The notes: a model not told the origin generated them from the letters alone. DNA of 64,000 nucleotides from Anaerolineae bacterium (GCA_027021705.1 JALUTT010000056.1:76957-140956), one strand, 5' to 3'; counted from the stretch's first letter, positions 1 through 64,000 are shown. A program made the numbers and translations.

Positions 1-273
1 AACGAGCACCTGTTCCACGGTGAAGTTGCCGATCTGCATCCCCAGGATGGCCTTGGCCGCCTGGGCAGCCTCGTCGGGGCTCTCGGCGAAGCGGATCGCC
101 CCCCGGTCGGCCCGGCCCGTCACCCAGACCTGGGCCTTGACGACCACCGGCCCTCCGATCTCCTCGGCGACCTGGCGGGCCTCCTCCGGCGTCGTCGCCA
201 CCCGTCCCCGAGGGATGGGGATCCGGTGCTGGCTCAACAACGCTTTGCCTTGGTGTTCGTGGATGCGGGTCAT
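1..273 (-). CDS. Succinyl-CoA synthetase beta-like ATP-grasp subunit, N-terminal part (runs off the window edge)
   Basis: Manual translation, not in the ORF track: MTRIHEHQGKALLSQHRIPIPRGRVATTPEEARQVAEEIGGPVVVKAQVWVTGR... resembles the SucC N-terminus (HExQGK, VVKAQV). RBS AGGAGG precedes the ATG at 273. Confidence 0.85.
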   Translation of the reverse strand, partial: MTRIHEHQGKALLSQHRIPIPRGRVATTPEEARQVAEEIGGPVVVKAQVWVTGRADRGAIRFAESPDEAAQAAKAILGMQIGNFTVEQVLV

Positions 274-370
274 AGCGCCTCCTGACACGTTTGCAAATTG
301 TGAGGTTTGTTGATATACTACCGTTCCTCAAGATCATCGCGATTCACGAAACACGAAGAGGATCCCTCCT

Positions 371-1201
371 ATGACCGTTATCTCCCGTCCCCCTGAACTC
401 TCCGTTGCCCTGGCAGCGGCCCGAGAGGCCGGCCAGGCCATCCGTCGCTACTACCGCAATGCCTACGAGGTCGAGGACAAGAGCCCTGACAACCCTATCA
501 CCGATGCGGACCGGGAGGCGGACCGAATCCTGCGGGAGCGGATCACAGCGGCTTTTCCCGGGGATGGCTGGCTCTCCGAGGAGACGCGGGATAACCCAGC
601 CCGCCTCTCGAAGGAGCGGGTCTGGATCGTGGACCCGCTGGATGGGACGAAGGATTTCATCGGTGGCATCCCCGAATTCGCCCTCTCCATCGCCCTGTGG
701 GCAGCGGGGGAGATCGTCCTGGGTGTCACCCACAACCCGGCCACCGGCGAACTCTTCTACGCACTGCGAGGTGAAGGAGCCTGGCAGGTGGGGGGTGGGG
801 CCGACGGTCAGCGCCGTCTCCAGGTGACCTCCCGAGGTCGGCTGGAAGGGTGCCGGGTGCTGGCCAGCCGTTCCGAATATGGCCGGGGGGAGTTTGAGGG
901 CTTCATCGTGCCTCTGGAGATCGTCCCGACCGGGAGCATCGCCTACAAGCTGGCGCTGGTGGCGGCCGGTCGGGCCGACGCCACCTGGAGCCAGGGTCCC
1001 AAGAGCGAGTGGGACATCGCTGCCGGCGTCCTGTTGGTCACCGAGGCCGGCGGACAGGTGACCGACCTGGACGGAGCACCCCACCGCTTCAACCAGCTCC
1101 AACCGGCGGTCAACGGCATCGTCGCTACCAATGGGCACCTCCACGCAGCGGTAATGGCCCTGCTGGAGACCCACCCTGTCGAGCGGGAGGGCTGGCGTTA
1201 A
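371..1201 (+). CDS. cysQ: 3'(2'),5'-bisphosphate nucleotidase / inositol monophosphatase family (CysQ-like)
   Basis: Motifs PITDAD, LSEE, WIVDPLDGTKDF, ASRSE and SEWDIAAG. Confidence 0.8.
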   Translation: MTVISRPPELSVALAAAREAGQAIRRYYRNAYEVEDKSPDNPITDADREADRILRERITAAFPGDGWLSEETRDNPARLSKERVWIVDPLDGTKDFIGGIPEFALSIALWAAGEIVLGVTHNPATGELFYALRGEGAWQVGGGADGQRRLQVTSRGRLEGCRVLASRSEYGRGEFEGFIVPLEIVPTGSIAYKLALVAAGRADATWSQGPKSEWDIAAGVLLVTEAGGQVTDLDGAPHRFNQLQPAVNGIVATNGHLHAAVMALLETHPVEREGWR

Positions 1202-1202
1202 G

Positions 1203-2360
1203 CTACCCTGTGGGAAGGGGCTCCAGCACCCTGAAGGTGCCACCACCCAGGTAGGCATCATCCACGTAGAGGGCCCACTCCCACTGACCGGAAGGGATGC
1301 CGTCCTCGTACTGAAGGTAGATGTAGGTGCGTCCGGCTGGGGTCGGCTCGTTCCAACCGACCACCCCGGAGACCTCAGGCTCCCCGTCCAGCAGCCAGAC
1401 CGAGTAGACCTCGCGGACCTCTTCAAAACCGCTGTAGTCGAAAGAAGCGTAGATCCCTGTGGTGCCGGCCGGGAAGGTGGTGGCCGGTTCGATGGGCTGG
1501 GAATCGGACGTCACATCGCGGGAGAAGGCCACGTTGGCGATGGCTGGACCAGCCGTTGCCTCAGTCGGGGGCCGACGCACCACCAGGTTGTCGAAGCGAA
1601 TCCGCGTACCCTCAGGCTGATAGGCCGAGACGATCAGTCCGACCTCCCCCTCGGACGGCCCATCGCCGGCGACATCGGCGACCAACGTGTCGTCCACGTA
1701 GAGCCGAAACCGATTCCCCACGCAGTCGGCCCGCAGATGGTGCTGGGTAGGCACCGGATCCCAATCCACCGCCTCGGCCCAGTCCGCCAGGGGGATGCTC
1801 TCCCCTGCCTTCTGCTGCTCAACCAGCGAGTAGCCGTCGGAGCTGATCACCAGCCGGACGAAGTTGTCAATATCCTGGTAGCGACAGACAATGCCGAAAG
1901 CGTTGTCGGCGCTGCCGCCCAGCCATCGGGCGTCCACCTCCACCACCACATCGTCAAAGGTGGCCTCGTAGGAACTGACCTGCACCCACCCTTCGGCATC
2001 CTCGGGCAGTTCCAAGATCTCGATGATGTACCCCCCGTCCTCGTACCCCCGCCGACTGATCTCGTCGCCGTCGTCAGGCCAGCCGCTGGTCGGATCCGAG
2101 AAGTCGTCCTGAAGGAGGACCTCGGACCCCATCTCAAGAGGTGGGGAGGGGGAGGGCTGAGGGGAAGGCGGCGAGGATTCCAGGGTGGCCGGCGGTGGGG
2201 TGGGTAGGATCACCCTGGCCCGCGTCGGCGTTGGGAAGAGGGTGGGCGCAGCCGTTGGTGTAGGCGTTGCCCGTCCAAAGGAGAGGCTACAGGCCAGCGT
2301 CGCCAGCGCCATCATGGCAACCGCCAGCGAGATGGCGGGAGAACCTTGCTTCGCTTGCAT
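1203..2360 (-). CDS. Putative lipoprotein with Pro/Thr linker and beta-sandwich (DUF1080/ConA-like) domain
   Basis: Start moved to MQAKQG (GGAGAG RBS). Lipobox-like TLAC, PT-rich linker, LLQDDFSD...GW and FDNLVV motifs. Confidence 0.7.
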   Translation of the reverse strand: MQAKQGSPAISLAVAMMALATLACSLSFGRATPTPTAAPTLFPTPTRARVILPTPPPATLESSPPSPQPSPSPPLEMGSEVLLQDDFSDPTSGWPDDGDEISRRGYEDGGYIIEILELPEDAEGWVQVSSYEATFDDVVVEVDARWLGGSADNAFGIVCRYQDIDNFVRLVISSDGYSLVEQQKAGESIPLADWAEAVDWDPVPTQHHLRADCVGNRFRLYVDDTLVADVAGDGPSEGEVGLIVSAYQPEGTRIRFDNLVVRRPPTEATAGPAIANVAFSRDVTSDSQPIEPATTFPAGTTGIYASFDYSGFEEVREVYSVWLLDGEPEVSGVVGWNEPTPAGRTYIYLQYEDGIPSGQWEWALYVDDAYLGGGTFRVLEPLPTG

Positions 2361-2424
2361 ATCGGTCTCTCCGTGGCGCACAACATGCAGTCCGTGACGG
2401 ATGGCCCAGGACAGGTCCGCCGGG

Positions 2425-2453
2425 ATTCTAACACAACCCTCCCTCCCGGTCAA
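2425..2453 (-). promoter_or_regulatory. Predicted sigma70 promoter for the lipoprotein gene
   Basis: TTGACC-17 bp-TAGAAT on the minus strand. Confidence 0.7.
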
Positions 2454-2464
2454 CGCAGGGGGTC

Positions 2465-2575
2465 GGTGATTACCCCATCGCCCTGCCAATCCATTGACAG
2501 CAGTCCGCTATGGGACTCAACGTGCCCTCTTCCCGGACGGCCAATCCCCCTATCCCCGAGGTCCGGGTAATCACC
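2465..2575. mobile_element. Degenerate or short copy of MITE family A
   Basis: Perfect TIRs GGTGATTACCC (2465-2475) and GGGTAATCACC (2565-2575). The right part (GGACGGCCAATCCCCCTATC) resembles the family A end. Confidence 0.65.
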
Positions 2576-2587
2576 TGGCTATTCTGC

Positions 2588-2721
2588 GGAGATAGGGAGA
2601 CCAGCCGTCCACGAAGGGGGCACGAATACACGAATTAAGGACCGCCTCATTCGTGCATTGGTGAGAAATTCGTGGACGGCCTGCTACAGACCACTCTCTC
2701 GCTCACTTATGGGTAATCACC
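2588..2721. mobile_element. MITE family A copy, left TIR lost
   Basis: Near-identical to the reverse complement of 7506-7658; ends in TGGGTAATCACC. Confidence 0.85.
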
Positions 2722-2734
2722 ATGCTGTTCTTCC

Positions 2735-2763
2735 TTGCCGGGATGGGGATAGGCGGGTATAAT
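2735..2763 (+). promoter_or_regulatory. Predicted sigma70 promoter
   Basis: TTGCCG-17 bp-TATAAT upstream of the M50 protease gene. Confidence 0.7.
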
Positions 2764-2981
2764 GAGGCTTAACTGCTAGCGCCTCCCGGCGGCTGGAAGC
2801 CGCCGCTATGAGTAGCGAAGCCGCCCCTCGGCAGCTCCTGACCCTGCCGGATCAGGAGTCTGACGAAGGCCCGGCCTTGCCTCCTGAAGCCCGCGGCTTC
2901 CGTCGCAGGGGACAGAAGCGGAAAGTGTCGGAGGATCAAGGGAGAGGCCAGCAAGCTGTCAGGTACTCGGAAGGAGAGAGC

Positions 2982-4106
2982 ATGGAACTGGACGTAGGAA
3001 TGTGGCACGCTGGTGGACCGGCCTGGCCGGTGGGAGAGCCGCTCATTCTGCTCCAATTGCGCGAGACAGTGGCCGACCTGATGACCATCGAGCGAGTCGA
3101 AGTGTTGCACCCCCCGGCCCAGGTCGTCCGCTTCCGGGGTCGCTTGATGGGAGACCCGGAGAGGATCTTTCAGCGCTTACTCCAGCGTTTCGAGGCGTTA
3201 GGATACACGCCGACGCTGGCCCGCGAGGGGACCCAGGACCTGATCACGGCCCACCAAGGGGTGGTCCGTCCCCGCCCCGCCAGGACCTGGATCAACGCCC
3301 TTCTCTTCGTGGCGACCATCCTGACCACCCTCTACGCCGGCGCCGCCCAGCAGGGCGTTGACCTGCTGCGGGAGCCAGGCCAGTGGACAACGGGCCTCCC
3401 CTTTGCCCTCACCCTGCTGGTCATCCTGGGCACCCACGAGTTCGGCCACTACTTTGCGGCCCGCTACCACCGAGCCGCCGTCACCCTGCCCTACTTCATC
3501 CCAATGCCCTTCAACTTCCTGGGGACGATGGGAGCCTTCATCCAGCTCCGCTCGCCCATTAAGGACCGCAAGTCTCTCTTCGACATTGGCGTGGCCGGGC
3601 CACTGGCCGGTCTGGCCGTCGCCATCCCGCTGCTCCTCTACGGCCTGAGCATCTCCCCCGTGGGTCCCATTGGGCCGGGCCTGCTGGAGGGCAATTCCCT
3701 GCTCTACCTGGCCCTGAAGTACCTGGTCCACGGGCGAATCCTGCCCGGCAACGGCCTGGACGTCTGGCTCGATCCCATCGCCTTCGCCGCCTGGTTTGGG
3801 CTGTTGGTCACCTGCTTCAACCTGCTCCCCATCGGCCAACTCGACGGCGGTCACATCGCCTACGCCCTCTGGGGACGCCGAGCCTGGACCATCGCCTCCC
3901 TCTCCATCATCATGCTCTTCGCCCTCTCCTTCTTGTGGATGGGCTGGCTGACCTGGGCGCTCCTGGTCTTCTTCCTAGGGCTGCGCCATCCGCCCCCGCT
4001 GAACGACCTAACCCCCTTAGATGGGAAGCGGCGGGCCGTGGGCATCGCCACGGTGATCCTCTTCTTCCTGGTCTTCACCCCGGTGCCTCTCCAGGCCATC
4101 CCGTGA
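2982..4106 (+). CDS. Site-2 protease, peptidase M50 family
   Basis: HEFGH and NLLPIGQLDGG motifs, several TM segments. Start chosen after the AAGGAG RBS; 2808 is an alternative start. Confidence 0.9.
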   Translation: MELDVGMWHAGGPAWPVGEPLILLQLRETVADLMTIERVEVLHPPAQVVRFRGRLMGDPERIFQRLLQRFEALGYTPTLAREGTQDLITAHQGVVRPRPARTWINALLFVATILTTLYAGAAQQGVDLLREPGQWTTGLPFALTLLVILGTHEFGHYFAARYHRAAVTLPYFIPMPFNFLGTMGAFIQLRSPIKDRKSLFDIGVAGPLAGLAVAIPLLLYGLSISPVGPIGPGLLEGNSLLYLALKYLVHGRILPGNGLDVWLDPIAFAAWFGLLVTCFNLLPIGQLDGGHIAYALWGRRAWTIASLSIIMLFALSFLWMGWLTWALLVFFLGLRHPPPLNDLTPLDGKRRAVGIATVILFFLVFTPVPLQAIP

Positions 4107-4108
4107 GC

Positions 4109-6535
4109 ATGCCAATGGGACGAGTTGTGCGCTTCACCCGGCTGTGGGCTCCTCTGCTGTTCGCTTTGCTCTCCCTGAGCCTGGTCCACCGGCTCCTAGA
4201 TGGCACATCCTCGGCGATGGAGGAGGCCAAACCGGTCCTCTCCGCTTCCCCATCACTGCAGGGAGGAAAGGTCCAGCCGGCGTCCGTCAAGACCCTCGGC
4301 TCCGGTCAGGCCCTCTTCCCGCCCTACGGCAACGACCGGGACCGCTTTGGCTTCGATGCTGGCGCCAACCTGAGCCGCTTCGATGTGAGCCTGCTCAAGG
4401 CCGGCTGGTACAGCAATTGGTGGTACAACCTCGATCCACGCCATCCTGACCGTCTCACCTACGTCCAGATGATCCGTCTCCGCGCCGGTGCGGATCCCTA
4501 TGACCCGACCCAGGTCGCCATCACGCCGGACCTGGCGACCATTGCCCAGATCGCTCAAACCCACCCCGGCTCCCTCTGGCTGTTGGGCAACGAGCCCGAT
4601 TCCCTCTACCAGGGCGAGCCCATCTACCCCGAGGTCTACGCCGTCGTCTACCACAATCTCTACTACTACATCAAGGGGGCAGACCCCACCGCCATCATCG
4701 CCAATGGAGGCATCGTTCAGCCGACCCCCTGCCGGATGGAGTACCTGGACATCGTCTGGGAGACCTACCAGCAGACCTACGAGGAGCCGATGCCTGTGGA
4801 TGTCTGGAACATCCACGCCTTCATCCTGCGGGAGGTCTACGGAAGCTGGGGGGCGAGCACTCCGCCCGGTGTGGACCCCAGTTGTGGCATAGACTACAAG
4901 ATCCGGGAAGGAGATGACATCAACATCTTCCGTGCCAACCTCATCGCCTTCCGCCAGTGGATGAAGGACAAAGGCCAGCAGAACAAGCCCCTCATCATCA
5001 GCGAGTACGGCATCCTTTGGCCCGACTGGCTGAAGGACGAGGATGGGCGGGGATGGCCCCCGGAGCGGGTCAGCCGCTTTATGACCCGGACCTTCGACCT
5101 CTTCCTGAACGAGACCTACCCCGACGTAGGCTATCCGGCGGACGGCTACCGGTTGGTGCAGGCCTGGGCCTGGTATAGCCTCTCCGACGACCAGCAGTAC
5201 AACGGCTATCTCTTCCGCAGCGACAGCTATGAGATCTCGCCGATGGGGCAGACCTACGCCACCTACACCGCCGCTCTGTCCGACACCCCTCAGGCCGACC
5301 TGACGGTGCGGCTCTCGGTGCTGCGGGAGGGAGCGCTACGCCACTGGGCAGCCCAGCAGCCCTCAAACACGCTGACGGTAACGCTGGAGCTGACGGGAGA
5401 AGTGGCGAACTTGGGGAAGCTGACCGCCACCAACATGAGCCTCTACTTCGCGCCCGTCCGTTACGAGGCAACGGGAACGGTGGCGCTACCTTTCTCCACC
5501 ACGCCGGTCACCGTGCCGCCCCGCTACGACGGCGTACTGGCCTGGCCCCTCTCCCTCACCTTGCAACCCCGCTACCGCTACGACCTGACCTTCCAGGCCG
5601 ACCCCACCGATCAGGTAGAGGAACCACGCGAGTGGAACAACGCCGTCACCGTCACGCTGGACCTCCGGGCGGACCTGTGGCTGCGCCAGATGAGCTATGC
5701 ACTGAGGGATCCCATTGGCGGACCGGGCGCTCTGACGGCCACACTGGTGCTGACCAATGGGGGGGATTGGTGGGCAGAGCCAACCCACCTGGGCCTCGTC
5801 CTACGGGGCGAGACGGGCACGCTGCTGACCGGCCAACTAGTCTCCCAGCCCTGGTTGGCCCCCGCTCAGGGCGTAACGCTGACGGGGGTCATCAGCCGGC
5901 CGGCTCCCGGCGGTGACTTCTACCTCCTCTCCGCCGAGGTAGATACCTCCGATACCATCCCTGAGCAAGATGAAGGGAACAACCTCATCACGATCCCCAT
6001 CCCCGTCGTCCTGACGACCACCCTCTTCCCCACCCAGACGGTCGTCCTCACGTCGGCGAGCGGCGATCTGGCCTTCGTCCTCCCGGCGGGCCTGGTGTCG
6101 CAAACATCCGTCGTGACCTACACCCCCTACTGGCTGAGCGACCTGGAGGCCACACCCTTCCACGCCGCCACAGCCTTCTCGCTGACGCTGGACAGGCCCT
6201 TGATGCCGGGGCAGGTCATCTCGTTGACCTGGCGCTACCGCGACGAGGACCTGGCAGGCTACCCCGAGGAGCGGTTGACCCTGTACAGGCGGGCAGGAGG
6301 AACCTGGCAGCAGGCCGCCTGTGCCCCCTACCAGCGCCAGCCGGGGGTCAATCGCCTGACCGTGGGACTCTGTCAGACCGGCTTCTTCGCGCTGGGACCC
6401 GGTTACACCATCCTTGTGCCCATCGTGGCCCGAGAAGGGGTGGGGAGCACAGCGTCAGGAGCACTCCTTGGGGAGTCCGTGGGGAGAGCAGAGCGAGGGC
6501 AGCGCATCGGCCCCCTGCTGTTGCCCGATCGGTGA
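4109..6535 (+). CDS. Secreted clan GH-A-like glycoside hydrolase with CARDB-like Ig domains
   Basis: N-terminal signal or anchor, LGNEPD (acid/base) and IISEYG (nucleophile) motifs, two D..E..E.NN CARDB-like motifs. Abuts the upstream stop codon. Confidence 0.7.
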   Translation: MPMGRVVRFTRLWAPLLFALLSLSLVHRLLDGTSSAMEEAKPVLSASPSLQGGKVQPASVKTLGSGQALFPPYGNDRDRFGFDAGANLSRFDVSLLKAGWYSNWWYNLDPRHPDRLTYVQMIRLRAGADPYDPTQVAITPDLATIAQIAQTHPGSLWLLGNEPDSLYQGEPIYPEVYAVVYHNLYYYIKGADPTAIIANGGIVQPTPCRMEYLDIVWETYQQTYEEPMPVDVWNIHAFILREVYGSWGASTPPGVDPSCGIDYKIREGDDINIFRANLIAFRQWMKDKGQQNKPLIISEYGILWPDWLKDEDGRGWPPERVSRFMTRTFDLFLNETYPDVGYPADGYRLVQAWAWYSLSDDQQYNGYLFRSDSYEISPMGQTYATYTAALSDTPQADLTVRLSVLREGALRHWAAQQPSNTLTVTLELTGEVANLGKLTATNMSLYFAPVRYEATGTVALPFSTTPVTVPPRYDGVLAWPLSLTLQPRYRYDLTFQADPTDQVEEPREWNNAVTVTLDLRADLWLRQMSYALRDPIGGPGALTATLVLTNGGDWWAEPTHLGLVLRGETGTLLTGQLVSQPWLAPAQGVTLTGVISRPAPGGDFYLLSAEVDTSDTIPEQDEGNNLITIPIPVVLTTTLFPTQTVVLTSASGDLAFVLPAGLVSQTSVVTYTPYWLSDLEATPFHAATAFSLTLDRPLMPGQVISLTWRYRDEDLAGYPEERLTLYRRAGGTWQQAACAPYQRQPGVNRLTVGLCQTGFFALGPGYTILVPIVAREGVGSTASGALLGESVGRAERGQRIGPLLLPDR

Positions 6536-6564
6536 GTCGGTGAGGAGGCATCAGGAGGAAAAGG

Positions 6565-7029
6565 ATGAGCACGATTCAAGGGGTCGAGTTCAAAGAACTG
6601 GTCACCCACACCGATGAGCGCGGCTTTTTCCGCGAGGTCCTCCGGGCTTCGGATCCCATCCTGCGCGAGGGGTTCGCCCAGTGGAGCCACACGATGTCTT
6701 ATACCGGCGTGGCCAAGGCATGGCACATCCACCGGAAGCAGACCGATTGGTGGTACGTGCCGGTGGGAACGATCAAAGTGGCCCTCTACGATGCCCGGCC
6801 CGACTCTCCGACGCGGGGACAGTTGATGGAGTTCCTAATGGGGGAGCGCCACGGGGCAAAAGTTCTGAAGATCCCACCCGGCGTCGCCCACGGTTACCGG
6901 GTGCTGGAGGGGCCGGCTCACGTCTTCTACTTCGTCTCCCACGAGTACGACGGGACCGACGAAGGGCGTATCCCTCACGACGACCCGGAGATCGGTTACG
7001 ACTGGACTGCCGGCCCTCCGATCCGCTGA
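6565..7029 (+). CDS. dTDP-4-dehydrorhamnose 3,5-epimerase family cupin (RmlC-like)
   Basis: DERGFFRE, WHIHRKQTD, YDARPDSPT, IPPGVAHG and DPEIGYDW motifs; AGGAGG RBS. Confidence 0.85.
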   Translation: MSTIQGVEFKELVTHTDERGFFREVLRASDPILREGFAQWSHTMSYTGVAKAWHIHRKQTDWWYVPVGTIKVALYDARPDSPTRGQLMEFLMGERHGAKVLKIPPGVAHGYRVLEGPAHVFYFVSHEYDGTDEGRIPHDDPEIGYDWTAGPPIR

Positions 7030-7080
7030 GGCGATCCGCAGGTCTTCCAAAAGGTGGCTTCGGGGGAGATGAGGCTGCTC

Positions 7081-7332
7081 TCAATGCCTCGTCGCCCGGC
7101 TGGACCGGAGCTGGACCTGATACCGGTCCAGCAGGGTCCCTAGGAGGCGACGGACCTGGCGCTCATCCAGGTGGGTCTGGAAGATGAACTGCCAGTAGGG
7201 GGGCGACCAGCGCGTGTATCCGCACAGTCCGTACTCCTGGAGCACCGCCTGAACGGCGATACAGCCGTTCTGGTCACCAACTCCCTTGACTTCGTAAGCA
7301 TGGGTAGCCTCAATCCAGGAAATGCTGTTCAT
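7081..7332 (-). CDS. Small hypothetical protein (about 83 aa)
   Basis: Normal amino-acid composition, GGGAG RBS before MNSIS, and its own predicted promoter. Confidence 0.6.
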   Translation of the reverse strand: MNSISWIEATHAYEVKGVGDQNGCIAVQAVLQEYGLCGYTRWSPPYWQFIFQTHLDERQVRRLLGTLLDRYQVQLRSSRATRH

Positions 7333-7463
7333 GTTCACTCCCGGCATTGCAAGAGAACCCGCTGCGTACCCTGGCAGACAACCCCCACAGCCGGCAAGGC
7401 TATCGGCCTGCCTCCGGAGGAGATAGAGCGGGGCTCTGAAGAGATCCCGCGCCTTTACAGGAT

Positions 7464-7492
7464 ATGATAGCGCAAACCATCCACTACGTCAA
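7464..7492 (-). promoter_or_regulatory. Predicted sigma70 promoter
   Basis: TTGACG-17 bp-TATCAT on the minus strand. Confidence 0.7.
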
Positions 7493-7505
7493 GGGCGGTG
7501 CACGC

Positions 7506-7658
7506 GGTGATTACCCACAAGTGAGCGAGAGCGTGGTCCGTAGCAGGCCGTCCACGAATTTCTCACCAATGCACGAATGAGGCGGTCCTTAATTCGTGTA
7601 TTCGTGCCCCCTTCGTGGACGGCCAGCCTCCCTATCTCCAAAGATATGGGTAATCACC
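7506..7658. mobile_element. MITE family A, full copy (153 bp)
   Basis: TIRs GGTGATTACCCA / TGGGTAATCACC; flanking direct repeat CGGTGCACGC (7496-7505, 7661-7670); internal hairpin GGCCGTCCACGAA...TTCGTGGACGGCC. Confidence 0.92.
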
Positions 7659-7696
7659 GCCGGTGCACGCCGTTTTTTGCTTCGTCTGTTCGCGGA

Positions 7697-10600
7697 CTAT
7701 TGGGCCTCGATCCGCACCGGCAGGGGGAGGGCGTCGGCGCCGTCGGGGGCGACCAGCCGTTGGCCGCTCTCCGGGTCGTAGAGCCCCGCGCTCAGCGTGT
7801 AAACGCCCGCCGGCAATGCCCCCGGCAGTTTCAGCACCCGCTCGTCCACCACCACCTCCCCCGGCAACCACCCCGTCGTCGGGCGCCTCCACCCCGCCGG
7901 CACCCCATCCGACTGGGCCACCATCTCCCCCCCAGGCCCCCGCAGGTGCAGGAAGACGTGATAGCTCCGCTCCATCTCCGCCTCCGCCCGCCAGACCAGC
8001 GTCACCGTCAGCACCCCGCCGGGCTCCAACGCCACCACCGGCCCCTCCATCGGCGTCAAGTTCGCCCCCAGCAGCGTCGCCCGCCCTCCCAGCGTCACCC
8101 CCACAGGCAGGGCCGGCGGCGGGGCCTCCCACACCCGCGCCGGCGCGTGCAGGGTCAGCTTCCCCCAGGAGAGGGCGGCCCCGTCGGGAAGGACGAGCCG
8201 CCAGGTGTAGGCGCCGTCGGCGAGGCCGGCGGGGAGGCGGAGCAGGCGCTGGGCGCGCCAGAGACCGGCGGGGAGAACGGGCAGGGTGATGGGCCAGGAG
8301 GCGGCGACCTCCCCCGCGTCGTCCACCAACCGGAGGGGCACCGCCTGCTGCGCTCCTGCCTGCGCCCCCTCGGGCGGAGACCAGAAGAGGGTGACGAGGG
8401 CGGGGTCGCCGGGGGCGGCCTCGGCGCGGTCCACGGCGGCTCCCCAGAAGCAGGGGCGGTCGGGGGGTGGCGGGGTGCACGCCTCCAGCCGGTAGGGCAT
8501 CGCCACCGCTGTCGGGTCCCAGGGCCGGCGGGGGGGCGTCACCCGCACCCGGCCCAGCTCCACCCAGGGGCCCAGGCTTCGACCGGATGGGTCGTAGATG
8601 GTGAGGGGCGTCAGCGTCTCCCGCTCGAAGAGGCTCAGCCGCAGCGTGTAATCCCCCGGCGGTGTCCCCGGCAGAGGGTCCACCAGGAAGGCGGTAAGGG
8701 CGTAGCCCTCGGCGGGCCACTCGTAGGTGGGCGGGGGGTTGCGATACCAGCGGGAGTCCCGCAGGCCCGCCGCCGACCAGCGCAGGCCGGCCTCGTCCAC
8801 CAGCGTCAGCCCCACCCGGTAGTCGCCCCTCCCCACGACCAGGGGACGCCAGTAGAGGACGACCTCCAGGGGGCCGTCGGCGGGTAGGGCCTCCGGGAGC
8901 CGCCGGTGGCCCAGCAGGGCCAGCCGCGCCTGGGCCGGATCGGGGCTGCCGAAGGTGAGCGGGAGAGGGCGATCCAAGCCCGCCAGCCCCCCCGTCGGCC
9001 CCAGCCGTGAGCGGCGCAACGGTGTGGCTCCTTGGTCCACCAGCAGGAGCTTCAGGGCGAGGAGCAGCAGGCCGAGGAGGACGTAGGGCCACAGGGCCAC
9101 GGTCTCTCGGTCGAGAGGATGGGATCTCGGGCGGGCAGTCCCCAGGGCAGCGAGCAGCAGGATCAGGCTGAGCAGCGAGAGCCCGTCGGCCAGGAGCCGC
9201 AGAGGGGTCTCCTCGAAGCGGAGGACGACGGTGTGGCGACCGGCCGGCAGGTCGAGAGCGATCAGCCCTTCGGGGTCCGTGGGAACGATGGGCACCGGCT
9301 CGCCGTCCAGCCAGGCCCGCCAGCCGGGGAAGTAGAAGGCCCGGAGACGGGCCTGGAAGGCCACCGGCGTCTCCACCTCGACCCGAAGGTCGAGGGGGCC
9401 GTAGTCGGCCTGGAGGAGCCGACCGCCCTCGGGCAGATCGGCGAGGGGGAACCGCGCCTCCCAGGGCGGTCGGTCCCCCTCGTCCTGAGGCATCCGCCGG
9501 ACCCAGATGGGCAGCAGTTCCCCTTTGGCCGTGGTGCCCAGGGTGTGGGTAGTCCGCTCCCAGGCGACCATTCCCTGGAGAGTCGTGTCGGCCGGCGGCG
9601 GGCAGCGGCGGGGGTAGAACCAGCCCCAGTGGCCCATCCCCAGCAGGAGGAGGAAGACCGGAGGGAGCAACAGAGGAACCCAGCGGGCGAGAGCGGTCCG
9701 GCTCCCGACGGCGGCATCGGACCGGTGGGTGCGCGGAACCGATCTGCCCTCCACGGGAGCCCCGGTCAGGAGAGCAGCGATCAGGGTGGCCGGGGCCAGG
9801 AAGCGCCACGGGAACTGGAAGGCGGCCAGGGGAGGCAGGGCGTCCCACAGGGGCCGGGAGAGGGGCAAGGCCAGCAGGAGGTAGCCGGCCAGGGCCAGGA
9901 GGAGCAGTCCCGTGAGGATGCGTCGTTCGCGGTCCCGTCGGAGGCCGACCAGCCCTCCCCCCAGGGCCAGGACCAGGAGGAGCCCTCCCAGCCCCCGGGG
10001 GGGCCAGTCGTTGATGAGGGTGGGATCGGCATTGCGGGGCAGGGCCAACATCTGGTCCAAGGGGAGGAAGTTGTAGGCGTACTGGAAGGGCCAGGCGCTC
10101 TGGGCCCGCTGAAACTGGATGGTGCCTCGTTCCAAGAGAGCCGGCAGCCAGAAGAGGGCACTTCCCCCCAGCCCCAGGGCCAGGGCCAGCCCTCCTCGCC
10201 CTAGGGAACCCAAGAGCGGCCCGTGGCTGTGGGTCCCTGCGGGGCGGGGAGGCCGGGGTGCCCGGTCGGACTCTCCCAGGGCGACGGCCAGCATCCATCC
10301 TAGGAAGAGGGGGAGGAAAGCGTAGGCCGAGACATCGTGGGTCAACATCAAGGCGACCAGCCCCAGGACGGCGGCGGCCAGCCCTCGGCGCTCCCTCCAT
10401 CGCTGCCAACGACGAAGCCCCCACAGGACGAGAGGGGGAAAGCTCCAGGCCAACGTCTCCGAGAGGCTGGCCCGGTAGAAGGCGACGTAAGCGTGGAAGG
10501 GGGCGTAGAGGAAGGCGATGGCCGCAGCCCAACCGCCGGACTCTCCCCACAGGTCCCGGGCCAGCAGCCAGAGGGTCAAGCCGGAGAGGAGCAGTCCCAG

Positions 10601-10912
10601 CCCATAGGTGGCGTTGAGGGCCAGAGACCACGGGAGCCCCACCAGGTTCAAGCCGGCCGCCAGGAGGGCGGAGAGGGGGGCCTGAAACAGGAAGAGGGGA
10701 TAGCCATAACCGTGGGCCATATGGGGAGCCCAACGAGAGAAGAGGACCCCCTGGCGCAGCAGCGCCCCCACCTCTACGGCGCGCCAGAGATGGAAGACGT
10801 TGTCATAGCCACAGGTGAGGTCCTGACTCAGAAGGGGCTGGAGGGCCGGCAGGGCCAACAGCAGCAGCAGCAATGGGATGGCGAAGGCTCTTCGCATCCG
10901 TGGGTCTCGCAT
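7697..10912 (-). CDS. Large GT-C-type membrane protein (PTPS-related / YfhO-like) with C-terminal extracellular beta domains
   Basis: D..FHLWR and RWAP..AHGYGYPLF motifs, many TM segments, QFPWRFL, FYFPGW, and repeated VTLxW...G.Y.L domains. Confidence 0.8.
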   Translation of the reverse strand: MRDPRMRRAFAIPLLLLLLALPALQPLLSQDLTCGYDNVFHLWRAVEVGALLRQGVLFSRWAPHMAHGYGYPLFLFQAPLSALLAAGLNLVGLPWSLALNATYGLGLLLSGLTLWLLARDLWGESGGWAAAIAFLYAPFHAYVAFYRASLSETLAWSFPPLVLWGLRRWQRWRERRGLAAAVLGLVALMLTHDVSAYAFLPLFLGWMLAVALGESDRAPRPPRPAGTHSHGPLLGSLGRGGLALALGLGGSALFWLPALLERGTIQFQRAQSAWPFQYAYNFLPLDQMLALPRNADPTLINDWPPRGLGGLLLVLALGGGLVGLRRDRERRILTGLLLLALAGYLLLALPLSRPLWDALPPLAAFQFPWRFLAPATLIAALLTGAPVEGRSVPRTHRSDAAVGSRTALARWVPLLLPPVFLLLLGMGHWGWFYPRRCPPPADTTLQGMVAWERTTHTLGTTAKGELLPIWVRRMPQDEGDRPPWEARFPLADLPEGGRLLQADYGPLDLRVEVETPVAFQARLRAFYFPGWRAWLDGEPVPIVPTDPEGLIALDLPAGRHTVVLRFEETPLRLLADGLSLLSLILLLAALGTARPRSHPLDRETVALWPYVLLGLLLLALKLLLVDQGATPLRRSRLGPTGGLAGLDRPLPLTFGSPDPAQARLALLGHRRLPEALPADGPLEVVLYWRPLVVGRGDYRVGLTLVDEAGLRWSAAGLRDSRWYRNPPPTYEWPAEGYALTAFLVDPLPGTPPGDYTLRLSLFERETLTPLTIYDPSGRSLGPWVELGRVRVTPPRRPWDPTAVAMPYRLEACTPPPPDRPCFWGAAVDRAEAAPGDPALVTLFWSPPEGAQAGAQQAVPLRLVDDAGEVAASWPITLPVLPAGLWRAQRLLRLPAGLADGAYTWRLVLPDGAALSWGKLTLHAPARVWEAPPPALPVGVTLGGRATLLGANLTPMEGPVVALEPGGVLTVTLVWRAEAEMERSYHVFLHLRGPGGEMVAQSDGVPAGWRRPTTGWLPGEVVVDERVLKLPGALPAGVYTLSAGLYDPESGQRLVAPDGADALPLPVRIEAQ

Positions 10913-10989
10913 TCCTTGGGAGCGCAGGCAAGTAGTCCCAATGATACCACACCGGCTGGCAAAGGACAACAGGCGGGAGAGGGGGGAAA

Positions 10990-11017
10990 TTGACAGGGCA
11001 GGCAACAACGGTATAAT
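10990..11017 (+). promoter_or_regulatory. Predicted sigma70 promoter of modABC
   Basis: TTGACA-16 bp-TATAAT. Confidence 0.7.
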
Positions 11018-11040
11018 TCGGGGGACTCTTGGAGCAGACG

Positions 11041-11883
11041 ATGACCCCTCTCAAAGCCTTGGCCGAGCCGACGGGAGTGGATCTCCTCAAGCCTCAGCGG
11101 GTCTGGGGGCCCTGGCGGCTGGTGACCCTCATCCTGCTCCTGGTGGGGCTGCTTCCGGCCTGCCGCCGGACCGACGGCGATGGACCGCAGCGCCCCGTCA
11201 CGCTGACCGTCTCGGCGGCGTCCGACCTCACCCTCGCCTTCCGGGAGATCGGCCGGGAGTTCGAGGAGGAAACAGGCATCCGGGTGCGCTTCAACTTCGG
11301 TTCCAGCGGCCAACTGGCCCAGCAGATCGAGCAGGGTGCGCCCGTGGACCTCTTCGCCTCGGCCAACGTGGCCTACATCGAAGAGCTGGAGGAGCGGGGG
11401 TTGATCCTCCCCGACACGAAGCAGGTCTACGCCCGAGGCCGGATCATCCTCTGGACCCGGGCCGACAGCCCGCTGCAGATCGAAGGGATCGAGGAGCTGG
11501 CCCGCCCCCAGGTGGAGCGGATCGCCATCGCCAACCCAGACCACGCCCCCTACGGCGTCGCCGCCCGACAGGCCCTCCAGACAGCCGGCCTCTGGGAGGC
11601 GATCCAGCCCAAGCTGGTGCTGGGTGAGAACGTGCGCCAGACCCTTCAGTACGCCGAGACGGGCAACGTGGATGTGGCCATCGTCGCCCTCTCACTGGGT
11701 GTGGGGGGAGAAGGGCGCTGGGTGCTGATCCCTGAGGCACTCCACCGGCCCATAGACCAAGCGATGGCCGTCGTCCGGGGCACGCCCCACGAAGAGGAGG
11801 CCCGTCGGTTCGCCGCCTTCGTCAGCGGTCCCCAGGGACGGCCGATCTTGCGCCGGTACGGCTTTACCCTGCCCGGCGAGTGA
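11041..11883 (+). CDS. modA: Molybdate ABC transporter substrate-binding lipoprotein
   Basis: SAASDL, FGSSGQLAQQIEQGAPVDLFASAN, ANPDHAPYG and GENVRQ motifs; lipobox LPAC. Exact start uncertain. Confidence 0.92.
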   Translation: MTPLKALAEPTGVDLLKPQRVWGPWRLVTLILLLVGLLPACRRTDGDGPQRPVTLTVSAASDLTLAFREIGREFEEETGIRVRFNFGSSGQLAQQIEQGAPVDLFASANVAYIEELEERGLILPDTKQVYARGRIILWTRADSPLQIEGIEELARPQVERIAIANPDHAPYGVAARQALQTAGLWEAIQPKLVLGENVRQTLQYAETGNVDVAIVALSLGVGGEGRWVLIPEALHRPIDQAMAVVRGTPHEEEARRFAAFVSGPQGRPILRRYGFTLPGE

Positions 11884-11950
11884 GTGTCCATCCTGGCCCT
11901 CTCGCCGATCGGAGCGCTGTAGCGGCCTTTCTTCAGAGGGAGCAACGGTT

Positions 11951-12592
11951 ATGGACTGGCAGCCCCTTCTCCTGTCGCTCCGGGTGACGGCGGTCGCCGT
12001 CGTCCTCATCTTCGGGGTGGGATTGGCTCTGGCCGTCCTCCTGGCCCGGAGCCGTTTTCCCGGCCAGACCCTGCTGGAGACGGTGATCAACCTGCCCCTG
12101 GTGTTGCCCCCCAGCGTGGTGGGCTACTACCTGCTGCTGGCCTTGGGGCGGGGGAGTCCGCTGGCCGAGGGGTTGGGGGTGCGCCTGCTCTTCACCTGGC
12201 CGGCCGCTGCCCTCGCCTCGGCCAGCGTCGGGCTGCCGCTGATGGTCCAGGCCGCCCGGGCGGCCATCGCCAGCGTGGACCCGGCCCTGGAGAACGCCGC
12301 CCGCACCCTGGGCTCCTCGGAGCCGGAGGTCTTCTGGCGGGTCACCTTCCCTCTGGCCCGGCGGGGGATCTTGGCCGGCCTGGTGCTGAGCGCCGCTCGC
12401 GCCCTGGGGGAGTTTGGGGCTACCCTGATGGTGGCCGGCAACATCCCCGGACGCACCCAGACGCTCCCTCTGGCCATCTACGATGCGGTCCAGAACCGCC
12501 AGTACGCTATGGCCAACCAGATGGTCCTGCTGATGACGGTCCTCGCCTTCCTCAGCCTGATTCTGGTGCGCCGGCTGGAGCAGACCGGCTGA
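11951..12592 (+). CDS. modB: Molybdate ABC transporter permease
   Basis: LPLVLPPSVVGYYLL, ARALGEFGATLMVAGNIPGRTQTLPLAIY. Confidence 0.95.
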   Translation: MDWQPLLLSLRVTAVAVVLIFGVGLALAVLLARSRFPGQTLLETVINLPLVLPPSVVGYYLLLALGRGSPLAEGLGVRLLFTWPAAALASASVGLPLMVQAARAAIASVDPALENAARTLGSSEPEVFWRVTFPLARRGILAGLVLSAARALGEFGATLMVAGNIPGRTQTLPLAIYDAVQNRQYAMANQMVLLMTVLAFLSLILVRRLEQTG

Positions 12593-12611
12593 GGCAGGAG
12601 TTCTGACAACG

Positions 12612-13775
12612 ATGCCCTCAACCCGCTTGGTGGCCGACATCGAGAAGCAACTGGAGCACTTCCGCCTGGCCCTTCGGCTGGAGGTGGGGACCGAGGTCCT
12701 GGTCCTCTTCGGTCCCTCCGGCGCGGGCAAGACGACGGTCCTGAACGCCATCGCCGGGCTGATGACCCCCGATGCCGGGGAGATCACGCTGGACGGGCGG
12801 CCCTTCTTCCGACGTCACCGCCCCGGGCCGGCGGTGAACCTGCCGGCCCGCAAGCGGCGGATCGGCTACGTCTTCCAGCAGTACGCCCTCTTCCCCCATC
12901 TGACGGCGCTGGAGAACGTGGCCTACCCCCTGCGACGCCGGCGGGACGGGCCTCAGCAGGCGATGGCCCTCCTGAAGAAGATGGGCATCGCCCACCTGGC
13001 CCATCGTTACCCCCACGAGATGTCCGGCGGCCAGCAACAGCGGGTCGCCATCGCCCGGGCCCTGGCCGCCGACCCCCAGGTCCTCCTCCTGGACGAGCCC
13101 TTCTCGGCGCTGGACACCACCTTGCGCGAACGGCTCCAGCGGGAGCTGCGCGACCTGCAGCGGGAGCTGGAGCTGGTGGTGCTCTACGTAACCCACAGCT
13201 TGGAAGATGCCTTCGCCGTGGGCCATCGGCTGGCGGTCATCCGTCAAGGGCAGGTCGAGCAGATGGGGCCGGTGGAGGCCGTCTTCCGCCGCCCGACGAA
13301 CCGCCAGGTGGCGGAGATCATGGGCATCCGTAACCTCTTCCACGCCCGCGTGGTGGAACGGAGGGCGACAGGCTTGGTGCTGGATTGGGACGGGCTGCGG
13401 CTGGAAGCGCCCCCCCAGCCGGCCGGGGTGGGGGAGGTGGTGACCGCCTACATCCGCCCCGAGGACATCAAGGTGCTCTACCCCGACCGACCCTTGCGGC
13501 CCATCCTCCGGCCCAACCAGGTGGTCGGTCGGATCGTGCAACGGCAGCCCAACTCCAGCTTCCAGACCCTGCGGGTCGCCCTGGCCAACGGCCACCAGGT
13601 GGAGATCCGGTTCCCCGTCTACGCCTACGCGCCCCTTTCGCTGAGGCCGGGGGAGGAGGTCCACCTCTCCCTCCGCAAAGATGGGTTGGTGATCCTCCAC
13701 CCGCCCCCCTCGCGCCGGTCGGGCTCGGAGCCGTCGGGCTTGGAAAGCCCTCCTACGGCAGCAGACCGGATGTAG
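12612..13775 (+). CDS. modC: Molybdate ABC transporter ATPase with TOBE-like C-terminus
   Basis: GPSGAGKT, MSGGQQQRVAIARAL, LLLDEPFSALD; follows modAB. Confidence 0.9.
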   Translation: MPSTRLVADIEKQLEHFRLALRLEVGTEVLVLFGPSGAGKTTVLNAIAGLMTPDAGEITLDGRPFFRRHRPGPAVNLPARKRRIGYVFQQYALFPHLTALENVAYPLRRRRDGPQQAMALLKKMGIAHLAHRYPHEMSGGQQQRVAIARALAADPQVLLLDEPFSALDTTLRERLQRELRDLQRELELVVLYVTHSLEDAFAVGHRLAVIRQGQVEQMGPVEAVFRRPTNRQVAEIMGIRNLFHARVVERRATGLVLDWDGLRLEAPPQPAGVGEVVTAYIRPEDIKVLYPDRPLRPILRPNQVVGRIVQRQPNSSFQTLRVALANGHQVEIRFPVYAYAPLSLRPGEEVHLSLRKDGLVILHPPPSRRSGSEPSGLESPPTAADRM

Positions 13776-14054
13776 GAGGCCCTTCCAGGGCCGAGCTTCC
13801 GGGCCGAACGCACGTCGAGCTTGGAAAGCTCTCCTACAGCAGCAGACCGGATGTAGGAGGCCCTTCCAGGGCCGAGCTTCCGGGCCGAACGCACGTCGAG
13901 CTTGGAAAGCTCTCCTACAGCAGCAGACCGGGCGTAGGAGGCCCTTCCAGGGCCGAGCTTCCGGGCCGAACGCACGTCGAGCTTGGAAAGCTCTCCTACA
14001 GCAGCAGACCGGGCGTAGGAGGCCCTTCCAGGGCCGAGCTTCCGGGCCGAACGC
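13733..14054. repeat. Tandem array of 4 x 81 bp inverted GTAG-type REP doublets (BIME/REPIN-like)
   Basis: TGGAAAG recurs at 13741, 13822, 13903 and 13984. Each unit carries GTCG(G/A)GCTTGGAAAGC(C/T)CTCCTAC and an inverted GTAGGAGGCCCTTCCAGGGCCGA. Lies between convergent genes. Confidence 0.92.
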
Positions 14055-14878
14055 TAGCCGCTCCGGTGGAGCTTGCCGGCCCGCTTGGCGTACCGCTCCG
14101 CCAGGCCGAAGACCCACAGCCCAACGGGAACGGCTATCAGGCCCATCACCAGCACCGGCCAGACGTAGGGCCAGAGGCGCAGGGTAGGCAGCCCCTCCAG
14201 CAGCGCCCGACGGGTCCCCTCCAGTACGTAGGTGGCCGGGCTGAGGATGGCCAACCGCTGCAGGAAGGCGGGCAGCACCTCCACCGGGTAGTAGACGCCC
14301 GAGACCAGCAGCAGCATAGCGATGACGACGTGGGTCATCTGGGAGCCCCGCTCCGGGAACAGGAGGGGCAGGATCGAGGCCATAATCCCCACGCCGATGA
14401 AGGAGAGGCTGCCGGCCATCAGCATCAGTGTGCCGCCGAAGAGGTTGGCCCCCTTTAGGCTGATGTCGAAGAGCAACACCGTCACCAACAGGATGACGGC
14501 GGTGAAGGCCAGGCTGTAGAGGACGGCGAAGAGGGTCTGGCCGGCCATGTGGGTGATGCGCCGGATGGGGGCCATCAGGGTGTACTCGATGGTCCCCTCC
14601 CAGCGCTCCATCCCGATCACGTCGGTGATCCAGTAGAAGATCATCGAGAGATAGCGCCAAACCAGCGTCCCGATCACCAGGTAGAGCACCAAGAAGCGGG
14701 CATCCATCTCTTGACCGCTGATCCGCTCCATTCCCAGGCCAATGTAGCTGACGGAGAGGCTGTTGGCGATGGAGTAGACCAGCCAGACCATCTCCCAGGA
14801 CCAGTACCGTTTAACCAGGTTGGCGTTGCGCTCCACAAAGGCGTAAGAGGCACGCAGTTGGTGTAGGGCCATTGACAT
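14054..14878 (-). CDS. ABC-2 type exporter permease
   Basis: ERWEGTIEYTLMAP, LVSGVYYPVEVLPAFLQ, SPATY; about 6 TM segments. Confidence 0.92.
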   Translation of the reverse strand: MSMALHQLRASYAFVERNANLVKRYWSWEMVWLVYSIANSLSVSYIGLGMERISGQEMDARFLVLYLVIGTLVWRYLSMIFYWITDVIGMERWEGTIEYTLMAPIRRITHMAGQTLFAVLYSLAFTAVILLVTVLLFDISLKGANLFGGTLMLMAGSLSFIGVGIMASILPLLFPERGSQMTHVVIAMLLLVSGVYYPVEVLPAFLQRLAILSPATYVLEGTRRALLEGLPTLRLWPYVWPVLVMGLIAVPVGLWVFGLAERYAKRAGKLHRSG

Positions 14879-14879
14879 C

Positions 14880-15719
14880 TCAGCCTCCCGATTCTGGTTC
14901 TTCTTCGGTAAGCGGTCGCCCCGTCAACGCCAGGAAGACGTCCTCCAGAGTAGGCAGGTCCCCGTTTTGCTGGGGCACCAGGGCTTTCAGGTTGCCGGGG
15001 GTGTCAAGGGCCACGATGCGCCCCCGGTCCATAATGGCGATGCGGTCGCAGAGGACCTCGGCTTCCGCCATATCGTGGGTGGTGAGCAGGATGGTCGTCC
15101 CGTGCACCTCCCGCAGCTCCCGCACCACCGCCTGCACCTCCCGCTTGGAGCGGGGGTCTAGGCCGGTGGTCGGCTCGTCCAGCAGCAATAGGCGGGGGCG
15201 GGAGAGGAGGGCGCGGGCGATGGCGACCTTCTGCTGCATGCCGCGCGACATCTCCTCCATCGGGCGGTAGATGACCCGCTCTTCCAGCCCCAGCCGGGTG
15301 AGGATTTCGACCACCTGGCGGCGGATCTCGCGCCCGCCCATTCCGTAAAGGCGGGCCCCGTACTGCAGGTTCTCCATCGGCGAGAGCTTCTTGAAGAAAC
15401 TGGCCTCGACCGAGACGCGGTTGATCAGCCGCTGGACCTGCATAGCCTGTCGGACCACGTCGTAGCCGAAGACCAGGATCTCCCCGCCGTCGGGGAGGAG
15501 CAGGGTGGCGATCAGCCGGATCAGGGTGGACTTGCCGGAACCGTTAGGCCCCAGCACTCCGAAGATCTCCCCCTCCCGCACAGTGAAGGAGACGTGGTCC
15601 ACAGCGACCACACGGGGTTGTCCATTGCCGCTCCCCCTTTGGCGCAGGCGCTGCCAGAGGGGGACCCCACGCTTGCCAAAGTGTTTGTACGCCTCACGGA
15701 CGATGACAGCCTCTGACAT
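14880..15719 (-). CDS. ABC exporter ATP-binding protein (DrrA-like)
   Basis: GPNGSGKS, MSRGMQQK, LLLDEPTTGLDP, TTHDM, PTLEDVFLALTG. Confidence 0.95.
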   Translation of the reverse strand: MSEAVIVREAYKHFGKRGVPLWQRLRQRGSGNGQPRVVAVDHVSFTVREGEIFGVLGPNGSGKSTLIRLIATLLLPDGGEILVFGYDVVRQAMQVQRLINRVSVEASFFKKLSPMENLQYGARLYGMGGREIRRQVVEILTRLGLEERVIYRPMEEMSRGMQQKVAIARALLSRPRLLLLDEPTTGLDPRSKREVQAVVRELREVHGTTILLTTHDMAEAEVLCDRIAIMDRGRIVALDTPGNLKALVPQQNGDLPTLEDVFLALTGRPLTEEEPESGG

Positions 15720-15740
15720 CGTTTCACCTCGCTCGTAAGG

Positions 15741-15782
15741 AAAAGAAAAAGGCCACGGAGAGGGTCAGGGAACCCCGTGGCC
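15741..15782 (-). terminator. Intrinsic terminator in the 5' leader of the ABC operon (attenuator)
   Basis: Minus strand GGCCACGGGG-loop-CTCCGTGGCC followed by TTTTTCTTTT, about 20 nt before the ATPase start. Confidence 0.85.
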
Positions 15783-15866
15783 AGGGAAGGGCGAAGACAG
15801 GCCAAAAGGAAGCGGCCACGGGGCTGGAGTGCGCCCGTGGCCGCAATAAGGACCGAAAAAGATTAC

Positions 15867-15959
15867 CTACTTTTCAGGGGGCGCACTCCAGAAGTGGAAA
15901 GAAACACTGCTGCTAGGAACGGTGCGCAGGCGGATGATGGGGCGAAAGCCGCCGAACAT
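15867..15959 (-). CDS. Putative 30-aa leader peptide MFGGFRPIIRLRTVPSSSVSFHFWSAPPEK
   Basis: Strong AAGGAGG RBS. Sits between the promoter and the attenuator. Its 3' codons are complementary to a downstream hairpin. Confidence 0.7.
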   Translation of the reverse strand: MFGGFRPIIRLRTVPSSSVSFHFWSAPPEK

Positions 15960-16014
15960 TGGGTGCGCCTCCTTTCTTGCATCTCTTGCACTGAAGATCG
16001 GAAGAAGTGCCAAA

Positions 16015-16043
16015 AGTGTACCACAATTCGGGCAGGGCGTCAA
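16015..16043 (-). promoter_or_regulatory. Predicted sigma70 promoter of the leader/ABC operon
   Basis: TTGACG-17 bp-TACACT with an extended TG. Confidence 0.75.
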
Positions 16044-16055
16044 GGTCATTTCCGC

Positions 16056-16208
16056 GGTGATTACCCACAAGTGAGCGAGAGCGTGGTCCGTAGCAGGCCG
16101 TCCACGAATTTCTCACCAATGCACGATTGAGGCGGTCCTTCATTCGTGTATTCGTGCCCCCTTCGTGGACGGCTAGCCTCCCTATCTCCAAAGATATGGG
16201 TAATCACC
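16056..16208. mobile_element. MITE family A, full copy (153 bp)
   Basis: Nearly identical to 7506-7658. Flanks GGTCATTTCCGC / GGTCCTTTCCGT (10/12 direct repeat). Confidence 0.92.
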
Positions 16209-18210
16209 GGTCCTTTCCGTCCACGGTGATCATGCCCACGACGACCTCATCCCCCACCCGGCTGCGGGCATCGGTGAAAGCGGCGAAGGGGGAGCCGCTG
16301 TCGTACCAGCCCACCAAGAGAGGGTAGCGCCCTGGAGCTACCTCATCCGGCAGGAGGACCTCGAAGCGCTCCCGTACCCCTTGGCCCGGCTGCCACGCCG
16401 TCGTGGGGTACAGCGCCAGGGTGGGGAGGTGGACGATGCGGGCATCGTCCACGCCCCCCAGCCGGCTCACCGCCAGCAGGGGAGGGCGATCGGCCAGAGA
16501 GCCTAGAGCGATCCAGTCGTAGCGCAGGCGGAACCGCCGCCCGCCCAGGGGCTCCACCTCTGCCCCCACCAACCCGATGGCCTCCCCAAAGCGGGCCTGA
16601 AGGGGGGAAGGATCGGCGGCAAACCACTCGACCTGCTGCCCCAGCGCCCGGCCGGCCGGTGGGTGGCGCTGGAAGAGGAGTAAGCCATCCCGGGCAGCCA
16701 CCAGCCCGAAGGCCGGATCGCGCAGCAGCAGCGTGATGGCAGGCACGTCGTACATCACGCCGCCGGCGATGTAGGCCCCCTTGACGGGAACGGCGTAGTC
16801 GAAGAGGGCATCGGGCAGCGCGTAGGCCACCTCATCCAGACGACGGGCCAGACGCAGGGAGGCCGGGCTGGGGGGCTCGTCCCCATAGCGCACCAGGTAG
16901 AGGGTCGGGCGGTTGGTCAGGCGTGGGGCCAGAAAGGTGGAGACCGCCAAGGGGAGGTCGGGAGGGACTTGGGCCGGCAGCCAGCGATCCTTAAGGGCAT
17001 CGCGGGAGGTACGGCCATAGGCCCAGGGGTCAAGGCCCCGCCCGGGCACCCCCGTCCAGAAGAGGGGGCTGAGAGGGGTGTCCACGAGCCCCGCGTTGAA
17101 GAGGGCAACGATGGCCAGGGTCAGGAAGACCTGCCCCCGCCAGGGCGGGCGGGTTCTCCGCCGATCGGAGGCCTGAAGTGCCGGCCCCCTGACCAGGGCA
17201 GCGGCACCGTAGACAATGGCGGCCACCAGGAAGGGGACGGCCAGGGCGTAGTGGTGGTAGCGGTAGTCATAGACGGGGCCGGGGCCGGTGCTGAGGAGCA
17301 CGGGGAGGGCGATGATGGCGGCCGGGAGGAACCAAGAGGGGGCGTGGCGTCCCAGCAGCAGGGCCGGGCCGAAGACTACGATGCCGTTCAGGAGCCGGTC
17401 GCCCACCGTGGCAGGCACCAACCGGTTCAGCGCCCCGAAGTAGAAGGTCAGCAGGTAGTCCAGGCCGGTGGGAGAGGGAGGAGGCATCTGGGCCGGGGCA
17501 AAGAGGGGCTGCACGACCAGGAGGGCCATCCCTGTCCAGGCCAGACCGGCCAGGATGGTGATCCGGCCCATCCGGCGCTCGCCCCGCCATCCGATGACCA
17601 CCCCCAGGGTGGTGACGACGATGCCCACGTAGAGCTTGCAGCTGAGGGCCAGGGCCAGCCAGAGGGCGTAGGGCCGCCAGGCCCGACGGTCGAGAGCCTC
17701 GATGGTCAGGAGCAGCAAGGGCATCGCCAGGGTGTCGCCGTGAAAATCGAAGAGCACAGCGGTCTGGGCAACAGGGTAGAGCAGGTAGCTCAGCATCAGC
17801 GCCCGAGCAGCGTTCCGGCTGCCGGTGTGGCGCAGGACCAGCCGGTAGACAGGCAACGCCCCCAACGTGAAGAGGGCCGCCTGGACCACCAGCAGGAGGC
17901 GGGGATCGGGCCAGAGCCGGTAGGGGAGGGCGAGGAGGAAGTAGATCACCTCGACGTGGAGGGCAAGACGGCTGAGGTTACCTTCCGTAAAGGTGAACTC
18001 CAGGGGCCGCCCGTGACCGGCACTCCAGATCGCCTGAGCCATATTGCCCAGATCGAACATCCCAACGTTGTAAGCCCCGTAGCGCATCAAGCTGAGGGTG
18101 GTCAGCATCCCCCCCACGACCAGTGCCATCACCAACGCCCACCCATCCATTGGAGGCGGATGATGGCCCCTAACCCTCGCCGCCGGTCGGTCAACGGCCT
18201 GGCTCATCAT
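16204..18210 (-). CDS. DUF2079-like GT-C membrane protein
   Basis: FDLGNMAQAIW, LALH, LFDFHGDTLAMP, YHHY, many TM segments, C-terminal beta domain. Its TGA stop lies inside the MITE terminus. Confidence 0.8.
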   Translation of the reverse strand: MMSQAVDRPAARVRGHHPPPMDGWALVMALVVGGMLTTLSLMRYGAYNVGMFDLGNMAQAIWSAGHGRPLEFTFTEGNLSRLALHVEVIYFLLALPYRLWPDPRLLLVVQAALFTLGALPVYRLVLRHTGSRNAARALMLSYLLYPVAQTAVLFDFHGDTLAMPLLLLTIEALDRRAWRPYALWLALALSCKLYVGIVVTTLGVVIGWRGERRMGRITILAGLAWTGMALLVVQPLFAPAQMPPPSPTGLDYLLTFYFGALNRLVPATVGDRLLNGIVVFGPALLLGRHAPSWFLPAAIIALPVLLSTGPGPVYDYRYHHYALAVPFLVAAIVYGAAALVRGPALQASDRRRTRPPWRGQVFLTLAIVALFNAGLVDTPLSPLFWTGVPGRGLDPWAYGRTSRDALKDRWLPAQVPPDLPLAVSTFLAPRLTNRPTLYLVRYGDEPPSPASLRLARRLDEVAYALPDALFDYAVPVKGAYIAGGVMYDVPAITLLLRDPAFGLVAARDGLLLFQRHPPAGRALGQQVEWFAADPSPLQARFGEAIGLVGAEVEPLGGRRFRLRYDWIALGSLADRPPLLAVSRLGGVDDARIVHLPTLALYPTTAWQPGQGVRERFEVLLPDEVAPGRYPLLVGWYDSGSPFAAFTDARSRVGDEVVVGMITVDGKDR

Positions 18211-19222
18211 CCTCTTCGATCACCACTGACTCCTCCTCGAAGAGAAGCCCACAGGTCGGACAGATGACGTCGTCGGGTAGGAGCTCAGCACCGCACTGGG
18301 GGCAGACCAGGACCAGGTCCGCTCCGCAGAGGGCGCAGCGGGTCTCCGCCTCCTGCACCGGGGCACCGCAGAGCGGGCAGAGGGGCTGACCGCAAGCCTC
18401 ACATTCCGGGGATTCCGGAGGGACGGGGACGCTGCAGCGGGGGCAGTGCTGTCCCAAGGCACCGCCACAGCGGGGGCAGGCCGTCTCCTCAGGGAACACC
18501 TGCAGGTAGCAGTGAGGGCAGAGGGGATCACCGCAGCGCGGGCATCGTCCCTGCTGGGGGAAGAAGCTGGTCCCGCAGCCCGGGCAGATGACCCAGGAGA
18601 CAGCGGTACCGTCCACCTCCTGGGTGACCTGGGCGGCCACAGGACGGCGCAGGAGGGGGATCGGTGTTCCGCACTCCGGGCAGCGCTCCGGGCTGCCAAA
18701 GAGGAGGGTTCCACAGGCGGGGCAGTGGCGGACGAAGAGTAGCCCACACTCCGGGCAGGCTTCGGCGGTGGCGAGGAGCTCAAAGTCGCAATCGGGGCAG
18801 GGGAAGGTGAGGGTCAGGCCGCAGTTGAAGCAGCGCCGCTCCTCTTCCCGCACGGCTGCGCCGCAGCCGGGGCAGAGGAGCTGACCGCAGGCCAAACAGT
18901 GCCCATCGCTGAGGGTGACGGCCGAGCCGCAGTGGGGGCAGACCGGCCCTTCCTCCCCCTCTGCCTCTTCCTCTTCGTCGGTACCCACCTCCAGGGGGTG
19001 GCATCGGGGGCAGGCGGGCAGGCCGGCGGGGATAGGCTGCTCGCAGGTGGGGCAGAGGAAGAGCAGGGCGGTGCCGCAGGCGGGGCAGCGGGGTTCCGTC
19101 CGACCTAAGGGGATGCCGCAGTGGGCACAGCGCAGACCCAGACAGTGGGTGCAGATGCTTGCCCGGGCCGAGATCTCTTCGCCGCAGTGAGGGCAGGGAA
19201 CAGTCGAGCGTCGGAAGATCAT
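18191..19222 (-). CDS. Poly-zinc-ribbon protein (24 CxxC motifs)
   Basis: 24 CxxC motifs counted by hand. The start MIFRR forms an ATGA overlap with the upstream stop; 19237 is an alternative start. Confidence 0.85.
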   Translation of the reverse strand: MIFRRSTVPCPHCGEEISARASICTHCLGLRCAHCGIPLGRTEPRCPACGTALLFLCPTCEQPIPAGLPACPRCHPLEVGTDEEEEAEGEEGPVCPHCGSAVTLSDGHCLACGQLLCPGCGAAVREEERRCFNCGLTLTFPCPDCDFELLATAEACPECGLLFVRHCPACGTLLFGSPERCPECGTPIPLLRRPVAAQVTQEVDGTAVSWVICPGCGTSFFPQQGRCPRCGDPLCPHCYLQVFPEETACPRCGGALGQHCPRCSVPVPPESPECEACGQPLCPLCGAPVQEAETRCALCGADLVLVCPQCGAELLPDDVICPTCGLLFEEESVVIEEDDEPGR

Positions 19223-21543
19223 CCCGTCCCTCGCCATCGTTGGAAGACCGTCGGCAGGTAGAGCCGGACCAAGGTAGCGGAAGGGGGCGGACGCCGGTAG
19301 TAGCCCGTCCCCGGTGAGGCGAGCCAGAGGGTGTGAGGGGGGGTGGGCTCCACGGCGATGGCGTTGGCGAAGGGCCACGCCAGCCCCTCGTTGAAGGCGA
19401 TCCACGTCTGTCCGCCGTCGGCGCTGAAGAGGACACCGTGGGAGGCGGGGTCGTATCCGCCGGCGTAGAGGGCACTGCTGGAAGCGATGAGGAGTTGGTC
19501 GGGGTCGGTGGGGAAGGGGACCACATCGCGCAAGAAGTCGTCCGTCCACAGCTTCCTCCAGGTCGCGCCCCCATCCCGGCTGCGGTACAGCCCTTTCCCC
19601 GGTCCGAAGACGGCCACGTAAACCCATCCTGAGCGGACCGGGTCGGGCCGAATGGCGGCCACGCCCTCCCAATCGCTTTCCCAGAAGCCGGTGCCGGGCG
19701 TGCCCACCATAGCCGGCGGACCGATGGGGTCCCACGATCCGGGAGCGCCACCCTGAGAGGACCGCCAGAGGCCCGCTTCACCGCCGGCGTAAACCAGACG
19801 GCCGTCCTGAGGGTCCACGGCGGTGTAACGGCAGCCGTTGCAGTCCAAGACCAAGCTCCAACTCTCTCCATCGTCCCGGCTGCGGTAGACGTCGCCGTCC
19901 ACAGTGATGAAGAGGGTGCGGGTGTCAGAGGGGCTGGTGGGGTCCACGCTCAGGCCGGCGGGGATGCCGTCGGGGAGGCCGTCGTTGGCCGGCCGCCAGG
20001 TTGCGCCATAATCGTCGCTGCGCAGCAGGGTGTGCCTGCTCTCCTCGATCTCGTTCGCCTGGGTGATCCAGACCACGTTGGGGCGGGTAGGGTCGGTGGC
20101 AACGGTCATGCTATTGCCGCCGTAGCCGTTCCAGGTCCCCACGTAGTCAGGGTCGTTGCAGTTCTGCCAACTCGCGCCGCCGTCATCGCTGCGGAAGCAG
20201 CCCAGGTCGGGCATCGCCAGGTAGACGTGGGTGGCGTCGGCGCTGATGGCCAGGCCGAAGGTCACGATGTTGTCCACCCCCCGGGATCTCCACCGGCCCG
20301 GCGCGACCTCGTCGGTGTAGAGGGGAGCGAAGGTGCGCCCGTCGTCCCGGCTGGCCCAGAGGAACTGGCTGTCGGCCCACAGGAGTGCATCGGGGTCCGA
20401 CGGGTCCACCCCCAGGGTCTTGGCATCGCCGTTGAAACTGATGCCGTAGGCGTGGTCCTCGTCCGTCCAGCCCACCTCCCAGTCGCTCTTGTCGCCGATG
20501 AGGTTCCAGTGGACGCCGCCATCGGTGGATTCCCACAGCGCGGGGTAGTCCATAGCGATGAGGCGGATGGCCCGTTGGTCGTCGGCGTCCAGCCAGATCA
20601 GCCAGTTGCCGGCTTCCAGGTTGTCTCCGTTGGTCAGCTGCTCCCACGTCCAGTGGCCGTCGAAGGTGCCTCGGTAGAGGTACCCCCCTTGGGGGTCGTC
20701 GTAAACGCAGGTGTAGCCAGGGTCCCACACGTCGCCGTAGGTGGTCAGGTAAAGGGTATTGGCATCGTTGGGATCCAGGGCAACGTCGGCGATCTGCCCC
20801 AGGTGGGTGGCGATGGGAGTCCAGTGGACGCCGCCATCGGTGCTCTCGTAGAGGGCGGCCGGACCACAGGCGAAGCGGCCCTCCCCGGCCAGCAGGTAGA
20901 GGACCTCTTCGTCTTCCCAGTCCACGATCAGCCGGAGGATGTGCAGGCCGCCGGGCAGGGTATCGTCGCTGACGCGCTCCCAGCTCAGACCCCGGTCGGT
21001 GGTCCTGTAGACCACGCCGTCAGCGATGTTGTGCTGCGAGTGGTAGGCTGCGTAGCCCACCCGAGGGTTGCTGGGAGCGACGGCGATGTCAGTGATATAG
21101 CCGTGATCCAGGACGGGTTCGAAAGTGTCGCCGTAGTCGTCGCTGCGGAAGATGCCCATCTCGGTGCCCAGGTAGAGGATGGCCGGGTCGTCGGGATCGA
21201 AGCCGAGGCCGCTGACATGGGTGGAGGTCAGGCCACGGAAGGAGCCGATGACATCCCAGCTCTTCCCACCGTCGCGGGAGCGGTAGGCCCCGCTCAGGTC
21301 GCTGGCAGCCAGGATGATCCCGGTCGGTCCGGCCCCGATGGTGGAGAAAGCACCGCCCCCGCCGGGGTTGGTCCGCTGCCACCGGGAGGGGGGAAGGGAG
21401 GGGAGGGAGGGCCGGGTCGGCGCGGTGAGAGGAGGGACGGTCAGGGCGATGGTGGGGGAGCCCAGGTTCGGCCTCCCACAGGCAAAGAGGAAGACGAGGA
21501 GGAAGAGCAGAGCTGGACAGGCCCTGGACTTTGGCGACTTCAT
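19219..21543 (-). CDS. Lipoprotein with BNR/Asp-box double beta-propeller (GH74/VPS10-like)
   Basis: Lipobox LFAC, PGGGG, many S.D.G.(S/T)W repeats, C-terminal LYLPTVF. Confidence 0.85.
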   Translation of the reverse strand: MKSPKSRACPALLFLLVFLFACGRPNLGSPTIALTVPPLTAPTRPSLPSLPPSRWQRTNPGGGGAFSTIGAGPTGIILAASDLSGAYRSRDGGKSWDVIGSFRGLTSTHVSGLGFDPDDPAILYLGTEMGIFRSDDYGDTFEPVLDHGYITDIAVAPSNPRVGYAAYHSQHNIADGVVYRTTDRGLSWERVSDDTLPGGLHILRLIVDWEDEEVLYLLAGEGRFACGPAALYESTDGGVHWTPIATHLGQIADVALDPNDANTLYLTTYGDVWDPGYTCVYDDPQGGYLYRGTFDGHWTWEQLTNGDNLEAGNWLIWLDADDQRAIRLIAMDYPALWESTDGGVHWNLIGDKSDWEVGWTDEDHAYGISFNGDAKTLGVDPSDPDALLWADSQFLWASRDDGRTFAPLYTDEVAPGRWRSRGVDNIVTFGLAISADATHVYLAMPDLGCFRSDDGGASWQNCNDPDYVGTWNGYGGNSMTVATDPTRPNVVWITQANEIEESRHTLLRSDDYGATWRPANDGLPDGIPAGLSVDPTSPSDTRTLFITVDGDVYRSRDDGESWSLVLDCNGCRYTAVDPQDGRLVYAGGEAGLWRSSQGGAPGSWDPIGPPAMVGTPGTGFWESDWEGVAAIRPDPVRSGWVYVAVFGPGKGLYRSRDGGATWRKLWTDDFLRDVVPFPTDPDQLLIASSSALYAGGYDPASHGVLFSADGGQTWIAFNEGLAWPFANAIAVEPTPPHTLWLASPGTGYYRRPPPSATLVRLYLPTVFQRWRGTG

Positions 21544-21598
21544 CGGCTACAATCCCGGTGTTGTTGAGCAGTCACCACATCGGCAGGAGGTTCATCCG

Positions 21599-22570
21599 AT
21601 GAAACAAGTATACCACGACCGTTCGGGTTCGGACAAGGCCCCCTCCCCCAACGATCCCTCCGTGGCGGTTTTCGGCAACGTGACCCTCGACGTCATCTGC
21701 TTCCCGGTCAACGATGTCCCTCGCTACGAGTCCATCGCCTTCGAGCGGGCCGTCATTTCACCGGGCGGCTGTGCCTCCAACACCGCCATCGGCCTGGCAG
21801 CGCTGGGCGTCCCGACGCTGCTGGTGGCCCGCGTCGGCGATGACGAGGCCGGAGAGATGGCCCAGCGCTACTGGCAACGGGCCGGGGTCGAGACCCGCTT
21901 CGTCCGCCGCGTCGCCGATGTGGGGACGGCGGTCAGCGTGGGGCTGGTGGACAGGGAGTTCCAGCCCCGCTTCGTACACACGCCGGGGGCCAACGCAGGT
22001 CTCACGGTGGACGACCTGGACCTGCCCACCCTCGCGGAGGCCGGCGTCCGCTGGCTCCACGTGGCTGGCTACTTTGTGCTGCCGGGGCTGCTGGATGGGC
22101 GGCTGGCCGACGCCTTGGCCCAGGCCCATTCCCTGGGGATGCGCACCTCCCTAGACGTGGTGCGGAACATACGCATGGACGACCCCCAGGCGCGGGCTGT
22201 CTTCTGGTCTTGCCTGCCCCACTTGGATGTCTGGATGGGTAACGCCCACGAAGCCCAACGCCTGACGGGGACGGAGGACCCGGTGGCGGCGGCCCAGGCC
22301 CTGCGGGCCGGCGGGGTGCGCCTCGTCCTTGTCAAGCTAGGGGCAGCGGGCTGCCGCGCCGAGGGTGAGGGCTTCCAAGGTGTCGTCCCGGCACCTCGGG
22401 TGGATGTCGTGGACACCACCGGGGCGGGCGACGCCTTCGCCGCCGGCTTCATCGCCGCGACGCTGCGCGGCGCCGATGTGGAGGCGGCCTGCCGGGCGGG
22501 CAACGAGGCCGGTGCCCGGGTGGTGGGCCGACTGGGGCCGGTAGCCGCCTGGTTCGACGGCATGGCGTGA
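21599..22570 (+). CDS. PfkB-family carbohydrate kinase
   Basis: PGGCASNTAIGLAALG, VGDD, NAHEA, VKLGAAG, VDTTGAGDAFAAG; AGGAGG RBS. Confidence 0.92.
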   Translation: MKQVYHDRSGSDKAPSPNDPSVAVFGNVTLDVICFPVNDVPRYESIAFERAVISPGGCASNTAIGLAALGVPTLLVARVGDDEAGEMAQRYWQRAGVETRFVRRVADVGTAVSVGLVDREFQPRFVHTPGANAGLTVDDLDLPTLAEAGVRWLHVAGYFVLPGLLDGRLADALAQAHSLGMRTSLDVVRNIRMDDPQARAVFWSCLPHLDVWMGNAHEAQRLTGTEDPVAAAQALRAGGVRLVLVKLGAAGCRAEGEGFQGVVPAPRVDVVDTTGAGDAFAAGFIAATLRGADVEAACRAGNEAGARVVGRLGPVAAWFDGMA

Positions 22571-22733
22571 TGGGTTCCCCTTGAGCACCGAAAAGCTCCA
22601 ACCCTCAGAGGGTCATTGCGCAAATTCGCTTTTGGTGGTAGGATAGGGGAAGGAATTCGGAGCTTCAACTCCAAATTTGTTCGAGGTTCGTTGGCCGGTT
22701 CTCTCCCGTTTCTTAGCAGGAAGGAGAAGGCAA

Positions 22734-25700
22734 ATGCAGCGAGACCGATCGGTAAAACGTTCTGCCGGACCTCGTGCTCCTCTTAGGCAGCCTCTGTACG
22801 GAGGTCTGGCCCTCTTGATGTTGATCCTGGGAGTGGTGGGTCTGACGAGCGCCGCCAGCAAACCGAGCTTCCTCACCGAGAGCACTTCCAACGTCTCGGC
22901 CGGCACCAAGACCTACCGCATCTGGTACACCACCGACTGCAACGGCGGTGCCGACTGCGAATGCGACACCGCCCTGGACACGGATACCAGCGACCCACCT
23001 GACGGTACTCCCGACCAGGACTCCCCCAACGATTGCATCGCCACCGTGGACAGCGATTCGGACGGTGTCTTCGACACCGGCCCCGACGATGACAGCGACG
23101 GTGTGCTGAACGTGGTGGACCTGGACTGGTTCGGGGGCGGGACCGGTGTCGTGGAGAGCGTGCCCCGCAACGTGCAGCGCACCATCGCCCGGTACGTCAA
23201 CGACTGGGGCCTCAAAGAGCCCAAGTGGGACCGGGATACGAACCGCAACATCTACATCTACGACATCGCAGCCCTAGGCATCTCCTATGGCGATGGGAGT
23301 GGAGAGGAACTGGACACCGAGTGGATGCTGACCCAGGCACCCGAGCCCCGGGGCACCGTGCTGCACGAGCTCTGGCACAACACCCAGTTCGCCTACGGCG
23401 TCAGTGCCGGAAAGTGGTTGGTGGAGGGCCAGGCCCGGATGCTCCAGGACAAGGTCTTCGACGACCTGGACAACCGGGTGGGCAGTCGCTACCACAACTC
23501 GGTGGCGGCCTACCTGGGCAACCCCACCTACGTCATCAGGGAAGACCGGGATGACGACGGCACGGGAGAGTTCGCCCAGGCCAAGGGGCTGCTGGGGGCC
23601 AGCTACAACGCCTCCCTCTGGTGGACTTACGTCGCCGAGCAAGCGGGCACCCTGTACACCGGCACGGCCGGTGAGGGGATGGACGCCCTGGAGGCGGTGT
23701 TGAAGCAAGCCGACGACCACGGTCGCCAAGGGGTGGATGCCGTGGACCGGGTGCTGCGCGACCGCCTGGGCCGGGGCTTCGACGACACCTTCTGGGACTT
23801 CACCATCGCCAACTACGCCAAGGAGTTCGACCTGAGCCTGCTGGACCACAGCTACCTGGACGGTCGGGACCCGGAGCGAGTGCTCACCTACCGGGATGAG
23901 AAGCGCACCCCTCCTGACCAACTGATCTACCGCTACAACGACCCCACCTTGGGGTGGGTCAACGGTCCGAAGCGGCAGCGCTTCACCGGTACCACGCTCT
24001 TCAGCGGGGCCAACGGCCGCGTAGACGCGATGGACCCGGAGGTCAACGACCCCGATGCGATGTCGGCCTACGGGGCCAAGTACTACGAGGCCGAGGTCAA
24101 CGCCGATTGCCTCCTCATCTACTGGCGGGTCCTCGGCGATCCGGGAGCCCGTTTCATGCACTCCTGGATGATGATCCAAGAGGATTCCAACGGTGACGGC
24201 TCTGAGGAGATCATCACGCTGTTGCGCAGCGAGGGGGAGGACTTCGCCCGGGCGGCTTGGATTCCCCGCCGGAGCACCGGCCTGCCCCAGTACACCCGGA
24301 TGGTGGCCATCGTCGCCACCGGCAGCCGGGCTTACGGCTACAACTGGGAACTGGGCTGTACCCAGCCCAGCGTTAACATCGTCTCGCCGACGACGGCCAA
24401 TCCGGCCTACGTGGGGGACCCCGGCGAACCCGGGCGCTTCCTGCTCTGGCTGGAGGTGACGGGGGCGGCGGGCACCAGCACCTACGTGGCCGGGCTGGAG
24501 TGGAGCCGCGACTTCACCGTCACCGTGGGGACCGATGTCGCCCAGATCCTCAACGGGGGCTACGTGCAGAACCAGTACTGGCTGGTGGTCCAGGCCCCCA
24601 CCAAGCCCGGTGCCAGCCTCGGCGACAAGTTCGATGTCACCGTGCAACTGGGACCCAGCACCAGCACCTCCGACACGGAGGTCCAGGCCGTCGTCTACGA
24701 CCTGCGGACCAGCGATCAGGTCCTGGTGGTGGACGCCAGCGGCAGCATGGGGTACAACGACAAGCTGGTCTCCGCCAAAGCCGCGGCCCGCCTCTTCGCC
24801 GACGTCAAGCAGCAGTTCGACCAATTGGGTGTGGTCAGCTTCAGCACGGATGCCACCCAGGAGTTCCCCCTGACGGTGGTGCCGGACCAAGATGATGCGG
24901 CCGGTGTGCGGGCCAGCGCCCAGACGGCCATTAACGGGATCACGGAGAAGACCACCACCTCCATCGGCGACGGCCTGCAGATGGGCCAGAGCATGTTGGC
25001 TGCCAGCGGCAGCCCCGATCACCAGTGGGTGATGGTGCTGCTCAGCGACGGGATGGAGAACGAGCCCCTCTACTGGAGCAACGTCCGAGCCAGCATCGTC
25101 GCCTCCGGGACGAAGGTACACGCCATCGCTTTAGGGCGGGACGCCGACGAGGAGCTGATGCGGGAGATCGCCGAGGCCACCTGCGGCTCCGTCTGGGTGG
25201 ACCAGTGCTACCACTACATCGAGGAAAGCGGGGTCCTGACGACGACGGGGATGAGCACCGCTGCCGTCAGCAACCTGCCCAACGCCCTGGCCGACATCTA
25301 CCGGCGGGCCGAGGAGACCATCGCCGGTCACCAACGGCTCTGGCAGGGGGGTGGCACACTCAGCGGCAGCCAGTCCATCCCCGTGACCATCGCCGAGGAT
25401 GGCGTGCGGAACGCCTTCTTCAGCTTCCACTGGAACGATTCGACGGCCCCCTTGAACGTGAGCATCACCGGCCCCGGGGGGGTCTCCTTCATCCAGCTTA
25501 GCGATGGCAAGAACCACCAGGTCTTCTACGCCGATAAATTGCCGCCGGGCACCTACACCCTTCACCTCTCCGCGCCCGGCGGGGCCACCACCTGGATCGG
25601 CAGCCTCTCCGGTCGGATGGTCTACGGCACCGAGATGTACGCCTTCCTGGACAACACCCAGGCCGAGCGCTACCCCGGCCTCCCGGTGCGCCTGCAGGCC

Positions 25701-27365
25701 AGCCTGACCGACCACAAAGGGCCGGTGACCGGGGCGGTCATCAGCGCCACCGTCTACCACCCCGACCTGGGCGTTGAGGTAGTCCGGCTGGTGGACGACG
25801 GCGGCCCCTATGACGATGTGGCCAACGACGGCGTCTACGGCTACGTCTACGACCGGATCAACCGGCCCCTCAAGATAGACGTTCAGTTGGGCCACACTTG
25901 GGTCTTCGACCTCTACGCCACCGGGGTCAACAACGATGGCAAGCCCTTCGAGCGCTACCAGCGGCTGACCTACACCCCCTTCCTGGGCCGGGAGCAGGTC
26001 TCGCTGGACACCGATGGCGACGGGATGTTGGACCGATGGGAGGACCGCTTCGAGGGCCCCTCGACCGGTGTGGCCGACGACGGTGAAGACCCGGATGGGG
26101 ATGGCCTGACCAACAAGGAGGAGTTTGAGCGAGGGACCAATCCCGACGACCCCGACACCGACAAGGGGGGAGAGACCGACGGGAGCGAGGTCGCCCGAGG
26201 GCAGAACCCCCTCTTCACCGCCGACGACGCCATCCCGCCCATCACCGACTTCTGGGTGGAGAACCAGCCCGAGAGCGTGATCCTGCACTTCAACCCCCGG
26301 CCCGAGTACCAGAAGATGCGGATCTACCGGCGCACGGGTCTGACGGGGACCTTCACCCTGATCACCGAGGTCGTCCTGCCCTCGATGACGACCTCCCTGG
26401 CCTCCGCGCCGTTGGTGCCCAGCCGTAGCGTGTCCGGCTTCGACCCCTCCAAAGGGCAAGTCCGCGACACCGGGCTGGTCAACGATCAGGACTACTTCTA
26501 CTACCTCCAGCCGGTGGGGGCCTCCAGCGTGGTGGGAGCCCCCAGCGAGGTGCGCTACGCCGAACCGGCCAAGGACCCCTATCAGCCGGAGGGGGTGGTG
26601 GTCATCAACGACGACGATCCCTTCACCACCAGCAAGAACGTGACCCTCACCTTCCAGGGGCTGACGCCGCCCGACGGGAGCCTCGACATCCGCGCCGTGC
26701 AGATCAGCAACTCTCCAGAGCTGACGGGTGTCGCCTGGCAGCCCTTCCAGCCGGAGATCCCCTGGACCCTCGATCCCGATCCGACGACGGGAGTAGCTTT
26801 CGTCCACGTCCGCTTCCGCGACGGCGCGGGCAACGAGAGCGATGTGATCTACGGCGATGGGATCGTCTACCGGCCTCCCCTCATCCTGCCGCCCGGCCTG
26901 CTGGACTTCGGCTGGGTCATCGCCGACTTCCAGGACCCTTGGTTCAAGGACCTAACCATCCTCTACACCCCTCTGCGCTGGCCTGACCTGGGCCTGGGCA
27001 GCTCGGCTCTGCGTGCCTCGGCGGTGGATCAGGCGGGGAAGCCCCTCTTCTACGCCGGCATCGGCTTTGAGCTCCAGGCGATGGACGCCCTGAGCCAGCC
27101 GGTTACCCAGTTCGATCGCCCCTTCACCCTGACGGTCAGCTACGAAGATTGGCAATGGCAGAGCGCCGGGATCGGCTCCGAAGACTCGCTGAACCTCTAC
27201 TGGAACAGCAGAGGGACCTGGGAGCCGGTGCTGCCTTGCACCGGCTGCAGCCACGACCCGACGGAGAACGTCTTCATCATCCCGCTGACCCACCTAACCC
27301 GGTTCGCCCTGTTGGGGAGGCCGGCCTCCCCCGTCTACCTGCCTATCGTCTTCAAGGGGTTCTGA
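22734..27365 (+). CDS. Large secreted zincin-VWA multidomain protein
   Basis: Signal or TM segment, Ca-binding DxDxDG repeats, HELWH...EG, MIDAS DASGS/TSIGDG/LLSDG, LVDDG..DDVANDGVY, FN3-like region, C-terminal VYLPIVFK. Confidence 0.85.
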   Translation: MQRDRSVKRSAGPRAPLRQPLYGGLALLMLILGVVGLTSAASKPSFLTESTSNVSAGTKTYRIWYTTDCNGGADCECDTALDTDTSDPPDGTPDQDSPNDCIATVDSDSDGVFDTGPDDDSDGVLNVVDLDWFGGGTGVVESVPRNVQRTIARYVNDWGLKEPKWDRDTNRNIYIYDIAALGISYGDGSGEELDTEWMLTQAPEPRGTVLHELWHNTQFAYGVSAGKWLVEGQARMLQDKVFDDLDNRVGSRYHNSVAAYLGNPTYVIREDRDDDGTGEFAQAKGLLGASYNASLWWTYVAEQAGTLYTGTAGEGMDALEAVLKQADDHGRQGVDAVDRVLRDRLGRGFDDTFWDFTIANYAKEFDLSLLDHSYLDGRDPERVLTYRDEKRTPPDQLIYRYNDPTLGWVNGPKRQRFTGTTLFSGANGRVDAMDPEVNDPDAMSAYGAKYYEAEVNADCLLIYWRVLGDPGARFMHSWMMIQEDSNGDGSEEIITLLRSEGEDFARAAWIPRRSTGLPQYTRMVAIVATGSRAYGYNWELGCTQPSVNIVSPTTANPAYVGDPGEPGRFLLWLEVTGAAGTSTYVAGLEWSRDFTVTVGTDVAQILNGGYVQNQYWLVVQAPTKPGASLGDKFDVTVQLGPSTSTSDTEVQAVVYDLRTSDQVLVVDASGSMGYNDKLVSAKAAARLFADVKQQFDQLGVVSFSTDATQEFPLTVVPDQDDAAGVRASAQTAINGITEKTTTSIGDGLQMGQSMLAASGSPDHQWVMVLLSDGMENEPLYWSNVRASIVASGTKVHAIALGRDADEELMREIAEATCGSVWVDQCYHYIEESGVLTTTGMSTAAVSNLPNALADIYRRAEETIAGHQRLWQGGGTLSGSQSIPVTIAEDGVRNAFFSFHWNDSTAPLNVSITGPGGVSFIQLSDGKNHQVFYADKLPPGTYTLHLSAPGGATTWIGSLSGRMVYGTEMYAFLDNTQAERYPGLPVRLQASLTDHKGPVTGAVISATVYHPDLGVEVVRLVDDGGPYDDVANDGVYGYVYDRINRPLKIDVQLGHTWVFDLYATGVNNDGKPFERYQRLTYTPFLGREQVSLDTDGDGMLDRWEDRFEGPSTGVADDGEDPDGDGLTNKEEFERGTNPDDPDTDKGGETDGSEVARGQNPLFTADDAIPPITDFWVENQPESVILHFNPRPEYQKMRIYRRTGLTGTFTLITEVVLPSMTTSLASAPLVPSRSVSGFDPSKGQVRDTGLVNDQDYFYYLQPVGASSVVGAPSEVRYAEPAKDPYQPEGVVVINDDDPFTTSKNVTLTFQGLTPPDGSLDIRAVQISNSPELTGVAWQPFQPEIPWTLDPDPTTGVAFVHVRFRDGAGNESDVIYGDGIVYRPPLILPPGLLDFGWVIADFQDPWFKDLTILYTPLRWPDLGLGSSALRASAVDQAGKPLFYAGIGFELQAMDALSQPVTQFDRPFTLTVSYEDWQWQSAGIGSEDSLNLYWNSRGTWEPVLPCTGCSHDPTENVFIIPLTHLTRFALLGRPASPVYLPIVFKGF

Positions 27366-27525
27366 GGGCGGTGGCGATCAGCCGTGGGAGCCGGGTCCGG
27401 TCTGGTGCCGGATCCGGCTTCGCTTCTACGGGGCTACCCAAGGCTTCGATCGAGGGTATAATAGAGGGAGCAGGGGGAGGTCCGGTGGCAAAACGACCGT
27501 GCGAGTTCGAGCTTAGGGAGGAACG

Positions 27526-28299
27526 ATGAGCATCCACGTACCCGACCGGCACAACGAGAAGCTGCATCGTCTCGTGGAGCGGATCAACGCCGATGCCGAG
27601 TTGATCCAGCTCTGGAAGTGTGCCAACGTCAACGCCGTGGACCGGACCGGCATCAGCGACCACGGTGAGGTCCACATCCGCATCGTCGCCAACGCGGCGC
27701 TGCGCATCCTGCGCCTGCTGGTGGAGGCCGGCGTCGAACCCAGCGTCGTCACCCACCACGGGCTGACGCCGGAGGATGCCGAGTTGGTCGTCGTGCTGGC
27801 CGCCTGTCTGCACGACCTGGGCATCGCCGTGCACCGGGACGACCACGAATGGTACAGCCTGATCCTGGGCTATCCCAAGGCCCGACAGCTTCTGAGCGGC
27901 ATCTACGAGGAGCCGGCGCTGACCATTATGGTCTCCGAGGTGCTCCACGCCGTCATCGCCCACCGCTGGGACGTGCGTTGCCTGACCATCGAGGCGGGCG
28001 TGCTGAAGGTGGCCGACGCTCTGGACATGACCGAGGGCCGTTCTCGCATCCCCTTCGAGGCAGGCCAGGTCAACATCCACTCCGTCTCCGCCCTGGCCGT
28101 CGAGAACGTGGCCATCGAGCGGGGGGAGGAGCGGCCGGTGCGCATCGCCATCCGGCTGGGAAATTCGGCCGGCATCTTCCAAGTGGACGAACTGCTCAAG
28201 CGCAAGCTCCAGAACTCCACCTTAACGCCTTACGTCGAGGTCGTCGCCCATCTGGAAGGGGAGATGGAGAAGCGGCTGGTGGGCATCTACCGGCTCTGA
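27526..28299 (+). CDS. HD-domain metal-dependent phosphohydrolase
   Basis: SDHGEVH, LHDLG, IAH, VADALD, GRSRIPFE, NIHSVSA. Confidence 0.9.
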   Translation: MSIHVPDRHNEKLHRLVERINADAELIQLWKCANVNAVDRTGISDHGEVHIRIVANAALRILRLLVEAGVEPSVVTHHGLTPEDAELVVVLAACLHDLGIAVHRDDHEWYSLILGYPKARQLLSGIYEEPALTIMVSEVLHAVIAHRWDVRCLTIEAGVLKVADALDMTEGRSRIPFEAGQVNIHSVSALAVENVAIERGEERPVRIAIRLGNSAGIFQVDELLKRKLQNSTLTPYVEVVAHLEGEMEKRLVGIYRL

Positions 28300-28315
28300 G
28301 GGCCGGAAATTCCCC

Positions 28316-28468
28316 GGTGATTGCCCATATCTTTGGAGATAGGGAGACCGGCCGTCCACGAATGGGGCACGAATACACGAATTAAGGACCCCCTCATTCG
28401 TGCATTGGTGAGAAATTCGCGGACGGCCTGCTACGGACCACGCTCTCGCTCCCTTGTGGGTAATCACC
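28316..28468. mobile_element. MITE family A, full copy (153 bp), opposite orientation to the 7506 copy
   Basis: GGTGATTGCCCA...TGGGTAATCACC; flanking direct repeat GAAATTCCC (28306-28314, 28471-28479). Confidence 0.92.
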
Positions 28469-28481
28469 GCGAAATTCCCTC

Positions 28482-28510
28482 TTGACAGAATTTCTCAAAG
28501 TGGTCATAAT
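28482..28510 (+). promoter_or_regulatory. Predicted sigma70 promoter of the acyl-CoA ligase gene
   Basis: TTGACA-17 bp-CATAAT. Confidence 0.8.
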
Positions 28511-28558
28511 GGACTTACCTGCCCAGTTCTTACCCCCTGCATCCAAAGGAGGTTCCCA

Positions 28559-30181
28559 ATGGCTGCTTACCCCTTCCAACTGTTGCTCAAGCACATCCTC
28601 CACTACGGCGTGGCCTGGGCTCCCGACCAGGAGATCGTCTACCGGGACCAGGTCCGCTACACCTACCGGGATATGGCCCAGCGGGTGCTCCGGCTGGCCG
28701 GCGCCCTGCGCACCCTGGGCGTGGAGAAGGGAACCAAAGTCGGCGTCATCGAGTGGGACAGCCATCGCTACCTGGAAATCTACTTCGCCGTTCCCGGCAT
28801 CGGAGCCATCCTCCACACCATCAACCCTCGCCTGGCCCCCGAGGACCTGGTCTACACGATGGCCCACGCCGAGGACGAGGTGCTCATCTTCCACGAGGAC
28901 TTCCTCCCCCTGGTGGAACGGGTGCGCCCCCGCCTGCCCTCCATCCGTAAGTACGTGCTGATCACCGACAAGGCGGAGAAGCCGGAGGTCAAGGTTGACG
29001 CCGAGTACGAGGAACTCCTGGCCGGCGCCACCCCCCTGGACGAACTGCCCGACCTGGACGAGAACACTCAGGCCACCCTGGCCTACACCACCGGAACGAC
29101 GGGCAAGCCCAAGGGGGTCTACTTCAGCCACCGCCAGTTGGTCCTGCACACGCTGGTGGGTGGCGTCACCCTGGCCGCCTTCGGCAACTACGGCGGCCTG
29201 AACAAGCACGATGTCTACATGCCCCTGACCCCGATGTTCCACGTTCACGCCTGGGGCCTGCCCTACATGGCCACCCTCTTCGGCCTGAAGCAGGTCTACC
29301 CCGGCCGCTACGAGCCGGAGATGCTCCTCCGCCTCATCTTGGGGGAGAAGGTGACCTTCAGCCACTGCGTGCCCACCATCCTCCAGATGATCGTCACCGC
29401 GCCCGCCGTTCAGAACCTGGACCTGAGCCGCTGGAAGGTGATCATCGGTGGGGCCCGGCTCTCCAAGGGGCTGGCGCTGCAGGCGACAAAGCTGGGCATC
29501 AAGGTCTACGCGGGCTACGGGATGTCGGAGACCTGCCCGGTCCTCACCATCGCCAACCTCAAGCCGTTCATGGAGGACGAGTGGGACGAGGAGAAGCAAC
29601 TGGACTGGGCCATCAAGACCGGCTTCCCGGTCCCCTTGGTCCACCTGAAGGTGGTGAGCCCGACGGGCGAGGAGGTGGCCCACGATGCCCACGAGACGGG
29701 CGAAATCGTAGTGCGGGCTCCCTGGCTGACCGAGGGGTACTACAAGGAGCCGGAGCGGACGGAGGAGCTGTGGGCCGGTGGGTGGCTCCACACGGGCGAT
29801 GTGGCCCACGTGGACGAGTACGGCTACGTCCAGATCGTGGACCGGCTCAAGGACGTCATCAAGAGCGGAGGCGAGTGGATCGTCTCTCTGGAGCTGGAGA
29901 ACCTCCTCAGTCTGCACGAGGGGGTGCAGGAGGCCGCCGTCATCGGCATCCCCGACGAGAAGTGGGGCGAGCGGCCCCTGGCCATCGTCGTGCCTCGGGA
30001 AGGGTACAAGGAGCGTCTGACGGACGAGGCGCTCAAAGCCCACCTGACCAAGTTCGTCGAGGATGGGGTGATCACCTCCTGGGCAGTGCCCGACCAGTAC
30101 GTCTTCGTGGATGAACTGCCCAAGACCAGCGTGGGCAAGATTGACAAGAAGGTACTGCGAAGTCGCCACGGCGCTGCCTGA
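28559..30181 (+). CDS. Fatty-acid/acyl-CoA ligase (AlkK/LcfA-like AMP-binding enzyme)
   Basis: YTTGTTGKPKG, PMFHVHAWG, GYGMSET, WLHTGD, DRLKDVIKSGGE, PKTSVGK; AAGGAGG RBS. Confidence 0.92.
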   Translation: MAAYPFQLLLKHILHYGVAWAPDQEIVYRDQVRYTYRDMAQRVLRLAGALRTLGVEKGTKVGVIEWDSHRYLEIYFAVPGIGAILHTINPRLAPEDLVYTMAHAEDEVLIFHEDFLPLVERVRPRLPSIRKYVLITDKAEKPEVKVDAEYEELLAGATPLDELPDLDENTQATLAYTTGTTGKPKGVYFSHRQLVLHTLVGGVTLAAFGNYGGLNKHDVYMPLTPMFHVHAWGLPYMATLFGLKQVYPGRYEPEMLLRLILGEKVTFSHCVPTILQMIVTAPAVQNLDLSRWKVIIGGARLSKGLALQATKLGIKVYAGYGMSETCPVLTIANLKPFMEDEWDEEKQLDWAIKTGFPVPLVHLKVVSPTGEEVAHDAHETGEIVVRAPWLTEGYYKEPERTEELWAGGWLHTGDVAHVDEYGYVQIVDRLKDVIKSGGEWIVSLELENLLSLHEGVQEAAVIGIPDEKWGERPLAIVVPREGYKERLTDEALKAHLTKFVEDGVITSWAVPDQYVFVDELPKTSVGKIDKKVLRSRHGAA

Positions 30182-30208
30182 CGCCGCCCCCAGGACAGGC
30201 GTCTTGCC

Positions 30209-30244
30209 AAGAGGCCGGGCATCGCTGCCGTGCCCGGCCTCTTT
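30209..30244 (+). terminator. Hairpin terminator after the CoA ligase
   Basis: AAGAGGCCGGGCA-loop-TGCCCGGCCTCTT, followed by T. Confidence 0.7.
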
Positions 30245-30338
30245 CCCAATGTATGGGGCTGCGCCGGTGGACGATGGCTCCAGCGAGAAGTCCTTCTGGG
30301 ACATCCTCGGCGCGGCGAACCCCTGATCTGCATTCATT

Positions 30339-30490
30339 GGTGATTACCCATATCTTGGGGGTAGGGAGATCAGCCGTCCACGAATGGAGCACAAATACGC
30401 GAATTAGGAGCCGCCCCATTCGTGCATTCGCGAGAAATTCGTGGACAGCCTACTGCAGCCCACTCCCCCACTCACTTGTGGGTAGTCACC
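30339..30490. mobile_element. MITE family A, diverged copy
   Basis: GGTGATTACCCATATC...TGTGGGTAGTCACC, colinear with 28316-28468 but with many substitutions. Confidence 0.88.
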
Positions 30491-30576
30491 GGGCATCCAC
30501 TCTGGTCCAATTGCGAGAAACGTGGCATAATCCTAGCAAAGGCTCCGGGTTCCTGATGGTCTTCGGGGGGGAGACG

Positions 30577-32094
30577 ATGGCCAAGGAAAGGGGAGAGGCC
30601 CACCTGGTCGCTATGCTCTCCCGGCTGCGCTGGGCGATGCCGACGGCTACGGCCCTGCTCAGCGTGAGCTACGTCCTCTTCGAGCACCGCATTCTCCTCC
30701 GCAGCGCCCTGAACGCCCACATCATCCGCGAACTCCTCTTCTTCGGTCTCGTGGGGCCTTTCCTGGCCGGATTGGTCCTGGAGTGGGCCACGGAGGCCGC
30801 CCTCGCCCGGCATCGGGCCCGGGAGGAGCTGCGGGAGCGCAACCGCCAGTTGGCTGGGCTGAACAGCATCAGCGAAGCTGTCAATCGGTCCCTGGACCTC
30901 CAAGAGGTGCTGGACGAAGCCCTGGACCGGGTGATGGACCTCCTACAGGTGGACGTGGGAGAGGTGCGCCTGCTGAGGGAGGGCACCTTGCGTCTGGAGA
31001 GCTACCGGGGGCTCTCCCCAGGCTTCGTGGACGCCGACAGGGTGGTCGCCCTGGGTGAGTGCCTGTGTGGTCTGGCCGCCTACCATTCCCAGCCTTTCAC
31101 CGTCAACGACCTCCGAGTGGCCCCCGCCGTCACGCGACGAGCCTGTCTGGACGATGGGCTCCGGTCCATCATGTGCGTCCCCGTCATCAGCAAGACCCGG
31201 GTGGTGGGGGTGATCCACGTGGGGTGTCGGCAGCCTCGCACTTTCTCCCCGCAGGAGGAGGCTTTCCTGGCCGCCATCGGTCGTCAGATCGGCATGGCCA
31301 TCGAAAACGCCTCTCTCTACGCCCGGGTCAAGGCCCTCAACCGCGAGTTGGAGGCCCGTGTGCGGGAGCGGACGATCGAGTTGGAGCGGGCCCGGCAGGA
31401 GATCGCCCAGAAGGCACAACAGCTCCAGAAACTGTTGGCCGAGACGGTGCAGATCCAGGAGCGGGAGCGGGCACGCATCGCCCACGACATGCACAACGGC
31501 GTCATCCAGCTCATCGCGGGGGCCCTGTACGAGGTGCAGGCGGCCAAGGATGCGGCGACGACGAACCCCGACCGGATGCACGCCTGCTTGGAGGCCGCTC
31601 TGGAGTTGATCCAGCAGATCGAGGCGGAGACCCGCCGCACCATCTACGACCTGCGCCCCCCCATCCTGGATGCCAAGGGGCTGATTCCGGCGCTGCGCCA
31701 GTACGCCTTCCGCTATCAGGACCTGACCGGCATCCCCTGCTCGCTCCACGTCTCCGGCGCCCCTCGGCGGCTGAGCACCGACGCCGAGGTGGCCATCTAC
31801 CGGGTCGTGCAGGAGGCGTTGCACAACATCCAGTGCCACGCCCGGGCGACGATGGCCGAGGTCCTGGTGCGCTTCGGCCCTCGCGGACTCTGGCTGATGA
31901 TCCGCGATGACGGTCAGGGCTTCGACCCCCAGGCGGTCGCCTGCCACGCCGACCGGCACCTGGGCCTGGTCGGGATGCGGGAGCGCATTCAGAGCGTCGG
32001 TGGACAACTCGAGATCGAGGCGGAGCCAGGGCGGGGCACGAGCATCGTCATCCGTATCCCAGCCCAGGCTTTCGCTCGGGAGGAGGTCCGATGA
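30577..32094 (+). CDS. Membrane GAF-domain sensor histidine kinase (HisKA_3 / NarX-like)
   Basis: Two TM segments, GAF domain, ERARIAHDMH, YRVVQEALHN, DDGQGFD, GLVGMRER. Confidence 0.92.
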   Translation: MAKERGEAHLVAMLSRLRWAMPTATALLSVSYVLFEHRILLRSALNAHIIRELLFFGLVGPFLAGLVLEWATEAALARHRAREELRERNRQLAGLNSISEAVNRSLDLQEVLDEALDRVMDLLQVDVGEVRLLREGTLRLESYRGLSPGFVDADRVVALGECLCGLAAYHSQPFTVNDLRVAPAVTRRACLDDGLRSIMCVPVISKTRVVGVIHVGCRQPRTFSPQEEAFLAAIGRQIGMAIENASLYARVKALNRELEARVRERTIELERARQEIAQKAQQLQKLLAETVQIQERERARIAHDMHNGVIQLIAGALYEVQAAKDAATTNPDRMHACLEAALELIQQIEAETRRTIYDLRPPILDAKGLIPALRQYAFRYQDLTGIPCSLHVSGAPRRLSTDAEVAIYRVVQEALHNIQCHARATMAEVLVRFGPRGLWLMIRDDGQGFDPQAVACHADRHLGLVGMRERIQSVGGQLEIEAEPGRGTSIVIRIPAQAFAREEVR

Positions 32095-32729
32095 CCATCC
32101 GCGTTCTGGTCGTGGACGATCATCCGGTGGTACGGCACGGCATCCAGCATCTGCTGGAGAACGACGCCGAAGTCGAAGTGGTCGGCGAGGCCGATAGCGG
32201 CCCCCGGGCCTTAGAGCAGGTCGCCCTCCTGCACCCCGACATCGTCATCCTGGATGTGCGGCTGCCAGGCTCCGACGGTGTCGAGATCACCCACCAACTC
32301 CGGCGGACCTACCCCAACATCAAGGTGATCGTGCTCACCGCCTACCGGGACGAGGAGTACCTTCTGGGGGCGCTGCGGGCGGGGGCCCACGCCTACCTGC
32401 TCAAGCACGCCTCCCATCAGATGCTGTGCGAGGCCATCCACCGAGTGTACAGGGGGGAGCGCCTCCTGAGCCCTTCCCTCATCAGCCGCGTCCTGGAGGA
32501 GTTCGAGGCGATGGCTCGGGAGCGGGTGATCGAGAACTCTCAGCTCACCGGGACGGAGCTGCAGATCCTGAACTACATCGCGGCTGGGGATACGACCCGG
32601 GAGATCGCGCAGAAGCTCCACTGGAGCGAGGCGACGGTCAATCGGCGGGTGCAGGAGATCCTGACCAAGCTGAACGTCTCCAACCGGGCCCACGCCGTTG
32701 CCGAGGCGATCCGGCGCGGGCTGATCTGA
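32091..32729 (+). CDS. NarL/LuxR-family response regulator
   Basis: VDDHPVVR, ILDVRLP, YLLK, C-terminal LuxR HTH; ATGA overlap with the kinase. Confidence 0.95.
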   Translation: MTIRVLVVDDHPVVRHGIQHLLENDAEVEVVGEADSGPRALEQVALLHPDIVILDVRLPGSDGVEITHQLRRTYPNIKVIVLTAYRDEEYLLGALRAGAHAYLLKHASHQMLCEAIHRVYRGERLLSPSLISRVLEEFEAMARERVIENSQLTGTELQILNYIAAGDTTREIAQKLHWSEATVNRRVQEILTKLNVSNRAHAVAEAIRRGLI

Positions 32730-33002
32730 GTTGATAGGATTTCACCGCGAAACTGATCGGTTTTGATATTGTGGTTCGCCTCTCCCCCTCCTATAATTAC
32801 CTCAAGTTCCTCCGTGCCTCCCCCCGCTCGATCCACCATTACGCAAGACGTACACCATTGCGAGTGAAGAGGGCGTTTCCCAGCCTCCCGGGCGGACTCC
32901 TAATCCGCCCGGTCCTGCCGGGCGTGCCCTCCTGGCGGGTTGTGGACCCGTCTGGAGTCGCGTTGTCCAACCGTTGAGTGCTAAGGAGGAGGTGAGCACG
33001 CG

Positions 33003-35999
33003 ATGAAAGTCAGCCGAAGGGATTTCCTGAAGCTCTCAGGGGCCGCAGCCGGTAGCCTGCTCTTACCCGGCGGTGCCGCGTTGGCCGTCCGGGAGGCCCC
33101 GCAATTCCCACTGCGCAAGAAGGTTGGCGAGGTGACCACCATCTGCACCTACTGCGCCGTCGGCTGTGGTCAGGTGGTGGCCACGGTAGGTGGCAAGGTG
33201 GTCAACATCGAGGGGGACCCGGACCATCCCATCAACCGGGGAGCCCTCTGCAGCAAGGGCGCGGCCTCCCTACAGATCATCAACAACCCGCGCCGGCTCA
33301 CCAAAGTGCTCTACCGGGCCCCTGGGGCCACCGACTGGGAGGAGAAGGATTGGGACTGGGCCTTGGACCGCATCGCCCAGCGCATCAAGGAGACCCGCGA
33401 CGCCCACTGGATCTCCACGGGCGAGAGCGGCAAGCCGGTCAACCGCACCGAGGCCATCGCCTTCGTGGGCGGCTCCCAGAACACCAACGAGGAGTGCTAC
33501 CTCTGGGTGAAGGCGCTGCGGGCGATGGGCCTGGTCTACATCGAGCACCAGGCGCGCATATGACACTCCGCTACCGTTGCGGCTCTGGCAGAGTCGTTCG
33601 GTAGAGGGGCGATGACCAACCACTGGATTGACATCAAGAACGCCGATGTGATCATGATCATCGGCTCCAACGCGGCCGAGAACCACCCCATTTCCATCAA
33701 ATGGGTGGAGGAAGCACGCCGCAACGGTGCAGTGCTGATCAGCGTGGACCCCCGCTTTACCCGGACCTCCGCCCTGGCGGACATCTACGCGCCGTTGCGG
33801 TCGGGCACCGACATCGCCTTCATCGGCGGGCTGATCAACTACGTCTTGGAGAACGAGCTCTACCACAAGGAGTACGTCGCCGAGTACACCAACGCCTCCT
33901 TCCTCATCAACCCCGACTTCGGCTTCGAGAACGGCCTCTTCGTGGGCTACGACCCCAACAAGCGGAAGTACGACAAGTCCGCCTGGTCCTACCAGACCGA
34001 CGCCGACGGCATCCCCCTCGAGGACAAGACCCTCCAAGATCCCAACACCGTCTTCCAGCACCTCAAGCGCCACTACGCCCGCTACGACCTGGACACCGTC
34101 TCCGCCATCACCGGCACGCCCAAGGAGGTGCTGGAGAAGGTCTACAGCACCTACGCCTCCACCGGTCAGCCGGGCAAGGCCGGGACGATTATGTACGCGA
34201 TGGGGGCGACGCAGCACACCTACGGCACCCAGAACGTGCGCTCCTACGCCATCCTCCAGTTGCTCTTGGGCAACATTGGCGTGGCCGGCGGCGGCATCAA
34301 CGCCCTGCGCGGCCTGCACAACGTGCAGGGTTCCACCGACATGTGCCTCCTCTTCCACATCCTGCCCGGCTACCTCAAGACCCCCATCGAGGCCGACGAG
34401 ACGCTGGCGGCCCACCTGGAGCGGGTGACGCCCAGGACCAACGACCCCAAGAGCGTCAACTGGTGGAAGAACTACCCCAAGTACATGGTCAGCCTGCTCA
34501 AAGCCTGGTGGGGCGATGCCGCGACGCCCGAGAACGACTTCGCCTTCCACTACCTGCCCCGGAACAGCGCCAACTACTCCCACATCGCCCTCTTCGAGGC
34601 CATGTACCGGGGCGACATCAAGGGGTTCATCGTCCTCGGCCAGAACCCGGCCGTGGGCGGCCCCAACTCCAACATGGAGCGGAAGGCGATGGAGAACTTG
34701 GACTGGCTGGTGGTCATTGACCTGTGGGAGACGGAGACCGCCGCCTTCTGGAAGCGCCCGGATGTGGACCCCGCCAGCATCCAGACCGAGGTCTTCCTGC
34801 TGCCGGCCGCTTCCTACGTGGAGCGGGAGGGGAGCGTGACCAACTCCGGCCGCTGGATCCAGTGGCGCTACAAGGCCATAGACCCCATCGGCGATGCCAA
34901 GGAGGACCTCTGGATCGTCAACCAGATCATGCGTCGCCTGCGGGACCTGTATGCCACCCAGGGAGGGGCCTTCCCCGACCCCATCGTGAACCTCACCTGG
35001 GATTACGGCGACGGCCTGCCTGACGCCGAGCAGATCGCCCGGGAGATCAGCGGCACGGCCCTGGTGGACCTGAAGGACAAGGAGGGCAACGTCATCGTCA
35101 AGGCGGGCCAGCAGGTCAAGAACTTCACCCAACTGCGGGACGACGGTTCCACCGCCTGTGGCAACTGGCTCTACAACTACTACACCCAGGAAGGCAACCT
35201 GGCCAAGCGCCGGGACACGGTGGACAGATCGGGCATCGGCCTCTACTCCAACTGGGGCTGGTGCTGGCCGGTCAACCGCCGCATCATCTACAACCGGGCC
35301 TCGGTCCACCCCGTCACCGGGGAGCCGTGGGACAAGGAGCATCCGGTCATCCGCTGGGACCCGGTGGCCAAGAAGTGGATCGGCGACGTGCCCGACGGCG
35401 GCACCCCGCCCAACACCATCCACCCCTTCATTATGAAGCCCGAAGGCCACGCCCGCATCTTCGGTCTGGGGATGGCCGACGGCCCCTTCCCCGAGCACTA
35501 CGAGCCCTGGGAGAGCCCGGTGCCCAACCTCCTCTCCGGCACCCAGAACAACCCGGCCTTCAAGATCTGGGCCTCGGAGATGGACTACAAGGGGGAGGCC
35601 GACAAGTACCCGATCATCGCCACCACCTACCGGATCACGGAGCACATGCAGGCCGGGGCGATGACCCGCAACCTCCCCTGGCTGGTGGAGGCGATGCCGG
35701 AGCTCTTCGTCGAGATGAGCCCGGAGCTGGCCGAGGAGAAGGGGATCCGCAACGGCGACAAGGTCGTCGTGGAGACGGCCCGGGGCTCGGTGACGGGCGT
35801 GGCCCTGGTGACACCTCGTTTCCGCCCCTTCCAGGTGAACGGTCGGATGCTCCACCAGATCGGCGTGCCCTGGCACTGGGGCTATATGGGCATCTCCACC
35901 GGCGACAGCGCCAACGTGCTCACCCCCCACGTGGGCGACGCCAACACGATGATCCCGGAGTTCAAGGCCTTCCTGTGCGATGTGAGAAAGGCGGTGTGA
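33003..35999 (+). CDS. fdnG: Formate dehydrogenase catalytic subunit, selenocysteine-containing, Tat-exported (998 aa)
   Basis: SRRDFLK Tat motif; CTYCAVGC...C Fe-S motif. In-frame TGA at 33561-33563 in EHQARI-U-HSATV joins the ORF-track pieces 33003-33563 and 33612-35999. Confidence 0.95.
33564..33604 (+). promoter_or_regulatory. Bacterial SECIS element
   Basis: Stem-loop CTACCG..GCGGCTCT-GGC-AGAGTCGT..CGGTAG immediately after the UGA. Confidence 0.8.
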
Positions 36000-36000
36000 T

Positions 36001-36801
36001 ATGGGCAAGGTTGCGATGCTGATAGACACCTCCAAGTGCACCGGCTGCCGGGGATGTCAGGTGGCCTGCAAAGAGTGGAACGACCTGCCGGCGACCACCA
36101 CGACCAACTGGGGCAGCTACGAGAACCCGCCCGATCTATCGGCCTCCACCTGGACCCGCATCTCCTTCCACGAGGTGGCCGATGACCGGGGTGTGCGCTG
36201 GCTCTTCTTCAAGGAAGGGTGTCTGCACTGCACCGAGGCGGCCTGCGTCGAGGTGTGCCCCACGGCCGCCCTCCAGTACCACGAGATGGGCTTCGTCTCG
36301 CTGGACGAGGATCGCTGCAACGGCTGTGGCTACTGCGTCGAGTTCTGCCCCTTCCAGATCCCCCGCCTGGAGATCAACCCCCTCACCGGTCAGGGCAAGG
36401 CGTACAAGTGCACCCTCTGCCAGGACCGGGTGACCAACGACCTGATCCCGGCCTGTGCCAAGACCTGTCCGGCCAACGCGATCCAGTTCGGGGATCGGGA
36501 GGCGATGGTGACGATGGCCCAGAAGCGGGTGGAGGAGTTGAAGGCCATCGGCTACACCAACGCCGTCGTCTACGGGGACAAGGAGCTGGGCGGGCTGGGC
36601 CGCATCTACGTGCTGATGGAGCGGCCCAGCGTCTACGGCCTGCCGGAGAACCCCCAGGTTCCGGCCTTGACCCGTCTCTGGCAGAAGGGGATCCAGCCCT
36701 TCGGCTACGCCGCCGTGGGGCTGACCCTCCTGGGGCTGGGCTTCAACTGGGTGGTGCAGCGCCGGGTCGCCCGGGCAGCAGAAGCGGAGGAGGAGGGCTA
36801 A
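36001..36801 (+). CDS. fdnH: Formate dehydrogenase iron-sulfur subunit with C-terminal TM anchor
   Basis: Four ferredoxin motifs (CTGCRGCQVAC, CLHC..AAC..VCP, CNGCGYC...CP, CTLC...PAC..TCP). Confidence 0.93.
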   Translation: MGKVAMLIDTSKCTGCRGCQVACKEWNDLPATTTTNWGSYENPPDLSASTWTRISFHEVADDRGVRWLFFKEGCLHCTEAACVEVCPTAALQYHEMGFVSLDEDRCNGCGYCVEFCPFQIPRLEINPLTGQGKAYKCTLCQDRVTNDLIPACAKTCPANAIQFGDREAMVTMAQKRVEELKAIGYTNAVVYGDKELGGLGRIYVLMERPSVYGLPENPQVPALTRLWQKGIQPFGYAAVGLTLLGLGFNWVVQRRVARAAEAEEEG

Positions 36802-36802
36802 G

Positions 36803-37465
36803 ATGGAAGAGCGATATGTGAAGCGGTTCTCGGCCAGCGAGCGGTTGGCCCACTGGTTGCACTTCCTGGCCTTCACCGTGCTGCTGGGCACGGGCGGCTT
36901 TCTCTACATGCCGGCGTTGCAGCCCTTCACCGTCGGCACCGCCGGCGAGGCGGCCCGGCTGGCCCATCGCGTGGCGGCCGTCGTCTTCATCGCCTGCCCC
37001 CTGATCTACCTCATCGGCGACCCCAAGGGCTTCTTCTACAGCCTCCGAGAAGCCTTCTCCTGGGGGGCCGAGGACGTTCAGTGGCTGCGGCTGGCCTGGT
37101 GCTACTACACGCGGGGGGCCAAGTGCGCGGGCATCCCCCCCCAGGGCAAGTACAACGCCGGCCAGAAGCTCAACGTCCTCACCCAGATCGTCGCCTTCAT
37201 CCTCTTCACCGTCACCGGCCTGATTATGTGGTTCGGCCACGGTGTGGTGTCTCCAGCCCTCTTCCGCTGGGCGGTGATCATCCACGACCTGAGCGTGACG
37301 GCGGTGCTGGTCCTCTTCCTGCTGCACCTCTACCTGGTAGCCATCCACCCCTTCACCCGCGAGTCCATTATGGCGATGTTCGAGGGGGTGGTGACCCGCG
37401 AGTACGCTCAGGAACACCACGCCCGCTGGTACGAGGAGATGAAGGCCGGCGGTGAGGCCGGATAA
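36803..37465 (+). CDS. fdnI: Formate dehydrogenase cytochrome b subunit
   Basis: RF...ERLAHW, AHR, GKYNAGQK, IHD, LHLY, HHARW. Confidence 0.93.
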   Translation: MEERYVKRFSASERLAHWLHFLAFTVLLGTGGFLYMPALQPFTVGTAGEAARLAHRVAAVVFIACPLIYLIGDPKGFFYSLREAFSWGAEDVQWLRLAWCYYTRGAKCAGIPPQGKYNAGQKLNVLTQIVAFILFTVTGLIMWFGHGVVSPALFRWAVIIHDLSVTAVLVLFLLHLYLVAIHPFTRESIMAMFEGVVTREYAQEHHARWYEEMKAGGEAG

Positions 37466-37521
37466 AAGGGCGGGGGTGGCGGGGGCCGTGCCCTCCGCCA
37501 CCCCCAACGAGCATCCAGGAG

Positions 37522-38298
37522 GTGCCTGTGGCCCGGAGCATCGAGGGCCTGCTGGAGGCGCTGCGGGAAGCCCGCTCCCGAAACCCCCAACTGGCCTCCA
37601 CGATAGCGTTCTACGTCGCCCTGCTGGAGGCGCAAGCCCGAACGGCCCTGCCCGACCTCCCACCGCCCCCATCGCCGGAGGCGGCCCGCCGGGCGCTGGC
37701 CGAGGGGCGTCCGCTCATCGAGTTGACCCCCCTGCCGCTGGACGCGCCGGCCCTGCGGGCGCTGGCGGACGAGGTCTGCACCATCACCGCCCGGCACCGC
37801 CCCGAACTGGCCGAGGCCCTGGAAGCCATCCGCGCCCGCCTCTCCGACGGGGGTCTCCTCGACGAAGGGACCTTCGCCGACGAGGTGGGGGCCTTCGTGC
37901 GCACCCAGGCGTGGCGGCCCTTGCTGCGGGCCTGGGCTGCCCGGATGGCCGAGCAGGTGGAGATCGCCGACTGGCGGCAGCCCATCTGCCCCTTCTGCGG
38001 CAGCCCCCCCGACCTGGGGGCCCTGGGGGCCGAGGACGGCCGGCGCTACCTGCTCTGCAGCCGCTGCGACACCGAGTGGGCCTTCGCCCGCGTCGCCTGC
38101 CCCTTCTGCGGCGACACCCGCCACCAGGCCTACTTCCCCGGCGAGGACGAGCGGTACCGCCTCTACGTCTGCGACGCCTGCAAGCGCTACCTCAAGGTGG
38201 TGGACCTGCGCCGGGGGTGGCGTCCCGTGATGCTGCCCGTCGAGCGGGTGCTCACCATCCCGATGGACCTGGCCGCCCGCCAGGCCGGTTACCGGTGA
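37522..38298 (+). CDS. fdhE: Formate dehydrogenase maturation protein FdhE
   Basis: CPFCGS.P, RYLLCSRCDTEW, R..CPFCG, CDACKRYLK. Confidence 0.9.
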   Translation: MPVARSIEGLLEALREARSRNPQLASTIAFYVALLEAQARTALPDLPPPPSPEAARRALAEGRPLIELTPLPLDAPALRALADEVCTITARHRPELAEALEAIRARLSDGGLLDEGTFADEVGAFVRTQAWRPLLRAWAARMAEQVEIADWRQPICPFCGSPPDLGALGAEDGRRYLLCSRCDTEWAFARVACPFCGDTRHQAYFPGEDERYRLYVCDACKRYLKVVDLRRGWRPVMLPVERVLTIPMDLAARQAGYR

Positions 38299-38299
38299 G

Positions 38300-39094
38300 A
38301 TGGACCGACGCGAGGGAGGACAGGTTCGCACAGGCTACTACCTGGTCTGGGACAGCCGCTGGGAGCCGGTGGCGGCGGGCGGGGTGCCCGAGGAAGCTCC
38401 CCTCACCCTCTACGTCAACGCCCAGGAACTGGTCACGATGATGGCCACCCCCATCCGGCAGGAGTGGCTGGCCCTGGGCTTCCTGGCCAACGAGGGGATC
38501 ATCGAGGGGATGGAGGCGGTGCGGGAGGTCCGCGTCTGCCCAACGGGCCGGCGCGTGGACGTCTGGCTCCGCTTCACCCCCCGGCTGCCCCGACGGCCCA
38601 TCCTGACCTCCGGCTGCGGCGGCGGCATCACCTTCGACGACCTCTCCCGGCAGGTGAAGCCGGTGACCGCCGACCTCCCGGTGACGCCGGCCCAGATCGC
38701 CGACCTGATGCGCCGGCTCTACCAAGCCGAAGGGCTCTACCGCCAGGTGCGGGGCGTCCACACCTCCGCCCTGAGCGACGGGGAGCGGCTGCTGGTGGTG
38801 GCCGAGGACGTGGGGCGGCACAACACGCTGGACAAGGTGCGGGGGGCCTGCCTGATGCAGGGCATCGAGACGGCGGGCCGGGTCCTGCTCTCCACCGGGC
38901 GGATCAGCAGCGAGATGCTGAACAAGGCGGCCCGGATGGGGGTACCCGTCGTCGTCTCCCGCACCTCCCCGACGAGCCTCTCCGTCGCCCTGGCCCGGCG
39001 CTGGGGCATCACCCTCGTCGGCTACGCCCGGCGGGGCCGGATGCGCATCTACGCCCACCCGGAGCGAATCCTGGACACCGCCCCCCCGCTCTGA
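38300..39094 (+). CDS. fdhD: Formate dehydrogenase accessory sulfurtransferase FdhD
   Basis: LALGFL..EG, TSGCG, GVH, EDVGRHNTLDK, TGRISSEM, TLVGYAR. Confidence 0.95.
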   Translation: MDRREGGQVRTGYYLVWDSRWEPVAAGGVPEEAPLTLYVNAQELVTMMATPIRQEWLALGFLANEGIIEGMEAVREVRVCPTGRRVDVWLRFTPRLPRRPILTSGCGGGITFDDLSRQVKPVTADLPVTPAQIADLMRRLYQAEGLYRQVRGVHTSALSDGERLLVVAEDVGRHNTLDKVRGACLMQGIETAGRVLLSTGRISSEMLNKAARMGVPVVVSRTSPTSLSVALARRWGITLVGYARRGRMRIYAHPERILDTAPPL

Positions 39095-39101
39095 GGCCCC
39101 C

Positions 39102-39551
39102 CTACGCCGTCACGTAGGCCAGGGATTGGATGCGCGTGTCGTGGAGCCGGTCCCGGACGACCTGGGCGACCCGCTGCATCATCAGGTAGCCGAAGCGCCA
39201 GTCGGACTCGAACTCCTTCCAGAGCGCCCGGCGCTCGAAGGCGACCACCCGGCACGGCGTCAGGGCCTTGGCGCCGGCCGTGGCCGTGTAGGGGGGCACC
39301 ACCGTGGACCAGGCGAAGGTCTCGCCGGGCCCCAGCGTGCTGATGATGCTCTCCCGGTCCGGGAGTTCCACCACGATGGCGACCATCCCCTCCAGGATCA
39401 GGTAGAAGGTGTCCAGTTTCTCCCCCTCGTGGAAGAAGTAGTGGCCGGCCTCCACCTCCACCTCGTCGGCCACCTTGGCCAGCGTCACGAGCTGGTCCGT
39501 ATCCAGGCCGGCGAAGAAGGGGTACCGCCGGAGCAGTTCAGGCGAAACCAT
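39102..39551 (-). CDS. Stand-alone cyclic-nucleotide-binding domain protein
   Basis: PFFAGL, FHEGE, FYLILEG.V, GPGETFAWS, TATA; no HTH. Confidence 0.88.
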   Translation of the reverse strand: MVSPELLRRYPFFAGLDTDQLVTLAKVADEVEVEAGHYFFHEGEKLDTFYLILEGMVAIVVELPDRESIISTLGPGETFAWSTVVPPYTATAGAKALTPCRVVAFERRALWKEFESDWRFGYLMMQRVAQVVRDRLHDTRIQSLAYVTA

Positions 39552-39590
39552 CTCCCTCCTCCTCTCTCAACCCCTCAACCCTAACCCTTC

Positions 39591-39687
39591 ACCCTCCCGC
39601 AGATTAGGCGCGTTTCCAACGCGAAACCGTGCTTCAAATCGCCCATCGGGGCTGAAAGCGCCCTCGACCGGTGACCTGTGGGAGGGT
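39591..39687. mobile_element. MITE-like family B copy (97 bp)
   Basis: Imperfect TIR ACCCTCCCGCAG...CTGTGGGAGGGT; reverse-complement homolog at 47667-47762. Confidence 0.8.
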
Positions 39688-39701
39688 AGGCATGGATACT
39701 C

Positions 39702-40163
39702 TCAACCCGTCACCAGCAGCCTCACCATCTGAGCGCGAGTGGCCCGGAGACGGCTGACGATGACCTGGCAGACCCGGGTGATGATGGTGCAGCAGAGCTC
39801 GGGGTCGGTCTCAAGGAGCCGGCGCAGGTCGTCCCTCCGGACCCTGACGGCGCTCACCGGGCTGGCACAGCGGGCCGAGGCGGTGTAGACGTAGGGCTCG
39901 ACGAGGGCCGACCAGCCGAAGAGGTCGCCGGGGGAGAGGATCGTCACCGGTTCACGCCGGTCCCCGGAGGCATCCATGTTGACCAGGATGTCCACCCAGC
40001 CGTCGAGGAGCAGGTAGAAGGTGTGGGCCGGCTCCCCCTCGGCGAAGATAAGGGTGCCTCGGGGGAAGGAGACCTCTTCGGCAATGGCGGCCAGTTGCCT
40101 CAGTGCCCCCTCGTCGAGACCGGCGCAGAGCGGAAAGCGCTTCAGAACCTCGGGAGAGACCAT
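39702..40163 (-). CDS. Stand-alone cyclic-nucleotide-binding domain protein (paralog of 39102-39551)
   Basis: MVSPEVLKRFP, FAEGE, FYLLLDG.V, PGDLFGWS, YTASA. Confidence 0.88.
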   Translation of the reverse strand: MVSPEVLKRFPLCAGLDEGALRQLAAIAEEVSFPRGTLIFAEGEPAHTFYLLLDGWVDILVNMDASGDRREPVTILSPGDLFGWSALVEPYVYTASARCASPVSAVRVRRDDLRRLLETDPELCCTIITRVCQVIVSRLRATRAQMVRLLVTG

Positions 40164-40268
40164 CCTACGTCTTGCGTTTCCCGTGCAGCGTGCTCCGCCG
40201 CCGGCGGTCCACAGTCGGCGGTCGGCGGTCTGTGGTCGGCGGTCCGCGGTCGGCTACCGACAGTCGTT

Positions 40269-42293
40269 TCACGCCATCACCAACTCCCGCTCCCGCTCCC
40301 GCTCCCTCCCGTCGGGAGAGCGCACGTCCCACAGGATGCCCTCGATCTGAGCCATCACCTGCTCGCTGGTGAAGTGGGCGCCGGTGATGGCGGCGCTGGG
40401 GCAGGCCGCCACGCAGGTCCCACACCCCTGGCAGAGGGCCGTCACCACCTCCGACACCCCCCGGTCCTCGTGGTAGACGATGGCGTTGTAGGGGCAGAGG
40501 TTGTTGCAGATGCGGCAGCCGGAGCAGAGCTCCTCGTTGATGTGGGCCCGCACCGGCTCCATCAGCACCGTCCCCTGGCTGATCAGGCTGGCCACCCGGG
40601 CCGCCGCCGCCGCCCCCTGGGCCACCGACTCGGGGATGTCCTTCGGCCCCTGGCAGGCCCCGGCGATGAAGACCCCCTCCGTCATCGTCGCCACCGGGTC
40701 CAGCTTCGGGTGGCGCTCGACGAAGAAGCCGTCGAAGTCGCACCCCAGCCCGAAGCGCTGGGCCACCTCCCGCGAGTCGTGCCGCGCCTCCAGCCCCGCG
40801 CTCAGGATCACCATATCCACCGGGATGCGCCGCTGTACCCCGAAGAGGGTGTCGTACACCTGGACGATCAGCTTGCCCTCCTCCTCCGGCGTGCGGGCGG
40901 CATCGGTCACCTCGGCCACCCGGCCCCGGATGAAGTGGGTCTCCTCGTCCATCAACCTCCGGTAGAACTCTTCGTACCCCTTGCCGGGGGTGCGGATGTC
41001 AATGTAGAAGTTGTAGACCTCGGCGTTGGGCAGCCGCTCGTGGACCAGGTGGGCGAACTTGAGGGAGTACATACAGCAGACCTTGGAGCAGTACTCGTGG
41101 TAGTTCTTGTCCCGCGAGCCCACGCAGTGGATGATGGCCACGCTCTGGGGCTCCGTCACCCCATCCCGCAGGACGATCCGACCCCCCGTCGGCCCCGCCG
41201 CGTTCACCATCCGCTCGAACTCCAGGCTGGTGAAGACGTTGGCCAGCCGCCCGTAGCCATACTGGGGAATCCGGCGCGGGTCGAAGAGGTCGTACCCCGT
41301 CGCCAGAATGATGTTCCCCACCTCGATCTGCAGGATCTCGTCCTCCTGCTCGAAGTCTATGGCTTTGGTCGGGCAGAGGATTTCACAGGCCCGACACTTC
41401 CCTCGCTCGAAGTAGATGCAGTTCTCCACGTCAATGACGGGGTACTTGGGCACCGCCTGGGGGAAGGGGCGGTAGATCGCCTTGCGGTAGCCCAGCCCGG
41501 CCTCGAAGACCTCGTCCAGCACCTTCTTGGGGCACTTCTCCTCGCAGATGCCGCAGCCGGTGCAGAGCTCCTCGTTGACGTAGCGGGCCTTCTTGCGCAC
41601 GGTGACGGTGAAGTTGCCGATGTACCCCTCCACCTCCTCCACCTCGCTGTAGCTCAGCAGGGTGATGTGGGGGTGCTGCCCCACCTCGACCATCTTGGGG
41701 GTGAGGATGCAGGCGGAGCAGTCGAGGGTGGGGAAGGTCTTGTCCAACTGGGCCATATGGCCGCCGATGGAGGGCTCCCGCTCGACCAGGTAGACGGGGT
41801 AGCCGGCGTTGGCCAGCTCCAGGGCGGCGGTGATGCCGGCGATGCCGCCGCCGACGACGAGGGTGGCGGGGTTGATCTGGACGGGCAGGGGCTCCAAGGG
41901 CTGATGGTGGACGACCCGCTCGATGGCCCCTTTGACCAATGCCTTGGCCTTCTCGGTGGCCGCCTCCCGGTCGTCGGTGGCCCAGGAGTTGTGCTCGCGG
42001 ATGTTGGCCATCTCGAAGAGGAAGGGGTTGAGGCCGGCTCGCTGACAGGCGGTGCGGAAGGTCTTCTCGTGCATGTGGGGGGAGCAGGCGGCGACGACGA
42101 CGCGGGTGAGGCCCAGTTCGCGGATGTCCTCTTCGATGAGGTCCTGGCCCAGGCTGGAGCACATGAACTTGTAGTCGCGGGCCACCGCCACGTGGGGCTG
42201 CTCACCGGCCCAGCGGGCGACCGCTTCCACGTCCACCGTGCGGGCGATGTTCGTACCGCAGTGACAGATGTAGACACCGACTCTCTCAGCCAT
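40269..42293 (-). CDS. hdrA: Heterodisulfide reductase subunit A-like flavoprotein
   Basis: VGVYICHCGTNI, ACSP..HE.TF, NIRE, VGGGIAG, KTFPTLDC..C, CVGSRD..YCS..CC, G.CQGPKDI, two ferredoxin inserts. Confidence 0.95.
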   Translation of the reverse strand: MAERVGVYICHCGTNIARTVDVEAVARWAGEQPHVAVARDYKFMCSSLGQDLIEEDIRELGLTRVVVAACSPHMHEKTFRTACQRAGLNPFLFEMANIREHNSWATDDREAATEKAKALVKGAIERVVHHQPLEPLPVQINPATLVVGGGIAGITAALELANAGYPVYLVEREPSIGGHMAQLDKTFPTLDCSACILTPKMVEVGQHPHITLLSYSEVEEVEGYIGNFTVTVRKKARYVNEELCTGCGICEEKCPKKVLDEVFEAGLGYRKAIYRPFPQAVPKYPVIDVENCIYFERGKCRACEILCPTKAIDFEQEDEILQIEVGNIILATGYDLFDPRRIPQYGYGRLANVFTSLEFERMVNAAGPTGGRIVLRDGVTEPQSVAIIHCVGSRDKNYHEYCSKVCCMYSLKFAHLVHERLPNAEVYNFYIDIRTPGKGYEEFYRRLMDEETHFIRGRVAEVTDAARTPEEEGKLIVQVYDTLFGVQRRIPVDMVILSAGLEARHDSREVAQRFGLGCDFDGFFVERHPKLDPVATMTEGVFIAGACQGPKDIPESVAQGAAAAARVASLISQGTVLMEPVRAHINEELCSGCRICNNLCPYNAIVYHEDRGVSEVVTALCQGCGTCVAACPSAAITGAHFTSEQVMAQIEGILWDVRSPDGRERERERELVMA

Positions 42294-42413
42294 AGCTCTC
42301 CCTCCCTCGCTGCGCATTTCGCGTCCGATGCCAGGGGTGGTGTGCTGCCCACCTTATGTTGCCGACCGCGGACCGCCGACGGACGACCGCTACGCGCAAG
42401 CACGCATCGCACC

Positions 42414-44405
42414 TCAGGCCTGCATCGCTTCGTAGACCAACTCGACCAACTCCTTGACCACCAGGCGGTCTTCGTAGCCGGTGGTCTTCAGCGCGTCCCG
42501 GTACATGGCGACATCCTTGGGGCAGGCGACGACGAGGACCTGCACGCCGTCCAGTTGCGCCGCCTCTCGGATGCGGGCCTCGCTGGGGCGCTCCTTGACC
42601 TCACCCTCCTCCATCCAGATGCGGCCTCCGCCGGCACCGCAGCAGAAGGACCGCTCGCGGTGGCGCGGCATCTCGACCAGCGTGCAGCCGGTCGCCTCGA
42701 TCACCCGTCGCGGCGACTCGTACACACCGTTGTAGCGCCCCAGGTAGCAGGGATCGTGGTAGGTGACGGTGTAGCCCAGCTTCCGGCCCAGCCGGAGCCG
42801 GCCGGAGGTGATCAGCCGGTCCAGCAGCTCGGCGTGATGGAGCACCGGACGGTCCCCGATCACCTCGGGCGGGTACTCGTTCTTGAGGGTGTTGTAGGTG
42901 TGGGGGTCGGTGGTGACGATGGCCTGGAAGGTGCACCGGCTCAGCGCCGCGCCGTTCCGCTCCATCAGCATCTCGAAGAGCCCCTCCTCTCCCACCCGGC
43001 GCACGTCGTTGCCGGCGCTCCGTTCCCCGTCGTACAGGATGCCGAAGTCCAGCCCGGCCTGCTGGAAGACCTGGGCCGCCTGGCGCGTCACCTCGACCAG
43101 GCCGGCGTGGTAGGAGGCGTAGTCGCCGACGAACCAGAGGTACTCGACCGCCTCCTTCCGGGCGTCCTTGATCCGGGGCCGGAGGGGTTGGCTCCACCTC
43201 GCCCGCATCCGGGGGGATTGACCGAAGGCGTTGCCGTAGCGGGCCAGGTTGGCCAGCGCCTCCTGGAGCTGCGGGTCCACCTCCCCCTCGTTGACCAGGT
43301 AGCGGCGCAGGTCCACGATCAGCGCGACGGGATCGGTGAAGATGGGGCAGACCTGGGCGCAGGCCCGGCAGCTCGTGCAGGCCCACACCTCCGCCGGGGA
43401 GATCAGGTCGCCGTGGAGCGCCCGACCGTTGCCGCGCTGCCACAGGTGGAGCTTCAGCTTGACCATCAGGTCGCGGGGGGAGAAGGGGAGGCCACTGGCG
43501 TGGGCCGGGCACTGGTCCTGGCAGCGGCCACAGCGGACGCAGGCCTCGAAGTCCAGGATCTGCTTCCAGGTGAAGTCGCGCCAGGTTGCCGCGCCCACAG
43601 GACTGCTGTGATAGGCCGGGGCCAGGGCTCCGGCCGGCCCCAGGGAGCGGAAGAAGATGTTGAGGGGGGCCGCCACGATGTGGAAGAGCTTGGTGAAGGG
43701 GATGCTGGCGATGAAGGTGAAGGCCAGCAGCCCGTGGGTGATCCAGAGGACCAGGTGCAGGGTGCGGCCGGTCGGATCGCCCAGGGCGGCGAAGAGGGAG
43801 GCCACGGCGCTCCCCACCGGCGACCAGGCGGCCCAGCTCGGCCGGAGGACGGCGATGCGCAGCCCCTCGATCAGGTAGCCGGTGAGGGCGATGAGGGCCA
43901 GCATGGCGAGGGCGTAGGCGTCCTCCCAGGCGAACTCCCGCTCCCGCCCGCCCTGCAGGCGCGGCGGGCGGACGACGTAGCGGCGGTAGGCCGCCATGCC
44001 CAGGCCGACCAGCAGGAGCAGCCCGAAGAGGTCCAGGACCAGCTCGTAGAGCACGTAGACCCCGTTGGTCAGGAACTGGAAGCCGAAGAAGAGGCGGGTG
44101 ATGTCCCAGTCCACCGTCGCCAGCACCGTTCCGGCGAAGAGGGCGACCATCCCCCAGAAGATGGCCAGGTGCATCACGCCGGGGTAGGGGTCTTGGACCG
44201 TTCGGACCTGGGCAATGGCGTGGACGAGCACGGCACGGAGGCGTGCGCCCAGGCGGTCGGTGCGCCGCTCCGGGCGGCCCATCCGCCAGCGCCGGACCCG
44301 GCGGGCGACGCCCAAGAGGAAGATGAGGACCGTCAGCAGCCCCAAGAGGTACTGACCGACCTCGGCCCAATGGGGAATGTTCCAGAAGGTCTCCCGCACA
44401 GCCAT
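42414..44405 (-). CDS. Membrane cytochrome b / Fe-S / CCG oxidoreductase (FadF / ETF:quinone oxidoreductase-like)
   Basis: NarI-like TM region (GVMH..IFWG, THG, PFTKLFH), CVRCGRC...CP, CTSCRAC...CP, YHDPCYLGR, CCGAGGG, ACP. Confidence 0.88.
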   Translation of the reverse strand: MAVRETFWNIPHWAEVGQYLLGLLTVLIFLLGVARRVRRWRMGRPERRTDRLGARLRAVLVHAIAQVRTVQDPYPGVMHLAIFWGMVALFAGTVLATVDWDITRLFFGFQFLTNGVYVLYELVLDLFGLLLLVGLGMAAYRRYVVRPPRLQGGREREFAWEDAYALAMLALIALTGYLIEGLRIAVLRPSWAAWSPVGSAVASLFAALGDPTGRTLHLVLWITHGLLAFTFIASIPFTKLFHIVAAPLNIFFRSLGPAGALAPAYHSSPVGAATWRDFTWKQILDFEACVRCGRCQDQCPAHASGLPFSPRDLMVKLKLHLWQRGNGRALHGDLISPAEVWACTSCRACAQVCPIFTDPVALIVDLRRYLVNEGEVDPQLQEALANLARYGNAFGQSPRMRARWSQPLRPRIKDARKEAVEYLWFVGDYASYHAGLVEVTRQAAQVFQQAGLDFGILYDGERSAGNDVRRVGEEGLFEMLMERNGAALSRCTFQAIVTTDPHTYNTLKNEYPPEVIGDRPVLHHAELLDRLITSGRLRLGRKLGYTVTYHDPCYLGRYNGVYESPRRVIEATGCTLVEMPRHRERSFCCGAGGGRIWMEEGEVKERPSEARIREAAQLDGVQVLVVACPKDVAMYRDALKTTGYEDRLVVKELVELVYEAMQA

Positions 44406-44442
44406 CTCACCCCATCCTTCGGTTGCTCTGGGTCCGGTTCTG

Positions 44443-45435
44443 TCACGCGGCGGCCAGGGCGGGTGCGGACCGGGCCTGGCGGACCTTCTCCGTCAGCACC
44501 GGGACCAGGTCGAAGAGGTCCACGGCGGCCCCGTACTGGGCGACGTCGAAGATGGGCGCGGCGGGGTCGGTGTTGACGGCGATGATGACCTCGCTGTCGG
44601 TGATGCCCTGGACGTGCTCCGGAGCCCCGCTGATGCCCAGGGCCAGGTAGACCTTGGGCCGGACCCGTTTGCCCGATTTGCCCACCAGCCGCGTCGTCGG
44701 CAGCCACCCCTGGTCCACCACCGGGCGCGAGGCGCAGACGACGCCCCCCAGCGCTTCGGCCAGGGCCTCGGCCAGCGGGAGGTTGTCCTGGTTCTGGATC
44801 CCGCGCCCCACGGCGACCAGGATGGGCGCTTTGGCGATGTCCACGTCCTCCTCTTCGGGCTCGATGTACTGCTTCAGCGTGATGCGCAGCCCTTCGAGGG
44901 ATGGGGCGGGCTCCGGGATCACCTCGGGGGGATGGGGGCTCCGCCCCTGCTCCGGCTTGAAGCCGCCGGGGATCATCGTCACCAGCGCCGTGGGGGCCGG
45001 CAGCTCACCCTCGGCCATCAGCCGGCCGCCGCAGATCTGGCTGACGAAGGTGAGGGTCCCGTCGTCGGCGCGGAGGGTGCGGCAGTAGCCCACCAGGGGG
45101 AGCCCCAGTTGGGCGGAGAGCCGGCCCGCCACATCCGCGCCGACGGAGGTCTCGCCCAGGAGCAGCGCCCGAGGGGGCTTTCTCTCCATCAGATCTGCCA
45201 GCACTCGCTGGTAGGCGTCCGGCGTGAACTCGGCCAGCGCCGGATGGTCCACGTACAGCACCCGGTCGGCGGCCAGGTCCTGGGCCAGCGCCTGGGCGTC
45301 GTGGCCCAGCAGCAGCGCGACGACGGGGCCGCCGGTCCCTCGGGCCAGTTCCTGGGCTGCCGCCAGCATCACGTAGGAAATCTCGGCCACCTGACCGCGC
45401 AGGTGCTCCACCAGCACGTAGATTTCCTGGTGCAT
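44443..45435 (-). CDS. etfA: Electron transfer flavoprotein alpha subunit
   Basis: VAVGRG, ASRPVVD.GW, VGKSGK.VRP, GISGAPEH, AVNTDP.APIF. Confidence 0.95.
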   Translation of the reverse strand: MHQEIYVLVEHLRGQVAEISYVMLAAAQELARGTGGPVVALLLGHDAQALAQDLAADRVLYVDHPALAEFTPDAYQRVLADLMERKPPRALLLGETSVGADVAGRLSAQLGLPLVGYCRTLRADDGTLTFVSQICGGRLMAEGELPAPTALVTMIPGGFKPEQGRSPHPPEVIPEPAPSLEGLRITLKQYIEPEEEDVDIAKAPILVAVGRGIQNQDNLPLAEALAEALGGVVCASRPVVDQGWLPTTRLVGKSGKRVRPKVYLALGISGAPEHVQGITDSEVIIAVNTDPAAPIFDVAQYGAAVDLFDLVPVLTEKVRQARSAPALAAA

Positions 45436-45491
45436 CGGTTCACTCCTTCCCGTGGTGCATATGGCGTGCTGCCTGTTGCGGGTTGTGGGGC

Positions 45492-46259
45492 TTACGCGAG
45501 CACGCCCAACTCCTCGAGGATTCCGACCAGTCGTGTGGCGATCTCGTCCACATCGCCTTCGAGCATCGTCGCCCGCTCGCCGACCTCGGGCTGGAAGAGC
45601 CGGCGCACCGCCGGCCCCCCGCTGGGGTCGAGTTCATCCACGGGCCACTCCTCGATGGCTGCCGTCTTCATCGCCTGGCGGATCTTGCTGAAGGCGACGT
45701 AGCGGGGCGGCTCTTCGGCGGCCTGGATGCCCAGGACGGCGGGGAGGGCCACTTCCATCTCGGCGAGGAGGGCGCCGGGGTGCTCCTTGCGCACGAGGCA
45801 TCGGTCCCCCTGCACCCTCACGCCGGCCACGTAGCCGACGTAGGGCAGGCCCAAGAGCCCGGCCAATTGGGGTCCTACCGGCCCGTCCAGGTCGCTGTGG
45901 GCCTGCACGCCCGTCAGCACCAGGTCGGGCTGGAGTTCCCGCACCACCGGGGCGAAGGCGCGGGCCAGGGCGTGGTTGTTCACCGTCGGCTCGAAGGGTC
46001 CCACCAGCCGGATCAGCCGGTCGGCCCCCTTGGCCGCAGCGGTGAAGAGCACATCGTCCGCCCCTTCCACGTCGGGAACCACCACCGTCACCTGGGCTCC
46101 GTCCCGTTCCTTCAGCAGGATGGCCTGCTCGATGGCGTGGTCGTCGAACTCGCTGAGGATCAGGCTCAGCCAGGTGGTGTCCAGGGCCGTCCCGCTCTCG
46201 TCAATCAGGAGTTCCTCCACCAGATCGGGCACGAGTTTGACAGGGACCACGATCTTCAT
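45492..46259 (-). CDS. etfB: Electron transfer flavoprotein beta subunit
   Basis: MKIVVPVKLVPD, FDDHAIEQA, GAD, DLVLTGVQA, PRY. Confidence 0.95.
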   Translation of the reverse strand: MKIVVPVKLVPDLVEELLIDESGTALDTTWLSLILSEFDDHAIEQAILLKERDGAQVTVVVPDVEGADDVLFTAAAKGADRLIRLVGPFEPTVNNHALARAFAPVVRELQPDLVLTGVQAHSDLDGPVGPQLAGLLGLPYVGYVAGVRVQGDRCLVRKEHPGALLAEMEVALPAVLGIQAAEEPPRYVAFSKIRQAMKTAAIEEWPVDELDPSGGPAVRRLFQPEVGERATMLEGDVDEIATRLVGILEELGVLA

Positions 46260-46298
46260 CGCTGCACCTCACAAAGGTCACGGGTTACGGGTTGCCTG

Positions 46299-47507
46299 TT
46301 ATGCCTCTTCCATCGCTTCGGCCAGCAGTTCGGCGATGTCCTTGACGACGAGCCGGCTGGCCCCCTCGACCATCTTGATGGCGTCCTCGAAGCGGGGGGG
46401 CTCGTAGGGGCAGGCCACCGCCAGGATGTCGGCTTTGATGGCCACCGCTTCGCGCACGCGCCACTCGGAGAGGCGGACCCGGGCCTTCTCCCACTGGAAC
46501 CCATCCAGCCACATTCCGCCGCCGCCCCCGCCGCAGCAGAGGCTGGTGGAACGGTTGTGGGACATCTCCACCAGCGTCACGCCGGGGATGGCTTCCAGGA
46601 GTGCCCGGGGCTCCTCGTAGACCCCGTTGACGCGGCCCAGGTAGCAGGGGTCGTGGAAGGTGACCCGGGCCTTCAGCTCCCGCTTCAGCAGCGGCCTCAG
46701 TTGGTCCAGCCGCTCGGCCAGGAACTGGGTGTAGTGGCGCACGGGGTAGGCGATGCCCAGCTCCGGGTAGGCGTTCTTCAGGGCGTTGTAGGCGTGGGGG
46801 TCCGTGGTGATGATCTCGCGGAAGGTGTACCGGCGGAAGGCCCGTCCGTTCTTCTCGGCCAGCCGCTCGAAGAGGCCGCGCTCACCGGCCAGCCGCAGCG
46901 AGTCGCCGTCGCTCTGTTCCTCGGGTCCCAGGATGCCGAAGTCCACCCCCAGCGCGTTGAGGACCCGGACCAGGGCCCGGCTGACCCTCTGGACCCGGGG
47001 GTGGTAGGAGGCGTAGTCACCGACGAACCAGAGGACATCCACGGGCCGCCGGACCTGCCGGAGGATGGGGACGGGGGGATCGAGGCCCAGGGCCCAGTCG
47101 GCCCGCTTGCGGGGCGACTCTCCCAGGGGGTTGCCGTAGTGCAGCGTCTTCTCCAGGGCGTCCTGGAGTTCGGTGGGGACGTGGCCGGCCAGGACCATCT
47201 CCTCCTTGGTCCGGGCCATCAGGCCGGCGGTGAGGGGGATCTTCGAGGGGCAGACCTGGGTACAGGCGTAGCAGGAGACGCACATCCAGACCGTGTCGGT
47301 TTTCAGCACCCGGTCGAACATCCTGGCCCGCAGCGCGGCGATCATCCGGCTGGGGGGGAAGTCCATCAGGTAGCCGAAGGGGCAGACGCCGCTGCAGGTG
47401 CCACACTGGAGGCAGGTGCGGATCCGCTCGCCGTCGGCCACTTCTTGCAGACTGGCGTAGAAGGCCTCGCTGAAGGAGGGCCTTGGGGAGACTATGGTCA
47501 CGGCCAT
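46299..47507 (-). CDS. Soluble HdrD-like Fe-S / CCG oxidoreductase
   Basis: CLQCGTCSGVCP, CVSCYAC...CP, FHDPCYLGR, CCGGGGG, ACP; AAGGAGG RBS before MAVTIV. Confidence 0.88.
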   Translation of the reverse strand: MAVTIVSPRPSFSEAFYASLQEVADGERIRTCLQCGTCSGVCPFGYLMDFPPSRMIAALRARMFDRVLKTDTVWMCVSCYACTQVCPSKIPLTAGLMARTKEEMVLAGHVPTELQDALEKTLHYGNPLGESPRKRADWALGLDPPVPILRQVRRPVDVLWFVGDYASYHPRVQRVSRALVRVLNALGVDFGILGPEEQSDGDSLRLAGERGLFERLAEKNGRAFRRYTFREIITTDPHAYNALKNAYPELGIAYPVRHYTQFLAERLDQLRPLLKRELKARVTFHDPCYLGRVNGVYEEPRALLEAIPGVTLVEMSHNRSTSLCCGGGGGGMWLDGFQWEKARVRLSEWRVREAVAIKADILAVACPYEPPRFEDAIKMVEGASRLVVKDIAELLAEAMEEA

Positions 47508-47666
47508 CGAGCACCTCCTTGGCTGGTGCACAGGGGACGACACCGCTTCTCACGCTCGCTTCCATTGTACTGTATCCCTGGGGTGAATGTCTATGGGGGA
47601 ACCTCCCCCTTTGCCGCCGGGAAGCCCCCCCTTTGAGGTGGGGGGAGGTGTCTACGAGTGGGGGTG

Positions 47667-47762
47667 ACCCTCCCGCAGGTTGCCGGTCGAGGGCGCTTTC
47701 GGCCCCGATGGGCTGTCTGAAGCACGGTTTCGCGTCGGAACACGTCTAACCTGCGGGAGGGT
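47667..47762. mobile_element. MITE-like family B copy (96 bp)
   Basis: 15-bp perfect TIR ACCCTCCCGCAGGTT / AACCTGCGGGAGGGT. Confidence 0.82.
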
Positions 47763-47817
47763 GAACAGTTACGAGGGGGGTATGGATGATGGGCAGGGGA
47801 GGTCTGGGGGGCAGCGC

Positions 47818-47917
47818 AGGCCGTCCACGAATGGGGCACGAATACACGAACTCACGAATAGCCCCCATAGGGGCGCTGCCCATTCGTGCATTCGTGAACA
47901 CAATTCGTGGACGGCCT
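47818..47917. repeat. Free-standing CACGAAT/ATTCGTG hairpin related to the MITE A core
   Basis: AGGCCGTCCACGAAT...ATTCGTGGACGGCCT with repeated CACGAA and TTCGTG units; no GGTGATTACCC termini. Confidence 0.8.
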
Positions 47918-47942
47918 CTTTGCTACCTCGCTACGCCGCCGC

Positions 47943-47972
47943 TTGCAACGCCGCCGGAGAGTGTGGTATACT
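47943..47972 (+). promoter_or_regulatory. Predicted sigma70 promoter
   Basis: TTGCAA-18 bp-TATACT with an extended TG. Confidence 0.55.
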
Positions 47973-48098
47973 TGGGGGGAGCACTGCGGATGGGTGATGG
48001 GTGGCGGCCGGCCGACCTCTTCCATTCGTTCATTCGTTCACCACTCGTCGTCCAATCCCACCCCACGCCGCCACGCAACCCGCAAGCTGGGAGGGGTT

Positions 48099-51000
48099 AT
48101 GCTAAAGTCAGAAACTGGCATAACAGCAATTTACGAGCGCATCCGTGAGCGAAATAAGAAGCTATGGGGAACCAACCGGTTGAGGATCGTCCGCGCATTG
48201 GGTACTGACCTGCGTGCGACGATGCGAGATTTGGTTATGGAGCTCGTTCAGAATGCTGAGGATGCAGAAGCCAAGAAACTGGGCTTCCACCTGAGCGATT
48301 CGGGTCTTCTGGTTTGGAATGATGGGCATATGTTTACAGAGAGAGATGTAGAGGCCATCTCCGGCCTGTTGGTGTCCACAAAGGATGCCCGCTCCATAGG
48401 GCACTTTGGCATCGGATTCAAGACTGTGCTCTTGGTCACAACCCGCCCATACGTTCTCTCTGGTCGTTTTCGCTTTTGGCTTGAGGGAGCTCTTGACCCC
48501 TACCCCATTGATAGGAACAGCGCAACCCAGATCCCGCAAGAGGCCCATAAGCTGGCTGACGCAGGTAAGACAGTCTTCTGGCTGCCCTTCAAACCAGAAA
48601 TCAGGCAAGAGGCCCAACGAGTGCTCAGCTTTCTAGAAGGGGAGACCACTGACAAGCTCTTGCTGTTCTTAGACCACTTAGAAGAAATCGAGGTAGAGGG
48701 TGTGAATGGTCGGAATGAAGCTGGCAAACATCAAGCCCTTTACCTTGCCTCACGGCGCCCCTATCCAGGGGCCGCAGGGGAGGAATGGAAGGTCTATAAA
48801 GTGTCGTTCTTGTTTCAAACCGACAAACGAGAGGGAGAAAGCACCTGGTTGCGCCTTGATCGTTTTGTTGTGCTTCCCGAGGAAGTGAAGCAAGAACTGA
48901 TCAATCGGCTCCGTGCGGAGGGGGACGAAGAGGGTGCAAAACGGTGGGAGAAAGTTGATGCTTCCGTATTACAGCGCATTTCTGTAGCCTTTCAAATCCA
49001 AGAGGAAGAACGTAATGTGAAGATGCAACCCGCAGAAAGAGGCTTCGTGTTTGTCCGCCTTCCTACCCGACAGGAAACGGGCTTGAAATTCCACCTGAGT
49101 GGGCGGTTTGCGGCAACTTTAGACCGGGCCGGTGTTCGTGAGGATGATCCGTTGACCCAGTGGGCATTGGAAGAAGCCATCCACACGGTCCGGCAGCTAC
49201 CCGATCAACTACGGTCTCTTGGCGCATTTCCTCCTTCAGTCTGGCAGATTTTCCCCCGCGAGATTGAAGGTAGGGCTCCTTTCCTCAGAATCGCATCGGA
49301 GTTACGTGAGGCTCTGCGCAGCGGTTCTTATTTCCATGACGCAGAAGGTAGCCCTCGCTTGAAGGAAGAGGTATTTCTTGCTCGCACTTCAATGCTCTAC
49401 TCTCTCCTCGGTCCGGCTGAATTGGAGGAATTAACGGAGATTCCCGGTGCCCGTTGGGTACATCCTGAATTGCGAAAGGGCAGAGCCAAAGAGGTAGTCT
49501 CCAGCCTCGGTGTGCAAGAGATATCGGCACGGCACGTAATCGCGTGGTTAGAAAGCAAAGAGGACACTTGGTTTGCTTCACGCTCCCCCGAGTGGCTGGG
49601 CAAGCTGTACCAGTACTTGGCATCCCAGAAAGACCTTCATTCCCGTGCGGGCCAATTACCTATCGTTCTTCTGCATAGTGGAAAGTGCGTTCAACCCGAA
49701 CATGCGCTCTTCCCCCCCTCGAAACTCCCTAAGAACCTAAAACCTTTCATTCATCACCTCCTCCTTGTGGCAGATACGGTCACGGAGGATCAGGATACAC
49801 ACAGAGCGCTGCGTGACCTCGGAGTGCAGGAATTCCAAATCAGTAGAGCTTTACACCATCTCTTTCGTGCCCTTTATGGGGATCAAACGTCGCCGCCTCC
49901 CCCTCAAGAGAATCGCCAGCACATTCGGATGCTCTTCTCTTTGTGGAAGGAGGGGGAAGTCGCCCCAGCCGATTTGAAAAAGTGGAGTCGTCTCCCCCTT
50001 TTACGTACCCAGTATGGTGATTATCAGCGGCCATATCGGGTCTACTTGCCTGCCGGCTTGGGTGGATTGTCAGAGGTCGAGATGTACTTCCGGCTTGCCG
50101 GAGGCCGGCCCTTTGTGGCCGTTGATTACAGGGATGGAGAGGAGCCCGATGATTGGAAACAGTTCCTCTCTTTGCTCGGTGTGCGCAATCTTCCGACTAT
50201 AAGCGAGGATCCTTTTTCAGAAGTCGGGGAACGAGAAGCAAGGGAATGGTTCAGCGAGCGGGAACCAGACCGAAAACTTCCACGTAGTAGTACAGGCCGT
50301 TATTCAGGATTAGACTGGACGATTGATGGTTTTCAGGAAGTACTCAATGCACTTCGCCAGGGCTTAAGCATTGAAGATATCCGGGCAATCTGGGTGGTAA
50401 TGGGGCACCTCATCAGCTCGGAGGAGGATATACTGACCGATTATGGCGCTCGGTTACCCGATTATGGCGCTCAGTTATATGAGGCGATCCTGTACTTTTA
50501 CTACTATAAAGGGCAGAACGAGCGTATCACAGCCTATTGGCTCAGACGCTTGCAGGATATCCCCTGGCTTCCTGATGAAGAAGGGCATCTGGCACGTCCT
50601 GCTAATCTCTTCGCCCCTTATTTGAAGCCCTTCTTGGGACCGGGATTGCGATATCTGCACCAGCGCATCCCCTTGAGCAAGAAATACGAGAAGTTAGCTC
50701 AGTTGCTCGAGCTTCGTGTGGCTGCCGATGTGGATACCGTGTTGAAGTACCTGCGTTCCCTAGCCGGAGAGGACCGGTGTACTATATCCCAGGTCTCTCC
50801 CGTCTACGAGTGGTTGGCGGAACAGCGTGAAAGCACCAAACGCATCAAAAGTGCCTTTCAGAGTGAAGCGTTGATCTTGATCCCCGACCAAGGATGGTTT
50901 CGTACCGATGAGGTGTGTTGGCTGGATCGTACCCACGTAGTTCCCTCCCTGATGGAAGCGTGGGGAGAAACTCAGCTCAAGCCCTTCTTTTTGCAGATGG

Positions 51001-52433
51001 TAGGCGTTCAGGAGGAACCTCAACCGCACCATCTGGCTAGATATCTACTGGGGCTTGCTGAGCGAGGGACAATGCCTGACCTAAATCACGTCCAGAAGGT
51101 CATCGAGGAGCTTGCCAAGCGATGGGATGAGCTTAGTTCGGATTGGCAGGGCCAACTCAAGCGAGCCCGATGCTGGCCGGGACAACGAGGAAAGGCCATA
51201 GGATGGTATACCGTTGATAACCTGTACTTACGGGATTCGAACCGCTTGGCATCCCTTTTTGAGGGGCAACTGGCTTGGTGGGTAGGTCCTAACGACAACG
51301 ATCTGGTCAGCAAGCTGGGCATCAAGCCCATCTCTGCTGCACAGCCTATACTCACCCCTCAAGATGACTTGGGGCCATCCCCCGAGGTCTTCCAACAGTT
51401 ACGACGACTGTGGCCACTGATAGCGCGTTTTGCCGACCAGGAGGAGGCATCTCCTCCTGAAGTAAGACGGGTGAAGACCATTGAAGTCCAATACCAGATT
51501 GGATCGCTCCGAAGTGCCTCAGAGTCGGATGAGGCCTACCTCGACTGCACTAATAATCGCCTATATCTGGTATCCGAAACAATGGACGATCCTGCCCATC
51601 CCATTGGTGATGCCCTTGAGAAAGGGCTTGGCCGACAACGTCTGCGTGAGTTTGTAAAGGACTTGTGGCACTCCGTACAGGACTTGCGGCGCTTGCGAAA
51701 GAATCTCCAGCGATGGGAGCGCGAGACCGAGGTTCCTTTAACAGACGTTAACTTAGAGGCTCTGTCGGCTGAGGCTACACCTCAGCCGTTCATTCCCTCT
51801 GATATAGAGCCACCTACGACTGGGCTAGGCGAGGAGAAGGCTCAAGCAGAGACCGTTGATGAGTCAACAGAGGACTTGGCAGTCTTCTCCTTGCCTGGAG
51901 CAAGCGACGAAGTAACCCAGCGATACGATCTACACACGGATGCTATCCAACGTCCTCCTGACCTCGTTGACGTTTCTTCATACCGAGAAGGGACGACGGT
52001 GGTTTCTCTATCCCAAGACGAGCAGACCGTCCCCCTAGAGTCATTGCAACCAGTTCGCTTTCACTCTGCTCCAGACCTTGAAGTCGCTGATCAAGCAATG
52101 GAACAGGCCCAAAGGTGGTGGGAGGACAAGGGATATGAGGTTGAGGATGTATCCAGCCGCAAGCTGGGGTACGATCTGGTGGTCTCAAAGGAAGGTGTCC
52201 AGTACTATGTCGAGGTGAAAGGACTCAGTCGTCCTGGACCAATCGTAATGACAGAAAATGAATGGAAGACAGCAGAGCAGATGCGAGAAGTGTACTGCTT
52301 GATGATCTTCGTGCGCTCTGAATCCAAACTCTTGCGGTTTTCAGATCCGACACAACGGTTTAAGCACGAGGTTAGGAAGGACACGCGGGTTATCTTTGTG
52401 ATCCCGTACCCAGCGGATTCCTCACCATTCTGA
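48099..52433 (+). CDS. Sacsin/NOV-like GHKL ATPase with C-terminal DUF3883 PD-(D/E)xK nuclease-like domain (1444 aa)
   Basis: ELVQNAEDA, WNDG..F, IGHFGIGFKTV, LPT...TGL.FH motifs; C-terminal V.DVS...LGYDL...VEVKG...MTENEW. GGAGG RBS. Visibly lower GC than the flanks. Confidence 0.85.
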   Translation: MLKSETGITAIYERIRERNKKLWGTNRLRIVRALGTDLRATMRDLVMELVQNAEDAEAKKLGFHLSDSGLLVWNDGHMFTERDVEAISGLLVSTKDARSIGHFGIGFKTVLLVTTRPYVLSGRFRFWLEGALDPYPIDRNSATQIPQEAHKLADAGKTVFWLPFKPEIRQEAQRVLSFLEGETTDKLLLFLDHLEEIEVEGVNGRNEAGKHQALYLASRRPYPGAAGEEWKVYKVSFLFQTDKREGESTWLRLDRFVVLPEEVKQELINRLRAEGDEEGAKRWEKVDASVLQRISVAFQIQEEERNVKMQPAERGFVFVRLPTRQETGLKFHLSGRFAATLDRAGVREDDPLTQWALEEAIHTVRQLPDQLRSLGAFPPSVWQIFPREIEGRAPFLRIASELREALRSGSYFHDAEGSPRLKEEVFLARTSMLYSLLGPAELEELTEIPGARWVHPELRKGRAKEVVSSLGVQEISARHVIAWLESKEDTWFASRSPEWLGKLYQYLASQKDLHSRAGQLPIVLLHSGKCVQPEHALFPPSKLPKNLKPFIHHLLLVADTVTEDQDTHRALRDLGVQEFQISRALHHLFRALYGDQTSPPPPQENRQHIRMLFSLWKEGEVAPADLKKWSRLPLLRTQYGDYQRPYRVYLPAGLGGLSEVEMYFRLAGGRPFVAVDYRDGEEPDDWKQFLSLLGVRNLPTISEDPFSEVGEREAREWFSEREPDRKLPRSSTGRYSGLDWTIDGFQEVLNALRQGLSIEDIRAIWVVMGHLISSEEDILTDYGARLPDYGAQLYEAILYFYYYKGQNERITAYWLRRLQDIPWLPDEEGHLARPANLFAPYLKPFLGPGLRYLHQRIPLSKKYEKLAQLLELRVAADVDTVLKYLRSLAGEDRCTISQVSPVYEWLAEQRESTKRIKSAFQSEALILIPDQGWFRTDEVCWLDRTHVVPSLMEAWGETQLKPFFLQMVGVQEEPQPHHLARYLLGLAERGTMPDLNHVQKVIEELAKRWDELSSDWQGQLKRARCWPGQRGKAIGWYTVDNLYLRDSNRLASLFEGQLAWWVGPNDNDLVSKLGIKPISAAQPILTPQDDLGPSPEVFQQLRRLWPLIARFADQEEASPPEVRRVKTIEVQYQIGSLRSASESDEAYLDCTNNRLYLVSETMDDPAHPIGDALEKGLGRQRLREFVKDLWHSVQDLRRLRKNLQRWERETEVPLTDVNLEALSAEATPQPFIPSDIEPPTTGLGEEKAQAETVDESTEDLAVFSLPGASDEVTQRYDLHTDAIQRPPDLVDVSSYREGTTVVSLSQDEQTVPLESLQPVRFHSAPDLEVADQAMEQAQRWWEDKGYEVEDVSSRKLGYDLVVSKEGVQYYVEVKGLSRPGPIVMTENEWKTAEQMREVYCLMIFVRSESKLLRFSDPTQRFKHEVRKDTRVIFVIPYPADSSPF

Positions 52434-52580
52434 AACGTGTAAGCGCTTGATCAAGGCACTGGTGCTAAAGGCAGCCTCCATCGGGATGGATCTGAGGTAA
52501 CAGGAGAGATAGCCCTTTAATCCCAAGAAGCAAAACATAGAGACGACCGAAGCCGAGGGGGGGAGAACACGTCTCCTCCA

Positions 52581-53306
52581 CTACTCACACCACCGGCGAT
52601 ACCACGCCTCCTCCCCCTCCCGCAGCAGCCCCAGCCGCGCCCGCTGGGCCAGCAGCTTCTGCACCTGGAAGAAGGGCAACGGCTCCCCCCCGCCCAGGGT
52701 CCGCACCAGGTAGGTGAGCCGGGCCGTCTGCTCCAGCGTCTCCAGCCGCAGGTAAGCCTCCCAGGGGGTGCGCCCCACCGTCAGCGTGCCGTGGTAGCGC
52801 AGGATCAGCGCATCGTGCCGCGCCACCACCCCCTCGATCACCTCCCGGTTCTCCTCGCTGGAGGGCGTGGCGTAGGGCAGCGTGGGCACCGGCCCCAGCA
52901 GGACGACCGCCTCGGGAACCAGCCAGGTGGCCAGGGGCACGTCGGCGATGCTCAGGGCGACGGCGTAGGGCGGATGGGCGTGGACGACGCCCCCCACGTC
53001 GGGCCGCTCCCGGTAGACCTGCAGGTGCATCGGCAGCTCCGAGGTGGGCCGCAGTGCCGGACGATCACCGCCGCCCTCCCCGCCGGCCGGCGCCGAGCCC
53101 CCCACCGGCCGCCCCTCCAGGTCCACCACCAGCAACTGCTCCGGTTCCAGAAAGCCCTTATGCAGCCCGCTGGGGGTGATCAGCACCCGGTCGGGGGCCA
53201 ACCGGGCGGAGATGTTGCCCGCCGTGCCGTCCACCAGCCCCTGCCGGTGCAGCAGCCGGCCCACCCGGACGATCTCTTCTCGCAGCGCAGCTTCCTTGGG
53301 TTCCAT
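52581..53306 (-). CDS. Class II aldolase/adducin family protein
   Basis: GNISAR, ITPSG, PTSELPMH, VVHAHP, HG, LETLE. Confidence 0.92.
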   Translation of the reverse strand: MEPKEAALREEIVRVGRLLHRQGLVDGTAGNISARLAPDRVLITPSGLHKGFLEPEQLLVVDLEGRPVGGSAPAGGEGGGDRPALRPTSELPMHLQVYRERPDVGGVVHAHPPYAVALSIADVPLATWLVPEAVVLLGPVPTLPYATPSSEENREVIEGVVARHDALILRYHGTLTVGRTPWEAYLRLETLEQTARLTYLVRTLGGGEPLPFFQVQKLLAQRARLGLLREGEEAWYRRWCE

Positions 53307-53327
53307 CCTCCCCTCCCGCTACGGGCT

Positions 53328-54500
53328 TCACCCCCCCAACACCTCCACGGCCCGCCGCTCATTGCGCACGATCCCATCCACCGTCTCCTGGAGGGCGGCC
53401 ACCCGGTCGGGGGTGACCAGGACGGCTGCCGGACCCCAGGGGGTCTCCAGCCGCCAGAGGCGTCGGGTGACCTCCTCCCACGCAGCGGCGGCCGGCGGCA
53501 GGGCGTAGACCATCGAGGAGGTCTCGCGCAGGTAGGCCAGGGCCGCCTCGGCCTCGGCGACCTCCAGCAGCCCCTGGTCCCAGTAGGTGCCCTTGGCGCG
53601 GCGGGCCAGCCGGGCCGTCTCCTCGTAGAGGCAGGCCGCCTCGGTCAGCGTGGGGGCGATCTCCGGTGTTGTCTTGGCCGCCTGGCGCAGGAAGGCGGCC
53701 GCGTTGGTCCGATCCCAGGCCAACTGCCCCAACTGGGCGTCCATCCGCCAGATGACGGCGAAGCGGTTGGGCATCACCTCGCCGACCTCGTACTGGAGCA
53801 GGTCCAGGGCGTCCCGCCCGTGGAAGGCGTGCCGGCCCGCCAGCGGGGGGACGCTGTACTCCTGGGCTCCCGGGTGGGGCTTGTAGGGGAGTGTTCCCCC
53901 CCGGGCCAGCGCGACCGCCCGTTCCAGCGCCTCCCGTAAGAGGGTCGCCTCGTCGGGCGGGCTCGCCTCCCCCTCGATGAGGAAGAGCGGGTTGTCGGCC
54001 CAGATGGCCGGCCCCGGCACCGGCCCATCCCACCGGTCGGGGATGGGGATGGTGACGTAGGGGGCGTCGGCGTCGGGGTCAGGCCGGGGGACCTGGAGGT
54101 CGAAGGTGCCGGCCGCCTCGTCCAGACCGACGATGAGGGCGGCGCTGTGGACCTGGGGGGCCAGGTAGGGGGCCAGGACGGGGTAGCCCCGCGCCAGGCT
54201 GTGGGCCACCGCCTCGATCACCTGGGAGCGGGGGGTGTCCAACAACCAGCGCCCCTCCAGCCCCACGGCCTGCGCCGCCAGCGTGGCCGTGTCCACGGGC
54301 ACCCGGTCGCGCAGGGGCTCGAAGACCTCCCCCCGGTCGTAGACGAACTTGAAGGCGTCGCCGGAGATGCCGGCCAGCCAGGCGACGCTCCGCCGACGGC
54401 CCCGGTAGCGGAAGAGGGCCTCCAGAGCCAGGATGATCCCGTCGCCGGCGTCGTAGACGAGGGGGAAGGCAGGAACAGACTTCAGGAAGCGTGCAGACAT
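53328..54500 (-). CDS. Hypothetical protein (possible BtrH-N / papain-like fold)
   Basis: Long ORF in an operon with an AGGAG RBS; LAGISGDAF.F and SL.RG.PV..H..LIVG.D patterns. Confidence 0.6.
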   Translation of the reverse strand: MSARFLKSVPAFPLVYDAGDGIILALEALFRYRGRRRSVAWLAGISGDAFKFVYDRGEVFEPLRDRVPVDTATLAAQAVGLEGRWLLDTPRSQVIEAVAHSLARGYPVLAPYLAPQVHSAALIVGLDEAAGTFDLQVPRPDPDADAPYVTIPIPDRWDGPVPGPAIWADNPLFLIEGEASPPDEATLLREALERAVALARGGTLPYKPHPGAQEYSVPPLAGRHAFHGRDALDLLQYEVGEVMPNRFAVIWRMDAQLGQLAWDRTNAAAFLRQAAKTTPEIAPTLTEAACLYEETARLARRAKGTYWDQGLLEVAEAEAALAYLRETSSMVYALPPAAAAWEEVTRRLWRLETPWGPAAVLVTPDRVAALQETVDGIVRNERRAVEVLGG

Positions 54501-54513
54501 CGGATCGCTCCTC

Positions 54514-56187
54514 TCACCATCCTACGGCGCAGCCATCCTTGCGCGGATCGCTGCCCCCGATCAGCACCCCGGTCTCCGGGTCTCGCAGGATGATCTGCCC
54601 TCCTCCGAAGACCGCCCGTCCAAAGCCGTCCACCGGGGCCAGGCGGTGTCCCCGGCGGGCCAACTCCGCCAGTGTGGCGAAGGACCAGCCCTCTTCCACC
54701 AGCACCAGGCCGCCGGGCTCCTGGGCTCCCAACCCGCTGTGGGGTCCCGACAGCATCCAGCGGGGCACGTCCAGCGCCTGCTGGGGCGACATCCCTAGGT
54801 CCACCAGGTTCACCAGCACCTGGAAGTGGCCCTGGGGCTGCATGTAGCCGCCCATCACACCGAAGCAGGCGTGGAGCTCGCCCTGCCGGGTGGTCAGGGC
54901 CGGGATGATGGTGTGGTAGGGGCGCTTGTGGGGGGCCAGGGCGTTGGGGTGGTCCGGGTCCAGGGAGAAGAGGGCAGCCCGGTTCTGGAGGCTGACGCCG
55001 GTGCCGGGCACCACCAGCCCGGTGCCCGTGCCCATGTAGAGGCTGCCGATGAAGCTGCAAGCGTTCCCCTCGCCGTCCACGACGCTGAGGTAGGCGGTGT
55101 CGGTCCCGGCGGGGAGGTCGCCGGGGGGCACGGACCGGGCGGCCCGGCGGAGGTCAATGCGCCGGCGGCGGGTCTCGGCGTAGGCGCGGCTGCACAGCCT
55201 TGCCAGGGGAATGGCCGTCTTCTGGGGATCGCTGACCCACCGACGGGCATCGGCGAAGGCCAGGCGCATGCACTCGATCATCACGTGCAGCCGGTCCGCT
55301 TCCTCCATCGTGGCCAGGTCGAAGCCGGCCGCCAGGTTGACGGCCAGGATCGCCGCCAGGCCCTGGCCGTTGGGCGGGCATTCGTAGAGGGTGACGCCCC
55401 GGTAGTCGGCGGTGATGGGCTCCTCCCAGGTGCTGGTGTGGGCCGCCATATCGGCCGGCGTGATCCAGCCGCCGTAGCGCTGCACGTGCTCGCTGAGCCG
55501 GCGGGCAAACTCGCCCCGGTAGATGTAGTCCTTCCCCTCGGCGGCGATGCCCCGCAGCGTCTCCGCCAGGGTGGGGAGGCGGATCACCTCGCCGGGCCGG
55601 GGGGCGCGCCCCTCGATCAGCAGCTCGTGGCCGCTGGGCTGAGGCGGGCCGTTGTCTCGGTCGCCGCTCTCCCAGTCGGGGGCACGGAGCAGCTTCTTCA
55701 CCTGTCGTGCCCAGGCGGCGGCGATCCACTCCGTCACCGGGTAGCCTCGCTCGGCCGTCTCGATGGCCGGCCGGAGTACCTCGGCCAGGCCCATCCGACC
55801 GTGGCGCTCCAGCAGGTCGCTCCAGGCGGCCACCGCGCCGGGGACGCTGACGGTGTGGCCGGTGTAGGTGGGCATCCGGCGGTAGCCCATCCGGCGCAGT
55901 TCGTCAATGGACGCGGCAGCCGGGGCCCGACCGGAGCCGTTGAGGGCCGTCACCTGCTTCGCCCTGGCGTCCCAGTAGAGGACGAAGCAGTCGCCCCCGA
56001 TGCCGGTGGAGACGGGCTCCACCACGTTGAGCATCGCGGCGGTGGCGACGGCGGCGTCGGCGGCGTTGCCCCCGGCTTTCAGGACCTCCAGGCCGGCCTG
56101 GGCCGCCAGCGGCTGACTGGTGGCCACCATCCCCCGGGTGGCCATCACGTTGCTCCGGCGGGAGCGGAAGGTGGCGTCGAAGATCAT
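54514..56187 (-). CDS. ggt: Gamma-glutamyltransferase family (Ntn hydrolase)
   Basis: GMVATSQPLA, GGNAADAA, GIGGD, PPNGQG, catalytic DTAYLSVVD, KRPYHTIIP, GVMGG.MQPQG, GSDPRKDG. Start MIFDA forms an ATGA overlap. Confidence 0.93.
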   Translation of the reverse strand: MIFDATFRSRRSNVMATRGMVATSQPLAAQAGLEVLKAGGNAADAAVATAAMLNVVEPVSTGIGGDCFVLYWDARAKQVTALNGSGRAPAAASIDELRRMGYRRMPTYTGHTVSVPGAVAAWSDLLERHGRMGLAEVLRPAIETAERGYPVTEWIAAAWARQVKKLLRAPDWESGDRDNGPPQPSGHELLIEGRAPRPGEVIRLPTLAETLRGIAAEGKDYIYRGEFARRLSEHVQRYGGWITPADMAAHTSTWEEPITADYRGVTLYECPPNGQGLAAILAVNLAAGFDLATMEEADRLHVMIECMRLAFADARRWVSDPQKTAIPLARLCSRAYAETRRRRIDLRRAARSVPPGDLPAGTDTAYLSVVDGEGNACSFIGSLYMGTGTGLVVPGTGVSLQNRAALFSLDPDHPNALAPHKRPYHTIIPALTTRQGELHACFGVMGGYMQPQGHFQVLVNLVDLGMSPQQALDVPRWMLSGPHSGLGAQEPGGLVLVEEGWSFATLAELARRGHRLAPVDGFGRAVFGGGQIILRDPETGVLIGGSDPRKDGCAVGW

Positions 56188-59100
56188 CGCAGCACCAGGG
56201 GCAGGTGGACGGTGTAGAACTCGAAGAACTCGTGGGCACCCCGGTCGTACCCCCCGCCCTGGGGCCGGGGCACCCCCCAGATGTCCTCGGCCGGGGCTCC
56301 CTCCGGCGTCGCGCTGTCCACGGCCGGGGAGTCCTCCCGCAGCCGGTAGACGCGGCTCGCCGGGGCCTGGAAGAGGGGATCGTCGGTCAGGTTCCCCTCC
56401 CCCGGCCGCGCCTCCTGGACGATGGAGTAGGTGACGGTGATGGCCGCGCCGTGGGCCAGGTCCAGTTCGATGTCGCGGACCTGGTTGCCCCACAGGATGG
56501 AGTTGACGACGGTCGCCAGCCCCGCCCCCTCCCCCGTGTGGTCCTCGTAGAGCCAGAGGCCGTACTGGTTGTCGGCCAGCGTGTTGTTCACCAGGCGGGA
56601 GACGGCGCTGTCCTTGACGGCGACGCCGATCTCGGTGGCGTAGATCAGGTTGTTCACCAGCGTCGTCGTCGAGGGCCAGCCGATGGAGATCCCTTTGTTG
56701 CCGCAGTCGTGGAGCTCGTTGCGCTCGATGACCGCCGAGGCGTGGTTCAGGTCCAGGCAGTCGTCCAGGATGTTGTAGACCTCGTTGTCCAGCACCACGG
56801 CCGGCGTCACCATATCGCTCAGCTCGATCCCGTCGGGGGGCGGGAAGCCCCGCATCGCGTCGTGGATCACGTTGCCCTGGATGTAGGCGTAGCCGCCGGT
56901 GGCGTGGACGGGGTCGCTCTCGATGTCGTAGATCTCGTTGCGCAGCAAGTAGAGGGTCGAGCCGTAGTCGGCGATGACGGCGTTGCTGTCCTGGGTGTGG
57001 CGGATCACGCTGTCGGCGATGGTGATCCGGGCGTTGTAGGCGGAGACGCCGTGGGTGCGCGGGGCGGCGATCACCTCTTTCGTGTACTCGATGACGGCGT
57101 GCCGGATGCGGTTGTCCGCCGGGCTGTTGTAGAGCAGGATGCCGCCCCAGTAGTCCGCCCCCTGCCGGGTGAAGTAGATGGGCTGCTCCGCCGTCCCCTC
57201 GGCCAGCAGCCGCCCGCCCTCCACCCGGAGCACCCGATCGGCCCCGAACTGGAGGGTGACGCCGGGCTCGATGGTCAGCGTGACGCCGGCCGGCACCAGG
57301 ATGTCCTGGTTGATGACGTAGGGGCGGGCGCTGGTCCAGAGCCGGGTGTCCTGGGTCAGCGTGCCGCCTTGGAAGTAGTCCCAGTAGACGGTGATGGCCC
57401 GGCTCTCCAGCCCGTCGCTGATGACGAAGCGGTTATCCCGGGTCCAGAGGGTGGCCGTGTAGCGCCAGGTCGTCGGCGTGGGGTACTCGATGCCCGTGGT
57501 GCTGCCGTTGATGGAAAGGTCGCGCAGGGGCGAGCAGGTCCCCTCCAGTGTCACCGTGGGCACCGTGGTGACGAAGTCGGCCCCGCCGTTGGTGGTGATG
57601 GAGAGGGGGGTGTCGGGGATCTGCGCCCAGAGCGACGGGATGCGGGCGGCGATGAAGGACTTGATCGCCTGGCGCTCCTCGTTGCCCACGACGGCGGGCA
57701 GCGCGTCCACCTGGGGGTAGAGGGCCTCGGTGGTGAAGGCCATCTCCAGGACCTGGGCGATCTCCTGGTAGTACCAGCGGGCGAAGGTGGGGTGGTGCAG
57801 GATGCGCTGCACGATGGGCAGGTTGGACTCCCAGATGGAGTGGTCGGCGTACATAAAGGTGGTGTCGTGGTCCCAGGAGATGAGGATGAAGCGGTCGTCG
57901 GAAGGGCGGTGGTAGAGGAAGTAGTCGTCCCCCTGGCCTACCCAGAGGGCGCCCTCGTGGTTGTCCAGCACCGCTTGGAGGGCGAACCAGCGCAGCCACT
58001 GGCGCATATCGGCCACCGCCTCCGCCTGGGCCTGGAACTGCTCGTCGGGGGCGTTGGTGAGGGCGTAGGTCAGGCTGATAACGTCGGTGTAGTCGTCGGC
58101 CGCCTCGTTGTTCCGCTTCAGGTAGTAGGGCCGGTAGCTGTTAGGGTCCGTCCCCCGGTAGCTCAGGTCGGCCCCATCCTGCCCCCGGTAGAGGTTGCCC
58201 GTGTCGTCGCCGGGGAAGTGGGATCGTAGGAAGTCGTTGTCCACCTCCTCGATGTCCAGGTAGTCCCCCTCCCAGTAGCCGTTGATGTAGAGGGTGACGA
58301 AGCGGACGTTGGAGGCGGGCAGCCCCAACTGGTGGAAGAGGCCGTAGGTCATCGCCTCCCGCCCCAGGTTGTCGCTGACCAGGTTGAGCCGCTCTCGGCT
58401 CTCAAACTCCTGGGCGTCGCGAAACTTGATGCGGTAGGGGCGGGGCCAGACGTCGCGGGTGCTCTCCCCCCGGTAGCGGACGCCGACGTTGTAGTAGACG
58501 GTCCCTTGGTAGACGAAGGTGGCGTCCAGCAGGACGTTGGAGTAGAGGTCCCGCCGGGCCAACTCCGTCCGGTTCTCGTCGGTCATCAGGAGCCGGTAGA
58601 GGGGGAGGTCGCTGCTGGGCGGGGTGTCCTCGACCAGGTAGAGGTAGCTGACGGTGACGGGCAGGCCCGTCTCGCCGGAGGTGCCCCCCGGCGCGCCCTC
58701 GGGCACGGTCTGGGTCGCCCCTTCGTCGTCGGTGGCGGTGACGTAGAACTCGACGTAGCGGCCGGCCGGCTGCGGCGGGATGAGGGCGGTGTAGAGGCCG
58801 TCGTTGGCCTGCGCGTCGGCCCCGCTGCCGTCGTCCACCATCGTCAGGGTGGTGTAGGCGGTCTCTCCTTGGGGGCGGTAGTGGAGGGTCACGGTGGTGA
58901 CGGCGCGGTTGTCATCCACCAGGGCGGTGACGGTCACCCCCTGGCCGGAGGTGGGGAAGGTGGGGGCGTGGGCCACGTCGGTGACGCAGGGGGGCACGTT
59001 GCCCGAGGCGTAGGCGCTGTTCTGGGCGCCGGGGGTGCCCAGGCCGCTGCTGGCAGCCCAGGAGCAGGGGCGGTCATTGTCGAAGGCGGGGTTGATCAGC

Positions 59101-59618
59101 TCCAGGGAGGGGCCGTTCCCGTCCGGCTCCTCGGGCCAGGGGTGGTGGTCGTCGTAGCTGACCTCGTCCACCAGGGTGCCCAGGCTGTCGGCCAGGGCCA
59201 CCCGCTCCCCGCCGTTGGAGAGCTTGCCGGAGGCGAAGGGGCCGAGGACGTCGCTGATGCCGTAGGTGGCTTCGACGGTGGCCGGGTCGTGGCCGACGAC
59301 CAGGTAGCCGCCGGGGGAGATGACGGTGCCGGCGGTGAAGGTGTAGACGATCCCGTCCACGAAGGCCCAGCCGGAGAGGTCCACGGGGGTGCTGCCGGCG
59401 TTGTAGAGCTCGATGTACTCCTCGCCGGCGTCGCCGGAACGGGGATTGTACTGGATCTCGTTGATGACGATGGCGGGGACGATCTGGGCTGCAGCCCGGC
59501 GGCCGGCCACCAGCGCGGCCCAGACCAGCAGCAGGAGCACGCCGGACAGCAGGACCACCCAGCCCAAGCCTCCGTACCGGCCTTTTCCCTTTCCCCGTCC
59601 GCTTTTGGCTTCGCCCAT
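56184..59618 (-). CDS. Secreted lamin-tail + CotH-kinase + right-handed beta-helix protein
   Basis: VINEIQYNP..EYIELYN (LTD); VRYRGES, WD.D (CotH); beta-helix repeats; DRGAHE (choice-of-anchor Q-like); C-terminal HLPLVLR. Confidence 0.85.
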   Translation of the reverse strand: MGEAKSGRGKGKGRYGGLGWVVLLSGVLLLLVWAALVAGRRAAAQIVPAIVINEIQYNPRSGDAGEEYIELYNAGSTPVDLSGWAFVDGIVYTFTAGTVISPGGYLVVGHDPATVEATYGISDVLGPFASGKLSNGGERVALADSLGTLVDEVSYDDHHPWPEEPDGNGPSLELINPAFDNDRPCSWAASSGLGTPGAQNSAYASGNVPPCVTDVAHAPTFPTSGQGVTVTALVDDNRAVTTVTLHYRPQGETAYTTLTMVDDGSGADAQANDGLYTALIPPQPAGRYVEFYVTATDDEGATQTVPEGAPGGTSGETGLPVTVSYLYLVEDTPPSSDLPLYRLLMTDENRTELARRDLYSNVLLDATFVYQGTVYYNVGVRYRGESTRDVWPRPYRIKFRDAQEFESRERLNLVSDNLGREAMTYGLFHQLGLPASNVRFVTLYINGYWEGDYLDIEEVDNDFLRSHFPGDDTGNLYRGQDGADLSYRGTDPNSYRPYYLKRNNEAADDYTDVISLTYALTNAPDEQFQAQAEAVADMRQWLRWFALQAVLDNHEGALWVGQGDDYFLYHRPSDDRFILISWDHDTTFMYADHSIWESNLPIVQRILHHPTFARWYYQEIAQVLEMAFTTEALYPQVDALPAVVGNEERQAIKSFIAARIPSLWAQIPDTPLSITTNGGADFVTTVPTVTLEGTCSPLRDLSINGSTTGIEYPTPTTWRYTATLWTRDNRFVISDGLESRAITVYWDYFQGGTLTQDTRLWTSARPYVINQDILVPAGVTLTIEPGVTLQFGADRVLRVEGGRLLAEGTAEQPIYFTRQGADYWGGILLYNSPADNRIRHAVIEYTKEVIAAPRTHGVSAYNARITIADSVIRHTQDSNAVIADYGSTLYLLRNEIYDIESDPVHATGGYAYIQGNVIHDAMRGFPPPDGIELSDMVTPAVVLDNEVYNILDDCLDLNHASAVIERNELHDCGNKGISIGWPSTTTLVNNLIYATEIGVAVKDSAVSRLVNNTLADNQYGLWLYEDHTGEGAGLATVVNSILWGNQVRDIELDLAHGAAITVTYSIVQEARPGEGNLTDDPLFQAPASRVYRLREDSPAVDSATPEGAPAEDIWGVPRPQGGGYDRGAHEFFEFYTVHLPLVLR

Positions 59619-59802
59619 GGCTCACCATCCCCCCATATTGTCGCCGATTTTCCCCCGCTCGTCAAGGGGGAGAGGGGGACAACAGAGGCTCATCAATGCT
59701 GCGGTTCAAGCGTTGATAAGCCCTGAAGCACAACTTGTAACGGATTTCTAACCCACCGCTGACAGGGCCTTAACTTTTCTGCCGTAGTATCATCGGTGGC
59801 AT

Positions 59803-59831
59803 TTGACAGGTTGCCCCTTCCGGATTAGAAT
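59803..59831 (+). promoter_or_regulatory. Predicted sigma70 promoter of the sat operon
   Basis: TTGACA-17 bp-TAGAAT. Confidence 0.75.
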
Positions 59832-59909
59832 TGAGGGTGTTGCATCGCCGTTCGTCGCGATGCGCTTTTTGTGTGGGTGGTTGAGTCGTCGGGCCGCCAG
59901 GCCGTCTAA

Positions 59910-59977
59910 CGGACCACGTGATCAAGCGACCACCCGACCACCCGACCACGTGACCAAGCGACCAAACCGACCAAGCG
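59910..59977. repeat. Degenerate ~8-bp tandem repeats (GACCA-NNN) in the sat leader
   Basis: GACCACGT GATCAAGC GACCACCC GACCACCC GACCACGT GACCAAGC GACCAAACC GACCAAGC. Confidence 0.75.
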
Positions 59978-59986
59978 AGGTGCATT

Positions 59987-61171
59987 GTGTCTCCGAGGAA
60001 GAAGAGCTACGTTGGTCCGATCGCCCCCCACGGCGGTATCCTGATAGATCGCGTGTTGCGCGGTGAGATGGGCGCGGCCGTCCGTGAGCGTGCCCAGACC
60101 CTCTTCAAGGTCCCTCTCAACGCGATGGGGCTCTCCGACCTGGAGTTGATCGCCACGGGGGCCTTCAGTCCCCTGAACGGCTTTATGACCCGCGACGACT
60201 ACGAATCGGTGGTCAGCGAGATGCGGCTGGCCAACGGCCTGGTCTGGTCCCTCCCCATCACGCTGGCGGTGGATGACGAGACCGCGGCTCAGATCAGGGA
60301 GGGGCAGGAGATCGCCCTGACCGAAGGGGACCGGGTGCTGGCGGTGATGGAAGTCCAGGAAAAGTTCCCCTACGACAAGCGCCGAGAGGCCCGCGAGGTC
60401 TACCGGACGGAGGAAGAGGCCCATCCCGGCGTGGCCCGCCTCTACCGCCAGGGGAACACGCTGCTGGGTGGCCCCATCTGGCTGGTGGACTGGCCTACAG
60501 CGACGACGACCCAGTTCCCGAAGCTGCGCCACACGCCGGCCCAGACCCGCCGGATGTTCGCCGCCCGGGGCTGGCGGCGGGTCGTCGGCTTCCAGACCCG
60601 CAACCCCATCCACCGGGCCCACGAGTACATCCAGAAGACGGCACTGGAGATCGTGGATGGCCTCTTCGTCCACCCCCTGGTGGGCGAGCGGAAATCGGAC
60701 GATATCCCGGCCGAGGTGCTCATCGCCAGCTACGAGGCGATCTTGCGGGACTACTACCCGCCGGACCGGGTGCTCCTGGGCGTCTTCCCGGCCGCGATGC
60801 GCTACGCCGGTCCCCGCGAAGCGGTCTTCCACGCTTTGGTGCGCAAGAACTACGGCTGCACCCACTTCATCGTAGGACGGGACCACGCCGGGGTGAAGGG
60901 GTACTACGGCACCTACGATGCCCAGTACATCTTCGACGAGTTTGAGCCGGGGGAGTTGGGCGTCACCCCGCTCTTCTTCGAGCACGCTTTCTACTGCCGC
61001 AAGTGCGGGGCCGTCGTCACCGCCAAGACCTGCCCTCACAGCAAAGAGGATTGGATCTTCCTGAGCGGGACCCAAGTGCGGGAGATGCTAGCTCGGGGTG
61101 AGATGTTGCCCGAGGAGTTCACCCGCCCCGAGGTCTCCCGGGTGCTGTTGGAGGGGCTAAGGAAGGGATAG
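59987..61171 (+). CDS. sat: Sulfate adenylyltransferase
   Basis: [48 protein letters not shown]...CPH. Confidence 0.97.
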
Positions 61172-61219
61172 ACTCGCCGAGCCAAGTTGGACTTTTGGAC
61201 TTCTGGGAAGGAGCGGGCG

Positions 61220-62641
61220 ATGTTTGGTTTCTTGAGACGCAAGCGTGAGCGGAAGGTGTTCGTCATCGGGTTGGACTGCGCAGAGCCCAGTCTGCTCTTT
61301 AACGGTTGGCTGAACGACCTTCCCCACTTCCGACAACTGATCCAGCGGGGGGCCTACGGCAAGCTGACCAGCTCCATCCCCTGCATCACCGTGCCGGCCT
61401 GGAGTTCGATGCTGGCCAGCAAGGACCCGGGGACGCTGGGCTTCTACGGCTTCCGCAACCGGGCGGATTACAGCTACGAGAACATGACCATCGCTACGGG
61501 CAACGCCGTCAAGGAGCGCCGCGTCTGGGAGATCCTGGGCGACGCAGGCAAGCAGGTGATCGTCGTCGGCGTGCCTCAGACCTATCCGGTGAAGCCGGTC
61601 AACGGCTACCTGATCAGCAGCTTCCTCACCCCCAGCACCCAGCGCCAGTACACTTGGCCCAACGAACTGCGCTACGAGATAGACCGGGTGCTGGAGGGCC
61701 GCCCCTACGACGTGGATGTACCCCAATTCCGCACCGAGGACAAGGACCACCTGCTGAAGCAGATCTACGAGATGACGGAGAAGCGGTTCAAGGTCCTCAA
61801 CTACCTGGTGCGGGAGAAGCCGTGGGACTTCTTCATCTTCGTGGAGATGGGGGTGGACCGTATCCACCACGGCCTCTGGAAGTACCACGACCCGTCCCAT
61901 CCCAAGTACGAGCCGGGAAACCCCTACGAGAACGCCATCCACGACTACTACGTCTACATTGACCAAGAGATCGGGAAGCTGCTGGAGGCTCTGGACGACG
62001 ACACCGTCGTGCTGGTCGTCTCCGACCACGGGGCCAAGAAGATGGACGGCGGCATCTGCATCAACGAGTGGCTGCGGCGTGAGGGCTACCTGGTGCTGAA
62101 GGAGGAGCCGCGTGAGCCGGGCTTGGTCCCCTTCGAGAAGCTGGAGGTGGACTGGGAGAAGACGAGGGCCTGGGGGGCCGGCGGCTACTACGGGCGCATC
62201 TTCCTGAACGTCCAGGGGCGGGAGCCCCAGGGGGTGATCCCCGCCGGCCAGTACGAGCAGTTCCGAGACGAACTGGCGGAGCGGATTCGGGCCATCCCCG
62301 GCCCCAACGGCGAGGAGATCGGCACGGTGGTCTACAAGCCCCAGGAGATCTACCACACCGTGCGCAACGTCGCCCCGGACCTGATCGTCTACTTCGGCGA
62401 CCTGCACTGGCGCTCGGTGGGGAGCCTGGGCCACGGGGACATCTACACCTTCGAGAACGACACCGGGCCGGACGATGCCAACCACGCCCAAGATGGCCTC
62501 TTCATCCTGTACGATCCCCGGCACAACCACGGCGGACGGGAGGTGCACGGGGCCCAACTGATGGACATCGCCCCCACCGTCCTGAAGCTGATGGGCGTGC
62601 CCATCCCGCCCGACATGCAGGGAAAGGTGATCGAGGTGTAA
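61220..62641 (+). CDS. Alkaline-phosphatase-superfamily (nucleotide pyrophosphatase/phosphodiesterase-like) protein
   Basis: IGLDC, SSIPCITVPAW, GVP.TYP, DRIHH, VVSDHG, NHAQDG, DIAPT. Confidence 0.88.
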   Translation: MFGFLRRKRERKVFVIGLDCAEPSLLFNGWLNDLPHFRQLIQRGAYGKLTSSIPCITVPAWSSMLASKDPGTLGFYGFRNRADYSYENMTIATGNAVKERRVWEILGDAGKQVIVVGVPQTYPVKPVNGYLISSFLTPSTQRQYTWPNELRYEIDRVLEGRPYDVDVPQFRTEDKDHLLKQIYEMTEKRFKVLNYLVREKPWDFFIFVEMGVDRIHHGLWKYHDPSHPKYEPGNPYENAIHDYYVYIDQEIGKLLEALDDDTVVLVVSDHGAKKMDGGICINEWLRREGYLVLKEEPREPGLVPFEKLEVDWEKTRAWGAGGYYGRIFLNVQGREPQGVIPAGQYEQFRDELAERIRAIPGPNGEEIGTVVYKPQEIYHTVRNVAPDLIVYFGDLHWRSVGSLGHGDIYTFENDTGPDDANHAQDGLFILYDPRHNHGGREVHGAQLMDIAPTVLKLMGVPIPPDMQGKVIEV

Positions 62642-62731
62642 GGCGGTGGGGCAGGGAGGCACCGGGGCGATGAGGCAACGAGTGAACAAGGCCCCGGTCC
62701 GCGGTCCGCGGTCGGTAACAAGGAGGATGGT

Positions 62732-63313
62732 ATGACGTTTGTGGACTCTTCGACGAATCGCCTGGTCTGGGATGGGGAGGGGTTCACCCTCTGGTTCACC
62801 GGCCTCTCAGGGGCCGGCAAGACGACCATCGCCAAGCTGGTGGAGCAAGAGCTTCGGGCGCGGGGGATGAAGGTGGAACGGCTGGACGGCGACATCGTCC
62901 GCCAGGGGTTGACCCGAGACCTGGGCTTCACCAAAGAGGACCGGGACAAGAACATCGAGCGGGTAACCTTCGTGGCCAAACTCCTCTCCCGCAACGGCAT
63001 CGCGGTGCTCTGTTCCTTCATCTCACCCTACCGGGCGACGCGCCAGCGGGTGCGGGAGGAGGTCACCAACTTCATCGAGGTCTTCGTGGACGTGCCGCTG
63101 GAGGTGGCCATCGAACGGGACGTGAAGGGGCTCTACAAGAAGGCGCTGGCCGGTGAGATAGACAACTTCACCGGCATCTCGGATCCCTACGAGCCGCCGG
63201 AGAACCCGGAGATCTGGATCCGCACCCACGAGGAGACGCCGGAGGAGAGCGCCGCCCGGGTCATCGCCTACCTGGAAGAGCACGGCTACGTCCCGGCGCG
63301 GGTCCCGGTCTGA
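62732..63313 (+). CDS. cysC: Adenylyl-sulfate kinase
   Basis: WFTGLSGAGKTT, LDGD.VR, DLGF, ISPY, RDVKGLY, FTGISDPYEPP. Confidence 0.97.
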   Translation: MTFVDSSTNRLVWDGEGFTLWFTGLSGAGKTTIAKLVEQELRARGMKVERLDGDIVRQGLTRDLGFTKEDRDKNIERVTFVAKLLSRNGIAVLCSFISPYRATRQRVREEVTNFIEVFVDVPLEVAIERDVKGLYKKALAGEIDNFTGISDPYEPPENPEIWIRTHEETPEESAARVIAYLEEHGYVPARVPV

Positions 63314-63347
63314 GATCGCTCCTCCCCTAATCCACCTTCATCCCAGA

Positions 63348-63384
63348 GGGGCCGGCTTCTGCGAAGCCGGCCCCGTCGCTTTTC
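63348..63384 (+). terminator. Hairpin terminator after cysC
   Basis: GGGGCCGGCTTC-TGC-GAAGCCGGCCCC followed by GTCGCTTTT. Confidence 0.65.
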
Positions 63385-63414
63385 CCCACCGGGGGGCCTA
63401 CCAGTTCGGGGACC

Positions 63415-63543
63415 GGTGATTACCCATATCTTTGGAGGTAGGGAGACTAGTGGTTTGTCAACCGATATTTTGTGGGCGCGAAACAGCCTTATAGGAAGGT
63501 GCTCACACCCACAAATTCAGGGTTGACGGCCCACTAGCCGTCC
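63415..63543. mobile_element. Truncated MITE A end interrupted at CTAG by a ~90-bp inverted-repeat element (family C, 63447-63537)
   Basis: GGTGATTACCCATATCTTTGGAGGTAGGGAGA-CTAG-[TGGTTTGTCAACC...GGTTGACGGCCCA]-CTAG-CCGTCC. Confidence 0.8.
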
Positions 63544-63865
63544 CGACCTGGCCCAATTCAAGGTGATGTTGGGGGCCTTGGACCCGCTGGGGATGCCGAT
63601 TGCCACGTTGGTGGTGGCGGGCAATGAGGCGGATGATGGGTTGTACCCGCCGGCCATCGAGCGGTCGCGCCCGGTAGTGGGGCAAGGCGACCGGTTGTAC
63701 ATCGGGGACAGCAAGATGGGGGCACCGGCCACGCGGGCCTTTCTCCAGGCCGGTGGAGACGCCTACCTGGCGCCGTTGGCCCAAACGGGGAAAGTGCTCG
63801 AGTGGCTGACAAGATTGCTGGAGCCGGTGTGGGCCGTGGAACGACGCCCCATCCGCAAATATTGA
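63539..63865 (+). pseudogene. IS1634-like transposase internal fragment
   Basis: RPDLAQFKVMLGALDPLGMP...GNEADDGLY...LYIGDSKM...YLAPL; both ends missing. Confidence 0.75.
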
Positions 63866-63971
63866 AGCCAAGCCCGCGAGCGTATCGAGTTGGGGACCTA
63901 CAGGTAGCCGAAATGGGCTCTGGGCTTCGTAAAATGGTCGAAAAAGGGGGGGGAGCTTGCCCATAATGAAT

Positions 63972-64000
63972 TTGAGCCAACCCGCGAAATAGGGTACAAT
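63972..64000 (+). promoter_or_regulatory. Possible sigma70 promoter at the window edge
   Basis: TTGAGC-17 bp-TACAAT; the downstream gene is outside the window. Confidence 0.4.

Follow-up and report, generated by a model that had tools for sequence, protein, structure and literature searches.

This locus, a 64,000-nt stretch of DNA referred to here as the window, raises the question of how several copies of one short mobile element come to stand at a nearly constant distance upstream of predicted promoters, and which transposase put them there. An earlier note on the sequence had described six such copies and attributed them to a Mutator-like enzyme of the TnGBS/ISLre2 type. All six were located at the coordinates it gave. 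The TIR core GGTGATTACCC, searched with up to one mismatch, matches the window 13 times against 0.81 expected, and the matches pair into elements at 2465-2575, 7506-7658, 16056-16208, 28316-28468, and 30339-30490. Promoters are defined here by consensus matches only. The features of the window are as follows:

2425-2453, minus strand: promoter-like site, TTGACC (2448-2453), 17-bp spacer, TAGAAT (2425-2430), aimed left at the ORF at 1203-2489 (minus strand)
2465-2575, no strand assigned: 111-bp variant element with TIRs as in the MITE and a different, diverged interior
2588-2723, minus strand: MITE copy, A end at 2711-2723, without the far (B) TIR where it abuts the next element
2735-2763, plus strand: promoter-like site, TTGCCG (2735-2740), 17-bp spacer, TATAAT
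2808-4106, plus strand: M50 peptidase gene, downstream of the site at 2735-2763
7081-7347, minus strand: 88-aa ORF, downstream of the site at 7464-7492
7464-7492, minus strand: promoter-like site, TTGACG (7487-7492), 17-bp spacer, TATCAT (7464-7469), directed away from the MITE
7496-7503 (left copy) and 7661-7668 (right copy), no strand assigned: target-site duplication CGGTGCAC
7504-7660, plus strand: reference MITE copy, full-length, 157 bp
14880-15719, minus strand: ABC-transporter ATPase gene, downstream of the site at 16015-16043
16015-16043, minus strand: promoter-like site, TTGACG (16038-16043), 17-bp spacer, TACACT
16046-16053 and 16211-16218: target duplication of the 16054 copy, TCATTTCC and TCCTTTCC, respectively
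16054-16210, plus strand: full-length MITE copy sharing 98% identity with that at 7504
28306-28313 and 28471-28478: target duplication GAAATTCC of the 28314 copy
28314-28470, minus strand: full-length MITE copy, A end at right
28454-30181, plus strand: ORF of an AMP-binding enzyme gene, downstream of the site at 28482-28510
28482-28510, plus strand: promoter-like site, TTGACA (28482-28487), 17-bp spacer, CATAAT, 3 bp past the target duplication
30253-32094, plus strand: ORF of a GAF histidine-kinase gene, downstream of the site at 30503-30531
30337-30492, minus strand: diverged MITE copy with 82% identity to the reference, A end at right
30503-30531, plus strand: promoter-like site, weak -35 TGGTCC (30503-30508), extended -10 TGgCATAAT (30523-30531)
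63413-63447, no strand assigned: B-end fragment of one more MITE copy

Re-reading these sites put 11, 13, 13, 12, 13, and 12 bp between the GGT terminus and the -35 hexamer (copies at 2465, 2588, 7506, 16056, 28316, and 30339, respectively) and a 17-bp spacer in all six promoter-like sites, as originally described. The three proposed target duplications are likewise real, at 8 bp each (CGGTGCAC, TC(A/C)TTTCC, and GAAATTCC). The duplications start 2 bases beyond the GGTG termini, which makes the element 157 bp long; the reference copy opens with GC plus GGTGATTACCCACAAGT on the left, its A end, and closes with GGGTAATCACC plus GC on the right. This copy folds into an extended hairpin (-78.9 kcal/mol, z -8.7), and an Rfam search with it gave no match. 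The additional fragment near 63415, missing from the earlier list, is truncated by an unrelated IS that starts TAGTGGTTTGTCAACC and reaches the end of both the window and the contig.

Genome-wide, 95 near-full-length BLAST matches were retrieved, 93 of them with usable flanks, along with 124 A-type ends. Exact direct repeats 6 bp or longer flank 57 of the 93 copies, compared to 1 of 93 after random re-pairing of the flanks; 38 copies fit an 8-bp register, 14 a 9-bp register, and 13 a 7-bp register. The element is short, with a hairpin interior, and the ORFs that cross it are longer frames entering from the flanks. Having TIRs and a target duplication and lacking coding capacity, it is non-autonomous, as had been claimed.

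For the distance comparison, a promoter-like site was scored where at least 8 of 12 consensus positions matched and the -35 started at offset 12 to 16 from the GGTGATT terminus. Such a site accompanies 78 of the 93 flanked full-length copies, with a mode at offset 14, whereas the same criterion selects 1.26% of 20,000 random positions; genome-wide, the fixed distance exceeds chance by a wide margin. Within the 78 positive copies, the -35 starts at offset 12 in 2, 13 in 15, 14 in 44, 15 in 14, and 16 in 3, so that 73 fall at offsets 13 to 15, and the spacer is 17 bp in 68. Exact TTGAC is concentrated at offsets 13 to 15 on both sides, with at most one occurrence at nearly all other offsets. Against this, the other 15 copies lack a promoter-like site where one would be expected. 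A fixed orientation had also been proposed; it holds for all five determinable copies in the window but not genome-wide, where the split is 45 versus 33 (binomial p = 0.21), and five of five lies within chance at that ratio (p = 0.06). Either end may face the promoter, probably because the two ends are nearly identical. The -35 and -10 boxes are left intact and everything upstream of about -38 is replaced, as anticipated. These data support an insertion site set by the neighboring sigma70-type promoter.

Many IS carry outward -35 boxes, and the boxes seen here might likewise be part of the mobile element, forming an outward-facing promoter. However, the variable 8-bp duplication sits between the TIR and the -35, which places the -35 outside the element, and an element-borne promoter was rejected on this ground. 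In addition, the DNA surrounding the boxes varies from one copy to the next, and a promoter is present on one side only. We assign this explanation practically no weight.

The flanking sites themselves read, at the sequence level, as real promoters and not as a mere motif. Among the 56 copies with a -35 match of at least 5/6, a -10 matching at 4 or more of 6 positions is present in 49 (87.5%), against a background of 591 of the genome's 7,956 TTGAC sites (7.4%); the share with a -10 could be inflated if purifying selection removes insertions at intragenic TTGAC. On the promoter side, the adjacent coding sequence is co-directional in 40 cases, opposite in 3, and unclear in 34, and on the non-promoter side it is co-directional in 19 and opposite in 29.

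The Tn5-like transposase proposed below, acting with the same geometry, could also read the sequence or shape of TTGAC(A) directly, with no part played by RNA polymerase or sigma. Transposases commonly choose sites by DNA sequence, TTGAC is the strongest single signal at the fixed distance, and in 5 of the 93 copies the -35 is strong but no -10 is recognizable. Against direct reading, 12 of the 93 copies pair a poor -35 (at most 3/6) with a correctly placed strong -10 (at least 5/6), a combination found at 0.14% of random positions and hence occurring some 90-fold above chance. The excess of -10 matches at strong -35 sites over the genome-wide share points the same way, although selection could contribute to it, as does the ±1-bp variation in distance, which resembles the 15 to 17 bp given for TnGBS (PMC3942029). 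Direct reading seems rather unlikely in light of these figures. We prefer a reading in which contact with promoter-bound RNA polymerase holoenzyme, or with DNA distorted by it, would pick the site.

Individual targets have been used more than once. Stacked elements with the same 8 to 9 bp between them occur at C10, C47, C67, C92, C107, C125, and C156, and in the last of these CTGCTGAC is present three times between divergent promoters. Other elements of this genome that carry the same TIRs are at promoters in 8 of 12 cases, including a 163-bp family and miniature elements of 33 and 50 bp. On foreign contigs, 13 of 21 short elements are at promoters, compared to a background of 5.0% there. Promoter siting goes with the TIRs, not with the interior.

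Random or merely intergenic insertion, with selection retaining harmless copies just upstream of promoters, was considered as a further explanation. Insertions within genes or core promoters would be purged, and the copies are fairly old: their median identity to the reference is 94%, and at three inspected sites the insertions are common to a strain differing at ~1 to 2% of sites. Selection is nevertheless unable to give the single-base precision of the offsets (13 to 15 in 73 of 78), and an insertion farther upstream would be at least equally harmless. It also sits poorly with stacks that re-use the same 8 bp and with the recurrence of the pattern on unrelated contigs. We regard retention by selection as very improbable.

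Full-length elements with both TIRs, 1.42 to 1.46 kb long, are present on metagenome and genome contigs, and nine were aligned (L035, L039, L042, L055, L083, L096, and L110 from metagenomes; L157 and L158 from genomes). These elements and the MITE have 19-bp inverted ends, GCGGTGATTACCCAYAAGT, in common, a sharing that is partly by construction, since the TIR served as the query. Six of ten full-length elements are at promoters (p ~3e-6 versus the 5% background), the other four lacking a promoter-like site at that position, and L083 and L158 are flanked by perfect 8-bp duplications. The MITE B end matches the 5' end of L083 at 28 of 32 bases, and the A end matches the 5' end of L110 at 24 of 32; none of the full-length elements compared agrees with the MITE in subterminal sequence at both ends, as an exact parent would.

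The full-length elements encode a DDE transposase of 425 to 464 aa. Three of these proteins were scanned with Pfam DDE_Tnp_1 (PF01609, cut-off 23), with L083 scoring 32.7 bits and L039 (17.3) and L035 (16.7) falling below. The NCBIfam models for IS4, IS701, IS1380, and IS1634 gave 19 to 43 bits, all far below their cut-offs of 100 to 440 (best IS4-type score, 43.4 versus 152), which places the transposase in a divergent lineage outside these named families. An AlphaFold model (pLDDT 76, pTM 0.80) returned six Foldseek matches in the PDB at E ≤ 0.001, all of them Tn5 transposase or inhibitor, the best being 1muh (E 8e-14, TM 0.62, ~480 aligned columns). These matches fit a Tn5-type fold, which comprises a DNA-binding part at the N terminus, an RNase H core with a beta-strand insertion, and helices at the C terminus. 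Identity over the structural alignment is 14 to 16%, and Tn5 was not among the matches when PDB sequences were searched by profile. Residues D117, D209, and E340 are invariant in the aligned transposases, and R336-x3-E340 is kept. The IS4 signature has the form Y-x2-R-x3-E-x6-K; the consensus here has W333 at the aromatic position and Q347 at the last position. Based on the predicted fold, this transposase is probably a Tn5-like DDE enzyme of the IS4 superfamily.

The Mutator-like mover first proposed was accordingly not upheld, as full-length elements with the same ends encode a Tn5-like transposase instead. A p-MULT transposase, whether ISKra4- or ISLre2/TnGBS-like, has several points in its favor. 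Publications on promoter homing concern TnGBS, ISLre2, and ISKra4 (PMC3942029), p-MULT enzymes being the only published promoter-homing bacterial transposases; these elements make 8- to 9-bp duplications with promoters 13 to 17 bp from the IR, and in the ISKra4 group, IS whose IRs are near-perfect can insert in either orientation. This genome also contains an ISKra4-family transposase fragment (C168; NF033572, 247 bits versus a cut-off of 205), its only Mutator-like transposase. However, that element's own end, continuing on C41, is ...TTTTGGTCACGCTC, unrelated to the MITE end, and the TIRs of its relatives (52 to 70% identity) begin GGGT(C/G)TG or GAGTCTG. Flanks of C168-type TIRs show an AT-rich target instead, with a promoter-like site at offsets 8 to 22 in 0 of 44 distinct flanks. 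The protein between MITE-type TIRs matches no p-MULT family (NF033529, NF033572, IS256-type), and hhalign of its profile against the ISKra4 profile gives a probability of 0.2%. A p-MULT mover is therefore improbable, and the Tn5-like enzyme is the better candidate.

The search for a longer element with the same TIRs, suggested in the earlier note, succeeded on foreign contigs, where the Tn5-like transposase is encoded, but not in this assembly, a 183-contig draft that is 94.9% complete. There, tblastn gave no match to the transposase gene at E ≤ 1e-3, and no long element with MITE-type TIRs was found. This absence from the draft counts against the assignment; the Tn5-like enzyme family would have moved the MITE copies of this genome in trans.

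We consider it likely that the MITE is a 157-bp deletion derivative of a ~1.43-kb Tn5-like IS, moved in trans to the upstream edge of promoters. A Tn5-like transposase would bind both MITE ends and insert the MITE at a staggered cut, usually of 8 bp and sometimes of 7 or 9 bp, located 2 to 4 bp upstream of the -35 hexamer of a sigma70-type promoter, at about -39 to -46, with either end able to face the promoter. The core promoter would survive, while sequence above about -38, including the UP element and activator or repressor sites, would be displaced by 157 bp. Site choice would depend on contact with sigma region 4 or the alpha C-terminal domain of the promoter-bound holoenzyme, or with the DNA that the holoenzyme distorts, and not on reading TTGACA alone.

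In behavior, the MITE resembles the p-MULT elements (ISKra4 group, p-MULT 4; ISLre2/TnGBS ICEs, p-MULT 3) as described by Guerillot et al. 2014 (PMC3942029): both lie at a fixed short distance upstream of a sigmaA/sigma70 -35, make 8- to 9-bp duplications, and spare the core promoter, and the p-MULT elements with near-perfect IRs share its use of both orientations. Its promoter distance agrees with that of p-MULT elements (13 to 17 bp from the IR-genome junction) as behavior only. The transposase superfamily differs, with a Tn5-like IS4 fold here that has no detectable homology to p-MULT, and so does the distance to the -35, at 12 to 14 bp from the GGTG terminus (10 to 12 bp from the true end) versus 15 to 17 bp for TnGBS/ISLre2 (PMC3942029). 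The word MITE has no occurrence in that paper.

The likeness to Tn5/IS50 lies in a predicted fold that matches across the whole length, the DDE triad, the R-x3-E in the last helix, the 19-bp inverted ends, and the single transposase gene in ~1.4 kb. Tn5 ends are also 19 bp. In contrast, the transposase sequence is very divergent from Tn5, the duplication here is mostly 8 bp, and a weak sequence consensus guides the target choice of Tn5 and IS10, which are not known to select promoters. Correia/NEMIS, RUP, and MITEAba12 are, like the MITE, short, non-coding, intergenic, and strongly folding, with TIRs, a target duplication, and about a hundred copies; we know of no report of a fixed position relative to promoters for them. 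Our literature search found no report of an IS4/Tn5-type element with promoter homing.

On balance, we lean toward the view that promoter homing arose independently in a widespread environmental Tn5-like lineage, which would dock on RNA polymerase holoenzyme and integrate at the proximal UP-element position, and that one of its MITEs may occupy the upstream edge of a considerable fraction of the consensus-like promoters in this genome (no fewer than 49 sites occupied, versus ~591 TTGAC sites with a -10).

The terminal inverted repeat (TIR) core of the MITE, GGTGATTACCC, has 13 matches in the window at no more than one mismatch, versus 0.81 expected. The copies of this non-coding element are located as follows.

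MITE copies in the window (window coordinates)
2465-2575: MITE-family element with a TIR pair
about 2588-2721: MITE copy without the far TIR
7506-7658 between TIR termini (7504-7660 with the end bases): MITE element with a TIR pair
16056-16208: MITE element with a TIR pair
28316-28468: MITE element with a TIR pair
30339-30490: MITE element with a TIR pair
63415: MITE fragment, truncated by an unrelated IS at the window and contig end

Aligned copies share two extra bases at either end (GC...GC or GC...GG), and since these belong to the element, its length is 157 bp. A variable 8-bp direct repeat adjoins the MITE, represented among the window copies by CGGTGCAC, TC(A/C)TTTCC, and GAAATTCC. The earlier note had described six promoter-like sites beside these copies, with gaps of 11 to 13 bp and spacers of 17 bp, and a reading of the window sequence confirmed them. 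Each of the six points toward an ORF running in the same direction: four of these encode an M50 peptidase, ABC ATPase, AMP-binding enzyme, and GAF histidine kinase, and the other two are ORFs of 88 aa and of 428 aa, the latter without a name.

Several other repeats are present in the window. An unrelated IS starting TAGTGGTTTGTCAACCGATATTTTG occupies 63448-64000, and the contig ends within it; this IS disrupts three MITE copies at CTAG or TAG (window end; also contigs C71, C82, and C124 of this genome). About five 81-bp tandem units, 60 to 97% identical to the reference unit, lie at 13651-14135. The segments 42709-43077 and 46606-46971, ∼3.9 kb apart and 72 to 83% identical, are probably paralogous genes.

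The window forms part of a 5.19-Mb draft genome (183 contigs, 66% GC), in which BLAST with the 7504-7660 copy as the query retrieved 95 near-full-length MITE copies, 93 of them with usable flanks. Promoter-like sites were defined by matches to the TTGACA and TATAAT consensus with a spacer of 16 to 18 bp, and the offset is the distance from the GGTG (GGTGATT) terminus of the MITE to the start of the -35 box. At a threshold of at least 8 of 12 consensus matches, a site with its -35 start at offset 12 to 16 was found beside 78 of the 93 copies, compared to 1.26% of 20,000 random positions; at a threshold of at least 9 of 12, the corresponding figures were 70 of 93 and 0.19%. The fixed distance claimed earlier from six copies thus holds genome-wide, with a sharp distribution and a mode at offset 14 (2 copies at 12, 15 at 13, 44 at 14, 14 at 15, and 3 at 16), and 68 of the 78 positive copies have a 17-bp spacer. 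The fixed orientation proposed alongside it does not hold: 45 copies have the site past their CACAAGTGAG end and 33 have it past the opposite end (P = 0.21), so the uniform orientation in the window is not a property of the family. The association of the MITE with promoter-like sites is real and strongly nonrandom. Gene direction was called by codon-position GC over the 600 bases past each MITE end, a test adopted in place of longest-ORF direction, which was excessively noisy at 66% GC. Coding sequence on the promoter side was co-directional in 40 cases, opposite in 3, and unclear in 34; on the side away from the promoter, 19 cases were co-directional versus 29 opposite.

The promoter is host DNA, because the 8-bp duplication separates the TIR from the -35 box. 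Stacked elements, separated by identical 8- to 9-bp sequences, were observed at seven places, and on contig C156 of this genome CTGCTGAC occurs three times around two elements, which are located between divergent promoters. The later element re-used the target though the upstream DNA was already a transposon end; the target is therefore fixed from the promoter side, and the pattern is one of targeting, not survival. Insertion takes place in either orientation at a staggered target of 8 bp (±1) located 2 to 4 bp upstream of the -35 box, and the core promoter is spared. Contigs of three public sequencing runs, compared with window positions 14200 to 32000, break at MITE edges, and none spans a MITE; the comparison thus revealed no empty site and no polymorphism. 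The related strain in one of these (run X2) has ∼1 to 2% divergence over the compared stretch and three MITE insertions in common with the window; 23 bases at 30327, right beside the MITE at 30339, are absent from it.

The earlier note had suggested looking for a longer element with the same TIRs that encodes a transposase. None was found in this assembly: TIR pairs 300 to 6,000 bp apart showed no recurrent size, two pairs agreeing past the TIR core were each two separate MITEs, and contig ends and short contigs held MITE ends only. The transposase gene is absent from this assembly. Such elements were found on foreign DNA. When metagenome contigs were scanned for the TIR, 124 stretches were recovered, among which elements of 1.42 to 1.46 kb with both TIRs were present at seven loci (L035, L039, L042, L055, L083, L096, and L110); two more full-length elements (L157 and L158) came from 400 searched genomes of the phylum. 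As these elements were retrieved via the TIR itself, their shared TIR partly follows from the search.

Each full-length element contains a single ORF of 425 to 464 aa. In a scan of three of the proteins, Pfam DDE_Tnp_1 matched that of L083 at 32.7 bits, with the other two below the cutoff, and NCBIfam IS4-type models gave weak matches of at most 43 bits. A fold search was needed because searching PDB sequences with a profile of the aligned transposases gave no meaningful match. An AlphaFold model built from 14 sequences (pLDDT, 76; pTM, 0.80) was compared to the PDB with Foldseek, and all six matches at an E value of ≤0.001 were to Tn5 transposase or its inhibitor (best E value, 8e-14; TM score, 0.62), with the likeness covering the whole length of the model. 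D117, D209, and E340 are invariant. Residues 117 to 145, just past the first catalytic Asp, are highly conserved and modeled with low confidence; speculatively, they might form a contact surface. The family, large yet without a name, comprises 2,249 clusters at 90% identity among 8,000 candidates scored, almost all labeled "hypothetical protein" and located on ∼1.5-kb contigs. At 50% identity there are 1,419 clusters at an E value of ≤0.001 and 194 at ≤1e-30. Three homologues sourced from NCBI likewise have cluster names reading "hypothetical protein."

The earlier note had attributed movement of the MITE to a Mutator-like transposase of the TnGBS/ISLre2 type. This attribution is probably wrong, as the elements with the same TIRs encode a Tn5-like protein without a Mutator-type match; its profile compared to ISKra4 proteins gave a probability of 0.2%. 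Within this genome, the ISLre2 model (NF033529) gave one weak match, an ISKra4 fragment, and UPF0236 (PF06782) gave no match, but it gave none in control genomes either. The sole Mutator-like candidate is contig C168 (1.1 kb), which encodes residues 103 to 422 of an ISKra4-family transposase (NF033572, 247 bits). The end of this element, continued onto contig C41 (...TTTTGGTCACGCTC), is unrelated to the MITE end, as are the TIRs of its 52 to 70% identical relatives to those of the MITE. The ISKra4-type end TTTTGGTCACGCTC is carried at 44 further distinct sites, where the target is AT-rich and ∼9 bp long; none of the 44 distinct flanks has a promoter-like site at offsets 8 to 22; these sites constitute a second, separate non-autonomous family. 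A search for the ISKra4 protein in 40 relatives recovered fragments only. Given the unrelated ends, these flanks, and the lack of a Mutator-type match between MITE-type TIRs, a Mutator-like or ISKra4 enzyme is an improbable mover of the MITE.

The promoter habit extends to other elements with these TIRs. Of 10 elements that are full length or nearly so and are flanked on both sides, 6 have a promoter-like site at offset 12 to 16 (L055, L083, L096, L157, L158, and L164; a spurious eleventh TIR pair, in L042, was excluded), as do 13 of 21 short same-TIR elements on foreign contigs, against a random background of 5.0% in the same loci. Two single-ended IS copies have TTGACA at offsets 14 (L062) and 13 (L075). 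This genome has 12 other same-TIR elements, 8 of which lie at promoter-like sites. Two minis that hold little beyond their two TIRs (33 bp, C92:74139-74171; 50 bp, C144:47110-47159) lie at the usual distance. Since even such minis sit at promoters, the trait travels with the ends and hence with the enzyme binding to them.

Subterminally, the MITE resembles two members of the IS family, whose ends agree with it at 28 and 24 of 32 bases. The MITE interior is an 80-base hairpin (window 7543-7625), each arm of which has three CACGAAT units. The whole MITE occurs in none of 400 genomes of the class and has no match in Rfam. The hairpin alone, without TIRs (L026 to L034), was detected in 55 of the 401 genomes from the class (37 of 216 genera) at 73 to 97% identity, often directly 3' of a stop codon, and appears to be a separate palindromic repeat, broadly conserved, that the MITE captured.

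The sites resemble whole promoters more than an isolated -35 motif. A -10 match of at least 4 of 6 accompanies 49 of the 56 copies whose -35 match is at least 5 of 6, compared to 7.4% of the 7,956 TTGAC sites in the genome. Twelve copies combine a poor -35 with a strong, correctly placed -10 (0.14% by chance), and immediately 5' of the -10 there is an enrichment of G, which is typical of extended -10 promoters. Direct reading of TTGAC(A) by the transposase is a serious rival explanation, albeit one we consider less likely. We favor a mechanism in which a Tn5-like synaptic complex on two 19-bp ends would capture target DNA beside the promoter-bound holoenzyme, either through a tether to sigma region 4 or to the alpha C-terminal domain or through recognition of DNA bent by them. 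Tethering or bent-DNA recognition is favored because the -10 matters even when the -35 is poor, because the distance wobbles by one base, and because the target coincides with the position of the proximal UP element.

To our knowledge, fixed-distance insertion upstream of bacterial promoters has been published for Mutator-like transposases only, and its mechanism has been an open question since 2009. Guerillot et al. 2014 (PMC3942029) described such insertion for TnGBS/ISLre2 elements, which lie 15 to 17 bp from promoters in an oriented manner, and for 13 ISKra4-group IS with near-perfect IRs and 8- to 9-bp repeats, which insert in both orientations. The MITE family behaves like these elements, but it differs in their defining feature, the transposase, and is not a member of the group. 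In the text of the open-access articles searched, we found neither an IS4-type element described as promoter homing nor any mention of these ends. Promoter homing is a known behavior; the likely enzyme family is new for it.

If true, a second, unrelated promoter-homing enzyme family would make the trait convergent and would narrow the recognized feature to one that promoters share, for example the holoenzyme or DNA bent by it. No bacterial transposase is better understood or more heavily engineered than Tn5, so a Tn5-like enzyme that seeks promoters would also provide a tractable in vitro system and possibly a promoter-tagging tool. For the host, a 157-bp hairpin now separates each of ∼80 promoters from its former upstream regulatory DNA; upstream control is thereby rewired throughout the genome, with the function of the core promoters spared.
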